Origin: Amoebophrya sp. A120
Lineage: Eukaryota; Protista; Dinoflagellata
Direction: 5' to 3'
Assembly: GCA_905178155.1 (NCBI GenBank)
Contig: CAJINV010000002.1
Coordinates: forward strand, 11,076,634 to 11,140,633
DNA: 64,000 nt
Numbering within the stretch: position 1 is the stretch's first letter; each line of letters opens with the position of its first letter. The notes beneath the pieces are model-generated. The model worked only from the letters and a program-made list of their open reading frames with translations. It was not told where the DNA came from and made no database searches. This document shows, piece by piece, positions 1 through 64,000 of the stretch. The position numbers were made by a program, and so were the translations under genes.

Positions 1-220
1 TTTTTCGTTTCTATTCTTTGTTTTTGTTTTTTATTTTCATTCTTTGTTTTCATTCTTTGTTTTCGTTTTTCGTTTCTATTCTTTGTTTTCGTTTTTCGTT
101 TCCATCCTTTGTTTTCGTTTTTCGTTTCCATTCTTTGTTTCCATTCTTTGTTTCCATTCTTTGTTTGCGTTTTTCGTTTTCATTCTTTGTTTTTGTTTTT
201 CGTTTCTATTGTTTGTTTTT
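1..220. repeat. Degenerate T-rich tandem repeat (unit approx. TTTTCGTTTYYATTCTTTG)
   Basis: Repeated TTTTCGTTT and ATTCTTTG blocks across 1-220; the F/V/S-rich ORFs here are artefacts of the repeat. Confidence 0.85.
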
Positions 221-2051
221 ATTGCGGGATACTATTAAATAATGGGTTTTCTGACTTATAACTAGAGATTGCATGTTCTCCGTCGATCATGGTGTTTGTA
301 TTCCTGATTCACTCGAGACTTGAAGCAGGCTTGACATCAAAATGAAGGCATCACTCACGATGCACGACTGAGGTTTCGGTGATATTATTGTCAGCTTCAC
401 ATACTCGTATCGTACTCGTAGTAATGCTGCGCTTGTAGTAATCCTAATCCAGGGATCAGGGGCGTTTTCATCGTCACAGCAGGCTGGTGGGGAAGCAAAT
501 CCGGTGGATGACGAAAGTTACTACTACGCGGGAGCCCGTGACCTGCTGCAACGAGCGTAGAAGATGAAGAGGTCTATTGAACCTTGCCGAGGAAGCAATT
601 TGGATATGGAGATTTTACCATGGATGCATGTTTGCGCAGAGCGTAGTTTCTGTATCAAATTTATTGTCGCACTGTTACTGTTTCTGTAGCAGTAGCTGTG
701 TGTAGCTGTTTTACGCTGCATGTGCGTCCGCCCTCTCTTGTCGACGAGAAATGAATCTTATGGTTAAGGAGGGGAAAGCGAAAGCACAAATGGAAATGCA
801 TAAGATTGAAAATCTGAGGTTGAACTAGAACCGAGTCCCTCAAACAACATCGAAATTGATTCCGATGATTATTGTTTTGGGAGTCTCGAAGCCGAAACTG
901 GTATACTATGTCCTCGTTTGGCGAAATGGAAATTCAACAAAAGTACGTACTTAGATGAATCCGGTATATTAGTTCGTCGAAAATGTAAATGAACAAGAAA
1001 GAGTGCACTTTGTATTACTTCGCACAAAAATCAAGTCTAAGTCTATCATGTCCATATCTCTAGCATAATCATATTCGATTCTTCTATTTTCTAGTGTAGT
1101 AGGAGATCTTGATCTTCTAGACCGCGTGGTGGCGTGCTCTATTTTGCAAATGACTGATGAAATAGAAACGAGTACAATTTTCTAGGGTGGATCACGAATA
1201 GCAGTAACGCTATTCTGTGACGTGTAACAAACAGTTTCGGTTTGAAAAATGCCACAACTACAATGCCATGCAATCTTTGCTGACTTCGAATTTTTCTTGG
1301 TACTGCGTGCTTTTGAGGTGGAAGCAACTACATGCAGAGCATTCACTGATTCGACGATCGCTTTGTGATGAGCCGCTATGGAGTTGATAGTAATTCGGAT
1401 TCTCTTCAACAAGAGATCGAGCTCCTGCAGAAAGGTTTTCCGGCCGACCAGAGCTAGTTTCTTGCCAGCAGCCAGGCACAAGGGTCATACTGACGGGTTT
1501 GGGGTCCGTCGGACTGAAAGCATGACACTTACTTACAGTTTGATGGTGCGCGCATGATTAAATGAAGTCATAGCACAACCAGGGCAACAGAAGTGAAAAT
1601 GTAGTAAGTAAGCAATCACGAGAAGTGAGAACTTCCGACTCACCTTGCTCGTAGGATCCTGGATCCCTTATCAAAGCGGAAACATGATCTATTAACGGTC
1701 TCACCAGGTATTGGGCTAGATTTTTTTGCTAGAACGATTCTCCTGGGCGACATTGCTCGACTTGTGCCCTCCCTAGCACTTTGCTTTTATGTTTTCTGGA
1801 AGATCGACACCAGCATCTTTGCGCGACAGCGAAAATGGCCTCCCGTGCCGGGGCGTCGAGCGCAGTGCCTCGATTGATTCGAGTCTTATTGAAGGTACTG
1901 CAACCGCGGCAAAGCTCAAGACTCTCTAGATCGTCGCTTTTCTTCTAAGAAAGTAGTCACCAGCCACGCATCTTCCGGTCCTGGTGCTAATCTTACTACA
2001 AAGAAGAGAATGTGCACATGCACAAAAATACCGCGGCAGCTTTCCGTTAGC

Positions 2052-5000
2052 ATGGCGCTGCGCTTTTCTTATGTGGCTCTTTTGCAATTGTTCCAATTGC
2101 AGCGTGTGGCCCCACTGTGGTCTGTGAAAGGACTTGTGGAGATTGCAGCTCGAGAGTTGGACCCTCGTACGAAGGAGAACGAGCAGCAGCAAGACTCCGA
2201 GGACGGCGTGAAAACAAATAGATCTTCGGCTCGTCTGGCTGCGGCCTCCTCCTACAACCGTGCGGCGAAGGTAACCGAGTTGTGGTTTCACGATCGGACG
2301 CAACACACTTTTGATGCGTCTTCGCCGAAGGAGGAGGAGCCCGCCGCTGCAGTTGGAGTTATGCCCTCAGTGTTCTACTACGAAGACTACGAAAAACGCC
2401 GAGAGCTTATTGAGGCTGAGCAGCCGCAATTACAGCGGAGGGGTGGTCCACGCAATGATATCTCGGAACGCCCGCGGGTCCCTAATTCCTGTCTAGAAGT
2501 TGAACAAAGCGAAAACTTAAATAAATGCGACCGTTGCGGTAGCATTGCTGCGCTTACCGCTGTACTCGAGCGACTGCAAAAATTGGATTGTGCCGTTCCT
2601 GTCGGAGCGGATGAATACGAAGACGTCGATCAGGCTTCTCTAGGTCCTTCAAAAGAAAGAACTTCGCCAGAAACACACACGGAATGCGATAGCCACAACA
2701 AGTATTGGAGCAAGCCTTGTCGGGGTGTGAATTCTACTGTCGCGACCCCAGCTCTGGCCGCAGACATTATGAAACCTGTGGCGCGCTACGTGGCCACGAA
2801 CGCACTGAAAATTACACAGTGGAAGTCTCTACAAGTCGTTATCAAATGAAAAGAGGGAGAATCTTCGATCGATTGAGCTTCATGAATCTGCGCACCAGCT
2901 CTAGAAACTCGTCAAGCATGAATGATTGCAGGTTGTTTCCGTCTGCTTGCTCGATGTGATGCAGCTTTCTCTTGCCTTGGGGCACTTGGTCATCCTGATC
3001 CTGTCGTAGCTCTGACGCGGATCTTATTTCTGGGCATCTTGTTATTCATCCCATCGCGATCGCGCTACGCTAGTTGGCATTGTGAAGGCGTTTGTTCAGG
3101 CCTTCAGCTTAAATGTAGAGCCTCTGAATCATGTATACCTCACGAGCCCCCGCCCCCCGCTCCTGCATATGAGTTCAGGACAATAGTTGTACTTTTGTCA
3201 TTTTCGTGCACCTTCAGAGGCATGAATATGGATTGCTGATAATACATAAACAATTTGTGCTGTAGGGAGTCTTCTTTCAGTAGCTGCTTCGCTTCTACCT
3301 CCTCCTAAGAGCGCACGTTGGAAGATTCTTCCTTTGGCATAATCTGTCCGGAGGCCTTCGTTAAATGGTTCTGCAAGGGAAAAACACTTCATCTCGATTT
3401 GGTTTACCTGGAAATAACTACAACATTGATATCAATAGAAGGGTGCATAATTCAGAGCTCCTGAACCGAAAGCATATATCAACACCAAGCTCGGAGCTCA
3501 TGGATCCTATCCGGAACCAACGGGAGATATTGGAAGTTCATGTTTTATTCCGGCGGTTCCTTGTCTTGGTAGACTCATTTGCAGCTGCTGCAGCTAGAGC
3601 TCCCTCACAAAGAGGAACTCCCATCGCTAACGAGATAAACTTAAACCCGTCAAATGCATCAAACCCTATGCCCAGGCACATTGACCTGTCTCTTTATCTT
3701 TTCAGACAGGTGCATTCCATTTCCAGCTGCTGATGGTGTATGGTAGAAGCAGTACATGTCGTGGTTGTGGTGTTTCGCTTGCATAACGGTCCTTGCGTGT
3801 CTACCCCTCTTCCGGCGCATTGTACGGCACGGAAATCTACTTTCTATTCTATCAAACCGCAACCGCTCAAGAAATCCGGTTCCGGAGTCAGCAAGCTCAT
3901 GCCACCCCTCCAGATTTCGCCCGTTCGCGGATATTAGCTAATTCTGGGGCGGACCAGCCTGGTGGGACTCGGAGTGCTGAAACGCATGGGCTGTCGTCTC
4001 GTATCTTGACAGACGTATCCAGCTTATCGAACTTTCTGATAGAATCACCTGCAATTTCACGATGAACCTCCTGCAACATTTTCCATCTTCGCTTGTTGAC
4101 AAGCGAAGATGGAGAATGTGCATTTAGAGCAAGTGTTGTTGTAGCGGTGGAAAATCACGAAAAGTGGGAAAAAAAAACTAGAAACACTCAGAATGCAGCA
4201 TGATCAAGGACGACGGATGAAGATAGATTGGTCCTCTTTGTGCTCCCGGAGCTTGATCACTCTATTTCCCGTGCGTCTTGATACACTGGAAGAAAGTTTT
4301 TCGATTTTCTTTTGAGCGGTTCGGAAGAAAGTTTTTCTGCAATCACACGTGTGGCACTACGATGTGCGTGACGATAGTTTTCGGGTGGCCTACCAGCTTG
4401 ACACGAGCCGCCGTAAGGTAGCGTATGGGAACAAATGCTAACCCAGCACTATGTCGTGCTAATGAACCCGAGGGTGAGGGAAAGGGATCCTCGTCGTGCC
4501 AGACGGTGTGCCAACCCAACCTAAGAGTATAAAAAAGATTATATTATATTTTTTTATCTTCTTGTGTGCAGCTGTTTGATGATGTGCATTTGCAATCGAA
4601 CATACCACGTTCGTTTTCGGCTGCTCATAAACACTCTGCTGTAGACAAAAGGATGGCGTTGGACGATTACGCACAAGAAAGAACCGAGCCAGTGCGACCC
4701 CTGTTAGTGTCATCCCATCTTGATGTCTCAGGGGGATTCTCCTTGCATGTTAGTACTTATGTTTCTCGTGACGTCGTCAACGTCATTCAAAAAGCGCAAC
4801 CTGCAAGGAGCACAGGCTCGTCTTTGAAGGTGCACCTATTAATTTGATCTTTACTGAATTCTATGTCTATCTACCTACCTACTTACGTGGTTTGCGGGAA
4901 AGAGCGTCATCCCCGAGTATCAAGTTAGGAAAAAATAAATATACAAACTCAATTTGTTTCACGTTGTGGTGTCATTTGTTCCCTCGAATACGGTGATGAC

Positions 5001-7142
5001 GATTACGAAGTGGGCACTTTTCGCAAAAAAAATCATCCGGCGCGCGCCGACGCGGGCGTTCTCGGCATTGTGCTGACAACGGTATGGCAGCGACAGACTT
5101 ACAAGTATGGCGAGCGGGGTCTGCGCTATGCGCTGCTCGATGCGGGGCACGTACTGGGAGCGCTGGAGTTTGCGGTTCAGAAATTCAATGCAGAAGCCGC
5201 TGCAGCCTCGGACGAGACGGAGCTTAATGACGACAACGAGGACGGCCGTCCGTTGTCTTCCTTGTCACCGCGGCCAGTTGAGGGTGGCCTGAACGGAGGA
5301 CAGAAAGAGGACCACAACGCGACAGATCAGCGGCATGAGACGAGCCGCCGCCCTAGTACAGTGCCCCCTCTCCTTCGTTTCACGACGGAAAATGGAAATG
5401 GTCTCACATACGACGACGGTAGAAGTAGAGCGCGGCTTGCAGCGGATCGCGTCGTGGAACGCGAAGTGCGGAGCTTTTTTTAACAAAACATTCTACCGCC
5501 AAGGAGGCGCTCTACTTCTATGCAGGGCGAAACGGATTCTGGTAGCGCGGGAGACGTAGAAATAATAGCCACGCAGCCGACAAGCCTGCGTCAAAGGCTG
5601 GACTCCGGGATGAAGAGAGCAGGCGCTACTTCCACTGCGGGAGCTGGACGAAGTAGAAACTTTGGGAAAGATGAAATCGAATATGAGGAAGCCGAAGTCG
5701 ATGGTTCATCTGACGAGTCTCCTTCTTCTAGTACTTCGCCTGCTCCTTCATCGCGGAGCAGCGAAGAGTTTCTGAAGTATTTCGAACTTCGTCTGTCGGC
5801 GGGCTCGGCCACGAGGAGCACGCGTAGTGTGGGCACCACTTCATCTCCCTCGGACGATACAGTCGCAAAGTCTGGTAGTCCTCAGAGTGTCGCTGTTGGG
5901 CCTGAAAGTGAGGCTGTGAGAACTACTACAGGTGAAGGCGACTGGACGAGTGGTCGTGTTGCTCTGCAAGAAGCGTCCACACAGACCAGTCCCTACCTTT
6001 CGACAGCCCCGGACGACACATTGCCTTTTCAAAGTACACTCACAGCATCGGACGATTTTTACGCGTCGACGTTTGTCATGTATGCTGCCATCGCAAATGT
6101 GACCGCGAAATGGGACGCACTGGACTCCATTCAGGGGGACAGCACTCTGAGCGGGCACGAAGAAGATGGCGCACTGGAAGAACCCAACGGTTCATCTTCA
6201 ACCATTTCTACAACTACGGGTTCGACTTTCTTGACGCAATCAGAGCTCCGGCCGCAACTGGTGGCAACGGGGGGTTCATACGATCCAGCTGTTTTCCAGG
6301 TCTCCCGTCATACAGCTGCGTCTTTGGCTGGCATCTCTTTACAAAGCGCCGACTTGCTCTCCTCATGGTCGACTTCTAGGATTGCCGATCGTGTAATCTA
6401 CGAACGGCGCACGGGGGCTTCGTTTGATCGTGCGGTGAGCAGCAGCGCGCCGCTGGCGGTGGCTGATTTCGAATTTCTGCTCGCAAGGCTGGTTCCGGAC
6501 TTTCCCGCGGAGGGGCGATTCGCGAAGCCGCAAAAAGTTCTGCTCTTGCTGCACAACGTAGAAATGTACACGTCTGGCATGTATCTTCTACAGCCGTCAG
6601 TTTCTGCGTCGAGTCGTCCACAGCTGGAGTTGGTCGCGCCGATGCACCAAAACCAAACCCGCATCCTGGGGCAAAACGCTGCCTGTGGCCAGACGCTTGG
6701 TGGCAACGGATTCCTCGCTTTGGCGGTGCTTAGTCAATTCAAGTCGCACGAAATCGAAGATGAAGCAGCAGTGGCGCATCATGATGGAGGAGACCACCAG
6801 AAAGAAACTCGACCGGCCGCGGCCTGGTCCTCCCAGACAGATTATAGGACAGAACACTTACAGGCGGGTCGTTTGGTGCATAGATTGTATGTCGCCACTG
6901 AATATCTGCGAATACGAAAGGATGAACATGAAACTGGTGGCGCTACAGCCTCTGAGAGCAAGACTGAAGCCGAGGAAGCTGCTATTTCCTCGCCGTGGGA
7001 GTTGCGTGCGTCAGGAATGGGATGTTTTGTGGACGCTTACTTTTCGGAGGTCCTACTTGCCGGCTGGGCTGCAGCGGATATGAAGCCACTTTACATGGCA
7101 GCGGTAGGACCGTCTCCGGTTGTGCCGCGGGTAGTATCTTGA
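2052..7142 (+). CDS. SagB/ThcOx-type two-domain nitroreductase (FMN oxidoreductase), multi-exon; intron boundaries only partly resolved
   Basis: Family motifs occur in order across separate ORFs: FHDRTQH (~2290), ITQWKS (~2815), LRVYPSSGALYGTEIY (~3793), WQRQTYKYGERGLRYALLDAGH (~5085), IYERRTGASFD (~6400), ACGQ, YRTEHLQAGRLVHRLYVATE, ASGMGCFVD and PLYMAAVG (to ~7110). Hydrophobic N-terminus from ATG 2052. Confidence 0.8.
5420..5520. mobile_element. TIR-bounded introner in the nitroreductase gene
   Basis: Perfect 14-bp IR TAGAAGTAGAGCGC (5420-5433) / GCGCTCTACTTCTA (5507-5520) enclosing the only in-frame stop (5481-5483) between two same-frame ORFs. The exact splice points are unclear, because element+5 nt = 106 is not a multiple of 3. 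Confidence 0.65.
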
Positions 7143-7726
7143 CGCGAGTACGTACTATGACCACAACGCACGGAGCGCTGTGATCTTCAGCCATTTTCTT
7201 CGTACATACAGTCCCCCCGTGAGCAGCTCGCTGCACTGGTTTTGCGAGAAAGCGCGACTTGCGACTGTACATCGATACGTCAACCGAAGAAGGCGCACCT
7301 AGAAATCGCTTCGCTCCGCGCGGGGTGGAACGCAAATTTAGGCCTCGCTTCCCCCGGTTCTTTATCGAACCAGCGCGCCAGAAAGGCAAAACCAAATGAA
7401 AACTATCAGCGTTCATATTTGTGTTTTTTTCGACATTGAGTCGTGAATACAGCTTGCCCTTGGAAAAAATCTCCACACTCCTGTTGTTCGCAGACGAAAT
7501 TAGATCTGTGCTTCGCTTTCGGCTAAAGGTTGCAACTGCTCCCGCCATCGAAGAGCGTAGCGGGAGAACATCACCCCTCGTGTTTGTAATTAGTCAGCAA
7601 CTTTTGAAATAGAATAATGTTTTTTTCGACCAGCTCTGGCAACATTTTTTCCGTGCCGGCGGTTGTCGGAATCCCCAACCCATGTCGTGCAGCCAAGGGT
7701 GGCTTGCCCGTGGCACAAAGTATTGA

Positions 7727-10700
7727 TTGATTCGTCTTTCTCCACTGCTTCTCGCAGTTGTTATGGTTCGTCTCAGGGGCCCCGTCTTGCCCTGCGGGAG
7801 AGCGCTGGTTTTGTACCAGCATGCTGCTGAGCTGTTTTCTGGGCCATCACTGACAACAGGCCGTCGCGTAATCCGTCGGGAGCATGATGATGATGATGAT
7901 GATAAGAATCGATCGATGAAAGCCTCCCCCTCTTCAAAGCCAGAGTCTGCTACAAAAAATCCTGGAGGACTTGAGGACTTCGATATAGACGCTAGCGCGA
8001 GGACGACGCCGCTTGTAGATGGTGGACCACCTTCGTCTCAGCATGAAGATAGAGCGGAGAGCTGGAATGTATATGCACATGCAGCCAAGCAGGGGCCCGA
8101 AGCACTAAGTACAGGAGGGAGAAGGCAAGTGCTTGGCGTTTCACGTCCCGAGCTGGATCAGCCACGCAATTATGAGGCGCATCAAGGATTGATCGAGGAC
8201 GATCGTGCACATGAATATGTCGATGTAGAGCTGGACACGCACGGCCACGGCACAAAACGAAATTACAATGTCGAAACGCTAACGCATGGGACTACTGCCA
8301 ATCAGAGGTCGACTAGTGGTGTCAGAGCCAAGACGGACGAACAGCACAGCGCCGCCAGAGAAGAGTCCGCCACGTTGCTGGTCAGCAGAAGCGATGCCGG
8401 TCGCCAGCAGGACTTTCCGAACGCGACCGCCGGCACTTCAAATAATTCCACGGGACACACAGAACTACACCAGCCAGAGCGCGCTGCAAGAATCGGTGGT
8501 GTCGTCATGGACTTAGAAGATACTAGGGTAAAAAATGCTGATGCTGCCGAGAATAATTTGAAATCGACACTGCCACTAGCGGCGGTGCCCACAGTCCCCG
8601 AGACAACACGCCGAGATGAAGCAACTTCGGCTGCACCAATCAACTCTACTAAGAAGCAGTCGCGATTCTCTTCACCGCACGCCGCCTCTACGTCCTCCAC
8701 GAGGAACGAAAGTCACTATTTCATCGCCCCTCTATATCACTTGGATTCGAAACGGCGCCTCCAGAATGCAAGCCGGGCAAGGACGAGCCCTGCTGCTTTG
8801 GAAGAAGAAGGTAGTCGGATTGCTTCACCTGCTCATGAAGAGTCTTTTCTACGCGACAATATTCATGATTTTCAGAGTCCTGAGGAGCAGACCTTGCGGA
8901 CGAAGACGACAACAAATCCGAGTTTAGCGCAGCCTTTTCGAGATGCGACGTTGAGGGGTTCGCGAACGAAACAAGATGAAGGACTGCGTGCACAGGAAGC
9001 CAACTATGCCGCGCTCAGCTGGGGCTGTGGTAATCTGGGCTGTTCAAGCAAACAGTTTGATTGCTTATGAATGCGTAAGCAATACGAGAGAAAATGCGTG
9101 CGCGGGCCCTTCAAGTAGAAAGAACGAGTAAGGAACGACAAGAACGAGGCTGCAAGCAGTCGCGCGCCTCGACCTTGTCGCTGCAGTCATTCCATAATTA
9201 CGGTAGAAAAATAGATCGGGGCAGCGTTCTTTGTGCGGAGGAGAGTCAGATGTTTTGGCTCTTCGCTCTTTGGCTCTTACGCACGATGTCCCAGCACGCC
9301 GGGACCCGGCCCCGGTGCAGTAGCTATAGCTTCATTTTTTTTTCTTTTCTTTTCTGTTGCGGCTCTTTGCAGCAGATTTTCAATTCTACTCTCCGGGACC
9401 TGTGTGCGTTTCTCCTTCGCGTTCGATGCTCGTCTCGCACTCGTTCTTCAGTGCAATTTTTCGCTTGCGAACATATCTGCGCCTTTGCGCGTGGCCCCTT
9501 TTGCTCTATGTCTCAGCCTTCGGCTGTGCTTGCATGCGCTCGGTTGGTGGATTAGCACCTGCGTGCACGACCTTCGAAAGGAGACCGCTGGGCCGTTGGT
9601 GTGGTCAAATGGGTGAGCTCCGGCTACAGTGATCTACCTAAGCTTCTATTTTGATTTTACGTTGCAACATGTACGCAAGAAGCAGACCACGTTTGTGTAC
9701 GCATGGCCCTGTCGCCCACGGGACGCAGTGTTGATTGACTAAAGAAGGGCACAGGCACTCCTCGGAGTTTATGCGTCACGCAACAGTTGCGTGACACATG
9801 AAGGAGCCAAATGGTTAGGAACCTTGCCCCCCTGGCCTTGCGCCTCGGCGCAAAAGCCAAATACCCTCCAGCTTCTTAGTTGCTGCTGGTGTTGGTGCAA
9901 CGCAAGGAACTTGGATTCCAATAGTTTGTACTATATTTTTCGCACACAGCCGCGCCTGCAATTTTTATAAGCCAACTGGCTTAGGGCTAGGGGCGGAAGT
10001 CGAAGTGGAACAACGTCAAGACGACCACGCGGCCATGGTCTTGCGGAATCCGAGCGAAGAGGATAAGGATGATACGGAGTTGCGGAAGAGGGATGGCCCA
10101 CACGAGGAAGACATGCTGGACCTCGATGGTGTTCCAGCAGCAGATACGCCGCCGGAAGAGGACGCACGCGCAAGCACGGGCAACGAAACCCAATCGGAAA
10201 ACGCAGTGATCGGTGGGGCAGGGCCAACCGTGGACGAGGAAGTTCTTGAACAAGGTAACGGCAACGATAACGACCGCGAACCAGAAGCATCCATTCTCGA
10301 GGAGGATTACCCTACCATCTTCAATGTGTGGGACGAAGACGAGGGATATTTTTATCCAGAAAAGGACTATGCTCTACTTGAACTTGATGATCTTCAAGAT
10401 AGCGACGAAGGTCATGATGACGACCGCTACACCACGTCGAAGTCGAACTGGAGTCGCACAATAAACAAGACGAACACCTCCAGCATTGGACGTGACAACA
10501 AACAGGATAGCTTCTACCACCCACAGAGCCGGCCGTGGACTTCGTCGAGAATCGTTGACACGCACAGGCAAGATAGGGGCGCTCTTGTTCTGGGCGAGCA
10601 TAAAGATAAAGCACCATCACGCACCGTCGCTGGCGCGGGCGCCCCGGGAAGACCTGTTTCATCGCCCAGCAGTGCTTCCCTGTCCTCCTTTTCCGCCAGC

Positions 10701-12316
10701 CACCTAGGAGGTGAATGGGGCTACAGCGACCCTACATGTCAGAAAAAATCGCGCTCGTTTCCATCGGGTTTGGCGGGTGGTGGCCTAGGTAGACGCCGCC
10801 ACGGGGCAGACGAATGGCATGAGTACGACGATGCGGGTAGGAGTGTGAATCACCTCCCCACCCTTTTGAATCACCTCCCCACGGATCACCTCCCCAAGCG
10901 TATCACCTCCCCACCTGCTCCCCCGTATCACCTACTGTCATGCTTGGCATGCGTCATAGGGTCCATTAAAGGGCGTTTTCCCGTACTATCTGCGCATGAC
11001 AGGTTTTTGCTGTAATGCCAGACAAATTTGTAATGCTGTTCCTCCAAAAAAGTTACACCTACAATATTTTTTTCTCGGATACCTAGCGCCGTGGCTCTTG
11101 AAGAACCCTGAAAGGCTGGAATACATGCAGGAAACACGGTATCGAATGCAAAAATGTCTGGGTCTGGAAGAATGCAACTTGTGATGCTGCATTTGGATTC
11201 CAAAAAAATCTGTATTGCATGAGCAGCAAAGGGAATGCGATTTTTGCTACGCGGAAAGGGCGTTTGTCATGCGGAATAGGCATCGAGATGCCCTCAAGCT
11301 CAAAACAGCTGTGATGCTAGGGCATGCATCACAGACATCATGGCTCATGCAGAACGTGCATCACAAGTCTCAGAATCTTCCAGAGCCAGATGACATATTT
11401 GCAATTCATGCACGGAAAAGCGGAGCCATACCGCATCCCGGAGGGCGAAGAAGCTACGCGGCCGAAGAAGATGAAATGCAAGAAGCAGAGAAAAGATTTG
11501 CAGACGAGGAAGAAAATTTTTCGTCTCTATGAGACTGCACAGCAAAATCCGCTCTCCCCCTTTCATTTGTCATGCAAATCAATAAATACGGCCAAATCCC
11601 GCTGCTGCCGTCCCCTCAGCCTCAGGACACTTTTTGCATGGCGGATTCCGGAAAGAGCGGGGGCCAAAGCAGTACTTCCTACACCCGCCCGACCTTTCAA
11701 TGAGAACGCCTTGGAGTTGTGCACTATCATAAAAATCATCATATTTCCACCATAGCCTCCCACCTCGCACCGCAGTCGTCGACCACGTCGTCCCTGGCAA
11801 CACGAAGATGAACGATCCTGCGGAGATGATAGAAGAAGGCGAGCACTTCTATCTAACAACTCCGGAGGTGCCCGTGCCGCCACGACGCCGCGCCGGAACG
11901 GGAGTCATGGTGCCACCCGCGGGCCACCAATCGAGGACGGGGTACCCAGTCTACACCAAAGCCCAGAAAACGATACTACAGAAGCACTTTCTGAATCTGC
12001 TGAACAAGGTGGCGGCAGCACAGGAAAGGGAAACCGAGCGGTGATATTGCCTAAGCTTAGTGATTCATTGCATCCGAACGACACGACGCACTCACGAAAA
12101 AAGAAACGCAAAGAAATTGTTCATGCTTATGCTTTCTTTTCAAATATACAACGCGATTCTCCAACCATACAAAATGCCTTGCAAGTGAAGCTCCGGCGAC
12201 GGTGTCGACGGCCACCCGTCGCGCGCGAAGCAAAAAAACTTTTGTCGCTGGAACAGGCAAGCGGGTGTCTTCGGAGACCACTAGCCGGTCGTTTCAGAAT
12301 CTTATCTCAATTTTGA
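7727..12316 (+). CDS. Secreted/low-complexity protein, paralog of the downstream TSP1 protein; multi-exon, possibly degenerate; 3' end uncertain
   Basis: Shares RRVIRRE, the 'QRSTS..SAAREE..LVSRS.AGRQ' and 'KKQSRF..LYHLDSKRRLQNASRA..SPAAL' modules, C-V-(H/Y)-D and WGY-x-DP with the 12489-22682 gene. Frames join after removing 11140-11415 and 11528-11759; introns near 9030-9550, 9613-9990 and 10737-11085 are not resolved. Confidence 0.55.
10849..10913 (+). repeat. Four copies of ATCACCTCCCCA
   Basis: Directly visible with short variable spacers. Confidence 0.85.
11140..11410 (+). mobile_element. Introner, family 1 (TIR TATCRARTGYAAAAATGTCTGGGTCTGGAAG), TSD CACGG
   Basis: CACGG at 11135-11139 and 11411-11415; TIR and interior homologous (reverse complement) to 20478-20739; removing 276 nt keeps the frame. 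Confidence 0.85.
11528..11754. mobile_element. Probable introner, degenerate TSD GTCTC/GCCTC
   Basis: TATG...CATA ends, IR TATGAGACTGCACAGC/GTTGTGCACTATCATA and an internal TTGTCATGC; removing 232 nt opens a stop-free frame to 12316. Confidence 0.55.
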
Positions 12317-12488
12317 TGATGTCAACTTGATTTTATCCTGCGATCCTAGAAGGTTGCGCACCTTAGATCCACCTGAACCCTCAGTTCTTTCGTGCCGAAA
12401 CACAAACATAACTGTCTTTCCGCAGTATCGCGTGCGCCGCATGAGCATTCGTCAGCCTGTCTGTGTGAAAATGACAGAATGAAAGAAG

Positions 12489-15400
12489 ATGCGGTTGTTT
12501 TTCAAAACAGCAGGACCGGGCTCCGTCCCTCTGTTTTGCCTTCTCGTCCAATTGTACAGCCACTGGCGTTTTTCTGCTTTCCAGCGGTCTTGCCTTTCTG
12601 CTACTTCAATTCCCTTCGTGATAGGGGCGCGACGCGTCATCCGGCGCGAAACTAAAGACGCGGACACCTCTGGCTCTGCTGCGCGCGAGGATCGAGGTCC
12701 TATTTATTCCGGCACGAACAACAGTTCCTCGGCCTCTACTACAACGGCGCAGGACCCGCAGCAAGCCACTCCCAGTGTAGCATCAAAAACGCCTGACAAG
12801 AATGCCACAGCGCTGCACACCACTCGCGACAGGCACACAGAAATTGCCGCAGGTCGTGTAGTGACCGATCTTCCAACGGTTGCGAACACTCCCACTTCTT
12901 CTTCGACGCCAAAAGCGCTGCACGAAGGCAACGTAACCGGAGAGGCAGTAAAGCTGGTTGACTCCCCCGGTAGTTTACTTCCGCGCAACTTCAGCACGGG
13001 TGAGTCTCTGTTTCTCGCCGACGGAGACGTCGATTATGTGCAGCCGCCGCAAGAGGATTCACAATCAACCGCAGCAAAAGGACCGGGGCCGCTGGTAGCT
13101 GAGGTCCGCGGCGAAGAGCCGGGGGCAGACCAGACACCACGACCACACGAACCAGGGGCAAACGCACGACCGAGTCGTCGTAATATTACGGGACCCAACA
13201 GCAACAAGATGCTGCGAGTGGAAGCTGGCGCTGGAGGTGGTGAGGGGAATGGGAGGGCGATAGAAGCTTCGATAGCTTCTAGTTCCGACGACCATTATAG
13301 TGTAAAACAGCAAGACGAAGATCGTACAGACCCTGTGCCTCAAACTGGTGCAGAAGGCGCTAGTATGTAGTGAGGTCACCGAACGGTTCTAACCGGGGAG
13401 TTTTTTTGCCATCTCCCCTGAAAAACGACCGGCAGTTTTCAAGCGGGCGGGAGTGTTTTTTGACGAAAAAGATTTTCAATTATCAAGCGGCCGGAGCTTT
13501 GCCAACAAACAAGCCCGGTCGAAAACTATCGATTCCCGCTTGATAAAACGACGCAGGGGAGCCGGCAAAAGGGGCGCCCTTCTGAGGCGCCCGCCGCCTT
13601 GGTTTCTGGCGATTTGGGGCGCCCAAAAAGGGGCGCGCAAAAAACGCGCCCAAAATCAGAACAGCGAAACAGCATGGCACGGCCGCGATTTCGGAGCATT
13701 TTGGGCGGTCGCGAAAGCGGCCGCCTTTTCGCCGGTTTTAGAGCCTGGGAAGCTTTACAAAAAGCGCCGGCGTGAAAAATAAAAACGCGAAAAATAAAAA
13801 GCGCCCCAGACGCGCAAAGCCAATCCGCATGCTATGGGCCCGGTTTTTCTTCGCTTTTTGGGCGCCCCCCGTGGCACCCGGATCGGCCCCATAGCATCGG
13901 GGCTGGCTTTCGGAAGGGAATTTTGGAAATGCGCCAAAATTTGCGACGTTTCCCAAGTGGGCGCCATACCGTGCGGCATAACGTTACGCACGGCGGTATG
14001 GCGAGCCCATAAAAAGCAAAGCCGCGGCCAAGGCGGCGGTCGGCAAAAAAACGCCCACGACCTCACTACCCCCGCCCCGGCGGCTATATTTGGTAGGGGA
14101 ACGCGACAAGAAGGTGGAATAGCACCTCCATCGGCGGTTCGTCCCCCAGGAGCGGAGCAAAATTTGACAATCACGACGCACATACCGGAACAGCAGCAAC
14201 TCGCGAGCGACAGCACTGTCCCCAAGGCTGCTAGGAGCCGAGACCGCGAAGCTGCGAAAGCACCTAGTAGTCGCAACACCAAGAAGCAATTGCAATCTTC
14301 TTCGCTGCAAACCCGCTCTGCAACGGCCGTGACGAGGAACGAAAGGCACAACCCCATCATCCCGATCCAGCACTTGCATTCAAAAAGACGCCTCCGGCAT
14401 GCTAGCACGACAAAGAGCCCTGCAGCTTTAGCTCTGCGCGAAGAAGATAACAATGTCAAAATCCAGCTGCGCGGAGCTATTGCTAGCGCTTATCGCGAGA
14501 AAAAACTGTCTCAGTCTCAAACCTCTGCAGACTTTAGAATACAGCATGCCACACAAAACCCCTGATGTGCCAAACAGCAAGAGAAAACACATACGAAAAG
14601 CACCTGTCTTGCATGTCAGGCATGACAAAAAAGCGCCTCAAGGAGTGTCCGCATCTCGAGTTGAGACTGAACAGTTTTTTCTTGCGATAGCGCTCAGAGG
14701 CCGACTAGTAGTTCTTTCGGAACTGCTGGGGCGGACGACGGCCGCAGCGCCGCCAAAGAGGAGGCCGCCGCTCTGGTCAGCAGAAGCGGCGCCGGGCGCC
14801 AGCACCAGGAAAGCGCCAGCACGACCGATACCGCCACTTCAGATATCCCCGGACACGACGAGGACAAATCACGACACCCCCAAATTCGATCTGCGAGGAA
14901 AGCAGGTCCAGGTCGCGTCAGGAACGACCTAGAAAAACCTCGCATGAGTGCTGACGTTTCCAGGATAGATTCGAAACGGACACCACCATTATCGTCCGCG
15001 GCGCCCACAACAGAAGTTGAAGCACCCGAGACAAGACGCAGAGACGGAGCAACGGCTGCACCGACGGACGCAAAGAAGCAGTCTCGATTTGTTTCGCCGC
15101 CAGCCGCGTTTAGCACGACATCGTCCACGGGGAAAGAGAGTCACAACTTCCGCCCCGCTCCCCTTCACCAATTGTATTCGAAAAGGCGCCGCCAGAATGC
15201 AAGCCGGGCAATGAGCCCGGCCGCTTTGGGCGGAGATGAAGAAGACGGTCGAGGCTCGGTCTCGTCTGTGCCTGCAGCGCATGACTCTCTATCTTCTAAA
15301 CACAAACAACTCCACGACCATTTTCTTTCATTTCAACAGGAGCAAGAAGAAGAACCCCATAATTTTCAGAATTCTGCGGAGCGAGTAGGAGTCGGAATAC

Positions 15401-18400
15401 AACCGGAAGACCTCTATCTCTATGATACGAACACGACCTCCTCGGCCGCGGCTTCTGTGCGCGATATTTTTCAACAAGAGCGGCTCCATCGCGGCTTTCA
15501 GAGTTCAGCGGGTGCGGAGCAAACACAACCACAGGGCCCACCGTCTGGAAGCGCGGACCCGGACGCAGGCGGCGCAGGCAGCTACCTTCAAACGACAAAA
15601 AACTACAACGCTGAGTGCGAAACAGATAATCTAGAATCCCATCCGCAACCCACGTACGGGAACTGCGTTTACGATCCATGCCACCGCGTTGACGGGTGGG
15701 GCGAATGGAACGAGTGGGCCCCGGCAAGCTGGGCCGCGGAGAGCGGACCGAATATCCGCAGTGAAAATTGCTGCGACTTCCCCGCCCGCCCGTAGTCAAG
15801 ACGGAAAGAACTTTTCTAGACAAATCCAGGAGTTTTGGAATGACATACGCATGACAACTTTGGCTACGCAGCGTGGTCGTGAGTAGCTAGCGCAGCCGCA
15901 TCATACATAGACTGTTTTAAATTGATTCGAGCATCAAAATTTTTGAAACGCGACTAGTGACTGGGAATGGCTCTTAGGGGAATCCGTATCATGAGACAAA
16001 TTTTTACAGGCGACGTGCAGATTTGCATGACAAATCTGGGGTGGGGACGTTTCTACACAGGACACCGAATGCGTGTGGGTTAGGCCAAGTCGAGAGACAG
16101 CGGAAAAAGGTCAGAAACGGGGATAGAGACTGCGAGAACGCCTGGGGAAGCTGCGGCGGGGACGGGTGGGGCAACCACCGACATAACTTGCACTATAATG
16201 ATATGAAAGCGTCAGGCCCTTGGAAATTTGTAAAAGTTGAAAAAAAATGCGCCGTCATGTATAGAATGCAACAAATACAAAGTGTCTGTGCTCTGTTAGA
16301 CTGGAGCCAACCGAGGCAGCTTGTAAGCCTGCCCAGAGTCATAGGCTCCGGTGTAGGCGAGCGCGACAAAAAAAAGCCCTCCCTCCGCTCTAGATTCCTG
16401 GACGGCGTGGCGATTGGCCCTCCGTGTCTGGGAAATCTGTCGTACGCTGCTTCAGAGAATTTGGATTCACCAATGGGGTTCAGTTTTATGCCTCAAAAAT
16501 ATGTAATTGTAACGCGTAGCGCTTAAGCTTATATCAGTGTGCATGAACAAGCAAGGAAGTTGCACTGTTCGGCGTCGGGCTGGCTGCCCGTCGCCGACCA
16601 CCTTCGGCTGGGTCTTTGTCCTCTATCGTTAGTCTTCGCCTCGCCTTGGCTTGCCTCGGCTTGGCGTTTTTTCGTCTCTTCGGTTCTCGGAGGTTGGATA
16701 TTTGACGGAGGGGAGAAAGCGAGGCGTACTTGTACGCCTCAGGCCTTCGCTCTGGTTCTGCTTCGCATTCCGCGTTGTCGTTTCCGGCGCTGCCGATACT
16801 TAGTGTGGACCAATACAGTGTGCGGCAAGGAAAGAGCTCCGGCGGTCCCGTTGCCACTGAGCTGCCCTAGCCATGGGCAGGTCAGAACAGGAGGTGTGCG
16901 TTTTTCCGTGTGCACGTAGCTCGGCCCCACCGAGCGCCAGGGCATTGTCCTGACAGGGGGTGATGTCCCGGTGGGAAGGAAGTTGCTGCGCATAGAGATG
17001 TTGGATTCTTCAACTTCCTTCCAGGTTGTTCCCTTGCGGTGGTACCTACGCACATGTCGCTGACGCGCTTACGGCTCTCGTGGGCGCCACTGGCCGGGGA
17101 GCGAGGGAAGGATCCAGTTGGCCACGGTGTGGCCGCTGTGGTTCTTCACACACGCCGTTAAGGGCACATGTCCGGCGTTATCTCGGCCGTTGGCTGAGGG
17201 GGCTTTCGGCAACACGCAACGGCAAACAGCGCAGCCCGTTCTGCGGCCTGCCGCTCTGCGTGCCGCGGGTGTCCCATGATTCTGTTCTCCGATGTGAGTT
17301 GCAACGCAGCAGAGGAGCAGCAGTAGTGGGCCACTCGCCTGTCAGCGATCGATGAAGCCGCGAGGGCGGGGGGGCCGCGTTTCACGCTGCCACAAATAGC
17401 GGCCGCACTCAAGGCGGAGCGACGCTGCTGGCTTCCTAGGGCATTGATTGCCCGCGAGGCCCTTGGCAATTGCCAAGGGCCGAGCCCAGTCTAACTTTGG
17501 CGTTAGCCGGTATAAGATCACACTACCGCGATCATAAGCCGGAGGGAGCGAACCATACTCCAACTACAAAAAACGCGAGACATACGGCCACAGCACAGGG
17601 CACCCCAGCGCCCACCTTTTCGCCCCTGCCGCACGCTCGCAGGGGCGGCCGTCCGGTGGGTTGACAAATACGAAGACACCCGCTTGCCCAATGGGTACGG
17701 GGACAAAATAGCGCAGTACAGATGGCCGGCACCCACACCACACTCATCGCCCCGCACCCTGGACGCGCAACCCCACAGCCCCGCAGGTGGCGGCGGCCTG
17801 CATACAGTGGGTCCCATGCCGGGGACGCCAGTTGATAGAGGTGCTCCGCCGTCCGCGTGTATGACTTCGATGAAGCCGCCTGCGGGGAAGAATTGGGGTG
17901 GGGTCGTGCGATCGCGACGTCGTTGCATTGCTGCGGCCTTTCGACGGGGGTCGTGACCTTCTCGTTGCAGCTTTTGCGCTGACGTTTGGTTGTGTCACTA
18001 CGACGTAGCCAGACCTGTCGCGCAGGAGTATCAGGAGTGCCGACTCGGAAGGAGAGCTGAGTAGCGTTGCCTACCGGCATTGCGACTCCGTCCTTCCTCG
18101 GCGTCGGTCCGCCGGTGTTGATTGCCAAGGCAGTCAGCACGGTCGAAGGGGTTCAGCGGTTGGTGTGGGGGCGAGAGCTGTCCGTCTTCGCGCAGTCTTG
18201 ATTGTTTCTTCTCCTGTTTCGAACTTCTCCGTTGTTGTTCGACTCATCCAGCGTGCCTGGGAGCGCTTTGCTGATGGATCTGATGAAACAAAAAGCCTGC
18301 GCGCTTCGGGCTGAAGCATCGCGTCGCAGCGTTTTGCGCTGTGTCACAATCCCGTGGAACTTTTCCGGGCAGACATTCACTAGACAAACTTGGCAGCAAA

Positions 18401-21400
18401 CTCCCATAGCTCCACCCGGCTCCCTCACTTAGCTGCAGGGATTACGTGCCGGCACTGTCCCACGATCTCGCTTCCTAGCTTCGCAGCACCGCGCGCGCGG
18501 CCCTCTGTCCCCGATAGCTCCGGGCCGCCCCGGCATTTCCTCTCTCACCTTTGGGGAACGTGTCAGTCCGGCGGTCCATGTCGTGTCCCATGGCCTGGCC
18601 CACCTTTTTTATGTCCCCCCGCGACGTGGCTCTGGGGGGTTTGGGAGCCTGGCTTCCGTGGCTTGCTTCCTGTAGCTCGCTGCGCCGGCCGAGTTTTCTT
18701 TTTGTTGGCAGTGTGGTCGCCGCATGGCATCTTGCGACCCAGTCTGGGGCGCGCTCTGTTCCATTACTTGCGCTTTTATTCAGATGCGCACGCCTTCATC
18801 CTATGAGTGAATTGCGCAGAGAAAGCGAAACCACAACTGCATAAAGTACTGATTCAAATTGTTCAATTTTGCCGAATTCCAAGCTGGCGCGCCAATAAAC
18901 AAGTACAGAGTTTGCACATACCCACCCTGCGATTGCGAGGTGGGCAGTTGGAACGAGTGGGGCCGGTGCGATGCAGCCTGCGGCATAGGAACGCAGACGC
19001 GGAAGCGAACGCAGACAAAACAGCCCACCTCCGAGGGCCTAAGTTGCGCAGAGACTAAGGACGTCAATGGCGTCGCATACAACATATTGACGCAAAAGCG
19101 CGCGTTATCCGAAAAAAACCGTAACCGCCCCAGATTTGTCATGAAAAGTTGCCTGTTGTGCTCAGGGTGCGTGGTCATGGTGTTTCTCATGTGGGTGTCC
19201 ACTAAAGGGCCTGCGGCGCAGCTGGGAGGGAGCGGGTGTCCATTACATGATGACGATGGTGATGATGCGGGTTGCTATGAGAGCGACGAGGCATTCGATT
19301 CCCTAAACGGTGTTTGGGAATCTGTCGCGCACTGATTATCCAGACAGCAGAGAAGCGGAATTGTAGATGCATCTGGAGTAGTTACGAACGACTACGCTGC
19401 ACAGCCAGACTTGTTGTGCGTGAGTCCCACAACTTCATCCGGCTTTGCTTTACAGGATTTTTTTCCATCTTGAATTCAGGGCGGGGGCGTTTTTACTGGG
19501 GATGCGTGTGCCAGATCTGCGAGAGTGGAGAGTGGAAGTGCGAACCAGATGAGCAAAAGTGCTCAAAAACATGCTGCTCACTTCTTGACTCGAAGAGGAA
19601 CACCAACCAGTACGACGACAACCGAAGTTGCCAGACGTATGCAAAGACCGAAACTAGCGGTAAATGCAAGTGGGGCTACGGCGACCCTGACGGCACCAGC
19701 ACATTAACAGATACGACTGAGACATGTGCCGACGCGAAGTACTACACGACCGCACTATCGTCCAATACGGATTCCGTGAAACAGCAACACTGCAGCAGCA
19801 AATGCACCGACGGAACCTCCGGCACCTGTAACTGTGCCAAAATTGCGATCTGCCACGAAAAATGTCAAGACGCAAATGAAGGCGCTCCGTCGGGCGGGTT
19901 TTGTTTCGACAATTCCAGTCCATCCGCCGGTTGGTATTACCCGTCGAACAAAGCCAGCGACGATGACGAATGCGACAGCCCGATTTGTGGCAGGATCGGG
20001 GAAACAACTACAGCAAATAACGTGGAAAATGATTGTTCCAAGAACTGCTGCAGTGCCACGGCCCAGTGCAGCAGCACGGAGGCGCCAGGCGGCAATCAGC
20101 ACTGTCGGAACCTAAAGGACCCCGCGAACCAATCCCTAGACCTAGGCAAGGCCTACAACCGCGACAACGAGGCTAAATTTTGCAAACTACAAAACTGTGA
20201 CACATCCAGCGAGCCCGACCAGAGCACGTGCTGCAAGCTACGGGAGTGTCAATGCACCAGCCCTGGGGGTAAGACGCCGGCCACCGGGGCAGCTTGTCTA
20301 ATCTGTGCAAAAGTATCGCACTCGTAGTAAGTAATTCTTGGACGCATGCGGTACAAATCTAGCTCCTAAGTAGCAAAGCCAGCGTTTTGGACAAATTTCT
20401 TTTCCAATGCTGAGCCGATTTGTCATGCCATTTAAGTACTAGAGTTGTGCGATAGTACTTTTGCAATGCATATTGTCTATCAAGTGTAAAAATGTCTGGG
20501 TCTGGAAGATTGCCAGGTTTGTCATACACATTTTGCATGACTCCTGATGTCTGTGATGCATGCCCGAGCGTCACAGATTTTGTAAGGGCTTCCTGATGCC
20601 TATACCGCATGACAAATGCTCTTTCCGTTGAGCAAAACTTGGACTCTCTTTGCTGCTCATGCAGTACAGATTTTTTTACAATCCAAAATCAGCATGACAA
20701 GTTGCAATCTTCCAGACCCAGACATTTTTACATTTGATATTGTCCGGCGGAAAGCAATGAATTCTGCACCGAGGTGGACTATGGTTATCACCTCGTCCAT
20801 ATCAAGTGCAAAAATGTCTCGGTCTAGAAGAATGCAAGTTTGTCATGCTTGTCTCACATGACTCTTAAATTTGTCACGCACATTACCCAAGACCCCCATT
20901 TTATTTTCTGTCGTGCAGAAACGCAGTTTGTCATGCAGAATAGGCAACACCAAGAAGCTCAGAAACTTGTCATGCTGAGCCAGCACTTGTGGCCTCCTCA
21001 TGATACGCCACCCAGCATCACAAGTGTCCAGACCCAGACATATTTGCATTTCATAGTCCACGACGCAGCTGCGGGAACGCAAGAAGCAGTGCAGAACCAG
21101 TGCACGTGCGAGGGAGGCGATCCGGCGGTGGGGCCGGATACAGACAACCCCGAAGATACGTGCTTTGACGTATCCTGAGTTGCAAAAACGTCCTCCCCAC
21201 ACCATAATTCATCAAGAGCGGTGGAAATTTGATCACAACAAGATTTCGCCGTTGCGCAGGGCAGCCTGCCTGCCTTGGAGCCGCAGTGTACTACTACGCT
21301 TGGTCAGTTCGTGCAGCCACGTCGCAAATCGACGATCGCGATTGCCTTATGACAAAGTCCTACCGACAGCGTTTCTAATGGAACTCCGTATCATGAGAAT

Positions 21401-22682
21401 CACCCTGCTGGGGACTAGGCAAATATGGAGAGGGGACGTTTTTACCCAGGATGCGATCATGGCTACATTCAATGCAAAAGTACAGGCTGCTTATCGGGTG
21501 CGAATATGTCTGGGTCTGGAACTGTGCGAAGTTGTGATGCGCATTTTACATCACCCAAAAATCTGTCATGCATAGATTAGAAGCCAAAGGTTGCACAATT
21601 CTTGCCACCGAAAGAAGGGCTTTATTATGCGGATTACGCATTAAGTGGCATTCTCGAAGCTTGTGATGCTACAGCGTGTATGCCGAACCTTCTTGATCAT
21701 GCGAAAGCTGCATCACAAACCTCTGCATCCTTCCAGACCCACACGCATCTGCATTTGATACTGCTACGAGAACCACGAGTTCGAACCGATCGAACGCATC
21801 TTATGCAAAGAAAAGACTGCTACAGGGTGAGATTGTGTTGCAAAACATGCAAGACAGACGATCTCTGTCATGCGCAAAAGACATGCGTGTCTCGTTTCGT
21901 GTGCGTTTTGCCTTATGATCTCTGCATTAGCGTCATGCGAGGCAAATTTGTGATGTTGAATTCACTACAGGTGTGTAACTGTAGCACTTTTTTCCTTGCA
22001 TGCATCTGCCTGTGGGTCGACTATCCTGCGTAAAAACGTCCGCACCCCATAGTCAAGAAGATGGGAAAGCTGCTAAACAAAGCAACAAGCTGAAGCTTTG
22101 GCGGTTGCGCATGACAAGTCTGGGTGTGCAATGTAGTCTCGTTTACCTGCTCATGCAGAAGTATGACATATCCAAGTACTTAGAATATTGTACTGATTCG
22201 GGTATCACAGATTCCAAAACACCACTAGAATATGCTTCTCATGGCGCTCCACATGAGAAGCAATTGCATTTTAAGCATGCAAATTTGCATGACAACTATG
22301 CGTAGTGAGCGTTGGCGTGAAGTAAGTTGGAATTCGTGGCCGGGAGATGATGGCGATGGCGCTTCGGTGCCCGCCTGACCTGCCTTCCCTGCGTGACAGC
22401 CATCTGCGGCCGTTTGCGAAGGGGGAGGCGAAGTGTGCTGCAATTCCTTTAGCATGACAAGTACGAGGTGGGGACGTTTTTACTCAGGGTACTGACCCCC
22501 CGGAAATCATGGAGGCAAACGTCACAAACGACTCCAATGAGACCAACGAAACGGACAAAACAGCAGCACCAGCCTCCTCCGGGCTACTCGCAACCATCCT
22601 GGTCGGGATTGTTCTTTTCTTCGTGCTTTTTTGTTGCGGAAGCGAGGCCGAGGAACTCATTGAAGTTGAGGAAGCGTTATAG
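12489..22682 (+). CDS. TSP1-repeat / Cys-rich type I membrane protein (adhesin-like), ~1298 aa, 14 exons: 12489-13363, 14097-14490, 14695-15752, 16070-16193, 16545-16550, 18904-19077, 19332-19370, 19506-20298, 20745-20799, 21061-21170, 21459-21491, 21766-21801, 22008-22021, 22497-22682
   Basis: The hand-spliced exons sum to 3897 nt in one frame. Contains TSP1 motifs WGEWNEW..CGLGQVERQRK and WNEWGRCDAACGIGTQTRKR, Cys-rich repeats (CQCTSPGG..TGAACPAESNEFC..GYHL; NQCTCEGGDPAVG), a TM segment GLLATILVGIVLFFVLFCC and an acidic tail SEAEELIEVEEAL*. Confidence 0.75.
13364..14091. mobile_element. Introner (~730 bp) in the TSP1 gene, degenerate TSD GCTAG/GGTAG
   Basis: IR GTAGTGAGGTC/GACCTCACTAC plus TTTTTTTGCC/GGCAAAAAAA; removing 13364-14096 (733 nt) joins frames; right end approximate. 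Confidence 0.6.
14491..14689. mobile_element. Introner, TSD GCGCT
   Basis: ~30-bp TIR TATCGCGAGAAAAAACTGTCTCAGTCTCAA / TTGAGACTGAACAGTTTTTTCTTGCGATA; GCGCT at 14486-14490 and 14690-14694; removing 204 nt restores sequence collinear with the paralog. Confidence 0.9.
15753..16064. mobile_element. Introner, family 2 (TIR ~TATCCTGMGTAAAAACGTCCCCACC), TSD CCGAA
   Basis: CCGAA at 15748-15752 and 16065-16069; removing 317 nt rebuilds the TSP1 motif SGPNACGLGQVERQRK. Confidence 0.85.
16194..16539. mobile_element. Degenerate introner, TSD TGCAC/TGCAT
   Basis: Weak IR (TGATATGAAAGC/GCTTATATCA); removing 351 nt keeps the frame. Confidence 0.55.
16551..18903 (+). other. Large GC-AG intron (2353 nt) containing a GC-rich insertion
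   Basis: GCAAGG...AAACAAG ends; splicing gives HEQYRVCTYPPC, a plausible TSP1 C-terminus. Confidence 0.55.
17400..18150 (-). pseudogene. Possible decayed APE-type endonuclease of a non-LTR retrotransposon
   Basis: Frame-hopping minus-strand fragments AINTGG, LSSPSESAL..SGYVVV, GAGHLYC..SPYPLGKRVSSYL and LPPAYDRGSVI loosely follow the APE motif order (N, E, GDFN, SDH). Confidence 0.3.
19078..19338. mobile_element. Degenerate introner (~254-nt intron; boundaries +/-7 nt)
   Basis: Removing 254 nt restores the frame (TCGCA/GCGCA); weak IR and an internal TTGTCATGA. Confidence 0.5.
19371..19505. mobile_element. Short in-frame introner (135 nt), family-2-like ends, DR GATGC
   Basis: GATGC at 19366-19370 and 19501-19505; IR GCATCTGGAGTAGTTACG / CGTTTTTACTGGGGATGC; no stop inside. 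Confidence 0.55.
20299..20472. mobile_element. Introner A of a tandem pair, TSD TTGTC
   Basis: IR TGCAAAAGTATCGCAC / GTGCGATAGTACTTTTGCA; TTGTC at 20294-20298 and 20473-20477. Confidence 0.8.
20478..20739 (-). mobile_element. Introner B of a tandem pair, family 1, inverted relative to the 11140 copy, TSD TTGTC
   Basis: ~35-bp near-perfect TIR TATCAAGTGTAAAAATGTCTGGGTCTGGAAGATTGC; TTGTC at 20473-20477 and 20740-20744. Confidence 0.92.
20800..21055 (+). mobile_element. Introner, family 1, TSD GTCCA
   Basis: GTCCA at 20795-20799 and 21056-21060; removing 261 nt gives GYHLVHDAAAG..NQCTC. Confidence 0.9.
21171..21453. mobile_element. Introner, family 2, decayed TSD
   Basis: IR TATCCTGAGT..AAAAACGTCC / GGACGTTTTTACCCAGGATG; element+5 nt = 288, in frame. 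Confidence 0.8.
21492..21760 (+). mobile_element. Introner, family 1, TSD CTGCT
   Basis: CTGCT at 21487-21491 and 21761-21765; TIR TATCGGGTGCGAATATGTCTGGGTCTGGAA. Confidence 0.88.
21802..22002. mobile_element. Introner, TSD CATCT
   Basis: CATCT at 21797-21801 and 22003-22007; IR TATGCAAAGAAAAGACTGCTACAG / CTGTAGCACTTTTTTCCTTGCATG. Confidence 0.85.
22022..22491. mobile_element. Introner, family 2, TSD TCGAC/CTGAC
   Basis: IR TATCCTGCGTAAAAACGTCCGCACC / GGTGGGGACGTTTTTACTCAGGGTA; removing 475 nt leads into the TM exon in frame. Confidence 0.85.
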
Positions 22683-25600
22683 AGCGAACACAAAATCAGA
22701 AGGAAGAAAACACACTGTTCCTTCACAAGTTGTCCTTGCAAAACTCAAAACAAAATCAAGGCAATTCAAATTCAAATTTACGACAAACGCGCAAACCACA
22801 GAGGCGCGACACAAAAACTCATTCTTGCCAACACAAGTTTGCAAAATTCTCCTTGAAAACCATACACCCGATTGACTCCAAACACCAGAGCAGGTCGCGG
22901 ACAAACGAAGCAGGCAGGATCTGAAGAGGCGGTGTGGCATCCACAGACAAAGCAAACCACTTCATACAGAGAATTCATTTAACTACACATACCCAATTCT
23001 CAATTCATCACTGCGCTTTTTTTTTCCCTCAGTAAATACACAATCAGGATATATCAGGATGTCTATGTGTATATGAAATCGAAATACAATTTTGAGATGA
23101 TGGATTCATTGAAGAAAGACTTTGAAAATTTGAATATTCATCAAGATGAAATTTTTCCGAATGTCATATGTTGCTGATAATTTTGTGATTCCGAATCTGT
23201 AGATGGATCTTGATCGATGTCCAACCATAGATGGATGTGGATGTGTTAATCTTCGGAATTTTGGATGGATTCTATGAAAAAATATATTCGAGTCTTCTCC
23301 TATGATTATTATTCTTCTTTATTTTTTTTTTTGTTTTCATTCTGGGTGGGATAGGGATTTTGTTTGTTTGTTGACTTTGGATACACGGAATCCGGGTGAA
23401 GATTTATTTCTTCTCTCGTGTACTTCTAGCGCTATTTGAAGAAAAATACAGTGTGCCAGAGCCGCTTTAGGCCTGCTGATAAAAAATCCGAAAAGGAAGT
23501 GCTACTTAAAAGTTAAAAAGTCGACCGATAAAATTGCTGCTGAAAAGGAGTTGTCGATTGATAAAGTTGTTGCTTTGAAAAGTTGAAAAGTCTGTTTGGA
23601 CTGTTTCTGTTGTGAGAAAAACGCTAAAGTTTCTAAAAGTCTGTAAATTGATCGAGAGGTTGCTGAGCTGAAAAATCTAAAAGTTGTGCTGTGACGAGCA
23701 AACGGAACTTCTTCTTGTTTTTTGTTGTTTTTCTTTTTTTTAACCTTTTGCGCTTTGTTACTACATATGTTGCAGATCTTGCGTGGTCTGTCTTACGCAT
23801 TTTTGTAAAACTCAAACGTTTCTGTTTTAATATATAGTTGCTTTTGAACGCTGTTGGAGCAGCTGCGTGCTATTTTTCGCGACTGGCATCTGCCCGGGCG
23901 GCTATTTTAGCCACTTCGTATCCTTTACGCAGGAGGTGTAGGACCACGATGCGATGGCCTTCTAAATATCCCACTTTTGCTCATCACACCAGAATGAAAA
24001 CAATGGACGCGCTTCGTTTGAAGAGCCAGACGTTTGAGGGTTTCCCTCTGTATTCGAGTGATCAGTACCTCTAGTGTAGATTCTGAACTCGCACCGCAGC
24101 TGTTGGCCAAACAGCTTAGCAGCAAAACGTCTCGAGCGGCTATGAGCTGGCCGCCGACCGCCAAATATTGCATCGGCCGGCGGCCAGATTGATGAAATAT
24201 TTGGCTGAAACAAGCATATCGCAGGAGTTTTTTAGCATTGTCCAACCCTTCTTCTGTTTTCTATCTTGGAGGAAGCGCAAACTAACACCAATAATGGCTG
24301 TGGAGTGTTTTTCATTGGCCTGCTACTGCATTTGATTTCGCTGTTTTGCTGGATTTGGATCGGACATAGGTGGCAAAACGAAGCCTCTTTCCTCAACTTT
24401 CGATAGACAGGCGCGGGATAGCTGCGCGTCGCGAACTGGCACACGAATAGGAGCAGGCAGCGCGGATGCCTGTCCCGGCGTGAGTCCGAGCGCGTGCCTT
24501 TGCCCTGTTCTATAAGCTTCGAAAAGATGTTCCACAAAACTAGTTTGTTTGGTCCCAAGGTTTGAAGAAAAAACAGAAACTCTGCGCAGCCACGTCACTA
24601 GAGACCCAAAAGCGCGCTGAGGAGAGAGCTAACACTTAGCCCATTCGATCGCGGGCTCCGCTTCCTCTAGAAGACACAACGTATTTGACTTCATTTGGCT
24701 GGCCGAAACGTTTTGAAAATACAGATCGACCGGCTTGTGGCTTCGAGCGAGGAGATGGAGATCGATCTTTGCACTATTGTGTTGGCCCGTCGAGGGAATG
24801 CAGGAATCCAGAGCTTCAACTGGTGCGGAGGAACAAGTATATAGCGAAATGAAATGATCTTAACACTACACTAAAGGTACTGTTTTCATTATTCCATTTT
24901 CAACGATGTGCAAACCACTTGACCCCAGCTCCAGCTGATCTGATCAAAATATCATGTGCGCGCCGTTTACACCTCTGGCTGTTTCTTTTGTGCGGCCAAG
25001 CGTTATGCGACGCAATTGCACTATTGCGAGGACGACTGCGAGCGACGCATTCTTCTTGGCGGACCCGGCCTATGGAAATGAAAGGCGGAAGCTGCATCGG
25101 CATCGCAAGTCTTTGGAGCGGTTCGGAGTTTTGAGCACGGCGGTCCTCGTGCTCGTCTTGCTACAGATGATAACTACGGGGACTTATTTTCTCATTGGCA
25201 GTCTGAGTTTGCACATATTTCGCCAGGTGCCCTATTGGATTTGGAATAGGACGACTGTGGAGAATATCCCTTTTGCCCAGAAAAGGCACAACGTTCGGAG
25301 TACGTGGTGGGGTCGCCACGGTTGTCATCATTCGACGGATATCATTTTTTTTGCGAGCGCTAAGAGTCTCCGAAAAACACCATTTACTCGACCGCGTCGT
25401 TCCAGAACTAGAAGCAGTTTCAAAAGCGCAGCAGATGCACAGGCTTTCAGCTTATCTCACTGTGAAGAACTCGTCTCATTCTCAATCATCCAGCCAAGGA
25501 GTTAGCTTTGTACCTTTTTGGATTCATTACTAAGCATACTGTGCATGATCAGGCAAGTGCACGCATTTGAACTTTTGCCATGGATGATCTTGTCGAGGAC

Positions 25601-25822
25601 ATTGCCGATGCAGGAGATCGAGATACTATGTCTGGTGCTGAGGATATTAATGTATGACGAGGAGCCACAAGCCAAACTACAGGACCAAAAAACTGGTCTA
25701 TCATGCTGGGGGTTTGGTTACTTATTCTTCGGCTTTGCGTCAGCCGTCAGGACCTGCTACTGCAACTGTTTTGCATTTTGTAATTGTATAGATACGATAC
25801 GATGCGACGAGTTTTTTTTTAC

Positions 25823-28800
25823 ATGGAATATGACATGAGCGACGAAATTACTAAGCTGAAAAATGTCTGCAGCTAAAAAAATCAAAATTTTTGCGTCCTA
25901 CATTTTCGGGCACCTTCTTGTGTGTTTATTTTTTTTCACAATGAAACGAAAGCAAGGAAATGGGCAGGCCAGGTATTCCGGCAAGGCCTCGGCGGACGAA
26001 GCAGAGGAGACAGCTCAGCCACCGGGGGACTCTGTGCTTCGGTATCGGTGGATGTCGTCCACCCGGGTTCGCAGTTGTAGTTCTTCAAGTTCCCAAACTC
26101 CCTCCTGATTCCTGACGATTTACCTAGTGCGTGTCTTGTTTGGGAATGGGCTGAATCTGCTGAAGCAGAGGCTCGCTTTTGGTTCAAACCTCGCGGCCTC
26201 GGAGGAGGTCGACTCGGGGATGAGCTCAAGTTGCAGGGTTTCTGCCTGCAAATTGAGCTCGATTCAGCTCGGGGTAGTGCGAAAATGGCGGCCAAAATTT
26301 GTCGCCCCGGAGGTCCGCGACTCGGGAGGGCTCCGAAGAGGTGTCCGAGGACACCTCATCTGGAGGCCAATTTCGGAGGTGCAGAGTTTTTTGGCGGCGC
26401 AGACAAACACGAGCTATCTGCCCCACTTTCCCCCCCTCGCGCCAAAAAACTCTGCACCTCCACTTGGCGACCTCGTTGCCGAGGTGCAGAGTTTTTTCGC
26501 GGAGCCACGTTTTGCATCAAAAATCTGAACCCTCACAGCACGGCATTCTGCTGATCCAGGGGCTCAGATTTGTGACCTGGCCCGGAGAGCGAGCCCAAGA
26601 CGGGTCATAAACGAAGGCCATTTGTAATGCGAAGCGCGCATTACAAATTGCTTAACGCCGGACCGTCCGTTACCAAAAACGATTTCAAAACGAATTCAAA
26701 CTGAATTCAAAATGCCAGCGTTTTGGACTTCTTGAGCCGCTTAGATTCTTCGTCGCAAGAACGTGGCGGGCAATAGTCCGGTTTCCGTGCCCACTTCATG
26801 GCGGGGCTCGGGTGCGCCAGTGTGGTGGGCCGCGTGTCTGAGGGGCGCAACACAAGAACTCGACTGCAGTTCCACTGTCGGAGGCAAATTAGATATGACG
26901 CGGACCCTAGCAAAATGGTGCGGTAGACGGAACAAGGGGTGGGCGGCTTCAAAGGGTCGAGCGGCAGCTTCGCCCGCTGTGGGCGCACTGCGTGGACGCT
27001 GCCGGACGTGCCGTCCTGCGCCTTGGGCCAGACGCCCCAATGGAGCCGTCAGAGATGCGACGTCTCCGGCGCCTCCTGGGGCGCGGGCTGATGGCAGGAG
27101 GAAAGTGCGCGCGTGCAATTTTATTTCCGGAGCTATAATTGTGCCCTGTCCGGTTCCTTGTAAGCCGGCGGCAAAGAGCGCCCCGCGATTGGGCGCGGTG
27201 CGATGCTCTGTGGTCCGGGTTGTAGAGCGCCGGCCCTTTCGTGGGCCGGCCCTCGGGGCAGAGCGCTTTCCTGTTCTCAGGACAGGGCAGCTGGGTCCAG
27301 CTCTTACCACGTGCAACGCAAGGCCGACGCGTTGACCTGTGGCATGGGGCGGGCCCAGCGTTCAATTTCAAATTGAATCCGCGAATTCAAAGCGAATCCG
27401 CGAATTCAAACTGAATCCGCGAATTCAAACTGAATCCGTGGGCGCCTCTTCAATTTCAAACCAAATCCGTTGCTTCCTGGAGCGGCCACACCAATTTCGA
27501 ACGGAATCCGAATTCCATCCGAATCCCATCCGATTTCCATCCGAATCCCATTTCCCTAATAAGGAATTGGACTCGGATGAAAAAAGGATGGAATTCGGAT
27601 TCCGTTTGAAATTGGTCGGACCAATTTGGGGTCCAATCCGTGACCTTCTTCTGCATCAGACCAGAACGTCTGGGCTATGTTGTAGATTTTTGGCGCGCGC
27701 TGCCGCGCGCACCGCTATCCGGGTGTTCTTCAATACCTTTTTCTTTCATTCCGCGTTGCCTTGTCGTTGGTGTGGCGAGTTGTGTTTCTTGGCGCTGCAT
27801 CGCAGCCTCTGAGGAGCAGGGTGGGCCGTCACAGGTGACGCCGGGTCTTGTCATACAGCCCTTCTGTGTTGGTTGAATCTGCTTCACCTGCGCTTCTGCC
27901 TCTTGGGCGTTTGAACTATAAAGGCGATGCTCATGGGCGAACGCCGGTGGGGAGCCGGCGTCTCCCATGGAGCGCTTTCTGCTCAGATTGCAAGGCTTGG
28001 CCGTGAAGCACGTGGGCACTGCAAGTGTGGGGCCAACGGAGCTGGGGCTTCGTTCATTCGAGAACTTTTATCGTGTGCGGATTACCAACCCGGAGCAGCT
28101 CTTTCGTGGTGGTGCTGCATCCTGAGCACGCTTGCTCCTTGTTCTATTTCCTTTTTTCGCCCACACCATAAATCCTTGCCGCGCTGTGCATCCTTGCTCA
28201 GTCGAGACAGAATGTCGCGCGTCTGTCGGACTTATCTTCCTGCCGCGCCCGTCGTGGTGGCATCTGGGGCCATAATGAGAGGGCGTATGGTCGGAGCCCG
28301 ATGCGCGATTGCGTGCGGCCTTTGTGCTTCTGGGTGAGGACCTACAATCCATGCCCGAAGCGTTTCACGATGCTTTCCCAATTCTCTTTTTTCGAAAACT
28401 GTGGCATTTTGAATTCAGTTTGAATTCAGTTTGAAATCGAATTACACGACGGCACGGCCAGAGTTAAAAATTGCCACTTTCGGGGGGAGGGGCTCTGCGC
28501 CCTAGCACCTCTCTGAGGCTGGCGTCATGTTGTTATCTTAGGTGCGAAACTTACCCGAAAAATGGCAGTCGGAGGCCCCTACCTGTTGCCGCATTTCCGT
28601 GTGGAGGTAGCAAAACAAGCTCGTGCGGGACCTTCCAGCAAATGACGCAGGAATGGAGCGCAACACCTCGGCCAAGTTCCCCAGCACGGAGTCCGCAGCG
28701 CTCGCAAGCGGGCTGCAGTCCGGGCGAGAAGAGAAGAACACGAACTGCACTACCAAAAATTTTGATTTTTTTAGCTGCAGACAAATTTCAAGTTAGTAGA

Positions 28801-31312
28801 AATGAATACAGATGGAGGTGAACAAGATACTTGGGAAATTGACTCTGACGCCGGTCGTGTGGCCTCATCTAAGGAGGACGAGATCCTTGACGACGGTGAA
28901 GACGAGCATGAAGCTCCTCCTGACCACTATGCGAAAAGCAAGGACGTCGACGCGGAGGACGAAGAACAAATACAAAAGGATTCGCGTGCTACTTCTTCAC
29001 CTCCTCGTAGGTGTAGCGGCCCCGGAGGAGTTAGCGAAAAGGGACAAGCGAAAAGTTGTAGCTGGGATCCTGCTCAGGAAACCCAAGATCTTCTGCAGCC
29101 AAGAGCATCTTCACTCGATAGCAGGAACACAATTGCTCCTGTACTAGTAGAAGTTATGGTGAACGGTACTGACCGAGGACCACTTGGGGTAGAGGTAGTG
29201 GAGGAAGCGAGCTGTAAATCGAAGGACAAGGAAAACCGCAAAAACGATATTTATTTTGGCAAAGGAGGTGGGGGGAGCGATGGTGGTACGGAGGCGAAAG
29301 AGGCGCAGCTACACAGTGGCGAGGCTTCGGAGGAAGCGTTCCCGCACGACGTGCACCACCGTGAGCTGTGCAAGTTCTTTCGCAAACAGTTTCTCGCGAA
29401 AGACAGCAGAGTCGGGGAGAACGCTTTGCGACAAATCACTGCGGCCGGTGTGCATGCAGGAGTTAGCATGGCGGTCCCCGACAAACAAAGCAGCGTTGAT
29501 GAGCTGTTTCAATTCTGGTGCGACAAGATTAAGTTGACGGTCCAGCACGGCGAGAAGGTCGATCATGCGCAGATAATCACTGGAAGGGAAAAGAACATCG
29601 GGAAGAAGACTCTGATTGTGCCTGTTGGAGAACAGGAGGACGAAACTACCGGGCGGGCACGCCGTGGTTTTTTTCGGACGCCAGCGTCCAACAGCCTCGG
29701 CAGGGGGAAGGACAGTGTTGCGCCAGCGCCCTTCACTGCACAAGCAATTGTTCTGGACGACGAGGACGAGAAGCTACACGAACAACACTTCGGAATTCGC
29801 CCGCGGTCGGTTAAAACTTTCGAGACCATGCCTGTTCATAGTTTTTACGATGTCTCGCTAGGAAAGCGGCTGGTGAGTCTGCTGGACGACGGGGGACCGG
29901 CGCAGGCCGCGGAAGTGCTGCGTGGATCTTTCGGTGTGTCGGATGAGCCGAAGCACGGCCAGATCGTGAAAGTCCTCGCGTGTAGAGGATCCAAATGCCA
30001 TCACCCCGGGAAAACTGGAGAAAACCGGGAGGGCTGTGGCCTTTGTCCCGATATTGCAGAGGAAATCTTCACAAACTTGATGGTCAGCCATGCCACAAAT
30101 AAGAGATGCGTAGCCCAGATGACGCGGATCGTCAGTTTTGTTGAGGCGACAGCCCGTGCACCAATTGACGAAGACAAAAAGACCGAGAGCGATCGTTATC
30201 TTGAACACGCAGAGGCGGGAGAAAGAAGCGACATCGAGGATGGGGACGGGGAGCCGGCTCCTGGCATTCGTCCGGATCCAGCAAAGCCGGGTACGTGCTG
30301 CAACGCTCGGTGCGGAGATGAGGAATACTCAACGGTCTATCTGCTTTTCTTCGAAAGAGTCGCGCTTTTTGCCGACGATGGCGACCAGGTACCACAAAAC
30401 CTGTACACGACATCCGCGCAAGGTTTGATGCGCGAGCCAGGGCAACCGGAGCGCTTGACTCACAGCTTTTTTCAATGCTTGGCAGCGTTTTCGACTTTTG
30501 GCTTTGTGCACAACGATCTACGTACTGTACACTTGGGTTGCGCCCTTGGCAACAGAGGGAAACCTAGGCCGGAAATCAAGCTTCTTGACCTTGGAGGGTC
30601 CTCGTTTGTTGCCCTCGACATTGCTGGAAAATCTACCGGTGTTGTTGTTTTCGGCAGACAAGTTGTTGTTGACGGAGTAGTCACGCCGATCCTTCACCAT
30701 CAGGGCCCACGGAATCCGATTTTGTACATCACAGGAATAGGGCTGAACAAGTTCGAGGGAGAGGGTGCCCCCATTGAGTTGTCTCCGTCGGAAGATCGGC
30801 AGCGGAAATTGCTACTCCCGAACGAAACATCATGTAACTCAATAGCGGAGAGGGCAACGTACGGCCCAGCGCTGGACTGGTATGGGGCAGCTTTGGGATT
30901 GATCATGTTTTTTGATCCTTTGCCCGAGGATCGGGTCGCCAGTTGGGACAATTTGCTGGACCAGGACGTTTTCAAGTTTGGGATCGCGAACGCGCAAGAA
31001 GGCTGCGGCAAGGAAATGCGCGAGTCGACGATGTTTCCCGGCAGGAACCGTGCAGATGAACACAGCTCACTCTCTTCCAGCCCAAACATTTTGCTACACC
31101 TCGAAGCGAGCCTCCGAGATGGGAGACACTTATCTGCCCCGCTCGTGCGCACCTTGCTGACGCCGCTCAAATACTTTTGGAAACCAGAGTGGGCACAGAA
31201 AGAGACGAGAGCGCAGATGAAGCGAGCTTGGCTTCAATTCACGAAGATGAAAACACGGGCACGAGAAGCACCAGAAAAGGGACACGACCACTCAGGAAAT
31301 CGTGACGATTGA
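25823..31312 (+). CDS. Divergent protein kinase-like protein; tiny upstream exon (25823/25835-25848) spliced to 28804-31312
   Basis: GFVHNDLR (catalytic loop), IKLLDLG (DFG-like), APIE and GPALDWYG motifs in the 836-aa ORF; removing 25849-28803 gives in-frame M(EYDM)SDEMNTDGG. Confidence 0.65.
26375..26502. repeat. Three copies (one inverted) of GAGGTGCAGAGTTTTTT
   Basis: 26375-26396 and 26440-26461 form a perfect 22-bp IR; a third copy starts at 26481. Confidence 0.8.
26652..28467. mobile_element. Nested TIR element (1816 bp) with 7-bp TSD AAATTGC
   Basis: TTAAC...GTTAA ends; ~70-bp imperfect TIR containing GAATTCAAACTGAATTCAAAATGCCA; AAATTGC at 26645-26651 and 28468-28474; internal GAATTCAAACTGAATCCGC repeats at 27375-27440. 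Confidence 0.8.
27490..27616. repeat. Small hairpin/MITE nested at a third level
   Basis: 30-bp IR with 1 mismatch: CCAATTTCGAACGGAATCCGAATTCCATCC (27491-27520) vs 27586-27615. Confidence 0.75.
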
Positions 31313-33326
31313 AACAATATAGTATTGTGACAGATGCAGATCCTCATTCTCCTCATCAAGATGATAATTTATGATGAATATCATGAGCACCGGTATCTAT
31401 ACGTCACTCTGTTGTCCTTGTCCCTACGCCTACTCGTCTGACAAAGAGAAAAACGTCTTTTGGTCTTAGCAAATTGCAAATTGTAAATAACCTACTTATT
31501 TCAAACTGAATCAGGTCAAGTTTCAGTCACATCAATCAATGATCTGGTAGATGCGTAAAACAGCATCGACAGTCTTGCTCTTCAATCGATTGCTCATAAG
31601 AGAAATATGAAAAAACACAGCATAGGAGTGGTAGCGTGACGTGGATGTGATCACTCCCGGCAGTGATGGCGTTGTGGATCAGGAGACTGCCTCTTCTCGA
31701 CAGGTGGAGATGCGAAGCCAGTGCACACAGCTTCAGGAGGCAGAAAAGATCATTCTATTCTTTATTTTGTAAAGCGTTCGCTCTCCCTCGGTGAATGAAC
31801 GAAAACGCAGCAAATGGCCGGCATTGATCGAAATAGGTCGTGTAGCTGCTGGATTAAAGCTCGCACAAAGCAAATGCAAGGGTGGCACTGAGATCATGAT
31901 TGATCACGATGGTGGTGAAAGCCAAGGTCTTCTTCTTCATACTTCACTTAGCGCCCCTTTTCACTTTCTCTATTTTCGGCAGGGCATTCTATTCCTATTG
32001 ATTTGTTGTGCCGGTGGAACGTATATGTGTGTGTAGTGTGAGTGTCTTTCTAGTTGGTCCTTGAGAAACAGCCGTTCATTTTCATCACACCACGGCTCCT
32101 GTCTTTGTTGATCAGATTCTCCTGCAAATAAACAGTATAGAAACATCACAAAAATGGAAACCCCGCCGACCGGAACGACCCGTGTCGCCACAGACTATCG
32201 ACCGAAAAAGGAATGTATGTATTCAAGCGAATGAAGAGCGCGTCATTGCTTTGCATTTCCAATTCAATACTCCAGCTACAAGTACAACTTGTACGTATTT
32301 TTCTGTAAAGATCAGAGAGAATAATATGCATTTGCTTTGTTGGGTACCAAACAAAGTGTATGTGATTTTTCGTATCCTTATCCTGATGTATGTCATTTTT
32401 TTTTGTGTCGATACCAGCACCACTGCCCCTTCCCGGACCACATTGAATGCAAACACGACGAAACATGATGCAGATGCTGGAGAACCAGATTCATCTAGCA
32501 CGCTTTCGAAATCAGGAACTTGCAGCAGTTTGGCAGCAGCGGATAAGATCCACCGATGTGACCAGAGACAACCAGAAATCCACTTCTGGCATTCTTTATC
32601 CCATCGAAATTCAATTTTTGCACGCTCATTGCTGGTATTCATCTTCACCACCACAGAGCTGAAACACTGAGCAGCTCGTCTTCTATTTGCATGACGCAGC
32701 TGATATGCTTTAAGAAGGGCTCCGAGACAGAGGAGGCCGTGGGAAAGCAGCTGAAGAAACAGATGAATATCGATTTAGTCAGCACTGTGACGCTGGTACT
32801 AGGTAATTCAGCCGCTTTTTGTAAAACTAGCAGTAATTATGAAATTGAAAATGAAACGAAGTTGCAAGACCATCAGACACGATTCTTTCCAGCGTTTGTG
32901 CAGGCATCGCTATGCTTTACCTTTGCATTTACACCCTTTCAGCAAAATAGTACCTATGTATCTTCCCATGGTTGTCAGTGTTTCTATGTGAAGCATTTCG
33001 AAAGCATGCGTATGCCATCCGCGTTTTGCAATTTTTTACTTCGTTTTTGTTTTCTGTTGCGAACCACCAGCGATAGCTGTAATTTTGAATTTTGTTGGGA
33101 TTTTCCGGAACGGATACGAAAATGGACAACTACTCCTCGCCCTTTTCATCTACTTCCTCATTTGAAGAGCATCCCTAGCGACAGAATCGACCAGAAGAAA
33201 AAGAATGCGGCTTCTGCATGACGAACACATCACGAACTCTATTGAGACTGGACCGTGAGAGATGTTTGCGTAGATAACAAGGCTAACGAGTTAAACAGAG
33301 CAATAAATCAGGAGGGGGAGAAGTAG

Positions 33327-35228
33327 ATGTCCACTGTCATAACGAAGACAGCTGTTGTCTTGCATCAGCACGGCGCGGGTACCAAACAGTTTGTCGGCGA
33401 CACCTCCTCGGTGCTGTGGCCCGTGGCGCGCCACCTTTGCAACTACCTATGTGACCGGGTAAAGATCCTGCGCCAGGAGCAATGCGAAGAGCAGCTGAAC
33501 GTGAACGGTGATGAAGGTGGCTCTTGCCATGCTGATCGGCTTGTGGATGGGGTGAAAATTCCTGCCCTGAGAAAGATGGTGGCTGGGAGCAGCAGCGAAG
33601 AAGACCACGTAAAGCTAAAGCAGGAACGTGACCAAAAAGTGCGATGCATTGAACTCGGAACAGGCACCGGACTCGTAGGCATCGTTCTCGCACACCTTGG
33701 GGCTGAAGTGGTCCTATGCGGATGAAAGTCCTTTCACTTTCTTGTCCGATAATAATATTATATTTTTATTAAAGCGACGAGTTCTGTATAGGTTTTCCGA
33801 AGTCTTTCTGTACAGGAATGCCGTTCTCTCGTGCGGTAGGGCTTCCTCCGAGAGCTCCTGCTCATTTTCATCATTTGCAAAGTTGCTTCAGGTGGTGGTT
33901 TCAATCTACAACGAACGCATGCGTTTGCATGCTCGTTCCGCCCGGCGCCTTTGCAAGCACAGGAGCGCACGCGCATCAAATGACATGAAGACATAACTCG
34001 CGTCAACAGTACTGAGACTGAGTATAATATTTCTGCGTTTGTCCGGCGCAAGATAAATAATGTTTAGCTGTCCACCTAGACACTTCAACTGAAGAAAACG
34101 TATACAGCCGCCATCGCGGTTGCGGGCTCAGTCACAAATTGCAAATAGAAAACAAGAATGTGATTTTTTGCATTTCCATAAGAGCTCACCGATCAGACGT
34201 TGGATTTGGCGCGAGAAAACATCGAGCTCCAACCAGAAAAGGCGCGTGCGCGGTTGAACGCGCGGGAATTGGTATAAAAATACATAAATATCTATACTGA
34301 TATCAAATGATGAGTTGGACTTTGAAAAGTTGGATTTCTCTAAAAGATGAAGATGATGCAACGTATGTTGGCAAATACTTGTTCATATTCGAGCAAAAAG
34401 GACGATGGGGGAGGGTTAAGTTCACGTATGTTTAATAACGAATTCGAGCGGTCCGCGGTCTTTTATAATGTGCAAGTATTCCCAATCCCAGCGTTGCGGC
34501 AATGTTGGCAAATGGAAATGCAAAAACGTAAAGGAGCACCCATACAGTTAGAGTTAGAGCCGTTTTGTTCTCAATCTGCAGGACTCTCGGTCTCGCTCAT
34601 TTTTACTTTTATTTGCCCATCTTTTTTACAGTATACTCACCCTTTTTCGCCCGTCGCAGAAATAGGTATTGAAATACGTATTGAAATAAACATAAAGAGG
34701 GTTGCGCGGACATCTGGTTATTTGATAACAAGAAGTTGTGAGGACCGGGGCGGGGGAAAATTGCTACTTTTAGCTAAGCTTTGCCCCCCGCCCAGAGAAT
34801 GATGCATGGTGACCAACCCGCCCTTGAAATTGAATCTAACTCTGAGTGCAATTGCATAGCAGTGTTGCATCTACTTCTACATCTACACTACACAGGTTTG
34901 GGGGGAAACCGCTCTGGACCCGGTCCGGGACCGACATGGGTACGATCTGGTCGTAGCTTCGGACGTCATTTGCCACCAGGGAAAGGAAGTGATGCAGGTT
35001 TTGGTGGCGACGATATCCAGCCTGCTCTCGCGTTCGTCGGAAGCCCGAGCTCTGGTGGCGTACGAGTTTCGAGATGACTGGTGGACCTGCTCCACATTTT
35101 GCGATCTCTGCGCCGCGCAGGGCCTGCAGCTCACCTCCCTGTCGCTAGAACCGGACGACGAAGATAGTGATTTCATTCTCTACGTGCTGCGGCACGACAC
35201 ATCAGATGCCAAGCAGGGAGCCGAGTGA
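33327..35228 (+). CDS. METTL21-like (Methyltransf_16) protein-lysine methyltransferase, ~268 aa; exons 33327-33714, 34186-34271, 34896-35228
   Basis: Motifs VLWPVARHLCNYL, IELGTGTGLVGIVLAHLGAEVVLTD (rebuilt across intron 1), ARENIE, ELVWG (across intron 2), YDLVVASDVI and LVAYEFR. Confidence 0.88.
33715..34180. mobile_element. Old introner with decayed TSD (GGTCC/AGAGC)
   Basis: Weak IR TATGCGGATGAAA/TTTGCATTTCCATA; element+5 nt = 471 restores VVLTDQTL. Confidence 0.7.
34272..34895 (+). other. Canonical GT-AG intron (624 nt)
   Basis: GTATAA...CACAG; joins REL|VWG in frame. Confidence 0.8.
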
Positions 35229-36504
35229 CCTGGATGACGAAAATCAGAATCAAAACTGTGAGCTCGCTTTTTCATTCGAAAAGCAGTACTGCTACGCACG
35301 AGAATATCAAAAATAACGAAGATAGAAACGCAAAAAAAGCACGCAGCGCGTCGATCCTGACGCTGACTCTTACTGGATCACCAGCCACAGACCGAATGCG
35401 TGAACAAAATTTGGTTTCTTCTTTCACGCTGGTATTGTAAATTTGGTCTCATCTTGATCTTTCGACGTTTTCGTGGACGACAGCTCCTCTGGTTCGAACA
35501 AAAATAATATCAAATTGCGAGAAGATCCTTTTGCTTCCTGGCGATCAGTTTCACTGTTTGCATCGAGTTCCTGCCAAACTTTTTGTTGACCAGGAGCAAC
35601 TTCGTGCCTTTGATCACTTCAAGTTGTTTGCAGTTTCAACATGAAGCAGCTGCGCTCACGTCCAAAATCATGAGCATACGCATACCGCCTGCAGAACGAT
35701 GAGATGCATAATTGCTCCGCACCCGGCGGTGCAAAGTGAAGATGTAATGTTGTTGATCCGTCGATGTTGTAGTTGTAACTGTTAGTAATTGAACGCTGAG
35801 CGAAATAGAAAGCTCGCTCCGAACAAGGCCGATCTTTTCGCCAGAATTGTGTCCTGTTGTTAATCCTTTTTTCCAATCACTATTCCACGTAATCCTAGAT
35901 TTCAATCACAATCATCAGGCTATCAATATCTTAGCTCTTTGGTTTCACAATTTCCTCTAGTTGTTTCAGATAACCAGGTGGTCTTTATTTATTTTCTTCC
36001 GTGTATAATACTTTACAACTCGATAGATAAAGATATACGATTGAATAGATAGATCTTTAAACACCCTAGATATAATATGATTGCGCGATCTATCGAAAAA
36101 TATCAAAGTCAAAGCGAACGTAATATTTCGATTGTGGACCACCGCATTCGACCTTTGATTGTTGTGGAAAATCTGTATGTGTATGATAGAAAGTGAAAGA
36201 TTCCACTAACGACCACACAAGGACTCGACAGGAAAAGATCCGAAAGCGAGCGCGCGGTGCGGCCGCAACTCAGACGAGCTAGAACCAGGTTGTGCGCTGC
36301 GATAGAGGCATAAAGACTACAACATCCATTGCTTCTGCGTCACCTGCACCACTTATAGACCAGCACGTTCTACTGTAGGATCGCCTGGGACGATAGCGGC
36401 GGTGATGTGAACCGGGCTGAAGCCTGCCAACTTGATCAATTTCGTCCTAGCACTCAGCATCACGGAGGCGGAGCAGGGATAGGGAGACGGAGCAGTAAGG
36501 AAGT

Positions 36505-39500
36505 ATGTCAGAGCAACTCTGTAGCCACGGCCAAGGGGAAGGGCAGATGACGGGCCAAACAGGCCTGATGGAATGTGAGATAAAGGACGATACAAGTCCC
36601 TTACTTGGCGACGAAGCACAGCCGGGGCAACGTGACATGGAATGCGACGGAATCAATAATGCACATGAAGATGAAAGCAATATTGATGATAAGGATATTA
36701 ATGCCCCCGTAGGTGGAGTTGCCCAAGATGCTGTTGCAAACGTGCCAAGCGGTGCGGCAACAGCTGTTGTAGTCGATGATTTTCATGATGAAGGTCAGGA
36801 GGGCGCCGCCGCCGCGTGCCACCAGGACCAGGACGAGCTCCCCGAACGCGCTCCGCGGTCGCATGCAGCGGCGTATTCTCCCACCGTAACTGCCGGATCG
36901 CGGAGAAAAATGGAATGTAGCCAGGCACCAGGTTCTAGTACTTTACTCGAAGCCGAAAGTGAGAAAGGGAATGAGAAAGGCACCCCCGGCGTCAGGGCGG
37001 TCCCCGAGGATGCAGATGCCGCACAGCGGCAACAACGGGAGAAAAAAAGAAACAGCAAATCTGCAGCATCAACTTCTGGCAAAGAAAAAGAGCTAGAGGC
37101 CTCCTGCTCGTTCGCACAGGGCTCCGAAGATGAACTGGGTGACGACCAACCAAGGAACGAAAAGGCGTGCGGCGCGTGCGCGGTGTTCTGGATAGTCTTG
37201 GCTGGGATGGCGGTGCTGGCTGGAATTGCTCTCGCTGTGTGTTTCTGTACCGGCCTTCTGTTATCATGGATGACAACTACTCTTCCTGATCGCACTACAC
37301 TAAACATTCTAAATCTAGAATACCCACCTTCGTTCGCGTTTGAGTTTGTATGTCAGCAGTTGTAACACGGAGGTGAATAGCTGCTACAACCGGCAGCACA
37401 ACCCTCAGCAGCGATGACAATGTATGAGTGCACGTGCATCATCAATCTCTCCTCCATACTGCGATCAATAAGGCTCAAGCCGAACGCAGACGATAATTAT
37501 TGCGCTCTTAGTGTATTTTATGGCTCTTTTGATATGTTGGCCGTAGTATGCATCAATATTTCTGGCCGCATTCTTGGCATCGCTTTGTATCCTTCGGCAA
37601 CTGGTGGAACACGCAAGCAGCTCTATAATCTTTAATGAATCAATACAAGGAGTAAAATACGAGCTTACAATGATCCTCTTCCTGTTTCTTGGCAAATACG
37701 AGTAAAGGTATTCTTGGAAGAACTAGTGCGATCGGGAGTAGATGCTTTCAAATACGATAGTCGAACACAGGCGAGGACCAGAGGCAACTTTTCAACGAAG
37801 GTGGCGACTCGTATTTGGGAGGCAAGTTTCCCGCCCTTGACCCCGAAGGCCAGAAGCGTCGCCCGCCGGTGGTTTCCAATGAAGAAGCGGTGCAGTGGCC
37901 TCTTGTGGTTATGTCACGTGACCGAAAACACGCTACTGCGTCGGAGTGGCGCCAGGGGTTTGGTCTGCAGCTGAATGTCGGCAGCAGTAGTACTGGAAGC
38001 TTGGCGAATGCTGCCCCTGCGCTAAAAAACCACACTTTTTTGCTCGATACCGGCGGGGGCGCCAACAGCTACTTCCTGCTAAAACCTACGGACGACCGAC
38101 CAGCCTTCGAGAGTGGGTCTCGCGAGCTTTTGCCCGTACCTGAAACCCACCATGCGCGTGTACACAGGAGCAGAGACGCGCAGATCCAGAACGACCCACA
38201 GGAACCAGCCGAGGGGCCGCTGGTGACCTGCAAGTACGGAGACGGCGAAGTGGAGGGACGGGCGCTGCGTGATACCGTCAGCATTTTGGACAAGCTCCGG
38301 CTTCCCCCGCCGGAGCATCCGGTTTGGACCCAAAACAAGCACCGGTACACTAATGTGGCGGCGCCGACTTCGCCCATCGCTGGATTGTCGCCAGCGCAGG
38401 ACGGCGGCCATGATGCCGGTACTGCGGGAGGCGATTTTGTGATTCGGCTCGGTAGGCAGTACGATCGCAGGCACTTCGCAGACCAGCCCGGCAAGTTACC
38501 GCTGATGTACACGCAGAAGTGGAAAACCCCGGGAAATCTGGGACTAGGGTTTGCCATGGACCGCGCACAGGCCGAGTGGTTCGACCGGCTGCCTAGCCTG
38601 CTCGACTACTTTTACCTTCACCACCTTGCTGTCACCTGGGAAGCACAGCAGGCCCAGAAGTCGAAGGAGCGCGCGATAGTGTTTTCGCTGCAGTAGGCCG
38701 CACAAAAAACCACCGTCAACCCCTTCATCTCCGTGTCCATCCTCTGGGGGATGATTTTATGTAGTTTTTTACATATAATATATGTAACTGATAAAATAAA
38801 ATATAGTATGCATATTTTGCTGCAGCTGGTCGTCGTTGTTGTAATTTGTTGCTCAAAAAATTGATGCTCGAAAATTGCTAAAAATCCACTCCTTACGATT
38901 TTTCGCTTCTTTCGGGCGGCACGTTCTCACGACAGATTGAGGGGGGTGATGTTAATTTTACGTAGGATATGAAGCTTACGGACGTGAACGGGCGCTGGTT
39001 GCAGGAGGAAAATCTTAACGAAGATCGGGATGACACAGCGGCCAGTGACGAGAACAACCAAAACCGGGAGCAGCGAGGTGGAGAGGAGCTGGCACAAGAA
39101 ATTGTGCATGAGCAAGAAGAACAGGGAGATGGAGTTATGACGGGTCTCGACCACAACTCCGGTTCTTCATCCGTCGTCGACGGAGATGGACACCTGCCGC
39201 CTGAAGGCACGCAGAGAATCTCAAAAAATCGTGCCGCAGTGCAGCACCTTCCCCCGGCACAACAGCAACGGGAACAACAGCACGCACAACAAGAGGAAGA
39301 ACGGTTGCGGCTGGTGCTGGGTGCATCGCCTGCATTCGAGACGTTGCGGCGCGTGCCGCTCCTGCAGGAGGTGCAAGTCAACGCGGTCGGGAGGCTGCCG
39401 CTCCGAACGGTTGTGCTCGAGGCGCTTGAGCAAATCGAAGCGGTGCAGAAAGTGGTGAAGTACGTCGTACTCATGGACGAGTATGACAGAGGACTGCAGT

Positions 39501-41615
39501 GGGTGGAGTCTCGAAACGACCGCGCACCCGGCAGTGCCGCGCCGGCGTGGCTCGCAGATCTTCTGCGCGTGCAGTTGAAGGACCGACTCACGCCCGCGGT
39601 TCGCAGTCTGGTGTCCCGTTTTGAGCGTCTGGGAGACTCCGCTGCGGATATCTACAACGAAACCTTCATCCCGACCAACGCGAGGCTGCAGCAGCGCACT
39701 CTGCTAGAGAGGCAGGAGCAGCTGCGGGAGGTGTTGCGAATGGTGGTCGAAGTTTTGGCGCGCCACGACGAAGACGACCCCTTGACGCCGAGCGTATCCC
39801 GCGACTCGCCCTCAGGCGCGAGCGCTGCGCTCGCTGACAAACTCCGCATCCGCCCGATCGCCCCGTTACCAGACAACTGGCCGACGACGAACGCGGACAT
39901 GCCGTGGAGACGACTGCCGGGAGTGTATCCGATGCGCTACCACCAGCCGCACCCGCCGCCCGTCTTTCCGCACCTCGGGTTTCCCGCGGCGCGCGTGCAA
40001 AACGCCGTGGACCTGGATTCGCATCACTGGACGCTGCCGGCGCTCCGCATCAAGATTGGCGATCACATCTTTGACCCGAACGACCTCGAGGCTGCGTACG
40101 CTGCTGAAATGCGCCCGGCGTTTCTGAACCCCGTGCTGCAATGGAGCGGCGGAGAAGAGTTTTTTCATCGGACGCGAAATCCGAGCGGAGGACAGCCAGA
40201 CCATCCGGGCAGCACAAATGTCGAGGAGCCGCCGAAGGAAAGCATGACGGCCTGGTACTCAACCAAGGACAAAGTCATTCAGAACCTTCGCGAGGCGGAT
40301 GGAGGGGGGCGGGCTGCAAAAAAGGCTTACAAGTGCGTGCTTGACACGGGTTGGACGATGCTGTCGCTCGCGCCACCGCTTTTCCGGGCCTTTGAGGACC
40401 ATTTCACGTCGGACGTTATCGCAAGCGGCCGCGCCAACAAAAACCAGGCCAAGGCCCTCTTGCAACAAGAAAACGCTACAGTGCAGCAGGTGGATCAGCT
40501 GCGTCGGCCTCCTACAACCAACTTGACCCCGAAAGTGGATGGTGGGGAAGTAGTAGAGGTTGTACCCCACGACCAGAGTGAAGATGGTCCTGCAGGAGCA
40601 GAAGAACCTGCTTCGTCTACTGTGGTTTACTCGGTCTATCGGGAGTTGATGAAGAACAGTTTAGTTCCCCAGCAGGGCAGCAAAGATCCCGCTGCGGAAA
40701 GTATGTTGAATGGAACAGTGCCAGTGCCGCAAGAGCGAGCACACCATGTTAATGTAGAACTACGTGGCCGCACTCGCACTCGCACTCCACCTCAAATGTT
40801 TTTGCAACAAGCTGGCACCCGCGGAGAAAATAACAACATAAAACCGGAGCGAAAGCCATGCAGCGAGGGCCCTGAAATCAGTATCGAGTTTCCCGTCGAG
40901 AGTGCTGCGCCGGTAGCTTCTCGGAGTGCAGGTGGCGCGGCAGCGGTCGGGGCAACGACCAGCAAGGCGCTCGAGACCTCGTGGTACACGTTGCGACCAC
41001 GGGATTACTGCTACTGTGAGGGCATCTATGATAGTGAGTAACTCCCTCTCTCTTTGATTCTTGTTGACATGCAAGGTGCTGCAGCAGCAAGTTTGAAGTG
41101 AAAGTGTTGTGTAGTGAAAGCGAGGAGTGCTGGAAATAATACAATGGCGAACCTGTCGTGGTCGTCCCTGTGCTACCATGTGGTAATATGCCGTTAGGCA
41201 AATGGGTATTTGCACACAAGGTTCGTGAGAAGTCCCGCTGTTGAACAGCACAGCACTGACTACTGATTTGTCCTCGTCATGCAGATGCTCGCATAAGTTG
41301 TACCGCACTAATGCCTTATATATACTATAGTTTCAGAAATAGTTTGCCGTGTTGGTGTTGCATGTCTTAATATACGGGGCAGGGGGAGTTTTCCACCGGT
41401 ATAGCATCAATGTGAGCACCGCAAGTGGGAAGGTCAAAGCTTTGCACCACTGTCTTGAGGAGTACAGTACGCCGGACCACCGTGGCGGCCAGGCTGCGAG
41501 GAATGCTAATCGGGGAAGCACCGCTATAATGCTAGGAATTCCCTTCCACCGCTCGTTCTATGTGGGTTACCAGTTTGCAGACAAAAAAGGAATCCTGCTA
41601 CCCAACATGCAGTGA
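36505..41615 (+). CDS. Pepsin-family (A1) aspartic protease with N-terminal membrane anchor and long insertions, ~1317 aa; exons 36505-37261, 37765-38693, 38966-41026, 41409-41615
   Basis: Two catalytic motifs FLLDTGG and CVLDTGWT, flap CKYGDGEVEG..DTV, GNLGLGF, TLRPRDY and MLGIPFHRSFYVGY; TM segment VFWIVLAGMAVLAGIALAVCF. Confidence 0.85.
37262..37759. mobile_element. Old introner in the aspartic protease gene
   Basis: TATCATGGATGA/TCAAATACGATA ends; element+5 nt = 503 joins frames; TSD decayed. Confidence 0.55.
38694..38960. mobile_element. Old introner-type intron (TA...TA + CGTAG)
   Basis: Flanks TGCAG/CGTAG; removing 38694-38965 (272 nt) gives FSLQ|DMKLTD; TIR largely lost. Confidence 0.55.
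41027..41403. mobile_element. Introner, TSD GCATC
   Basis: GCATC at 41022-41026 and 41404-41408; imperfect IR (GTGAGTAACTCCC/GGGAGTTTTCCAC); removing 382 nt gives CYCEGINVST. Confidence 0.8.
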
Positions 41616-43103
41616 CAGATCAGCCGCAGCAGGTCAGGGACATGCGCCCTAAAGAGGATGAGAGACTGCTGCTCGCCGGTTTCTAGCAGATAAACTCGGG
41701 CACGAGACAAGGATCTACCTTCAGGCATCTTCAAAAAAGCAAAGCGACCTTGTTGTAGGATGGACTGCTAATCAGGCTGTTCCTGTTCGAGCGTCATAAG
41801 AAAACAAATTCAGCACGCTTATTCATGCAGTTGGAGGTGCAGCTAAGTAGCATAAGCAAGAAGCCATTGCTCCTTGTTTGTTATCGTATCTTCAGATTCC
41901 TTGAGCAGCATTCATGGTGGAGAAGATGACAGACTCATTGAGCATCATGCTACATGTTGATCTTGATCTCCGTAAAACTGTAGTTTCTATTGTATGATTT
42001 AGATTTTTTCGTTCAATTTCAAGTCCTTTGGCTAGGCTACTTGGAATTCGTATTGCTTTTAGTATCACACAGACACGCTCATCACCTACAACAACGACGA
42101 AACGGTATCGTACTTTATTTCAACACGTATATTTTTATTTCCAATGGCGTTTTTCTTTTTGACGTCGATTTTCACTAATTCATTTCCATAGAAGAGGAGA
42201 TTATTGTCCGGGCACACATGAAGGTGAATCGAAATGAAGAAGAAACAGTTTGTAAAGAGTAATCATTGTCTTTGTCATGGACGTCTTTGTCCTTAGTGCC
42301 GTGGTTGCTGCTGGTGGAAGGTATAAAAATACGTATTTGCTCCATGCACAACTGCTGTGTGGAAATGCTTGGGCCTGACCTGATTTCCTTAAGATAGTCA
42401 TAGTTGCGCAGAGAGATTCGAACGCTCCGCTATTTGGACAATGCTGTTTTTACTTTATCCACACAGAATTTGAATTGTCCTATCGATCTTTTTTTCATGC
42501 AATTGTGATGGTGTATCTGTGTCTCATGGAGTTGTATGTTTATTGCAACTGCCATCCGTGTGTATAGCTGCTGCTACCGCACGAGAATCATTCGTTTTTT
42601 ATATGATCGAAAGTAATATACAAGATGAAAAAGGAACACGAACATAATCTAAATCTCACGACTAAGCGTAAGCGAAATGTGTGTCTCTCGCAGATGTCCG
42701 AACAGCCAAAGCATCTTAAAAGTAAAACATGGATTTGAAAAAATGATCTCGTTTTATTTTGCTTGCCACATCGTGATGGATGTTCATGTCGTGCGTGACA
42801 GGCGGCACCCTTGCAGATAGATCACTACGCGCGTGATGAAGTTGTAGACCGCAACGATAGAAGCTTGTGGCTCGCATCTCGCTCAACATCGGAGGATCGA
42901 CTACGTCTTCTTGTCTGTTTTGTATGGTACACAAATATGTTGAATGATGAGTGAAGAGTTGTAGCAGGGTGTTGCGATACCGGACTACACCGCTTCCGCT
43001 GGTTAACGTTGTGATCACCTCGTATTTGAGTTTATCTATTGAATGCTGTCATGTAATTTCCCATTTTCTCCATCTCATCATCATTTAGAACGATGCATCA
43101 GGT

Positions 43104-46100
43104 ATGTGTCCCTTTCCATCGAGCACCACAACCCGTTCTATCAGTGTCGCCAAAGCAGCTTCGTCTTTGTTGCAAACGCACAGCCAACGCCAGGTGATAC
43201 TGAATACCACCGCCGCATGGGTTCGCCGTTGGGTTATCGGGCAGAAGTTGTGTCCCTTTGCACGACCCTTGGTGGACCGGGGTGTGCTGCGCTTACGGCT
43301 GGTTCCTGACCTCCCGTCTTTGCTGCCAGTGTTCCACCAGGAGGTGCTGTTGCTGCTGGAGCGGAATAACGCTTGTAAAAAGAACACCATGTTGACGGAG
43401 GTCCCAGCACCAACCAGCATGGGGACGCGTTATGGATCTGAAGCATTGTGTTCTAGGTCTGCCTCTCAAGAAGAGAAGCGGAACGCGACTAGCCCACAAG
43501 TGCAAGACGAGGTGGATCGAGGTGAACAAGGTTCCTGCCCGGAGAGGGGGAAGCCGAAGCAGGCGGAGAAACGCACCATTGGCGAGGACACCACGACCAA
43601 AACGACTTTAGGACAGGACCAAAACGACCGAGCCTGTACAACTTCTAGCTGGACTACAGTTGTCACTCCTGAGCCTCCCGATGGTGCATACACTGCATCG
43701 GATGAAGAAGAGACGTGTAGTGCTGTAGCTCCACCACTTGGAGGCGGTACTTCCGCAGCTGTAACTTCCCCGCCGTTCCCATCGCTCAGTAAACGTGTTC
43801 AACATGATCCGGAGTCGACACTGCTTATCCTTCCGCCAGGCACCGAATTGGATGACTATTCGAAATTTACGGCAAAAAGTTGGGAGCTGTGCCACTACCT
43901 CGCAACCGAGCTCAAACGCCACGAAGATTTATCTTAGCCAAAAGCCCGACTGCTGCAGCGATTTATTTCGTTCTTTTTTATGACACTTGTATGGACGAGG
44001 ACACACGAAGCGATGTTTGCAAAAGTTTTCGCAGATGTAAAAAAGGAAGCAGCAGTAATTTTGGGGCTGAAAACTTTAAGGGTTACGGCGAAGTGCGATG
44101 TCTTTCGGGCTCTGTGTTATTCAGCTTTGTCTTCCAATGGGGCGCCCCAGTATCCCTATTTTCGAAAAGCAGCAAAAATAGACTTGGAGGAACTGGTAGC
44201 AAATAAGCTAAAAGCGATTCTGAATATTCCAAAAAAGGCCCCCTCCACAGTAGTTTTCGAGGCGTCCGGGCTTCTCAGGCCGCACTTGATGATATTGATC
44301 GAAAATGTGATGCTATTTTTTCGTGGAAAATCACAAAAGGAATGGGAAATAGAGGGAGACACTCTTGACAGCAGACATGAAAAATACGGGAAGATGAACA
44401 GCATGACAAATCCCGTAGCCTTTGACCCGATCAAAGAAAAGCGGTCTACCATCATGCGAACAATTTCGAGCGACCGCATGCATGATATTCATGAAGCAGT
44501 ATGCAAATATCCGATGAAGATTACGAAACGCCCATGGAATGGCGTTCGTTTGTATTGCGAGACAATGGACGACATCGGAAAAAAGTATGGCTATGACAGC
44601 CTCAGTCTTTTGAAAAACGAACAAGAAAAGACAAGAGCAAGGCTCATGATTGCAAAAGACCATGAGAAAGAGACTCGGGAGACCTTAAAAAGTCAGAGTG
44701 GGCTCATAATTTGCACAGACGGGTCGGCGAACAAGGAGGGGCAGCTAGGAGGGGGAGGCGGTGCGACGTGGTGGTGGAGTCAAGAGGTACAGCTAAACAC
44801 GCCAATCAGAACGGTCAATCCTATGCGTTGTAGTACGTGTGCAATAAAGACACCACTTAGAGATATGAAAGTTGATTCTTTTGACACAGAGCGCTACGCT
44901 CTCAATACGCAGCTGAACCGCACAGCAAAAAAAGTTGTTGAGTTTGAAGTAAGCGAATTTATAGAAAAAGTTGAGATCTACCTGGACCCGAATTCTGTGC
45001 TCGAAGGCCTGCAGAATTTCAATGAGAAATCGAATGTCGTGCTTTTCTTCATCGTGCAACAGATGGAGCTCCTCAGAAATGTGCTCATGCAAAGAAAGTG
45101 CAAATACGGCTTGCCACCAGAAAGACCGTCCATCAATCCAGAAAGAGAAGTAATCTTTCGCGCAAAATGGACGCCGGGCCATGCTGATATGTATTTTAAT
45201 GACACTGCAGATTATTTAGCCGGTGCAGCGCTGCGCCGCTACCAAACAGCGGTGGAACAGGGCCTGGATATGATAGTTTATATGAAAGAAATAACGCCTA
45301 CGATCTTGCGTCGCCTGATCACAAATCGGGTGAAATACTGGAAAGGGCCAAAGCAACAAAAAGCGACAGCCGCGCCGCATTTAGTAGAAAGGGGCAGGCA
45401 CGTCGGGCCCTTTCGCCCAAAAAACTCTGTCTTCCCCTCGCGCCTACTAGAAATGTACTACTTCTACTTATGGAGTGGGATAGTGCCACACAACGTAATG
45501 GGGGCAGGTGTAGGGGAGCACGGAAAAAATGAACAGGGGGAGCCTACGTACACACAGAAGTGCTTTTTCTGCAATACAAAAAACAAAACACATGCTACAC
45601 ATCTATTGCTATCGTGTCAGGTATTTAAGGCAGAGCGGAAGCATTTTTTCGAGTGCGAAGCAATAGAGGACACGCTAGAGAACGAGAGAAAGGTACTGGA
45701 CAAGCCTCGTCTTGTGTGCAAATTTCTGCTGGAGGCCAACAAACGCAAGCAGATCTTCAAGGATTTTGCGAAGGAGGAGATCGAAAAGAACGTGGAGAAG
45801 GTGGCAGAGTTGATGACGCCGCCGGAAAAAATCAAGCTCCACATGCCGAATGCCTTCGAACAGACGGGGGTTATTTGTAGCGTGATTCGTAATGAGATCT
45901 AAACTTCAATACTAATACTTTTGTGAACTTATTTCTCAATGTAAATACTAATTAGCAAAAAGCACACTAGTCGAGCTTTCTTTTTGTGTATGAATGAGTA
46001 AAAGAGTGCGCGCAAGAGTTACAAAAACAATTTTGATGAGCTTCATTTGTCTATCTCAGAAAGCAGAAAGGGAAAGCAAAAATAACGCGAAGCAGTCTGA

Positions 46101-47966
46101 AACCTGAGAAACTTGTGCATGATTTTAGAAATTCAAAAAAACAGTTAAAAAAAAAAGCAAACAGGAAGAGGCAATAGTATTTTCGCGGCGTAGATAGTTA
46201 TGGTCTTGCGCCAGCCTGTCGGTGGATTTGTAAGTGTCGCTCGGGAAGAGGAGGACAGGAACGCTGGGTGAAGAAGTGGTAGAGGCGGACTACTAACTTC
46301 AACTGGATGAGCCGAGCATCTGGTGCATGGGCACGGACATGCGTCATCTAGCTACCTTGGCTTCTTCTTACCAGGCTTGATGCTGAACAATGGTGCGCGG
46401 GGAGGGCCGGACAGTAACACTACGCTGCTGAAGTATGCCTTTTTTCTGTTTGACGTCTATGAGAACAAAGGGAATTTTTCAACAGAACGCGACGACAAAG
46501 AACTTCAAGTGAACTTCATTTTTACGCTCGTGCAGACCAGACAAGAAGATAAAAGATGTATGATGAAAAATTTTGATGATCGCAAGCCGATTACAGGTCG
46601 GTATATGTAAAGCAGTACCACACTGCGATGCAGTTTCGCGTTCAAAAACCAAACGCAAATAAGTTTCTGAAAAAATGCGACACAGCACGAGTAGAAAGGG
46701 ACAGAGAGATATGAATTACATCAAAATAAAAGCAAAAAGATAAAGCAGGAGCGAGGAAAAATGGCGGCGAAAAGGGACGTGGTAGGGTATGAGAATTAGA
46801 TAGTATCTTCGTGTCTTGATTTATATGGTAGAGCCTTTCTCTTCCTCCCGGTGAAGATAGCTAAATGATTGCGTTGCGTCTAGCTTATTTTTGTGCCTTG
46901 CTCTTTCCCTTTTCGGCTAGTCAGCTTGGACCTCAGAGCACTGGAGAGAAAAAGGTACAGAGGCATAGCCGCAACGACAAGCAGAGGCAGTGGGGATTCC
47001 ACCAAGGTACTTCATTTGCCTCTTGAGTGTTCGCTTTCCCTGCGCAGCAGGAAGGGGGGCACTCTGGCTATGTCGTCCCAAGCGTGGAAGGAGGACGTGA
47101 AAGCGGACTACGAGGAAGAGGAGCCTTGGCTTGCCAAAACTTCACCGGATAGGTCTCCCGGTGCTGTTGGACAAGTCTGGGAGCGCATGTTGGAATCGTT
47201 AAACTGCAGTGGAGGAGAAGCGGAACAGCATCTTGACTTTCTCAAATTCCAATAAACAGGAGCTGATCTACTACTCTTTTATTACAGTTTATAGTCGTTC
47301 TAGTATAAAAAAAAAAAAGTATATTAGATACTGCATGAAACTCAAACTACAAGTAGTGGGTGCGCAGTTACTATCAATTCTTTATATCGGGTCCTGATTC
47401 TTATCATAAACCTCAACAAGGTCCGCTTAACGCATGATGTCAATGCAATTGTTGCGAACACTCGAAGTGGCTTGATTTGTAGCAACAGGGTCGTTCGGTT
47501 AGGATAGCAGCTCCAAGTGGTCTTGTTCCATCCGAATGCGGTGCACGATCGCTACCGACAGGAGGCGGAGATGGAGATACCGACAGACTCGCATGCCGAT
47601 GATGAGCACATAAGTGCTCAAGTTGCAGATGAGGATGCAGCGCGTCCCGTGTCTGCTTCAAGTTCTCCAGTATCAGGTTATGAACACCAGCTGCAATCCT
47701 GCAATGTTCAAGGTGAGTATGGATCCCCAAGGGAGAGAGAGAGCGCCAACATCAAGATGTTCACGACGTTGAAAGAGGACGCTAAAGACTGGACCATCAA
47801 GGCACCGTATCCGATTTACCACCTTCTGCGCGAGCAGGACGTGTTCCAGGCGGTGGCCCAAAGCGGCTACCCCCAGCCGGAACGCATTCCCGAGCGCAAT
47901 GCGGCCCGGCTTCGCGCGAAGGGCGTGGCCAAGTTGAAACGCGAATGGGATGAAATCTACATGTAG
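43104..47966 (+). CDS. DUF1415 family protein; exons 43104-43929 and 47512-47966
   Basis: WVRRWVIGQKLCPFA, STLLILP, QVVLFHP, WTIKAPYPIYHLLRE and YPQPERIPERN match DUF1415 motifs; the 3582-nt intron is in frame. Confidence 0.85.
43930..47506. mobile_element. Giant introner (3577 bp) carrying LINE-derived sequence
   Basis: Imperfect TIR TATCTTAGCCAAAAGCCCGACTGCTGCA / TGTAGCAACAGGGTCGTTCGGTTAGGATA; element+5 nt is a multiple of 3. Confidence 0.78.
43980..45902 (+). mobile_element. Non-LTR retrotransposon ORF2 C-terminal part (RT thumb, RNase H, CCHC zinc finger), 5'-truncated, 640 codons open
   Basis: RNase HI motifs ICTDGS, FDTERYAL, IYLDPNSVL and WTPGHADMYFNDTADYLA; CFFC..HATHLLLSC finger; KAILNIPKKAPSTVVFEASGL resembles the LINE thumb region; no RT core present. 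Confidence 0.82.
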
Positions 47967-48892
47967 AAGTCTAGTCGCACGGGGAAGAAGGCAGCCGCAG
48001 CCGCAGGTCGTCCCTACGCAATCCACCGAGACGGGCAAGATGTTGTACTATTGATTCTCACTTCAAGAGCGAGTGGCAGAGTAAGGCAGCTATCATGGAC
48101 AAGTCGAAGTCAAGTAGAAAATCACGCAATATCACTGATATCTATTTCGTCCCCTTCCTGATTCGCAGGCGCAACAACATCAATCGGACACCGACAAAGC
48201 CGACCGGCCTGAAAACCGCAGCGCCAACTGTCCTACCAAAGATCCAAAGGCACGATGACACTGACGTTTCAGGCCTATTGCTGTTCGTCGAAGTAAACGG
48301 AGTAGAAGATAAAGATATATGAAAATGATGCTCGTCGTTCTGATCTTCTAGTATTGTAGTTTGTGTTTCATTTTTATTCTGTGCGTCGAACGCTGCTGGC
48401 GTCACCCTCGGGCCTTTTTTGGGTTCGCGCGGAGCTCTGACTCTGAGCATACATACTAAAGGTATCCACTTGATGCTTTATGTGTTGCTAGATCCTGCTC
48501 GTTTATTGTTGCGGTGAGGTGCACAGCGTGCTCCTTCTTGCTCGACGTGAGCTTGGCTGCGCAACTTTGTTTTGCTTCGGTACTTCTTTACAAGCATGAT
48601 TGAGTTCATGATGCCATGTGTCCTCGCGCCGGCGGCGGTGGCCCTTGTTGTCCCTGGTTTGACTAAACCTAAAGGGATAAAATTCCTTTTGAAAGTAACT
48701 CACCTTTGAATTCTTAGTATTGACAGCGCACTGCACAGCGCGAAAGAAGGTAGGAAGAGCTTGTTGATGTTATGGCGTAGCGGGAACGGCGGCACGGCGA
48801 ACCAAGACCAACTACAAGGGACCTCATCTACTGTCGGTAAAAGATAGGCTGAAAAAACGACGAAAATATAAAAGTAAAACTAAAAGAGTAAG

Positions 48893-51706
48893 ATGAGCAT
48901 GAGCGCCGTCGTCCCTGAAAGCACACAAAGCAAAATGCTGTGCCTGTGGCTGTGCGCGTTTCAAGAAGAATTCTTGCAGCCTTGCTCTCGTTGCGTACCG
49001 AGAACACAAAAAACCGGACCCCGAGAAAATACTACTACCGGGACGAATAATATATCAGGCAACATGACTCCTCTCATCCGCATCCGTCATTTGTGTCCCT
49101 TTTTCGTTAGTCTGGTCCTTCTCACACTCCACCTAGCTGCTCCCTCTTGGGTCGGCTCTAGCAGAAGAACCGGACGAGCAAACCGTCCTTCTCCTTCTGC
49201 TGGCATTTGCAGTTTGGTCTTGGTCACCCTCTTGAGCCAAAGTGTTCGCGGTGTGTCGATGTTTGGCCCGCCCCGCGACATGCTGCGGGCCTGCACGAAC
49301 CAGGTGGAAGAGTGTTGCTGCTCCAACGGCGACGAGGGCGGTGGGGCGTTTCGAGTTCTCGTTATGCCGCCAGCGGAGGGCGCTAACGGATTACCGCTGG
49401 CCCGGGGCCTCCATCCAATCAAGCCCGAGGACCCCCAACGTTACCGACCGGCATTCATCGAACAGCAGCCGGCGCTTTCCTCGCCGAACCCGGTGGAGAT
49501 GGAAGCCCTGGCGGCGCCACCGCCGGAGGGAAACGTGTACGAACAGCCAGTGGACGAGTGGCGACCGCCCTTCGTGCAGGTGTGCCACTACGAGGGCGGC
49601 CATAATTTCGGGCAGCAGTTGCACCCTCCTCAGGCGGACAATGGCTGGAGCATTGATCCTTCGTGCAAGCTGGCGGCGCTCCGAACCGAGGAGGCGGAGC
49701 GCGAAGTGGGGAAGCGGACTTTCTTCGGGCAGAACCTGCTGGACAAAGTCAAGGCCCTGGCGAGCGTCCATCTATACAACGGGTTTCCTCCCCTCCCGGA
49801 ACTCATCGATTTCTCGGACCCGAAGCTGACACAGGAGCTGGGCGCTGGGGCATTCGGGTACGTGGTCAGCGGAAAGCTGCGCACCACCGGGGCTCACGTG
49901 GCCGTCAAACGGTACCCCCTATACCAAAGTGAGGCGATGCGGTACCAGAAGGAAGGGCGCTTCATCAATCGGTTTCTCACTTGGGGCGACTATGTCGCGG
50001 GCGAACGCCGCCTGTTCCTGGACCTGGCGCGCGACGAGTGCGAGTGGGCTCGACGGATTCAGGCCACCGCGTGGGACAGTAAAAGCAACAACGCCGGTGC
50101 AGGAGGAGCTGCACACAGTAGAAGTGGTACAATGGATCCACGAACCTTCTTTGTCAATTGCCTGGCCCGCAACATTGGCAAACTGCAGATGATGCCGATC
50201 GCTCCCAACCCGGTCACGAAGCACATTCCGCCGAATTGGCAACAGCTAGGGATGTTTCGGCTCCAACCGATTGGGGACCTGCCAAGGTCCCTGACGGACG
50301 AACTCTACACCATTTTCGAGCACGCTGGTACGCCCATTGCAAAGATGCTAGAGGCCGATGAAGCAGCGAAGCAAGTGCAGATGGACGAGGGCAGCAGGGC
50401 TGGTGTTGCCAGCCGGGCTTGTTCAAAGCGGCGTCCGGAAGCGCTGCAATTAGTAGATGCAGATGATGCATGTGATGTGGCCGCGGGCCACCCGCTTCCC
50501 AATCTGCTTGTCAAGTCTCCCGGTGGAATGCATTTACGCCTCGTGAAGCCCGGAGATCATCTTCATAACGTGGGGCCGTCGTTTCTAAACGAGACGAATA
50601 AAGAGCACATGCTCAAGCTGGTAGCACGGACGGCAGCAAGGGTAAACGCAGCGGAAAGCGGTGCAGCCGGAGGTCCGCGAGCAAGTCGAACGGTTGGTGG
50701 TCCCGGACATCGGGATGGATCGCCAGCAGCGGTGATGTCACGACGAAGTGATGACATCAATGAGGACTACAGAATCAGGTCGGCCAGGGGCCCGCGTGAG
50801 CGCCAAATATACTGCGCACAGGATTGCAACGATCACTATAATTCCGAGCGCAGCGGTGCTAGAAGTGCGCGTGCGCGGTCAGCGTCCGGCCGGACCGGGG
50901 AATACTGTAACTACAGCAGCAACTACCCGCCCTCCGGCCAGCAGAGCCAGAGTCACAGCAAGGTGTTGCTCGTTCTCAAGCAACTGTTTCAGGGCATCGA
51001 GTTCCTACGGACGCACGTCGGGGCTTCCCACCATGACATCAAACGCGAAAATCTGATGTGGAACGCGGAGAAGGAAAAGATCCAGATCATTGACTTTGGT
51101 ATCATGCAAGACATCCGGCAAGCCCGGCAGCAGGCGAACCAGATCAACATGTGGACGCCGAGTTTCGCGCCCCGCGAAATGGAGGACGGCAGCGCGTGGG
51201 AGCAGGTGCAAACCATGGACAGCTACGACATTTTTTCGCTAGCAAACACGGTGGGCGAAATTTTACTTAACGGCGAAAATATCATTGCGGACAACTACAT
51301 GGTCGATTGCACCGCGCGGCGCAACTTTCTGCGCTGCCTCTTCAAGCAGAGCAAGTACTTCATCCGTTGGGAACAACTGGAGCGTGATTTGCAGTCCACC
51401 GCGGGCGCGCAATTTGAGACGGCGATCGAAAAAATGTACGTTCGGAAACACCTCGACATGCTCGCACAGGAGATGCAAAGCAGGCCAGCATCGCCCTATC
51501 TGTCGGGCATGACATCGGGCAGTAGCAACCCGTTGCTGAAGGACTTTCTGGCCGCAACGTCTGCCCGGTTCCAACGGAGCTTCTTTGCGCTGTGGCAGCG
51601 CATGTTTTTGGCGCACGTGGAGCGCGTGGCCGCTTTCACGCAGCTGCTTGCCCTGTTGGAGAAGAAGGTCACGGACAAGGGGCAATATGTGTCGTCGGCT
51701 GAATAG
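48893..51706 (+). CDS. Ser/Thr protein kinase with N-terminal signal-like hydrophobic segments (likely start ATG 49064; a further 3' exon is possible)
   Basis: LGAGAFGYV, VAVKRY, HHDIKRENL, IIDFG, WTPSFAPRE and DIFSL; N-terminus MTPLIRIRHLCPFFVSLVLLTLHLAAPSWVGS. Confidence 0.9.
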   Translation: MSMSAVVPESTQSKMLCLWLCAFQEEFLQPCSRCVPRTQKTGPRENTTTGTNNISGNMTPLIRIRHLCPFFVSLVLLTLHLAAPSWVGSSRRTGRANRPSPSAGICSLVLVTLLSQSVRGVSMFGPPRDMLRACTNQVEECCCSNGDEGGGAFRVLVMPPAEGANGLPLARGLHPIKPEDPQRYRPAFIEQQPALSSPNPVEMEALAAPPPEGNVYEQPVDEWRPPFVQVCHYEGGHNFGQQLHPPQADNGWSIDPSCKLAALRTEEAEREVGKRTFFGQNLLDKVKALASVHLYNGFPPLPELIDFSDPKLTQELGAGAFGYVVSGKLRTTGAHVAVKRYPLYQSEAMRYQKEGRFINRFLTWGDYVAGERRLFLDLARDECEWARRIQATAWDSKSNNAGAGGAAHSRSGTMDPRTFFVNCLARNIGKLQMMPIAPNPVTKHIPPNWQQLGMFRLQPIGDLPRSLTDELYTIFEHAGTPIAKMLEADEAAKQVQMDEGSRAGVASRACSKRRPEALQLVDADDACDVAAGHPLPNLLVKSPGGMHLRLVKPGDHLHNVGPSFLNETNKEHMLKLVARTAARVNAAESGAAGGPRASRTVGGPGHRDGSPAAVMSRRSDDINEDYRIRSARGPRERQIYCAQDCNDHYNSERSGARSARARSASGRTGEYCNYSSNYPPSGQQSQSHSKVLLVLKQLFQGIEFLRTHVGASHHDIKRENLMWNAEKEKIQIIDFGIMQDIRQARQQANQINMWTPSFAPREMEDGSAWEQVQTMDSYDIFSLANTVGEILLNGENIIADNYMVDCTARRNFLRCLFKQSKYFIRWEQLERDLQSTAGAQFETAIEKMYVRKHLDMLAQEMQSRPASPYLSGMTSGSSNPLLKDFLAATSARFQRSFFALWQRMFLAHVERVAAFTQLLALLEKKVTDKGQYVSSAE

Positions 51707-54101
51707 AAAGTGCAAAATGCAAACTTGCGGGCCGAGGCCGAGCGATACCTATTTGCTCTAAATGTAGTATAATGAATTGACGCAAAGACGAGAAAGTTAT
51801 AGGCGAATGAGACAGCGTAGATAGCCCGGCACTGCCTGAAGATGGACAAGAAGATAAACGCATCCACGAGGGCGGGGCGATGCAGAAACACTTTAAGCAG
51901 ATGAATGTCGCCGGACAGGTCACCGCAGGTCCGTTAGGTCCAGCGGACACGGGTACTCGATTTTTTTTCACGTTCTTGCGGACGCCTGGTGAAAAAGACT
52001 CTTGTTGAAACTGGCTGCTTACGTAGACTCAGGCTACCTGTACCTCTTTGCTTCACTATTCGAATTCATGTGATACAGAGTTCTATTGTCGTCAGCTCTT
52101 AATAGTACTCGTTTCCGTTTATTCATCACTGATCCAGCTGGATGATTGTGTCGGAATAGTTTGTATGTGGGACGAGGACACTACCACATGCATGCGATGT
52201 TAAACCGCGCGAGCTTAGTAGACTTATAGCGCGCACCGAATTGCACATGATTTCTGATCGTCAGTGTGTGCGGCGGCTATCGCCGTCTCGATCGGCGGAC
52301 GAAGCTGATATAATGAGCGCTCTGCATCCGCAACTGTTTCATTTGAGAATACGTTAGTGTTTATACCGCAATACGCTGGGTATAGGCAAATTCGCCCGTG
52401 AGGGTCCCGTCTCGGCGGACGCAAAAAAAAAGTGTTTCTGTTTGCAAAAGCCAAAGACCAAACCGAGCTCATCTATAGATATTTTACAAAAAATGAAAAA
52501 TATCAACGACAAGAAGCGCTTGCCCGCACCGGAAAATTTATCATGTACAATACTCATAACTAGCTAGAACTAAAAGAACTTAAAAAGACTGAAGACTGAT
52601 AAAACGAACCCGACAAAGCAGTAAAGCTCGTGTTTTACAACTGCAGAGAAAAACTTTTGTAGTCTGAAAATGAAAACGCAAAGGCATGAAAAATAGAAAT
52701 TGAAATCAAAGCGGGGCCACCAGATGGCTGACGTACATCGCCAGGCGAGGAAATCGAAACACAACGTGTTGCATTTACGACGAACTCGTATGGTCCTCAC
52801 GATCATCGACTTGGACGCCAATGATTGTCTAAAGTTGCACGTGCATGATGATCAAAACATTATTGTCGTAGAGAAGATGAGGATCTTTATCTTTTTTTTT
52901 GTTTCTTACAAATAAATGCTGCGAGCGTCGGTGTCGTGCGGACCATGAAAGTTATTTCTTCTAAGGACGACGGAGACGGACGACAGATCTGCTCGACCAA
53001 TTAAGGGGGAAAGGATCTATATTTAAGTAGCATTTTTTGCTTCTACGACTTCCTCGTCTCCCGTGCTCCTTGTAGTTCCGCTTCCGTGCAGCTCTTGAAT
53101 GTTTTTGTCTGACGAAGACGAGTGACCATCAAGTGGATCATTTCAAATACTAAACTAATTACTTATACTAATTTGCTTTTTGTTTTTTTATTTCTTTTTC
53201 CGACTCGCAATCGCATTGCTTTTCCTTTTGCTGCAACGAAGTCGTGCATTGTGATGATTTTCGATTTTTTGCATTTTGTTTTGTTTGACTTTTGAGGTTC
53301 TTCAGGGGTCGATTGCTAGCTTTGCTGCGGTACTCGGTGGCAATACATTTTACGGACGAAGCTGGGAGTAACCGTCTGTCAGCCTCCGACTGGTGAGTCA
53401 GCTGCGCAACAAAAGCGCCTTTGACACGTATTTTTGTTTTCACTTGATTTTCTTGCCAGTAGTGTGACTGCGAGCTCTCAGACACGACGTGCTCGCTAAT
53501 AAATACGTGATGATGAGTACTTACTTACTGAAGTGTACTTACTTGTCTTTTTCACCGAAGCCGGGAATGGTCTTGGACTTGGTCGACGACATAGTCGGCG
53601 CAGCGAAAACACTTTCGAAATTTTACTGTACATAGTTTTCGAGCATGCAGTAGAGCTTTCGCTTTTCTCGTTTTTCCGACTTGCACGACTTCCACCACGA
53701 TGCAGCAAGAAATGTGCAAGGACGTAGGACAGGTTTCATCTTTCCTCGGGCTCTGGCTCCCCTTGATAGTTAGATGTAGAAAAAAAATAGAAAATTTTGT
53801 GGTACTCTGGCGATATAATATTGATAAAGCCTCCCCGTCCCAGTGCAGCCTTGAAGTTGCGGCAAAGTGTTATTTCCGAAGTGGGAGCATTTTCTCGCAA
53901 GATAGATCGCTGAGCTGTTGGCATGCGAGGGGGGTAAGTAGTGCAAAGCTACAGTCGACAGGCCACAGCAGCGGGGAAAGGCAGCAACTCACGCAGCGCA
54001 AGAAACCAGCGTGAAGAATACCAGCCGAAAAAATTAAGAGTCGCACACAGATCCGGAAAAGAAAGCAGTCAAGCTCAAACGCACGGACTTCTTGTTGTAC
54101 C

Positions 54102-57100
54102 ATGACTGCCATCGGGAACAGGAGCGAGGTGGACAAGCAAAAGGATAAAAGTTCCTGCTGCCGTTGTTTACGCGCATCGAGGAAGAACAAATGGAGCACG
54201 GTCTACGACCTGGTCGCGTGGCGGGTGGGCCACGCGGAGGAGGGCGTTTTCGTGCCCGTTCCGTACCCGAAAGACCGGAAAGCTTTTACAGCGTACACAA
54301 CGTACCGGCTCTACCGTTCCTGGTTTCGACTGGTGTTCGGAATTTTGGTCCTCGAGTCTTTCCTGGAAACGCCATCCTGGTGCATGAGCCGGCAGGCCGA
54401 GACGAAGGCGGCTCTGATCCGGGAAGACTTTTTCACCGGGCCGTTCCTGAACGAAGAGCGAATCTGCTCTGAGAACGCGTATTTCCTGAAAATTAACCAT
54501 CCGCATCCAATTTGTCATGCAAAATATGTAGCAAAAGGAAAAGCAAAGCCACAGTCTGTGACTGTGTTTGTCATGCAAAAAGTGGATGGTAATGGTTAAT
54601 TTTCAGGGAATAGCGCGGCCACGCCAAACACCAACTACCTGTTGTCGGGCGTGGTCTTGGTGAACCCGATCTGGAGTAGTTTGTACGAGATCTTTATCCA
54701 CAGAAAAAAACCCATCCACATCCAATTTGTCATGCAAAACATACATAAAATTCTGTGTTTGTCATGCAAAAAATGGTTGTGGAAGTGGATGGGTTTTTTT
54801 TCTCTGGATAATCTTTGTCGTCCTGTTCATCCTGCGAAAGGCCTTTTGGCGCTGCAAGTACCTCAGTTTCTTCTTCGACATTGAAGTTGAAAACGAGGAG
54901 AAACCCACAGCGTTTCTGCTCACAACTGGGAACCGAAACGGAAACGACGCCGGCACGAGGGCAAGCGACCATGCGTTCGAGAAACTGAAACGGGGTGAGG
55001 TGCCTTTTGGTGAAAACGAATGTAATTCAGCTTGTCGTGATGTTGTTGAAGAAACATCAACAACTATCGCAAAATCCGGAAATAAACTGAAAGCCTCGGT
55101 GCCGGAGGACATTTATTGTTCGAAGGACGCAACGCGCATGGCCGGCGACGTATTGAAAGGGAGTGGGTGTAAGATGACTATCGAGCAAGACAAAGACTTT
55201 CCTGGTGGTCCAAGCGTTGGTCTAGGTCTTCCAGTAGTTGCTCCTCACGTATCTGTTGCCGCACCTCCACCAGCCCCAACAGGAGGGCCAGCGACGCTGT
55301 TGCCACCACCAGCGGCAGCTGCGGGTCCAGGCTCGTCTATCAGTGAATCGTCTTCCAGCAAGCTTGTCGCGCGAAAAAAACACACCCACCGCCACAATTT
55401 TTTGGCCAAGCACCCACTGCGCTATGAAACGCAACCAGGGAAGATGAAAAAGGGGATGAAGGAGCAGCTAGTAGAGGACTTCGATCATAGAGGAGGCACG
55501 GAAGCTGCAGGAACTGGCCAAAAGCCCAGCGGCGCCGCAGCAAAAGCGTCTACTTTTCTCGCCAAAAACAGCCGCATGATGATGTCTTTGCTTTTTCCTG
55601 CCACCACGCCCCCGGCTGGCCCCATGCGAAACGGAAACTACAGCACTACCGGCCTGCTGAATGCTGCTGGATCAACAACATCTGAGCGCACTATCTACCA
55701 GAGGCTCCACGAGCACGAGTGCAAGCTGCACGGTGTGGAGTTGCTTTGCAGTTTGTACCTCTTCGTGGAGGCCGTGATTTTTCTGCTGGAAATCGGGTAC
55801 GGACGATCTTTGATTCTGTACCCCCGGCTACACCTCTTGGCACGAGCGGGGATAATGCTCAGTTCCCCGACCCTCGCCCGCCTCCTTCCGGCTGTGTGGC
55901 TCAGCATCAAGGCGAACACCAAAACCATGATCGTGATGATCACCTTCTGTTTCGTGTTTTCCTGGGTACATTTGGTCCTAATCACCGCTACTCACTCGAG
56001 CCAAGTCGACGACAAGGGGCGCGTCTATTTCGGTCGGGAAGAGAACAACATTTTCAGCGGGGCAACCGCGTACTGGAACTCCGGTACCACGGGGAACTAC
56101 CCCGGGGAGATGCTGCGCGAGTTTACGGCCTACCGCTGGACGGGCTGGCTTCACACCAGCGCGCAGGTCTTTCTCTGCACCATCATCATGCAGTTCTTGC
56201 TAGCCACAGTGATGAATGAGTACAGCGATATTATGAAGAAGCAGCACGAGCAATACACCAAGGGCCGCCGGAAAGCGCTCGAAGCCGCCTACTGGGAACT
56301 GCTAGCAGGGAGCAGCTGTGGTGCGTTGATGAACGATCAGCACGATCATTCAGCAGGTGGCGACGGAAGAACAAGAAGGAACAGCTGTGGTCCTAACACA
56401 ACGCATTCTCTACCTCCTGCTGCAGAGCAAGAACAGCACGCGACACAATTTTCCGTGAGGGAAAACCGTAACAACCCGGACCGCCTTTTAGGTGCGGGCT
56501 TGGCCGCTGCTCTCCTTTTCAACGACGACGAAGACCGGCAGCAGCTCGGCCAAAGGACTAACGTGAATCAGCAACGAGATATGGAGCAAACGGAACAAGA
56601 AGACAACGAGGACGACAACATTGAGATTTTCGGCGCCGCGTCCGGAGCACACCAGATCCCGCCATCATCGTCGAGATGCTCCGAGCAAGGCGGAGCACTT
56701 GCAGCTGACCGCTTTGGAGGTCAAATGCAGAGTCACGAGCTGAACCTCCTCAACGAATCTGTGGCAGCACCTAGCGAGGTGCCTGCCGACGTTGTGCTCC
56801 AGCCTTTTCAGTCCTTAACCGTGGGTGAGTGCCGACTTCTTTTTGCAGACAGCATCCAGCGTCATCTCATGCGGGACGTCCCAGCCACGGGCGGTCAAAG
56901 AGACGAAGACGCTGCTCCCTTGCAACCTCCAGTTGACTCAGATGTGGGGAGCACCAGAAACGGACACAAGTTGCAACTGCATTTAGATGATCATAGAACT
57001 GGAAAAGGTAAAGCAGCTAGGACAGCGACAAGCACGAGCAGACGAACTTCAAGCTCTTATCGTCGCAGTTCGACCTCCTCGGACGGTAGAAGCAACTCCT

Positions 57101-60100
57101 TCGTCGAGGACGGTGGGTCGTCTTCAATCCTTAGCGTGAAACACCGTGGAGATGACGGGTCAAGCACCGACAACGCTGCAAACAAGAGAAACAAGGACCA
57201 AATTTTAGTTACAACGTCTGCCGCGGCAAGCGGTATGCGTCAACGGAAGCACAATCGGAATTCCGGTAGCTTTCACTCGAGCGACGTTCTTTCCGAAGAC
57301 GAGCCGGTTCAAGGTTCTTACCAGAACCGCTTTACCATTGACCCCCTGGGCTCACAGCTGGGCCCCGCTCGTGTTTTCCCCGCAGACGAGAGTGACCCGC
57401 AGCAAATTTTGGAAAATTTGAACGAGCAGGGCATTGACTTGCGCACCTTGCAGCACCTCGTGGCGAGCATCAACCGACTGCCACACTTTGGGTCCGTGAA
57501 GCGCGAATACATCGAGCTGCTGTTTGTGGTCCTGGACCGGGACAACAGCGGGCTGATCGATCTGCAAGAGTGGTACCAAATTTGCGAAATTCTGCAAAAC
57601 AACTTTTGGGTGGCGCAACGCGACAGTTGCTTTCTGCAGTGGCTCGGAAGAGATAGGCACAAATGGGCTTCTACGACTGCGAAGCAGAGTGCAGCGGTTG
57701 CTGAGCCTGGAAGCACAGCGAAAAATACGGCGAGTGCACATTCACGACATACAACAAGTTGTACTGTTGCGGGCACAAGAACTACAAGCAAAGTGGAGGC
57801 ACTAGCTGCTGGACCATCTTCTACTTCCAGGAGATCTAGTGTGGGACAGATACATCAACCAAGCCTGGCAGAAGTCACGGAGCAAGAACTCCAACCTCTG
57901 TTGCATGCGGATGACGTCGTCCCAGGTACTATCATGCAGGGTGGGTTGGTACAGAACCAAGTCCAAGGGTCGTCCTCCCAGGTGGTCCAGAAGTTGAAAA
58001 AAAGGAAGCTCCCCTCGTCGCGGAAGACGTGCCGCCAGAGCCTGTACCTGTTTTTCCGGTACTTGCAGAAGCGTTGGGTGATTTCTGGGAAACTATCACG
58101 GTGCATGTATTTTGTGTTGTTTTTCAACGTCGTTGTTCTATTTGTGGAATTCGTGTACGAGTCTCGGCAGCACGAAGACGAGCGCAGCCGGGCTGCGCGC
58201 GAACGCCACGCCCTATTTTCCATCGGCGAACTCGTGTTTTCCTCGTTGTTTCTGCTGGAAGTGCTGGTTCGGATTCTCACCGTCTCCTGGACCGAGTACT
58301 GGTACGGTAACTCGTCGGCAAGGTTCGACTTCGCGACGGCTTTACTGCTCTTCTTCAGTTCCCTCACCGATGTCATCTTCTGCTACTTCGTGGACTTGCA
58401 ACCCGGGCGTGGGCTAAGCCCTCCCCCGTCACCACTCAGCCCGCGGAGCGGCGGAATAGGGGTTGGAGACGGGAGCATGGCCGTTTTTACATGTACTTTT
58501 CTACCAATAGCGACCTTTTGATATTGATCGACTTTGATAATTTTGGATGACGCTGCTCACAAGAAATAGTGCGGTATTCTTTGATTGATAACGGCCAGAG
58601 TCTGCAGATATTGCAGGTCTGGTTCCTCCTGCTTGCGCAGCTAGTGCAACGAGAAAACAAAAAAAAGAAACAATTCTATACTTCATTTCCAGCCGAACCT
58701 CCGACCCTGGCGCCACCCTTGCGTCCACCCCGCAGCAGCCTACTTTCTGCCAACACGCCCCCGCGACTGCTTCGTGCGCTTTCGGAAATGGAACCGAGCA
58801 CCTGGCGCGGGTTTGCCCGGTACCTGAACCTGCTGCGACTGCTAAAGTTGGTTCAGCTGTTGAAGAAATCAAACAGCTTTAAGCTCGTATTCACCGCAGT
58901 GGAAGACCTTTACGCCGCCTGCGAGGACGTGGCGGCGCTGATGTTTCTAGCTCTCTTCACCTTCTCCAGTGTGGGCATGCTGGTCTGGGGCGGCACTGAG
59001 CTCGGCATGAAGGAACCCCGAATTGCCGAATGGCGGAAGAGTGTATTTGTTACCATCTGTTTACTGTTTCCGTTTCCGGCTTGGCTCTTGACATCACGGT
59101 TTTCCAGCCGAACCTCGCCCACGATCCGATCTTTTTTTTGCATAGACCTCAAGCGAGCAGTAGATCCAGTCGTATAGATATTCATTTGCCCATTAGACGG
59201 CCGCGGCGCAGGTGCAGATTTCTAAAGCTGCAAAAATTCTGATTTTCCCCCAACAGGTCCTTTCCGCTGAAGATTTGGGTGAAGCCGAGCAGCGACTGGT
59301 CGAGTTCAAGGATTCAGATTTTGCCCAAGGCGAAATGGGGATTCTGAACTTCAACGATCTGCTCCTGTCGATGCACAACTGCTACCAGATCTGGGTGAAT
59401 ACGCACGACGGAGCCCTCGCCGAGGCCATGGACCTGACATATCCCGGATATCGTCCTTTGTGCGCGTTTCTGAAGTGGCTAAAACAACGCGTAACCGAGC
59501 TCCGCCAGGTCGACGGGTTTCAGTGGGTGCCCCGCGTGCCCGTCACCAGCATTGCTTACGGGTACCTGTTTCAGGCCCTGTTCTTTTTCTTTTTCACCAC
59601 CGTAGTTGGGAACATCTTCGTGGTGTGGCTGATTCAGGTCGTGGGGTGCGTCGAAGCCGAGGAAAAGGAACAGGAGGAACTACTCGCCAACGACCGGTTT
59701 AGGCAAGAAGAGCAAGCACAACTTCTCGGAGAGGCGCAAGCAACAAACGATCGACGATCGTCCGTGCGCTCATCGCGAAGGTCCTCGTTCCTCCGAGGTC
59801 GTCCAGGCAGCTGGGGAAGCGAACGAGCGAGCAGATCCGAGTTCGATGTCGGGCTGCCGCCAAACGGAGCAGACGACGGCAACGGTGCATTCTTCGGCGG
59901 GGACGCAGCGAAAAACATCAGCGAGGATTTGAACGACAATAACGATAAGAACTCGAAGATCAGCGAAGATGATCAGGATGATAAGGACGCCTACGACATA
60001 GAAAACCAAAAGCATCTTCGCGACGTCGTCGATTGGTCTGGCTTTCCGGGTGCTGCGCACTACAATCGCGGAGTCGAAAACCTCGCGAGCATCGGCAACA

Positions 60101-61170
60101 GCTACACGGGACGAGAACGAGAAGAGCCAGGCCGTGAGCAAGTGCCTGTCCGATTAAACGTTGTGGAAGAGAATGAAGCGGACACTCTTCTCTCGGAAGG
60201 CGAAGGTACAACCCCTCGTAGCACGCCGATCCGCGGGGCACGAACAACGAGCTCGAGGACTGCGGAGGGCATTGTGTTACTCCAAGACGAGGACGAGGGA
60301 GAGCCGAGCGCCGCCATCCCCAGCGGCGGCGTTGCATCGACCGCACTCCCTCGGCCGAGACCAATTATACCTGCGCCGCTTTTCGCAGCGCAAGAAGAAA
60401 ATGGACTTTCTCCCGCCACTCCACCGCTCGGCAAATCAAACACTTTTGTTTCGGTCGTTGCGGGTAGAAGGCTCTCGCGGTCGCCTATTGACGAGTCAAA
60501 AATGGTCAACATCTTTCCTGCAGCAACAACTGATGAGTATGGCGTCACGGGCCCAGGAGTTGTAACATCTTCAGTCGGCGCTGCCGGACCTCCCGTCAGT
60601 TCTATAACTGCACAAATCAAAGCCAGAAGCAGAACCCAGGCTGACAACAATCACAAAGGCGTTAATGGAAACAAAGCTGCTGCCACATTTCGACGGGCAA
60701 AGACCGCGATGTCTCTCATGGAGAAGAATAAACAAGGCCGCGGAATAAATTACTCTAACCACGGCGGTCCGGTCGACGGTCAACAGGGAAACAAGAATTA
60801 TGGTGCTAGCATCACGAGCAAAAATCCATACTCCGGATCCTCCTCAGCTACCGCGCTGCTGCCGACAACCAATGGCGGCCGCACCAGTAGACCGTCACGG
60901 CCATCGCGCGAATCGCCGCCACTTCTGAACTTTGGACCGAAAAGCAGCGCGCAGGCTGTCCCCTCCTCCCCGGGAACGAATCTCGGGTCGACGCTGGGGG
61001 CGGGGTTGCAGAAGGGCATCTCGAAAGCCCACGTGTTCCGCGAGGGTGATCAGCATCAGGGATTGATGAACCTGGGACAAAAGTTGGAGCGCCAGGGCCT
61101 GATTCTCCGGGCGCGGGAAGGCAATCGGAGTCTGCAGGACCGGTTGAGGAAGAAGTGTCTGCAGTTGTAA
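54102..61170 (+). CDS. Two-pore channel (TPC family) with EF-hand; exons 54102-54479, 54618-54694, 54816-~58492, ~58693-59042, 59257-61170
   Basis: LESFLETPSWC, YLLSGV, domain-I pore TTGNYP, LLATVMNEY, EF-hand DRDNSGLIDLQEW, S4 RYLNLLRLLKLV and domain-II ILNFND; architecture of plant/protist TPC1. Intron 3 boundaries are tentative. Confidence 0.85.
54480..54612 (+). mobile_element. Introner, family 3, TSD ACGCG/GCGCG
   Basis: 21-bp TIR with 1 mismatch, TATTTCCTGAAAATTAACCAT; removing 138 nt keeps the frame. Confidence 0.88.
54695..54810 (+). mobile_element. Introner, family 3, TSD ATCTT
   Basis: ~25-bp TIR TATCCACAGAAAAAAACCCATCCAC; ATCTT at 54690-54694 and 54811-54815; removing 121 nt gives SLYEIFVVLFILRK. 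Confidence 0.92.
59043..59256 (+). other. Canonical GT-AG intron (214 nt)
   Basis: GTATTT...CCCCCAACAG; joins WRKS|VLSAED in frame. Confidence 0.75.
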
Positions 61171-62520
61171 ACGGAGGACGGTGAAGCACCCGGCACAAAA
61201 GAAATATGGAAAGCCAATAGCGCTGCGAAGCGCAAGGTAAAGAAAGCAGAAGTAGATCAACATTCGCGCTCCTTTCCTTCTAACGAGATATAATGAGTCG
61301 ACGGGGAGTAGTCGTGCTGGTCATCGAGTGGAAATATAGTGACAGACTCAAGAATCGACGTTGGTTTTAAGACATACAGAAAAAGAACATCTGGTGGAGG
61401 TCTTTGCTGGACCAAGTGCGAGCGCTGTTCGTGCTAGCACGGAGACGACCACAACGAAGGCCGTTGAAGAGCGATTTTCATCTCCTCAAAATGGCCCGAT
61501 GAAAGATTCTGGGTCGTGGAAAATACCGATAAGCTGCTAGTTGTGATTCTAACCGACTTGCTAGAGCTGCAAGAACAAGAAGAAGTAGAAGAAGTGGTTT
61601 TTGAGTGACTTCTGCTCGAAGACAGATGGGCACACTATACTTTTTTTTCTGATATGTGAGACGGTTCGCAATCGGAAAGCTCTCTAAACCAAAATGAACA
61701 GCAAAATTTCTTGTGAACTCCTAGTTTATGGCGTTGGAGGGTTCCAACCAGTAACAAAATGAACTCTTTGAGGAGGCGGCGAACTTGACAATTTTCTCTT
61801 CTTCTCCGACTGATGACCGGTTTCGTCTGAAGGATCTACAAGGCCGCAGCTTATGTCGCGCAGTGGGAGGGTGAACGAGTGGACAGGGGGGAAAGAAAAA
61901 CGCCAGAGGATGGGCAAGGGAAAAGATTTCTGAGGCAGGGCGGGGCCAAGCATCTGCGCCACTTCTAGTTGAAAGAACCAAGGCGGAGCGCCATGGCGCC
62001 CGTGGTAGTTCCCGTCGTTGTGCGACCGCGAGGACCCCGCCCGCATTGGGCGCGCGCCCGAGGCGGCAAGCCTTAGGCCCAACAGCGCAAAGGCAAAGCG
62101 CGGCAGCGGGCGGGCCCCAGTGGACGGGGGAAGGAAGCAGGAGAACAGCCCGCGCCATGCGCGGCGCCTGCGCGCGACGCCCCGGCCGCGCGTGTGCTGT
62201 GTGAGCGGCCCGCCCGTGCCGCCTGCCGGTGCGCCGGCCCTGCCCCTGCGCGCCTTCATGCTCTCCCGTCCATCTCCCGCGCGCAGCCTTGCAGGACAGG
62301 GGCGCGCTCCTGGGGGCCCTGCCGCGCGTGAAGGTAGAGGACGGGCGCCGGGGCGGGGCATTCATTTTTTTCCAGGCGCTTGGGCCCACCACCCTCCCTC
62401 CGCACCCCCCGGACAACTATGGCTCCCCACGCGCTGGCCCGCACGCAATCTGTTCCGCTCCCGCCTTCCCTCGCGCGCAGCCAGCCCCCAAGACAGAAAC
62501 GGCGGACGGTGGCGCCCTCC

Positions 62521-63289
62521 NNNNNNNNNNNNNNNNNNNNNNNNNNNNNNNNNNNNNNNNNNNNNNNNNNNNNNNNNNNNNNNNNNNNNNNNNNNNNNNN
62601 NNNNNNNNNNNNNNNNNNNNNNNNNNNNNNNNNNNNNNNNNNNNNNNNNNNNNNNNNNNNNNNNNNNNNNNNNNNNNNNNNNNNNNNNNNNNNNNNNNNN
62701 NNNNNNNNNNNNNNNNNNNNNNNNNNNNNNNNNNNNNNNNNNNNNNNNNNNNNNNNNNNNNNNNNNNNNNNNNNNNNNNNNNNNNNNNNNNNNNNNNNNN
62801 NNNNNNNNNNNNNNNNNNNNNNNNNNNNNNNNNNNNNNNNNNNNNNNNNNNNNNNNNNNNNNNNNNNNNNNNNNNNNNNNNNNNNNNNNNNNNNNNNNNN
62901 NNNNNNNNNNNNNNNNNNNNNNNNNNNNNNNNNNNNNNNNNNNNNNNNNNNNNNNNNNNNNNNNNNNNNNNNNNNNNNNNNNNNNNNNNNNNNNNNNNNN
63001 NNNNNNNNNNNNNNNNNNNNNNNNNNNNNNNNNNNNNNNNNNNNNNNNNNNNNNNNNNNNNNNNNNNNNNNNNNNNNNNNNNNNNNNNNNNNNNNNNNNN
63101 NNNNNNNNNNNNNNNNNNNNNNNNNNNNNNNNNNNNNNNNNNNNNNNNNNNNNNNNNNNNNNNNNNNNNNNNNNNNNNNNNNNNNNNNNNNNNNNNNNNN
63201 NNNNNNNNNNNNNNNNNNNNNNNNNNNNNNNNNNNNNNNNNNNNNNNNNNNNNNNNNNNNNNNNNNNNNNNNNNNNNNNNNNNNNNNNN
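62521..63289. other. Assembly gap (N run)
   Basis: Run of N bases. Confidence 0.99.
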
Positions 63290-63850
63290 AAATATTTCGG
63301 CTTGCGAAGTATTTTGGCTTGCGAAGTTTTTATTTTGGCTTGCAAAATATTCCGACTTGCGAAATAATTCGACTGGTGAAATTTTTTGGCTTGCGAAATC
63401 TTTTGCGTTGCAAAATATTTCGAGTTGCGAAATATCTTGAGTCGCGAAATGTTTTGCGTTGCAGAGTTTTTTTTCGCTTTGGGAAATATTTGAAGTGGCA
63501 AAACGTTTTGCGTTCTTGCAAAATAGTCGGGAGCTCGGCGATGGGAATTGGGCGACGAAGGTTGGCAATCCAGCGATGGGAGTTGGGAGCCCGTGCGTTC
63601 TGCTCTCCCCGTGCCCTCCGCCTTCAGAGCTGCAAAAACGGGGGAAGCGGTTTCTTCGGGGGGTTGTTGCGAAATATTTTCTGGTCAGAATATTTTCCGA
63701 GGGTTGAGAAATATTCTGAGTTGCAAAATATTCCGACTTCCAAAATATTTCGACTTGCAAAATATTTCGAGTTGCGAAATATTTTGCGTTGCAGAGTATT
63801 TTGATTCGCAAAATGTTGCGAGTTGCAAAATATTTCGCGTTGCAAAATAG
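63290..63850. repeat. Degenerate ~17-bp tandem repeat (AAATATTTCGAGTTGCR-like)
   Basis: Many diverged copies in two blocks (63290-63520, 63670-63850). Confidence 0.85.
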
Positions 63851-64000
63851 TTGGGCGATGGGCATTGGGCGATGAAAGTTGGGAGCTGGGCGATGGGGTT
63901 TGGGAAGTGGGCGACGGGAGTTGGGGGCTAATCGATGGGGGTGGTGGCGAGTTTGGCGGTGGGATTTGCGAATTGGGCGATGGGATTTGGGCGGTGGGCG
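63851..64000. repeat. G-rich degenerate repeat (TTGGGCGATGGG-like)
   Basis: Repeated TGGGCGATGGG / TGGGCG units; similar copies at 63536-63590. Confidence 0.75.

Follow-up and report, generated by a model that had tools for sequence, protein, structure and literature searches.

Short inverted-repeat elements in the window

The 64-kb window (the whole stretch of DNA analysed here) has a GC content of 50.7%, alongside the 48.8% AT reported for strain A120 (PMC12005148). It contains a series of short, repeated, non-coding elements bounded by terminal inverted repeats (TIRs) and flanked by target site duplications (TSDs), as expected of MITEs, i.e. non-autonomous TIR transposons (Table 1). Fifteen of them were delimited by hand. 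Their 30 ends share TAT, a G at position 9 and A at positions 11-15; thus the description of these TIRs as unrelated in the earlier note was overstated. Element H, which has the ends but no motif, may not be a true member of the set. The left end of a damaged G-type element is lost within short tandem repeats, and its start is approximate; position 10994, from which the earlier note began, is a CTGTCATGC variant within it. A 2.95-kb TIR element contains an inverted TTGTAATGC pair (26622+/26638-) spaced by 16 bp.

Table 1. Elements and motif sites in the 64-kb window, with their target duplications and their fate in transcript contigs.
Feature	Position	Strand	TSD or flanks	Motif sites and remarks	Transcript contigs
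Damaged G-type	10900..11081	.		family-G consensus match; variants 10935, 10994, 11028	
A1	11140..11410	+	CACGG	exact 11179+, 11264+, 11358-; six PWM sites	11135-11410 skipped (X3 and X6)
D	11528..11731	+	no longer repeat	11567+, 39 nt from end	11527-11735 skipped
E	14491..14689	.	GCGCT	14620-	14483 joined to 14688
B1	15753..16064	.	CCGAA	15849-, 16025-	spanned by unspliced contig
B2	19106..19504	.	4/5	one mismatch, 19136+	X3 contig picks up at 19508
F	20299..20472	.	TTGTC, common to F and A2	20420+	
A2 (family A, reversed)	20478..20739	-	TTGTC	20607-, 20692-	
A3	20800..21055	+	GTCCA	20840+, 20928+, 20967+, 21015-	20795-21055 skipped
B3	21171..21453	.	2/5	no site >= 8 bits	21170-21457 skipped
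A4	21492..21760	+	CTGCT	21532+, 21661+, 21710-	21487-21760 skipped
G	21802..22002	.	CATCT	variants at offsets 31+, 47-, 63+ (16-bp steps)	skipped jointly with B4, around micro-exon
B4	22022..22491	.	3/5	22109-, 22287-, 22452-	skipped jointly with G
2.95-kb TAC…GTA element	25849..28798	.	GAAAT	TIR resembles family A	
H	32196..32413	.	2/5	TAT ends and A-tract; no motif	
Lone exact copy	44401..44409	-		in long reading frame, outside any element	
C1	54480..54612	.	4/5	54512+, 54568+	no RNA-contig coverage
C2	54695..54810	.	ATCTT	54727+, 54759+ (32 bp apart)	54690-54810 skipped (one X6 contig, depth 2.6)

A nine-base motif is concentrated in the elements

Counting both strands, TTGT[CG]ATGC occurs 25 times in the window. 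In 100 dinucleotide shuffles the mean was 1.35 and the maximum 5; the earlier note had expected about one chance copy in 64 kb. The 22 positions listed there are all real, to within 1 base, and three more exact copies were found (21015, 21661 and 44401). Apart from a run of N, TTGTCATGC/GCATGACAA is the most frequent 9-mer in the window, with 19 copies. The claim that every copy lies inside a TIR intron holds for 24 of the 25, all within TAT…ATA elements with 5-bp target duplications, and fails for 44401, which is the one copy predicted by chance and is outside the system. As several copies fall in the same family (A, 12; B, 5; C, 4; D, E and F, 1 each; none, 1), they do not represent 25 independent events. 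Exact motifs were present in 11 of the 15 hand-delimited elements and one-mismatch copies in two (G and B2), leaving B3 and H with none. The motif was not found in two GT-AG introns or in a repeated 733-nt insert.

To what extent this extends to other families was assayed in 663 kb of a related assembly; together with the window, this represents less than 1% of a genome of roughly 115 Mb. TTGT-N-ATGC was present in 370 of 397 elements. Outside family A it was carried by 200 of 223 elements (411 sites, versus 4.2 in shuffles), and 70 of 79 cluster representatives contained it (1.7 in shuffles). Nine further TAT elements of the relative all carried it, and in seven of these the TIR body differed. 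The ends of the relative's elements start with TAT and an A-tract, which is partly circular since the filter required it; when the TAT filter was lifted, 12 of 15 strong calls started with TAT. At the boundaries, a direct repeat was found for 450 candidates at the true offset, versus 38-62 at shifted offsets.

The earlier note had allowed that the motif might be equally frequent outside introners. In the relative it is far rarer there, with 7.4 sites/kb in element DNA, versus 0.076/kb in long reading frames and 0.25/kb elsewhere. This last value corresponds to 71 sites in 289 kb of non-element, non-ORF DNA, as would be expected if the motif were a general genomic site, for a promoter or chromatin factor, and the elements contained it only as samples of the genome. 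However, 42 of the 71 lie within 60 nt of another site and look like missed elements. Moreover, only 3 of the 28 TTGT-V-ATGC sites of the window are outside short-element DNA, and two of those three belong to the 2.95-kb TIR element. We therefore regard a general site as very improbable.

The motif forms a phased lattice

Each element contains about 3-6 repeats of (W)YTTGT-V-ATGC. In 388 of the 397 elements of the relative, at least one site lies 28-47 nt inside an end (random placement: 282, maximum 302); the earlier note had described the copies as often subterminal. Same-strand pairs 31-33 bp apart were detected in 329 elements, versus 62 at random (maximum 79), and in all seven TIR types. 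Among 39 neighbouring gaps from nine families, 28 fit a lattice with the same orientation at multiples of 32 bp and the opposite orientation at half-steps; none of 2000 random placements matched this, it being understood that the period was taken from the same data and that these elements also served to train the PWM. Gaps of 49 between sites of like orientation occur in family B and fall off the lattice. The orientation of the motif read from the element end varies between families, and an exact site near both ends was seen in just 40 of 223 non-A elements.

Such a pattern could be a passive relic, inherited without present function from an amplified ancestor built of a 32-bp inverted-pair unit. 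Indeed, the common TAT ends, A-tract and 5-bp TSD indicate common descent, the sequences separating paired sites resemble each other across types slightly more than shuffles do, and one family accounts for almost half of the window copies. Conservation argues against this. In six alignments, motif columns were conserved at 0.87-0.96, versus 0.69-0.82 for their neighbours, the central base being the exception (0.62 in families A and B). By descent alone, eight of the nine positions would not stay near 0.9 next to neighbours near 0.7 when the interiors cannot be aligned: 34 of 36 family pairs are no more alike than shuffles, with some similarity for B-D and B-K. Even within family A, copies are diverse (median pairwise identity 0.67). 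The column pattern largely refutes the relic, which we hold to be improbable. Thus the carriers do not all align as one recent family. The link among diverse families proposed in the earlier note stands in that a conserved site is common to families that do not align; it is weakened in that their TIRs are related and that half of the window copies come from one family.

Removal of the elements from transcripts

At least 9 of the 15 window elements (A1, D, E, A3, B3, A4, G, B4 and C2) were skipped in contigs from runs that we guessed to be RNA. By their contig joints, the window carriers are non-GT-AG introns. Raw RNA reads of X9 matched just a family-A end; in X1 the summed depth of family A was very high, which is not a copy number. 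Joints free from ambiguity were obtained for D and B3 only, and fall one base before the element and four after it. The cut thus follows the element ends.

The non-GT-AG character of these introns leaves room for the motif to act as an RNA signal in the pre-mRNA, either as a branch point or as a splicing-factor site. Among 171 elements, the transcribed strand holds only one form of the motif for 44, only the opposite form for 45, both forms for 71 and neither for 11, and direct strand calls gave 170 versus 163 sites. Propagated calls for family A showed a mild excess of one form (134 versus 98, p 0.02), and the core, CATG, is palindromic. However, family B, where 87 of the 88 sites share a strand, inserts in both directions (12:9), a spacing set by turns of the DNA helix makes no evident sense in RNA, and B3 is removed although it lacks the motif. 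An RNA signal is thus highly unlikely. The absence of strand bias and the splicing of the motif-less B3 favour binding to double-stranded DNA, and the motif is likely a putative double-stranded site for a mobilising transposase, as with the subterminal repeats of hAT elements.

A host DNA-binding protein sitting on the lattice could also be strand-blind, and might mark the element for removal during transcription in place of the U1 snRNA, which was not detected in A25 or A120 (PMC7789003). The motif mismatch was 0.079, 0.079 and 0.118 at TSD identities of 5, 4 and 3 of 5 (p about 0.09), and 14 copies with a TSD of at most 2/5 still hold the motif (mismatch 0.04-0.07); the ends of low-identity copies are often misplaced, and 47 of 454 were left out for the clean count and 33 of 454 for the count including TSD <=2/5. 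Element D likewise has decayed flanks and a perfect motif site. These decay data do not separate transposition from a host role. On the other hand, TAT was better kept than the motif (mismatch 0.011-0.016), the joints of D and B3 track the element ends, and B3, albeit a single case, is removed without any site. We consider such a marker unlikely, though less so than the readings above.

Search for a mobilising partner

No transposase was found by Pfam in 242 reading frames (234 of the 400 frames of at least 180 aa at the relative's loci, longest first, and 8 window frames), which matched host genes only. Seven frames of the 2.95-kb element gave no Pfam match. Long TIR pairs of up to 16 kb in the 663 kb and the window were either ends matched by chance or short elements that carry inserts; four examined in full, together with the 2.95-kb element, yielded no coding candidate. 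Viral contigs were also scanned three times, using end words of the A, B and C types, and gave no match.

Relation to known elements

The typical TSD of hAT elements is 8 bp, versus 5 bp here. Harbinger/Myb elements have a subterminal palindrome; we found no paper on it and did not use it as an analogy. The hAT elements Hermes (PMC10368747) and Herves (PMC3143072) are similar in layout: short repeats lie inside the TIRs in both orientations, at fixed spacing from each other and from the end, with asymmetry between the two ends, and in Hermes this placement is rigid relative to both the other repeats and the TIR. Here, in contrast, the motif is 9 bp long and is spread over the entire element, there is no known BED transposase, and the third terminal base is T instead of the G given for hAT in PMC1131882. 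Transib/RAG (PMC1131882) shares the 5-bp TSD but has a CAC terminus, a 23-bp spacer and an A-rich nonamer, whereas the present elements have a TAT terminus, an A-tract at 11-15 and no heptamer-spacer-nonamer. In Ginger2/TDD (PMC2836005), TDD-4 and TDD-5 also produce 5-bp TSDs, with TGTNR termini instead of TAT. Emigrant, a MITE paired with the pogo-like Lemi1, is likewise non-autonomous with subterminal repeated motifs; its partner transposase binds these in a cooperative manner, and they may restrict the set of MITEs that is moved (PMC1636448). Emigrant differs in that the TSD here is a variable 5-mer and the elements act as introns.

The published A120 introners (PMC7789003; PMC12130899) resemble the present elements in their inverted repeats (TAT, seven loose bases and at least three A), direct repeats of 3-5 nt, mostly non-GT-AG removal and lack of an internal transposase. 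In the accessible parts of these papers no internal motif or spacing is described, as opposed to the lattice found here. TGTCATG and CATG are absent from the portions seen of the text and supplement text of PMC7789003, where the logos of Fig. 3 and S25 could hold the motif, and the 9-mer is absent from the portions seen of supplement files 3 and 7 of PMC12130899. A literature search with the 9-mer had 517 matches; among the 25 listed, no title concerned transposons or dinoflagellates. Neither motif nor lattice was found in print. Among 32 of the 58 A120 rows of Gozashti et al. 2025, all have superfamily 'Unknown' and 24 are called TIR DNA (PMC12130899).

A probable shared binding site for one mobilising protein

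Altogether, we favour, as probable, the view that the lattice motif is a putative target of a single protein, most likely a transposase or its partner, which would move all these non-autonomous families. Several subunits would bind the helix in phase, 32 bp corresponding to about three turns and 16 bp to half as many, and would help to bring the two element ends together. The enzyme would then cut at TAT and insert with a 5-base stagger. Lineages without the array would stop being copied, so that the motif would be kept while the remaining sequence diverges. Splicing would rely on the ends and not on the motif, and the families would be descendants or clients of one superfamily.

More speculatively, all TAT-ended Amoebophrya introners might belong to a single DNA-transposon superfamily that has yet to be described, and that TAT ends, a 5-bp duplication and a TTGT-V-ATGC lattice in helical phase would define. 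A multimeric, so far unrecognisable transposase or a domesticated host protein would cover these sites along the entire element, and might in addition mark it for U1-less splicing. We see this broader proposal as possible but doubtful.

Farhat et al. sorted the roughly 30,000 repeated introns of A120 into 1954 families, found no transposase and ruled out general mobilisation by one (PMC7789003). If one phased DNA site is common to all, the 1954 families would reduce to one machine, which would speak against that exclusion. The lattice motif would also provide a bait for isolating the protein, its point-mutant controls being built in, and a family-independent detector of these introns in related genomes. 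TTGT-N-ATGCAAAT also resembles the vertebrate Sox-Oct composite site, which we take to be a coincidence.

The motif within window elements

The internal motif of the introners (TIR-bounded jumping introns) is real, common to families and has structure. It adds a new feature to a known system; its mechanism is putative. TTGT[CG]ATGC has 25 copies in the window, compared with a mean of 1.35 over 100 shuffles (largest value 5). The 22 positions listed in the earlier note were all confirmed, to within a base, and three additional copies are present. Short elements with TAT…ATA bounds and a 5-bp target duplication contain 24 of the 25 copies; the other, at 44401 within a long reading frame, is the number expected by chance. 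Family A holds 12 of the 25, and therefore the window by itself is unable to distinguish function from descent.

Fifteen window elements (116-470 nt) were delimited by hand. Their ends share TAT, G at position 9 and A at 11-15, the TAT/A-tract signature published for A120 introners (PMC7789003), and the elements are members of that class; these features point to Amoebophrya as the likely organism. Their ends do not fit hAT, Transib or Ginger (PMC1131882, PMC2836005). Gozashti et al. (PMC12130899) give the superfamily as unknown in all 32 A120 rows covered here, of 58 in supplement file 8.

The motif across families

An end word of family A brought up 141 loci in a single related assembly, amounting to 663 kb once overlaps were removed. 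This sample over-represents family A, the remaining families being by-catch. The best matches of window elements in it are at 58-94%. The search for TAT ends flanked by a 5-bp repeat yielded 450 candidates; with the offset shifted it yielded 38-62. We retained 382 called elements (at most 600 nt, target-site duplication (TSD) 5/5 or terminal inverted repeat (TIR) at least 13/16); together with the 15 window elements this makes 397. After masking of the motif and the ends, they group into 79 clusters at a threshold of E 1e-5, into 126 at 1e-10 and into 39 at 1e-3.

TTGT.ATGC is present in 370/397 elements. The earlier note had considered that all carriers might be one recent family, or the motif equally frequent outside introners; neither is the case. 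The motif occurs in 200 of the 223 elements outside family A (411 sites vs 4.2 expected) and in 70/79 cluster representatives (1.7 expected). In the related assembly there are 7.4 sites per kb within elements, compared with 0.076 per kb in long reading frames and 0.25 per kb in the remaining DNA; of the 71 sites in that remainder, 42 have another site nearby, as in missed elements. The motif is missing from two GT-AG introns and from a repeated 733-nt insert of the window. Its central position takes C, G or A and almost never T, and one or two A/T bases precede the motif.

Models of nine families, six of them majority sequences and three single copies, were compared. Interiors were no more similar than shuffles in 34/36 pairs, B-D and B-K being the exceptions; TIR positions 1-15 match at 4-13/15, positions 16-30 mostly at 1-7. 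Thus the families have an end signature and the motif in common, and little else: their TIRs, previously described as unrelated, share that signature and differ beyond it. With the A-tract filter off, nine more TAT elements carry 4-7 sites each, the TIR body differing in seven. TAT-ended families without the A-tract would escape the published A120 end consensus.

The motif looks selected. Across alignments of six families, its eight fixed positions are 0.87-0.96 conserved, vs 0.69-0.82 for the remaining interior columns. In families A and B the central base varies as much as background. As the TSD decays to 3/5, motif mismatch goes from 0.079 to 0.118, with TAT near 0.015 (p about 0.09), but 14 copies with a TSD worse than 3/5 retain the motif.

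Spacing of the sites

Only five of 801 exact sites lie less than 30 nt from an element end. Scored with a weight matrix trained on these same elements, 388/397 show a site at 28-47 nt from an end (282 under random placement, maximum 302). In 329/397, two sites on the same strand are 31-33 bp apart (62 under random placement, maximum 79), and this in all seven TIR types. In the family models, 33/39 neighbouring gaps deviate by no more than 2 from a multiple of 16. The rule of same orientation at multiples of 32 and opposite orientation at half-steps, a pattern first spotted in these data, fits 28/39 gaps and was reached by 0/2000 random placements, for which the period could vary between 20 and 50. 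The fit is best at 31.5-32.5; in family B, two gaps of 49 separate sites of the same orientation. The families may also be related by descent. Thirty-two bases are about three turns of B-DNA.

Elements of type F (e.g. window 20299-20472) have a TIR that itself resembles a motif site, scoring at offset 3 in 61/397 elements and lying roughly 30 bp away from the following site on the same strand. The A-tract may thus form a half-site for the putative motif-binding protein.

DNA or RNA recognition

On the most likely reading, which is an inference, several subunits of the mobilising protein bind the lattice as double-stranded DNA. The main rival is that a host protein marks the element for splicing. 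Nine of the 15 window elements are skipped in contigs of runs presumed to be RNA; each single joint listed takes out the element plus five bases, and the two unambiguous joints lie one base ahead of the element and four behind it. Element B3, whose best site scores at most 6.8 bits, is nevertheless skipped. Among the 171 elements whose strand was called directly, the transcript carries UUGU only in 44, its complement only in 45, both in 71 and neither in 11. Family B has 87/88 sites on one strand, with insertions 12:9 in either direction; family A has a mild excess of one form (134 vs 98), only with propagated strand calls.

Binding by transposase subunits would have precedents. Hermes transposase binds repeats whose positions are fixed relative to the TIR and to one another (PMC10368747), Lemi1 proteins bind subterminal motifs of Emigrant (PMC1636448), and Herves is similar (PMC3143072). 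No transposase was found in the 242 frames or long TIR pairs scanned (coverage below 1% of such a genome), nor in A120 by Farhat et al. (PMC7789003).

No internal motif appears in the available parts of the preprint by Roy et al. (10.1101/2020.10.14.339549) or of the paper on the Kv genome (PMC12005148), nor did searches of openly accessible text on Amoebophrya introners and by 9-mer find it. The lattice and the strand result are what is added on a shared internal motif.

Other features

The 2.95-kb element has no homologue among the related-assembly loci. The F/A2 layout looks as if the second element had inserted into the target duplication of the first.

Coordinates of features in the window and in numbered loci (L) of the related assembly
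Feature	Position	Remarks
TAC-ended element, 2.95 kb	window 25849-28798	5-bp TSD; directly before 845-aa frame
Inverted-repeat element nested in it	arms 26652-26727, 28392-28467	7-bp repeat at flanks
Repeated insert of another kind, GC-rich, 733 nt	window 13363-14095	89% copy in L059; apparently missing from transcript contigs
TAT-ended families without A-tract	L016:2486-2792; L075:757-991; L014:505-1608	motif 41-42 nt from end
C-5 cytosine DNA methyltransferase gene	L011:2625-6080	close to family-A elements
Elements F and A2	window 20294-20744	adjoin back to back among three copies of TSD TTGTC
Micro-exon, about 14 nt	window 22007-22020	between G and B4; retained in transcript contigs
Long frame	window 43950-45900	by-eye likeness to RNase H end of non-LTR retrotransposon
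Contig joint	43928 to 47511	both ends of duplicated 30-nt stretch
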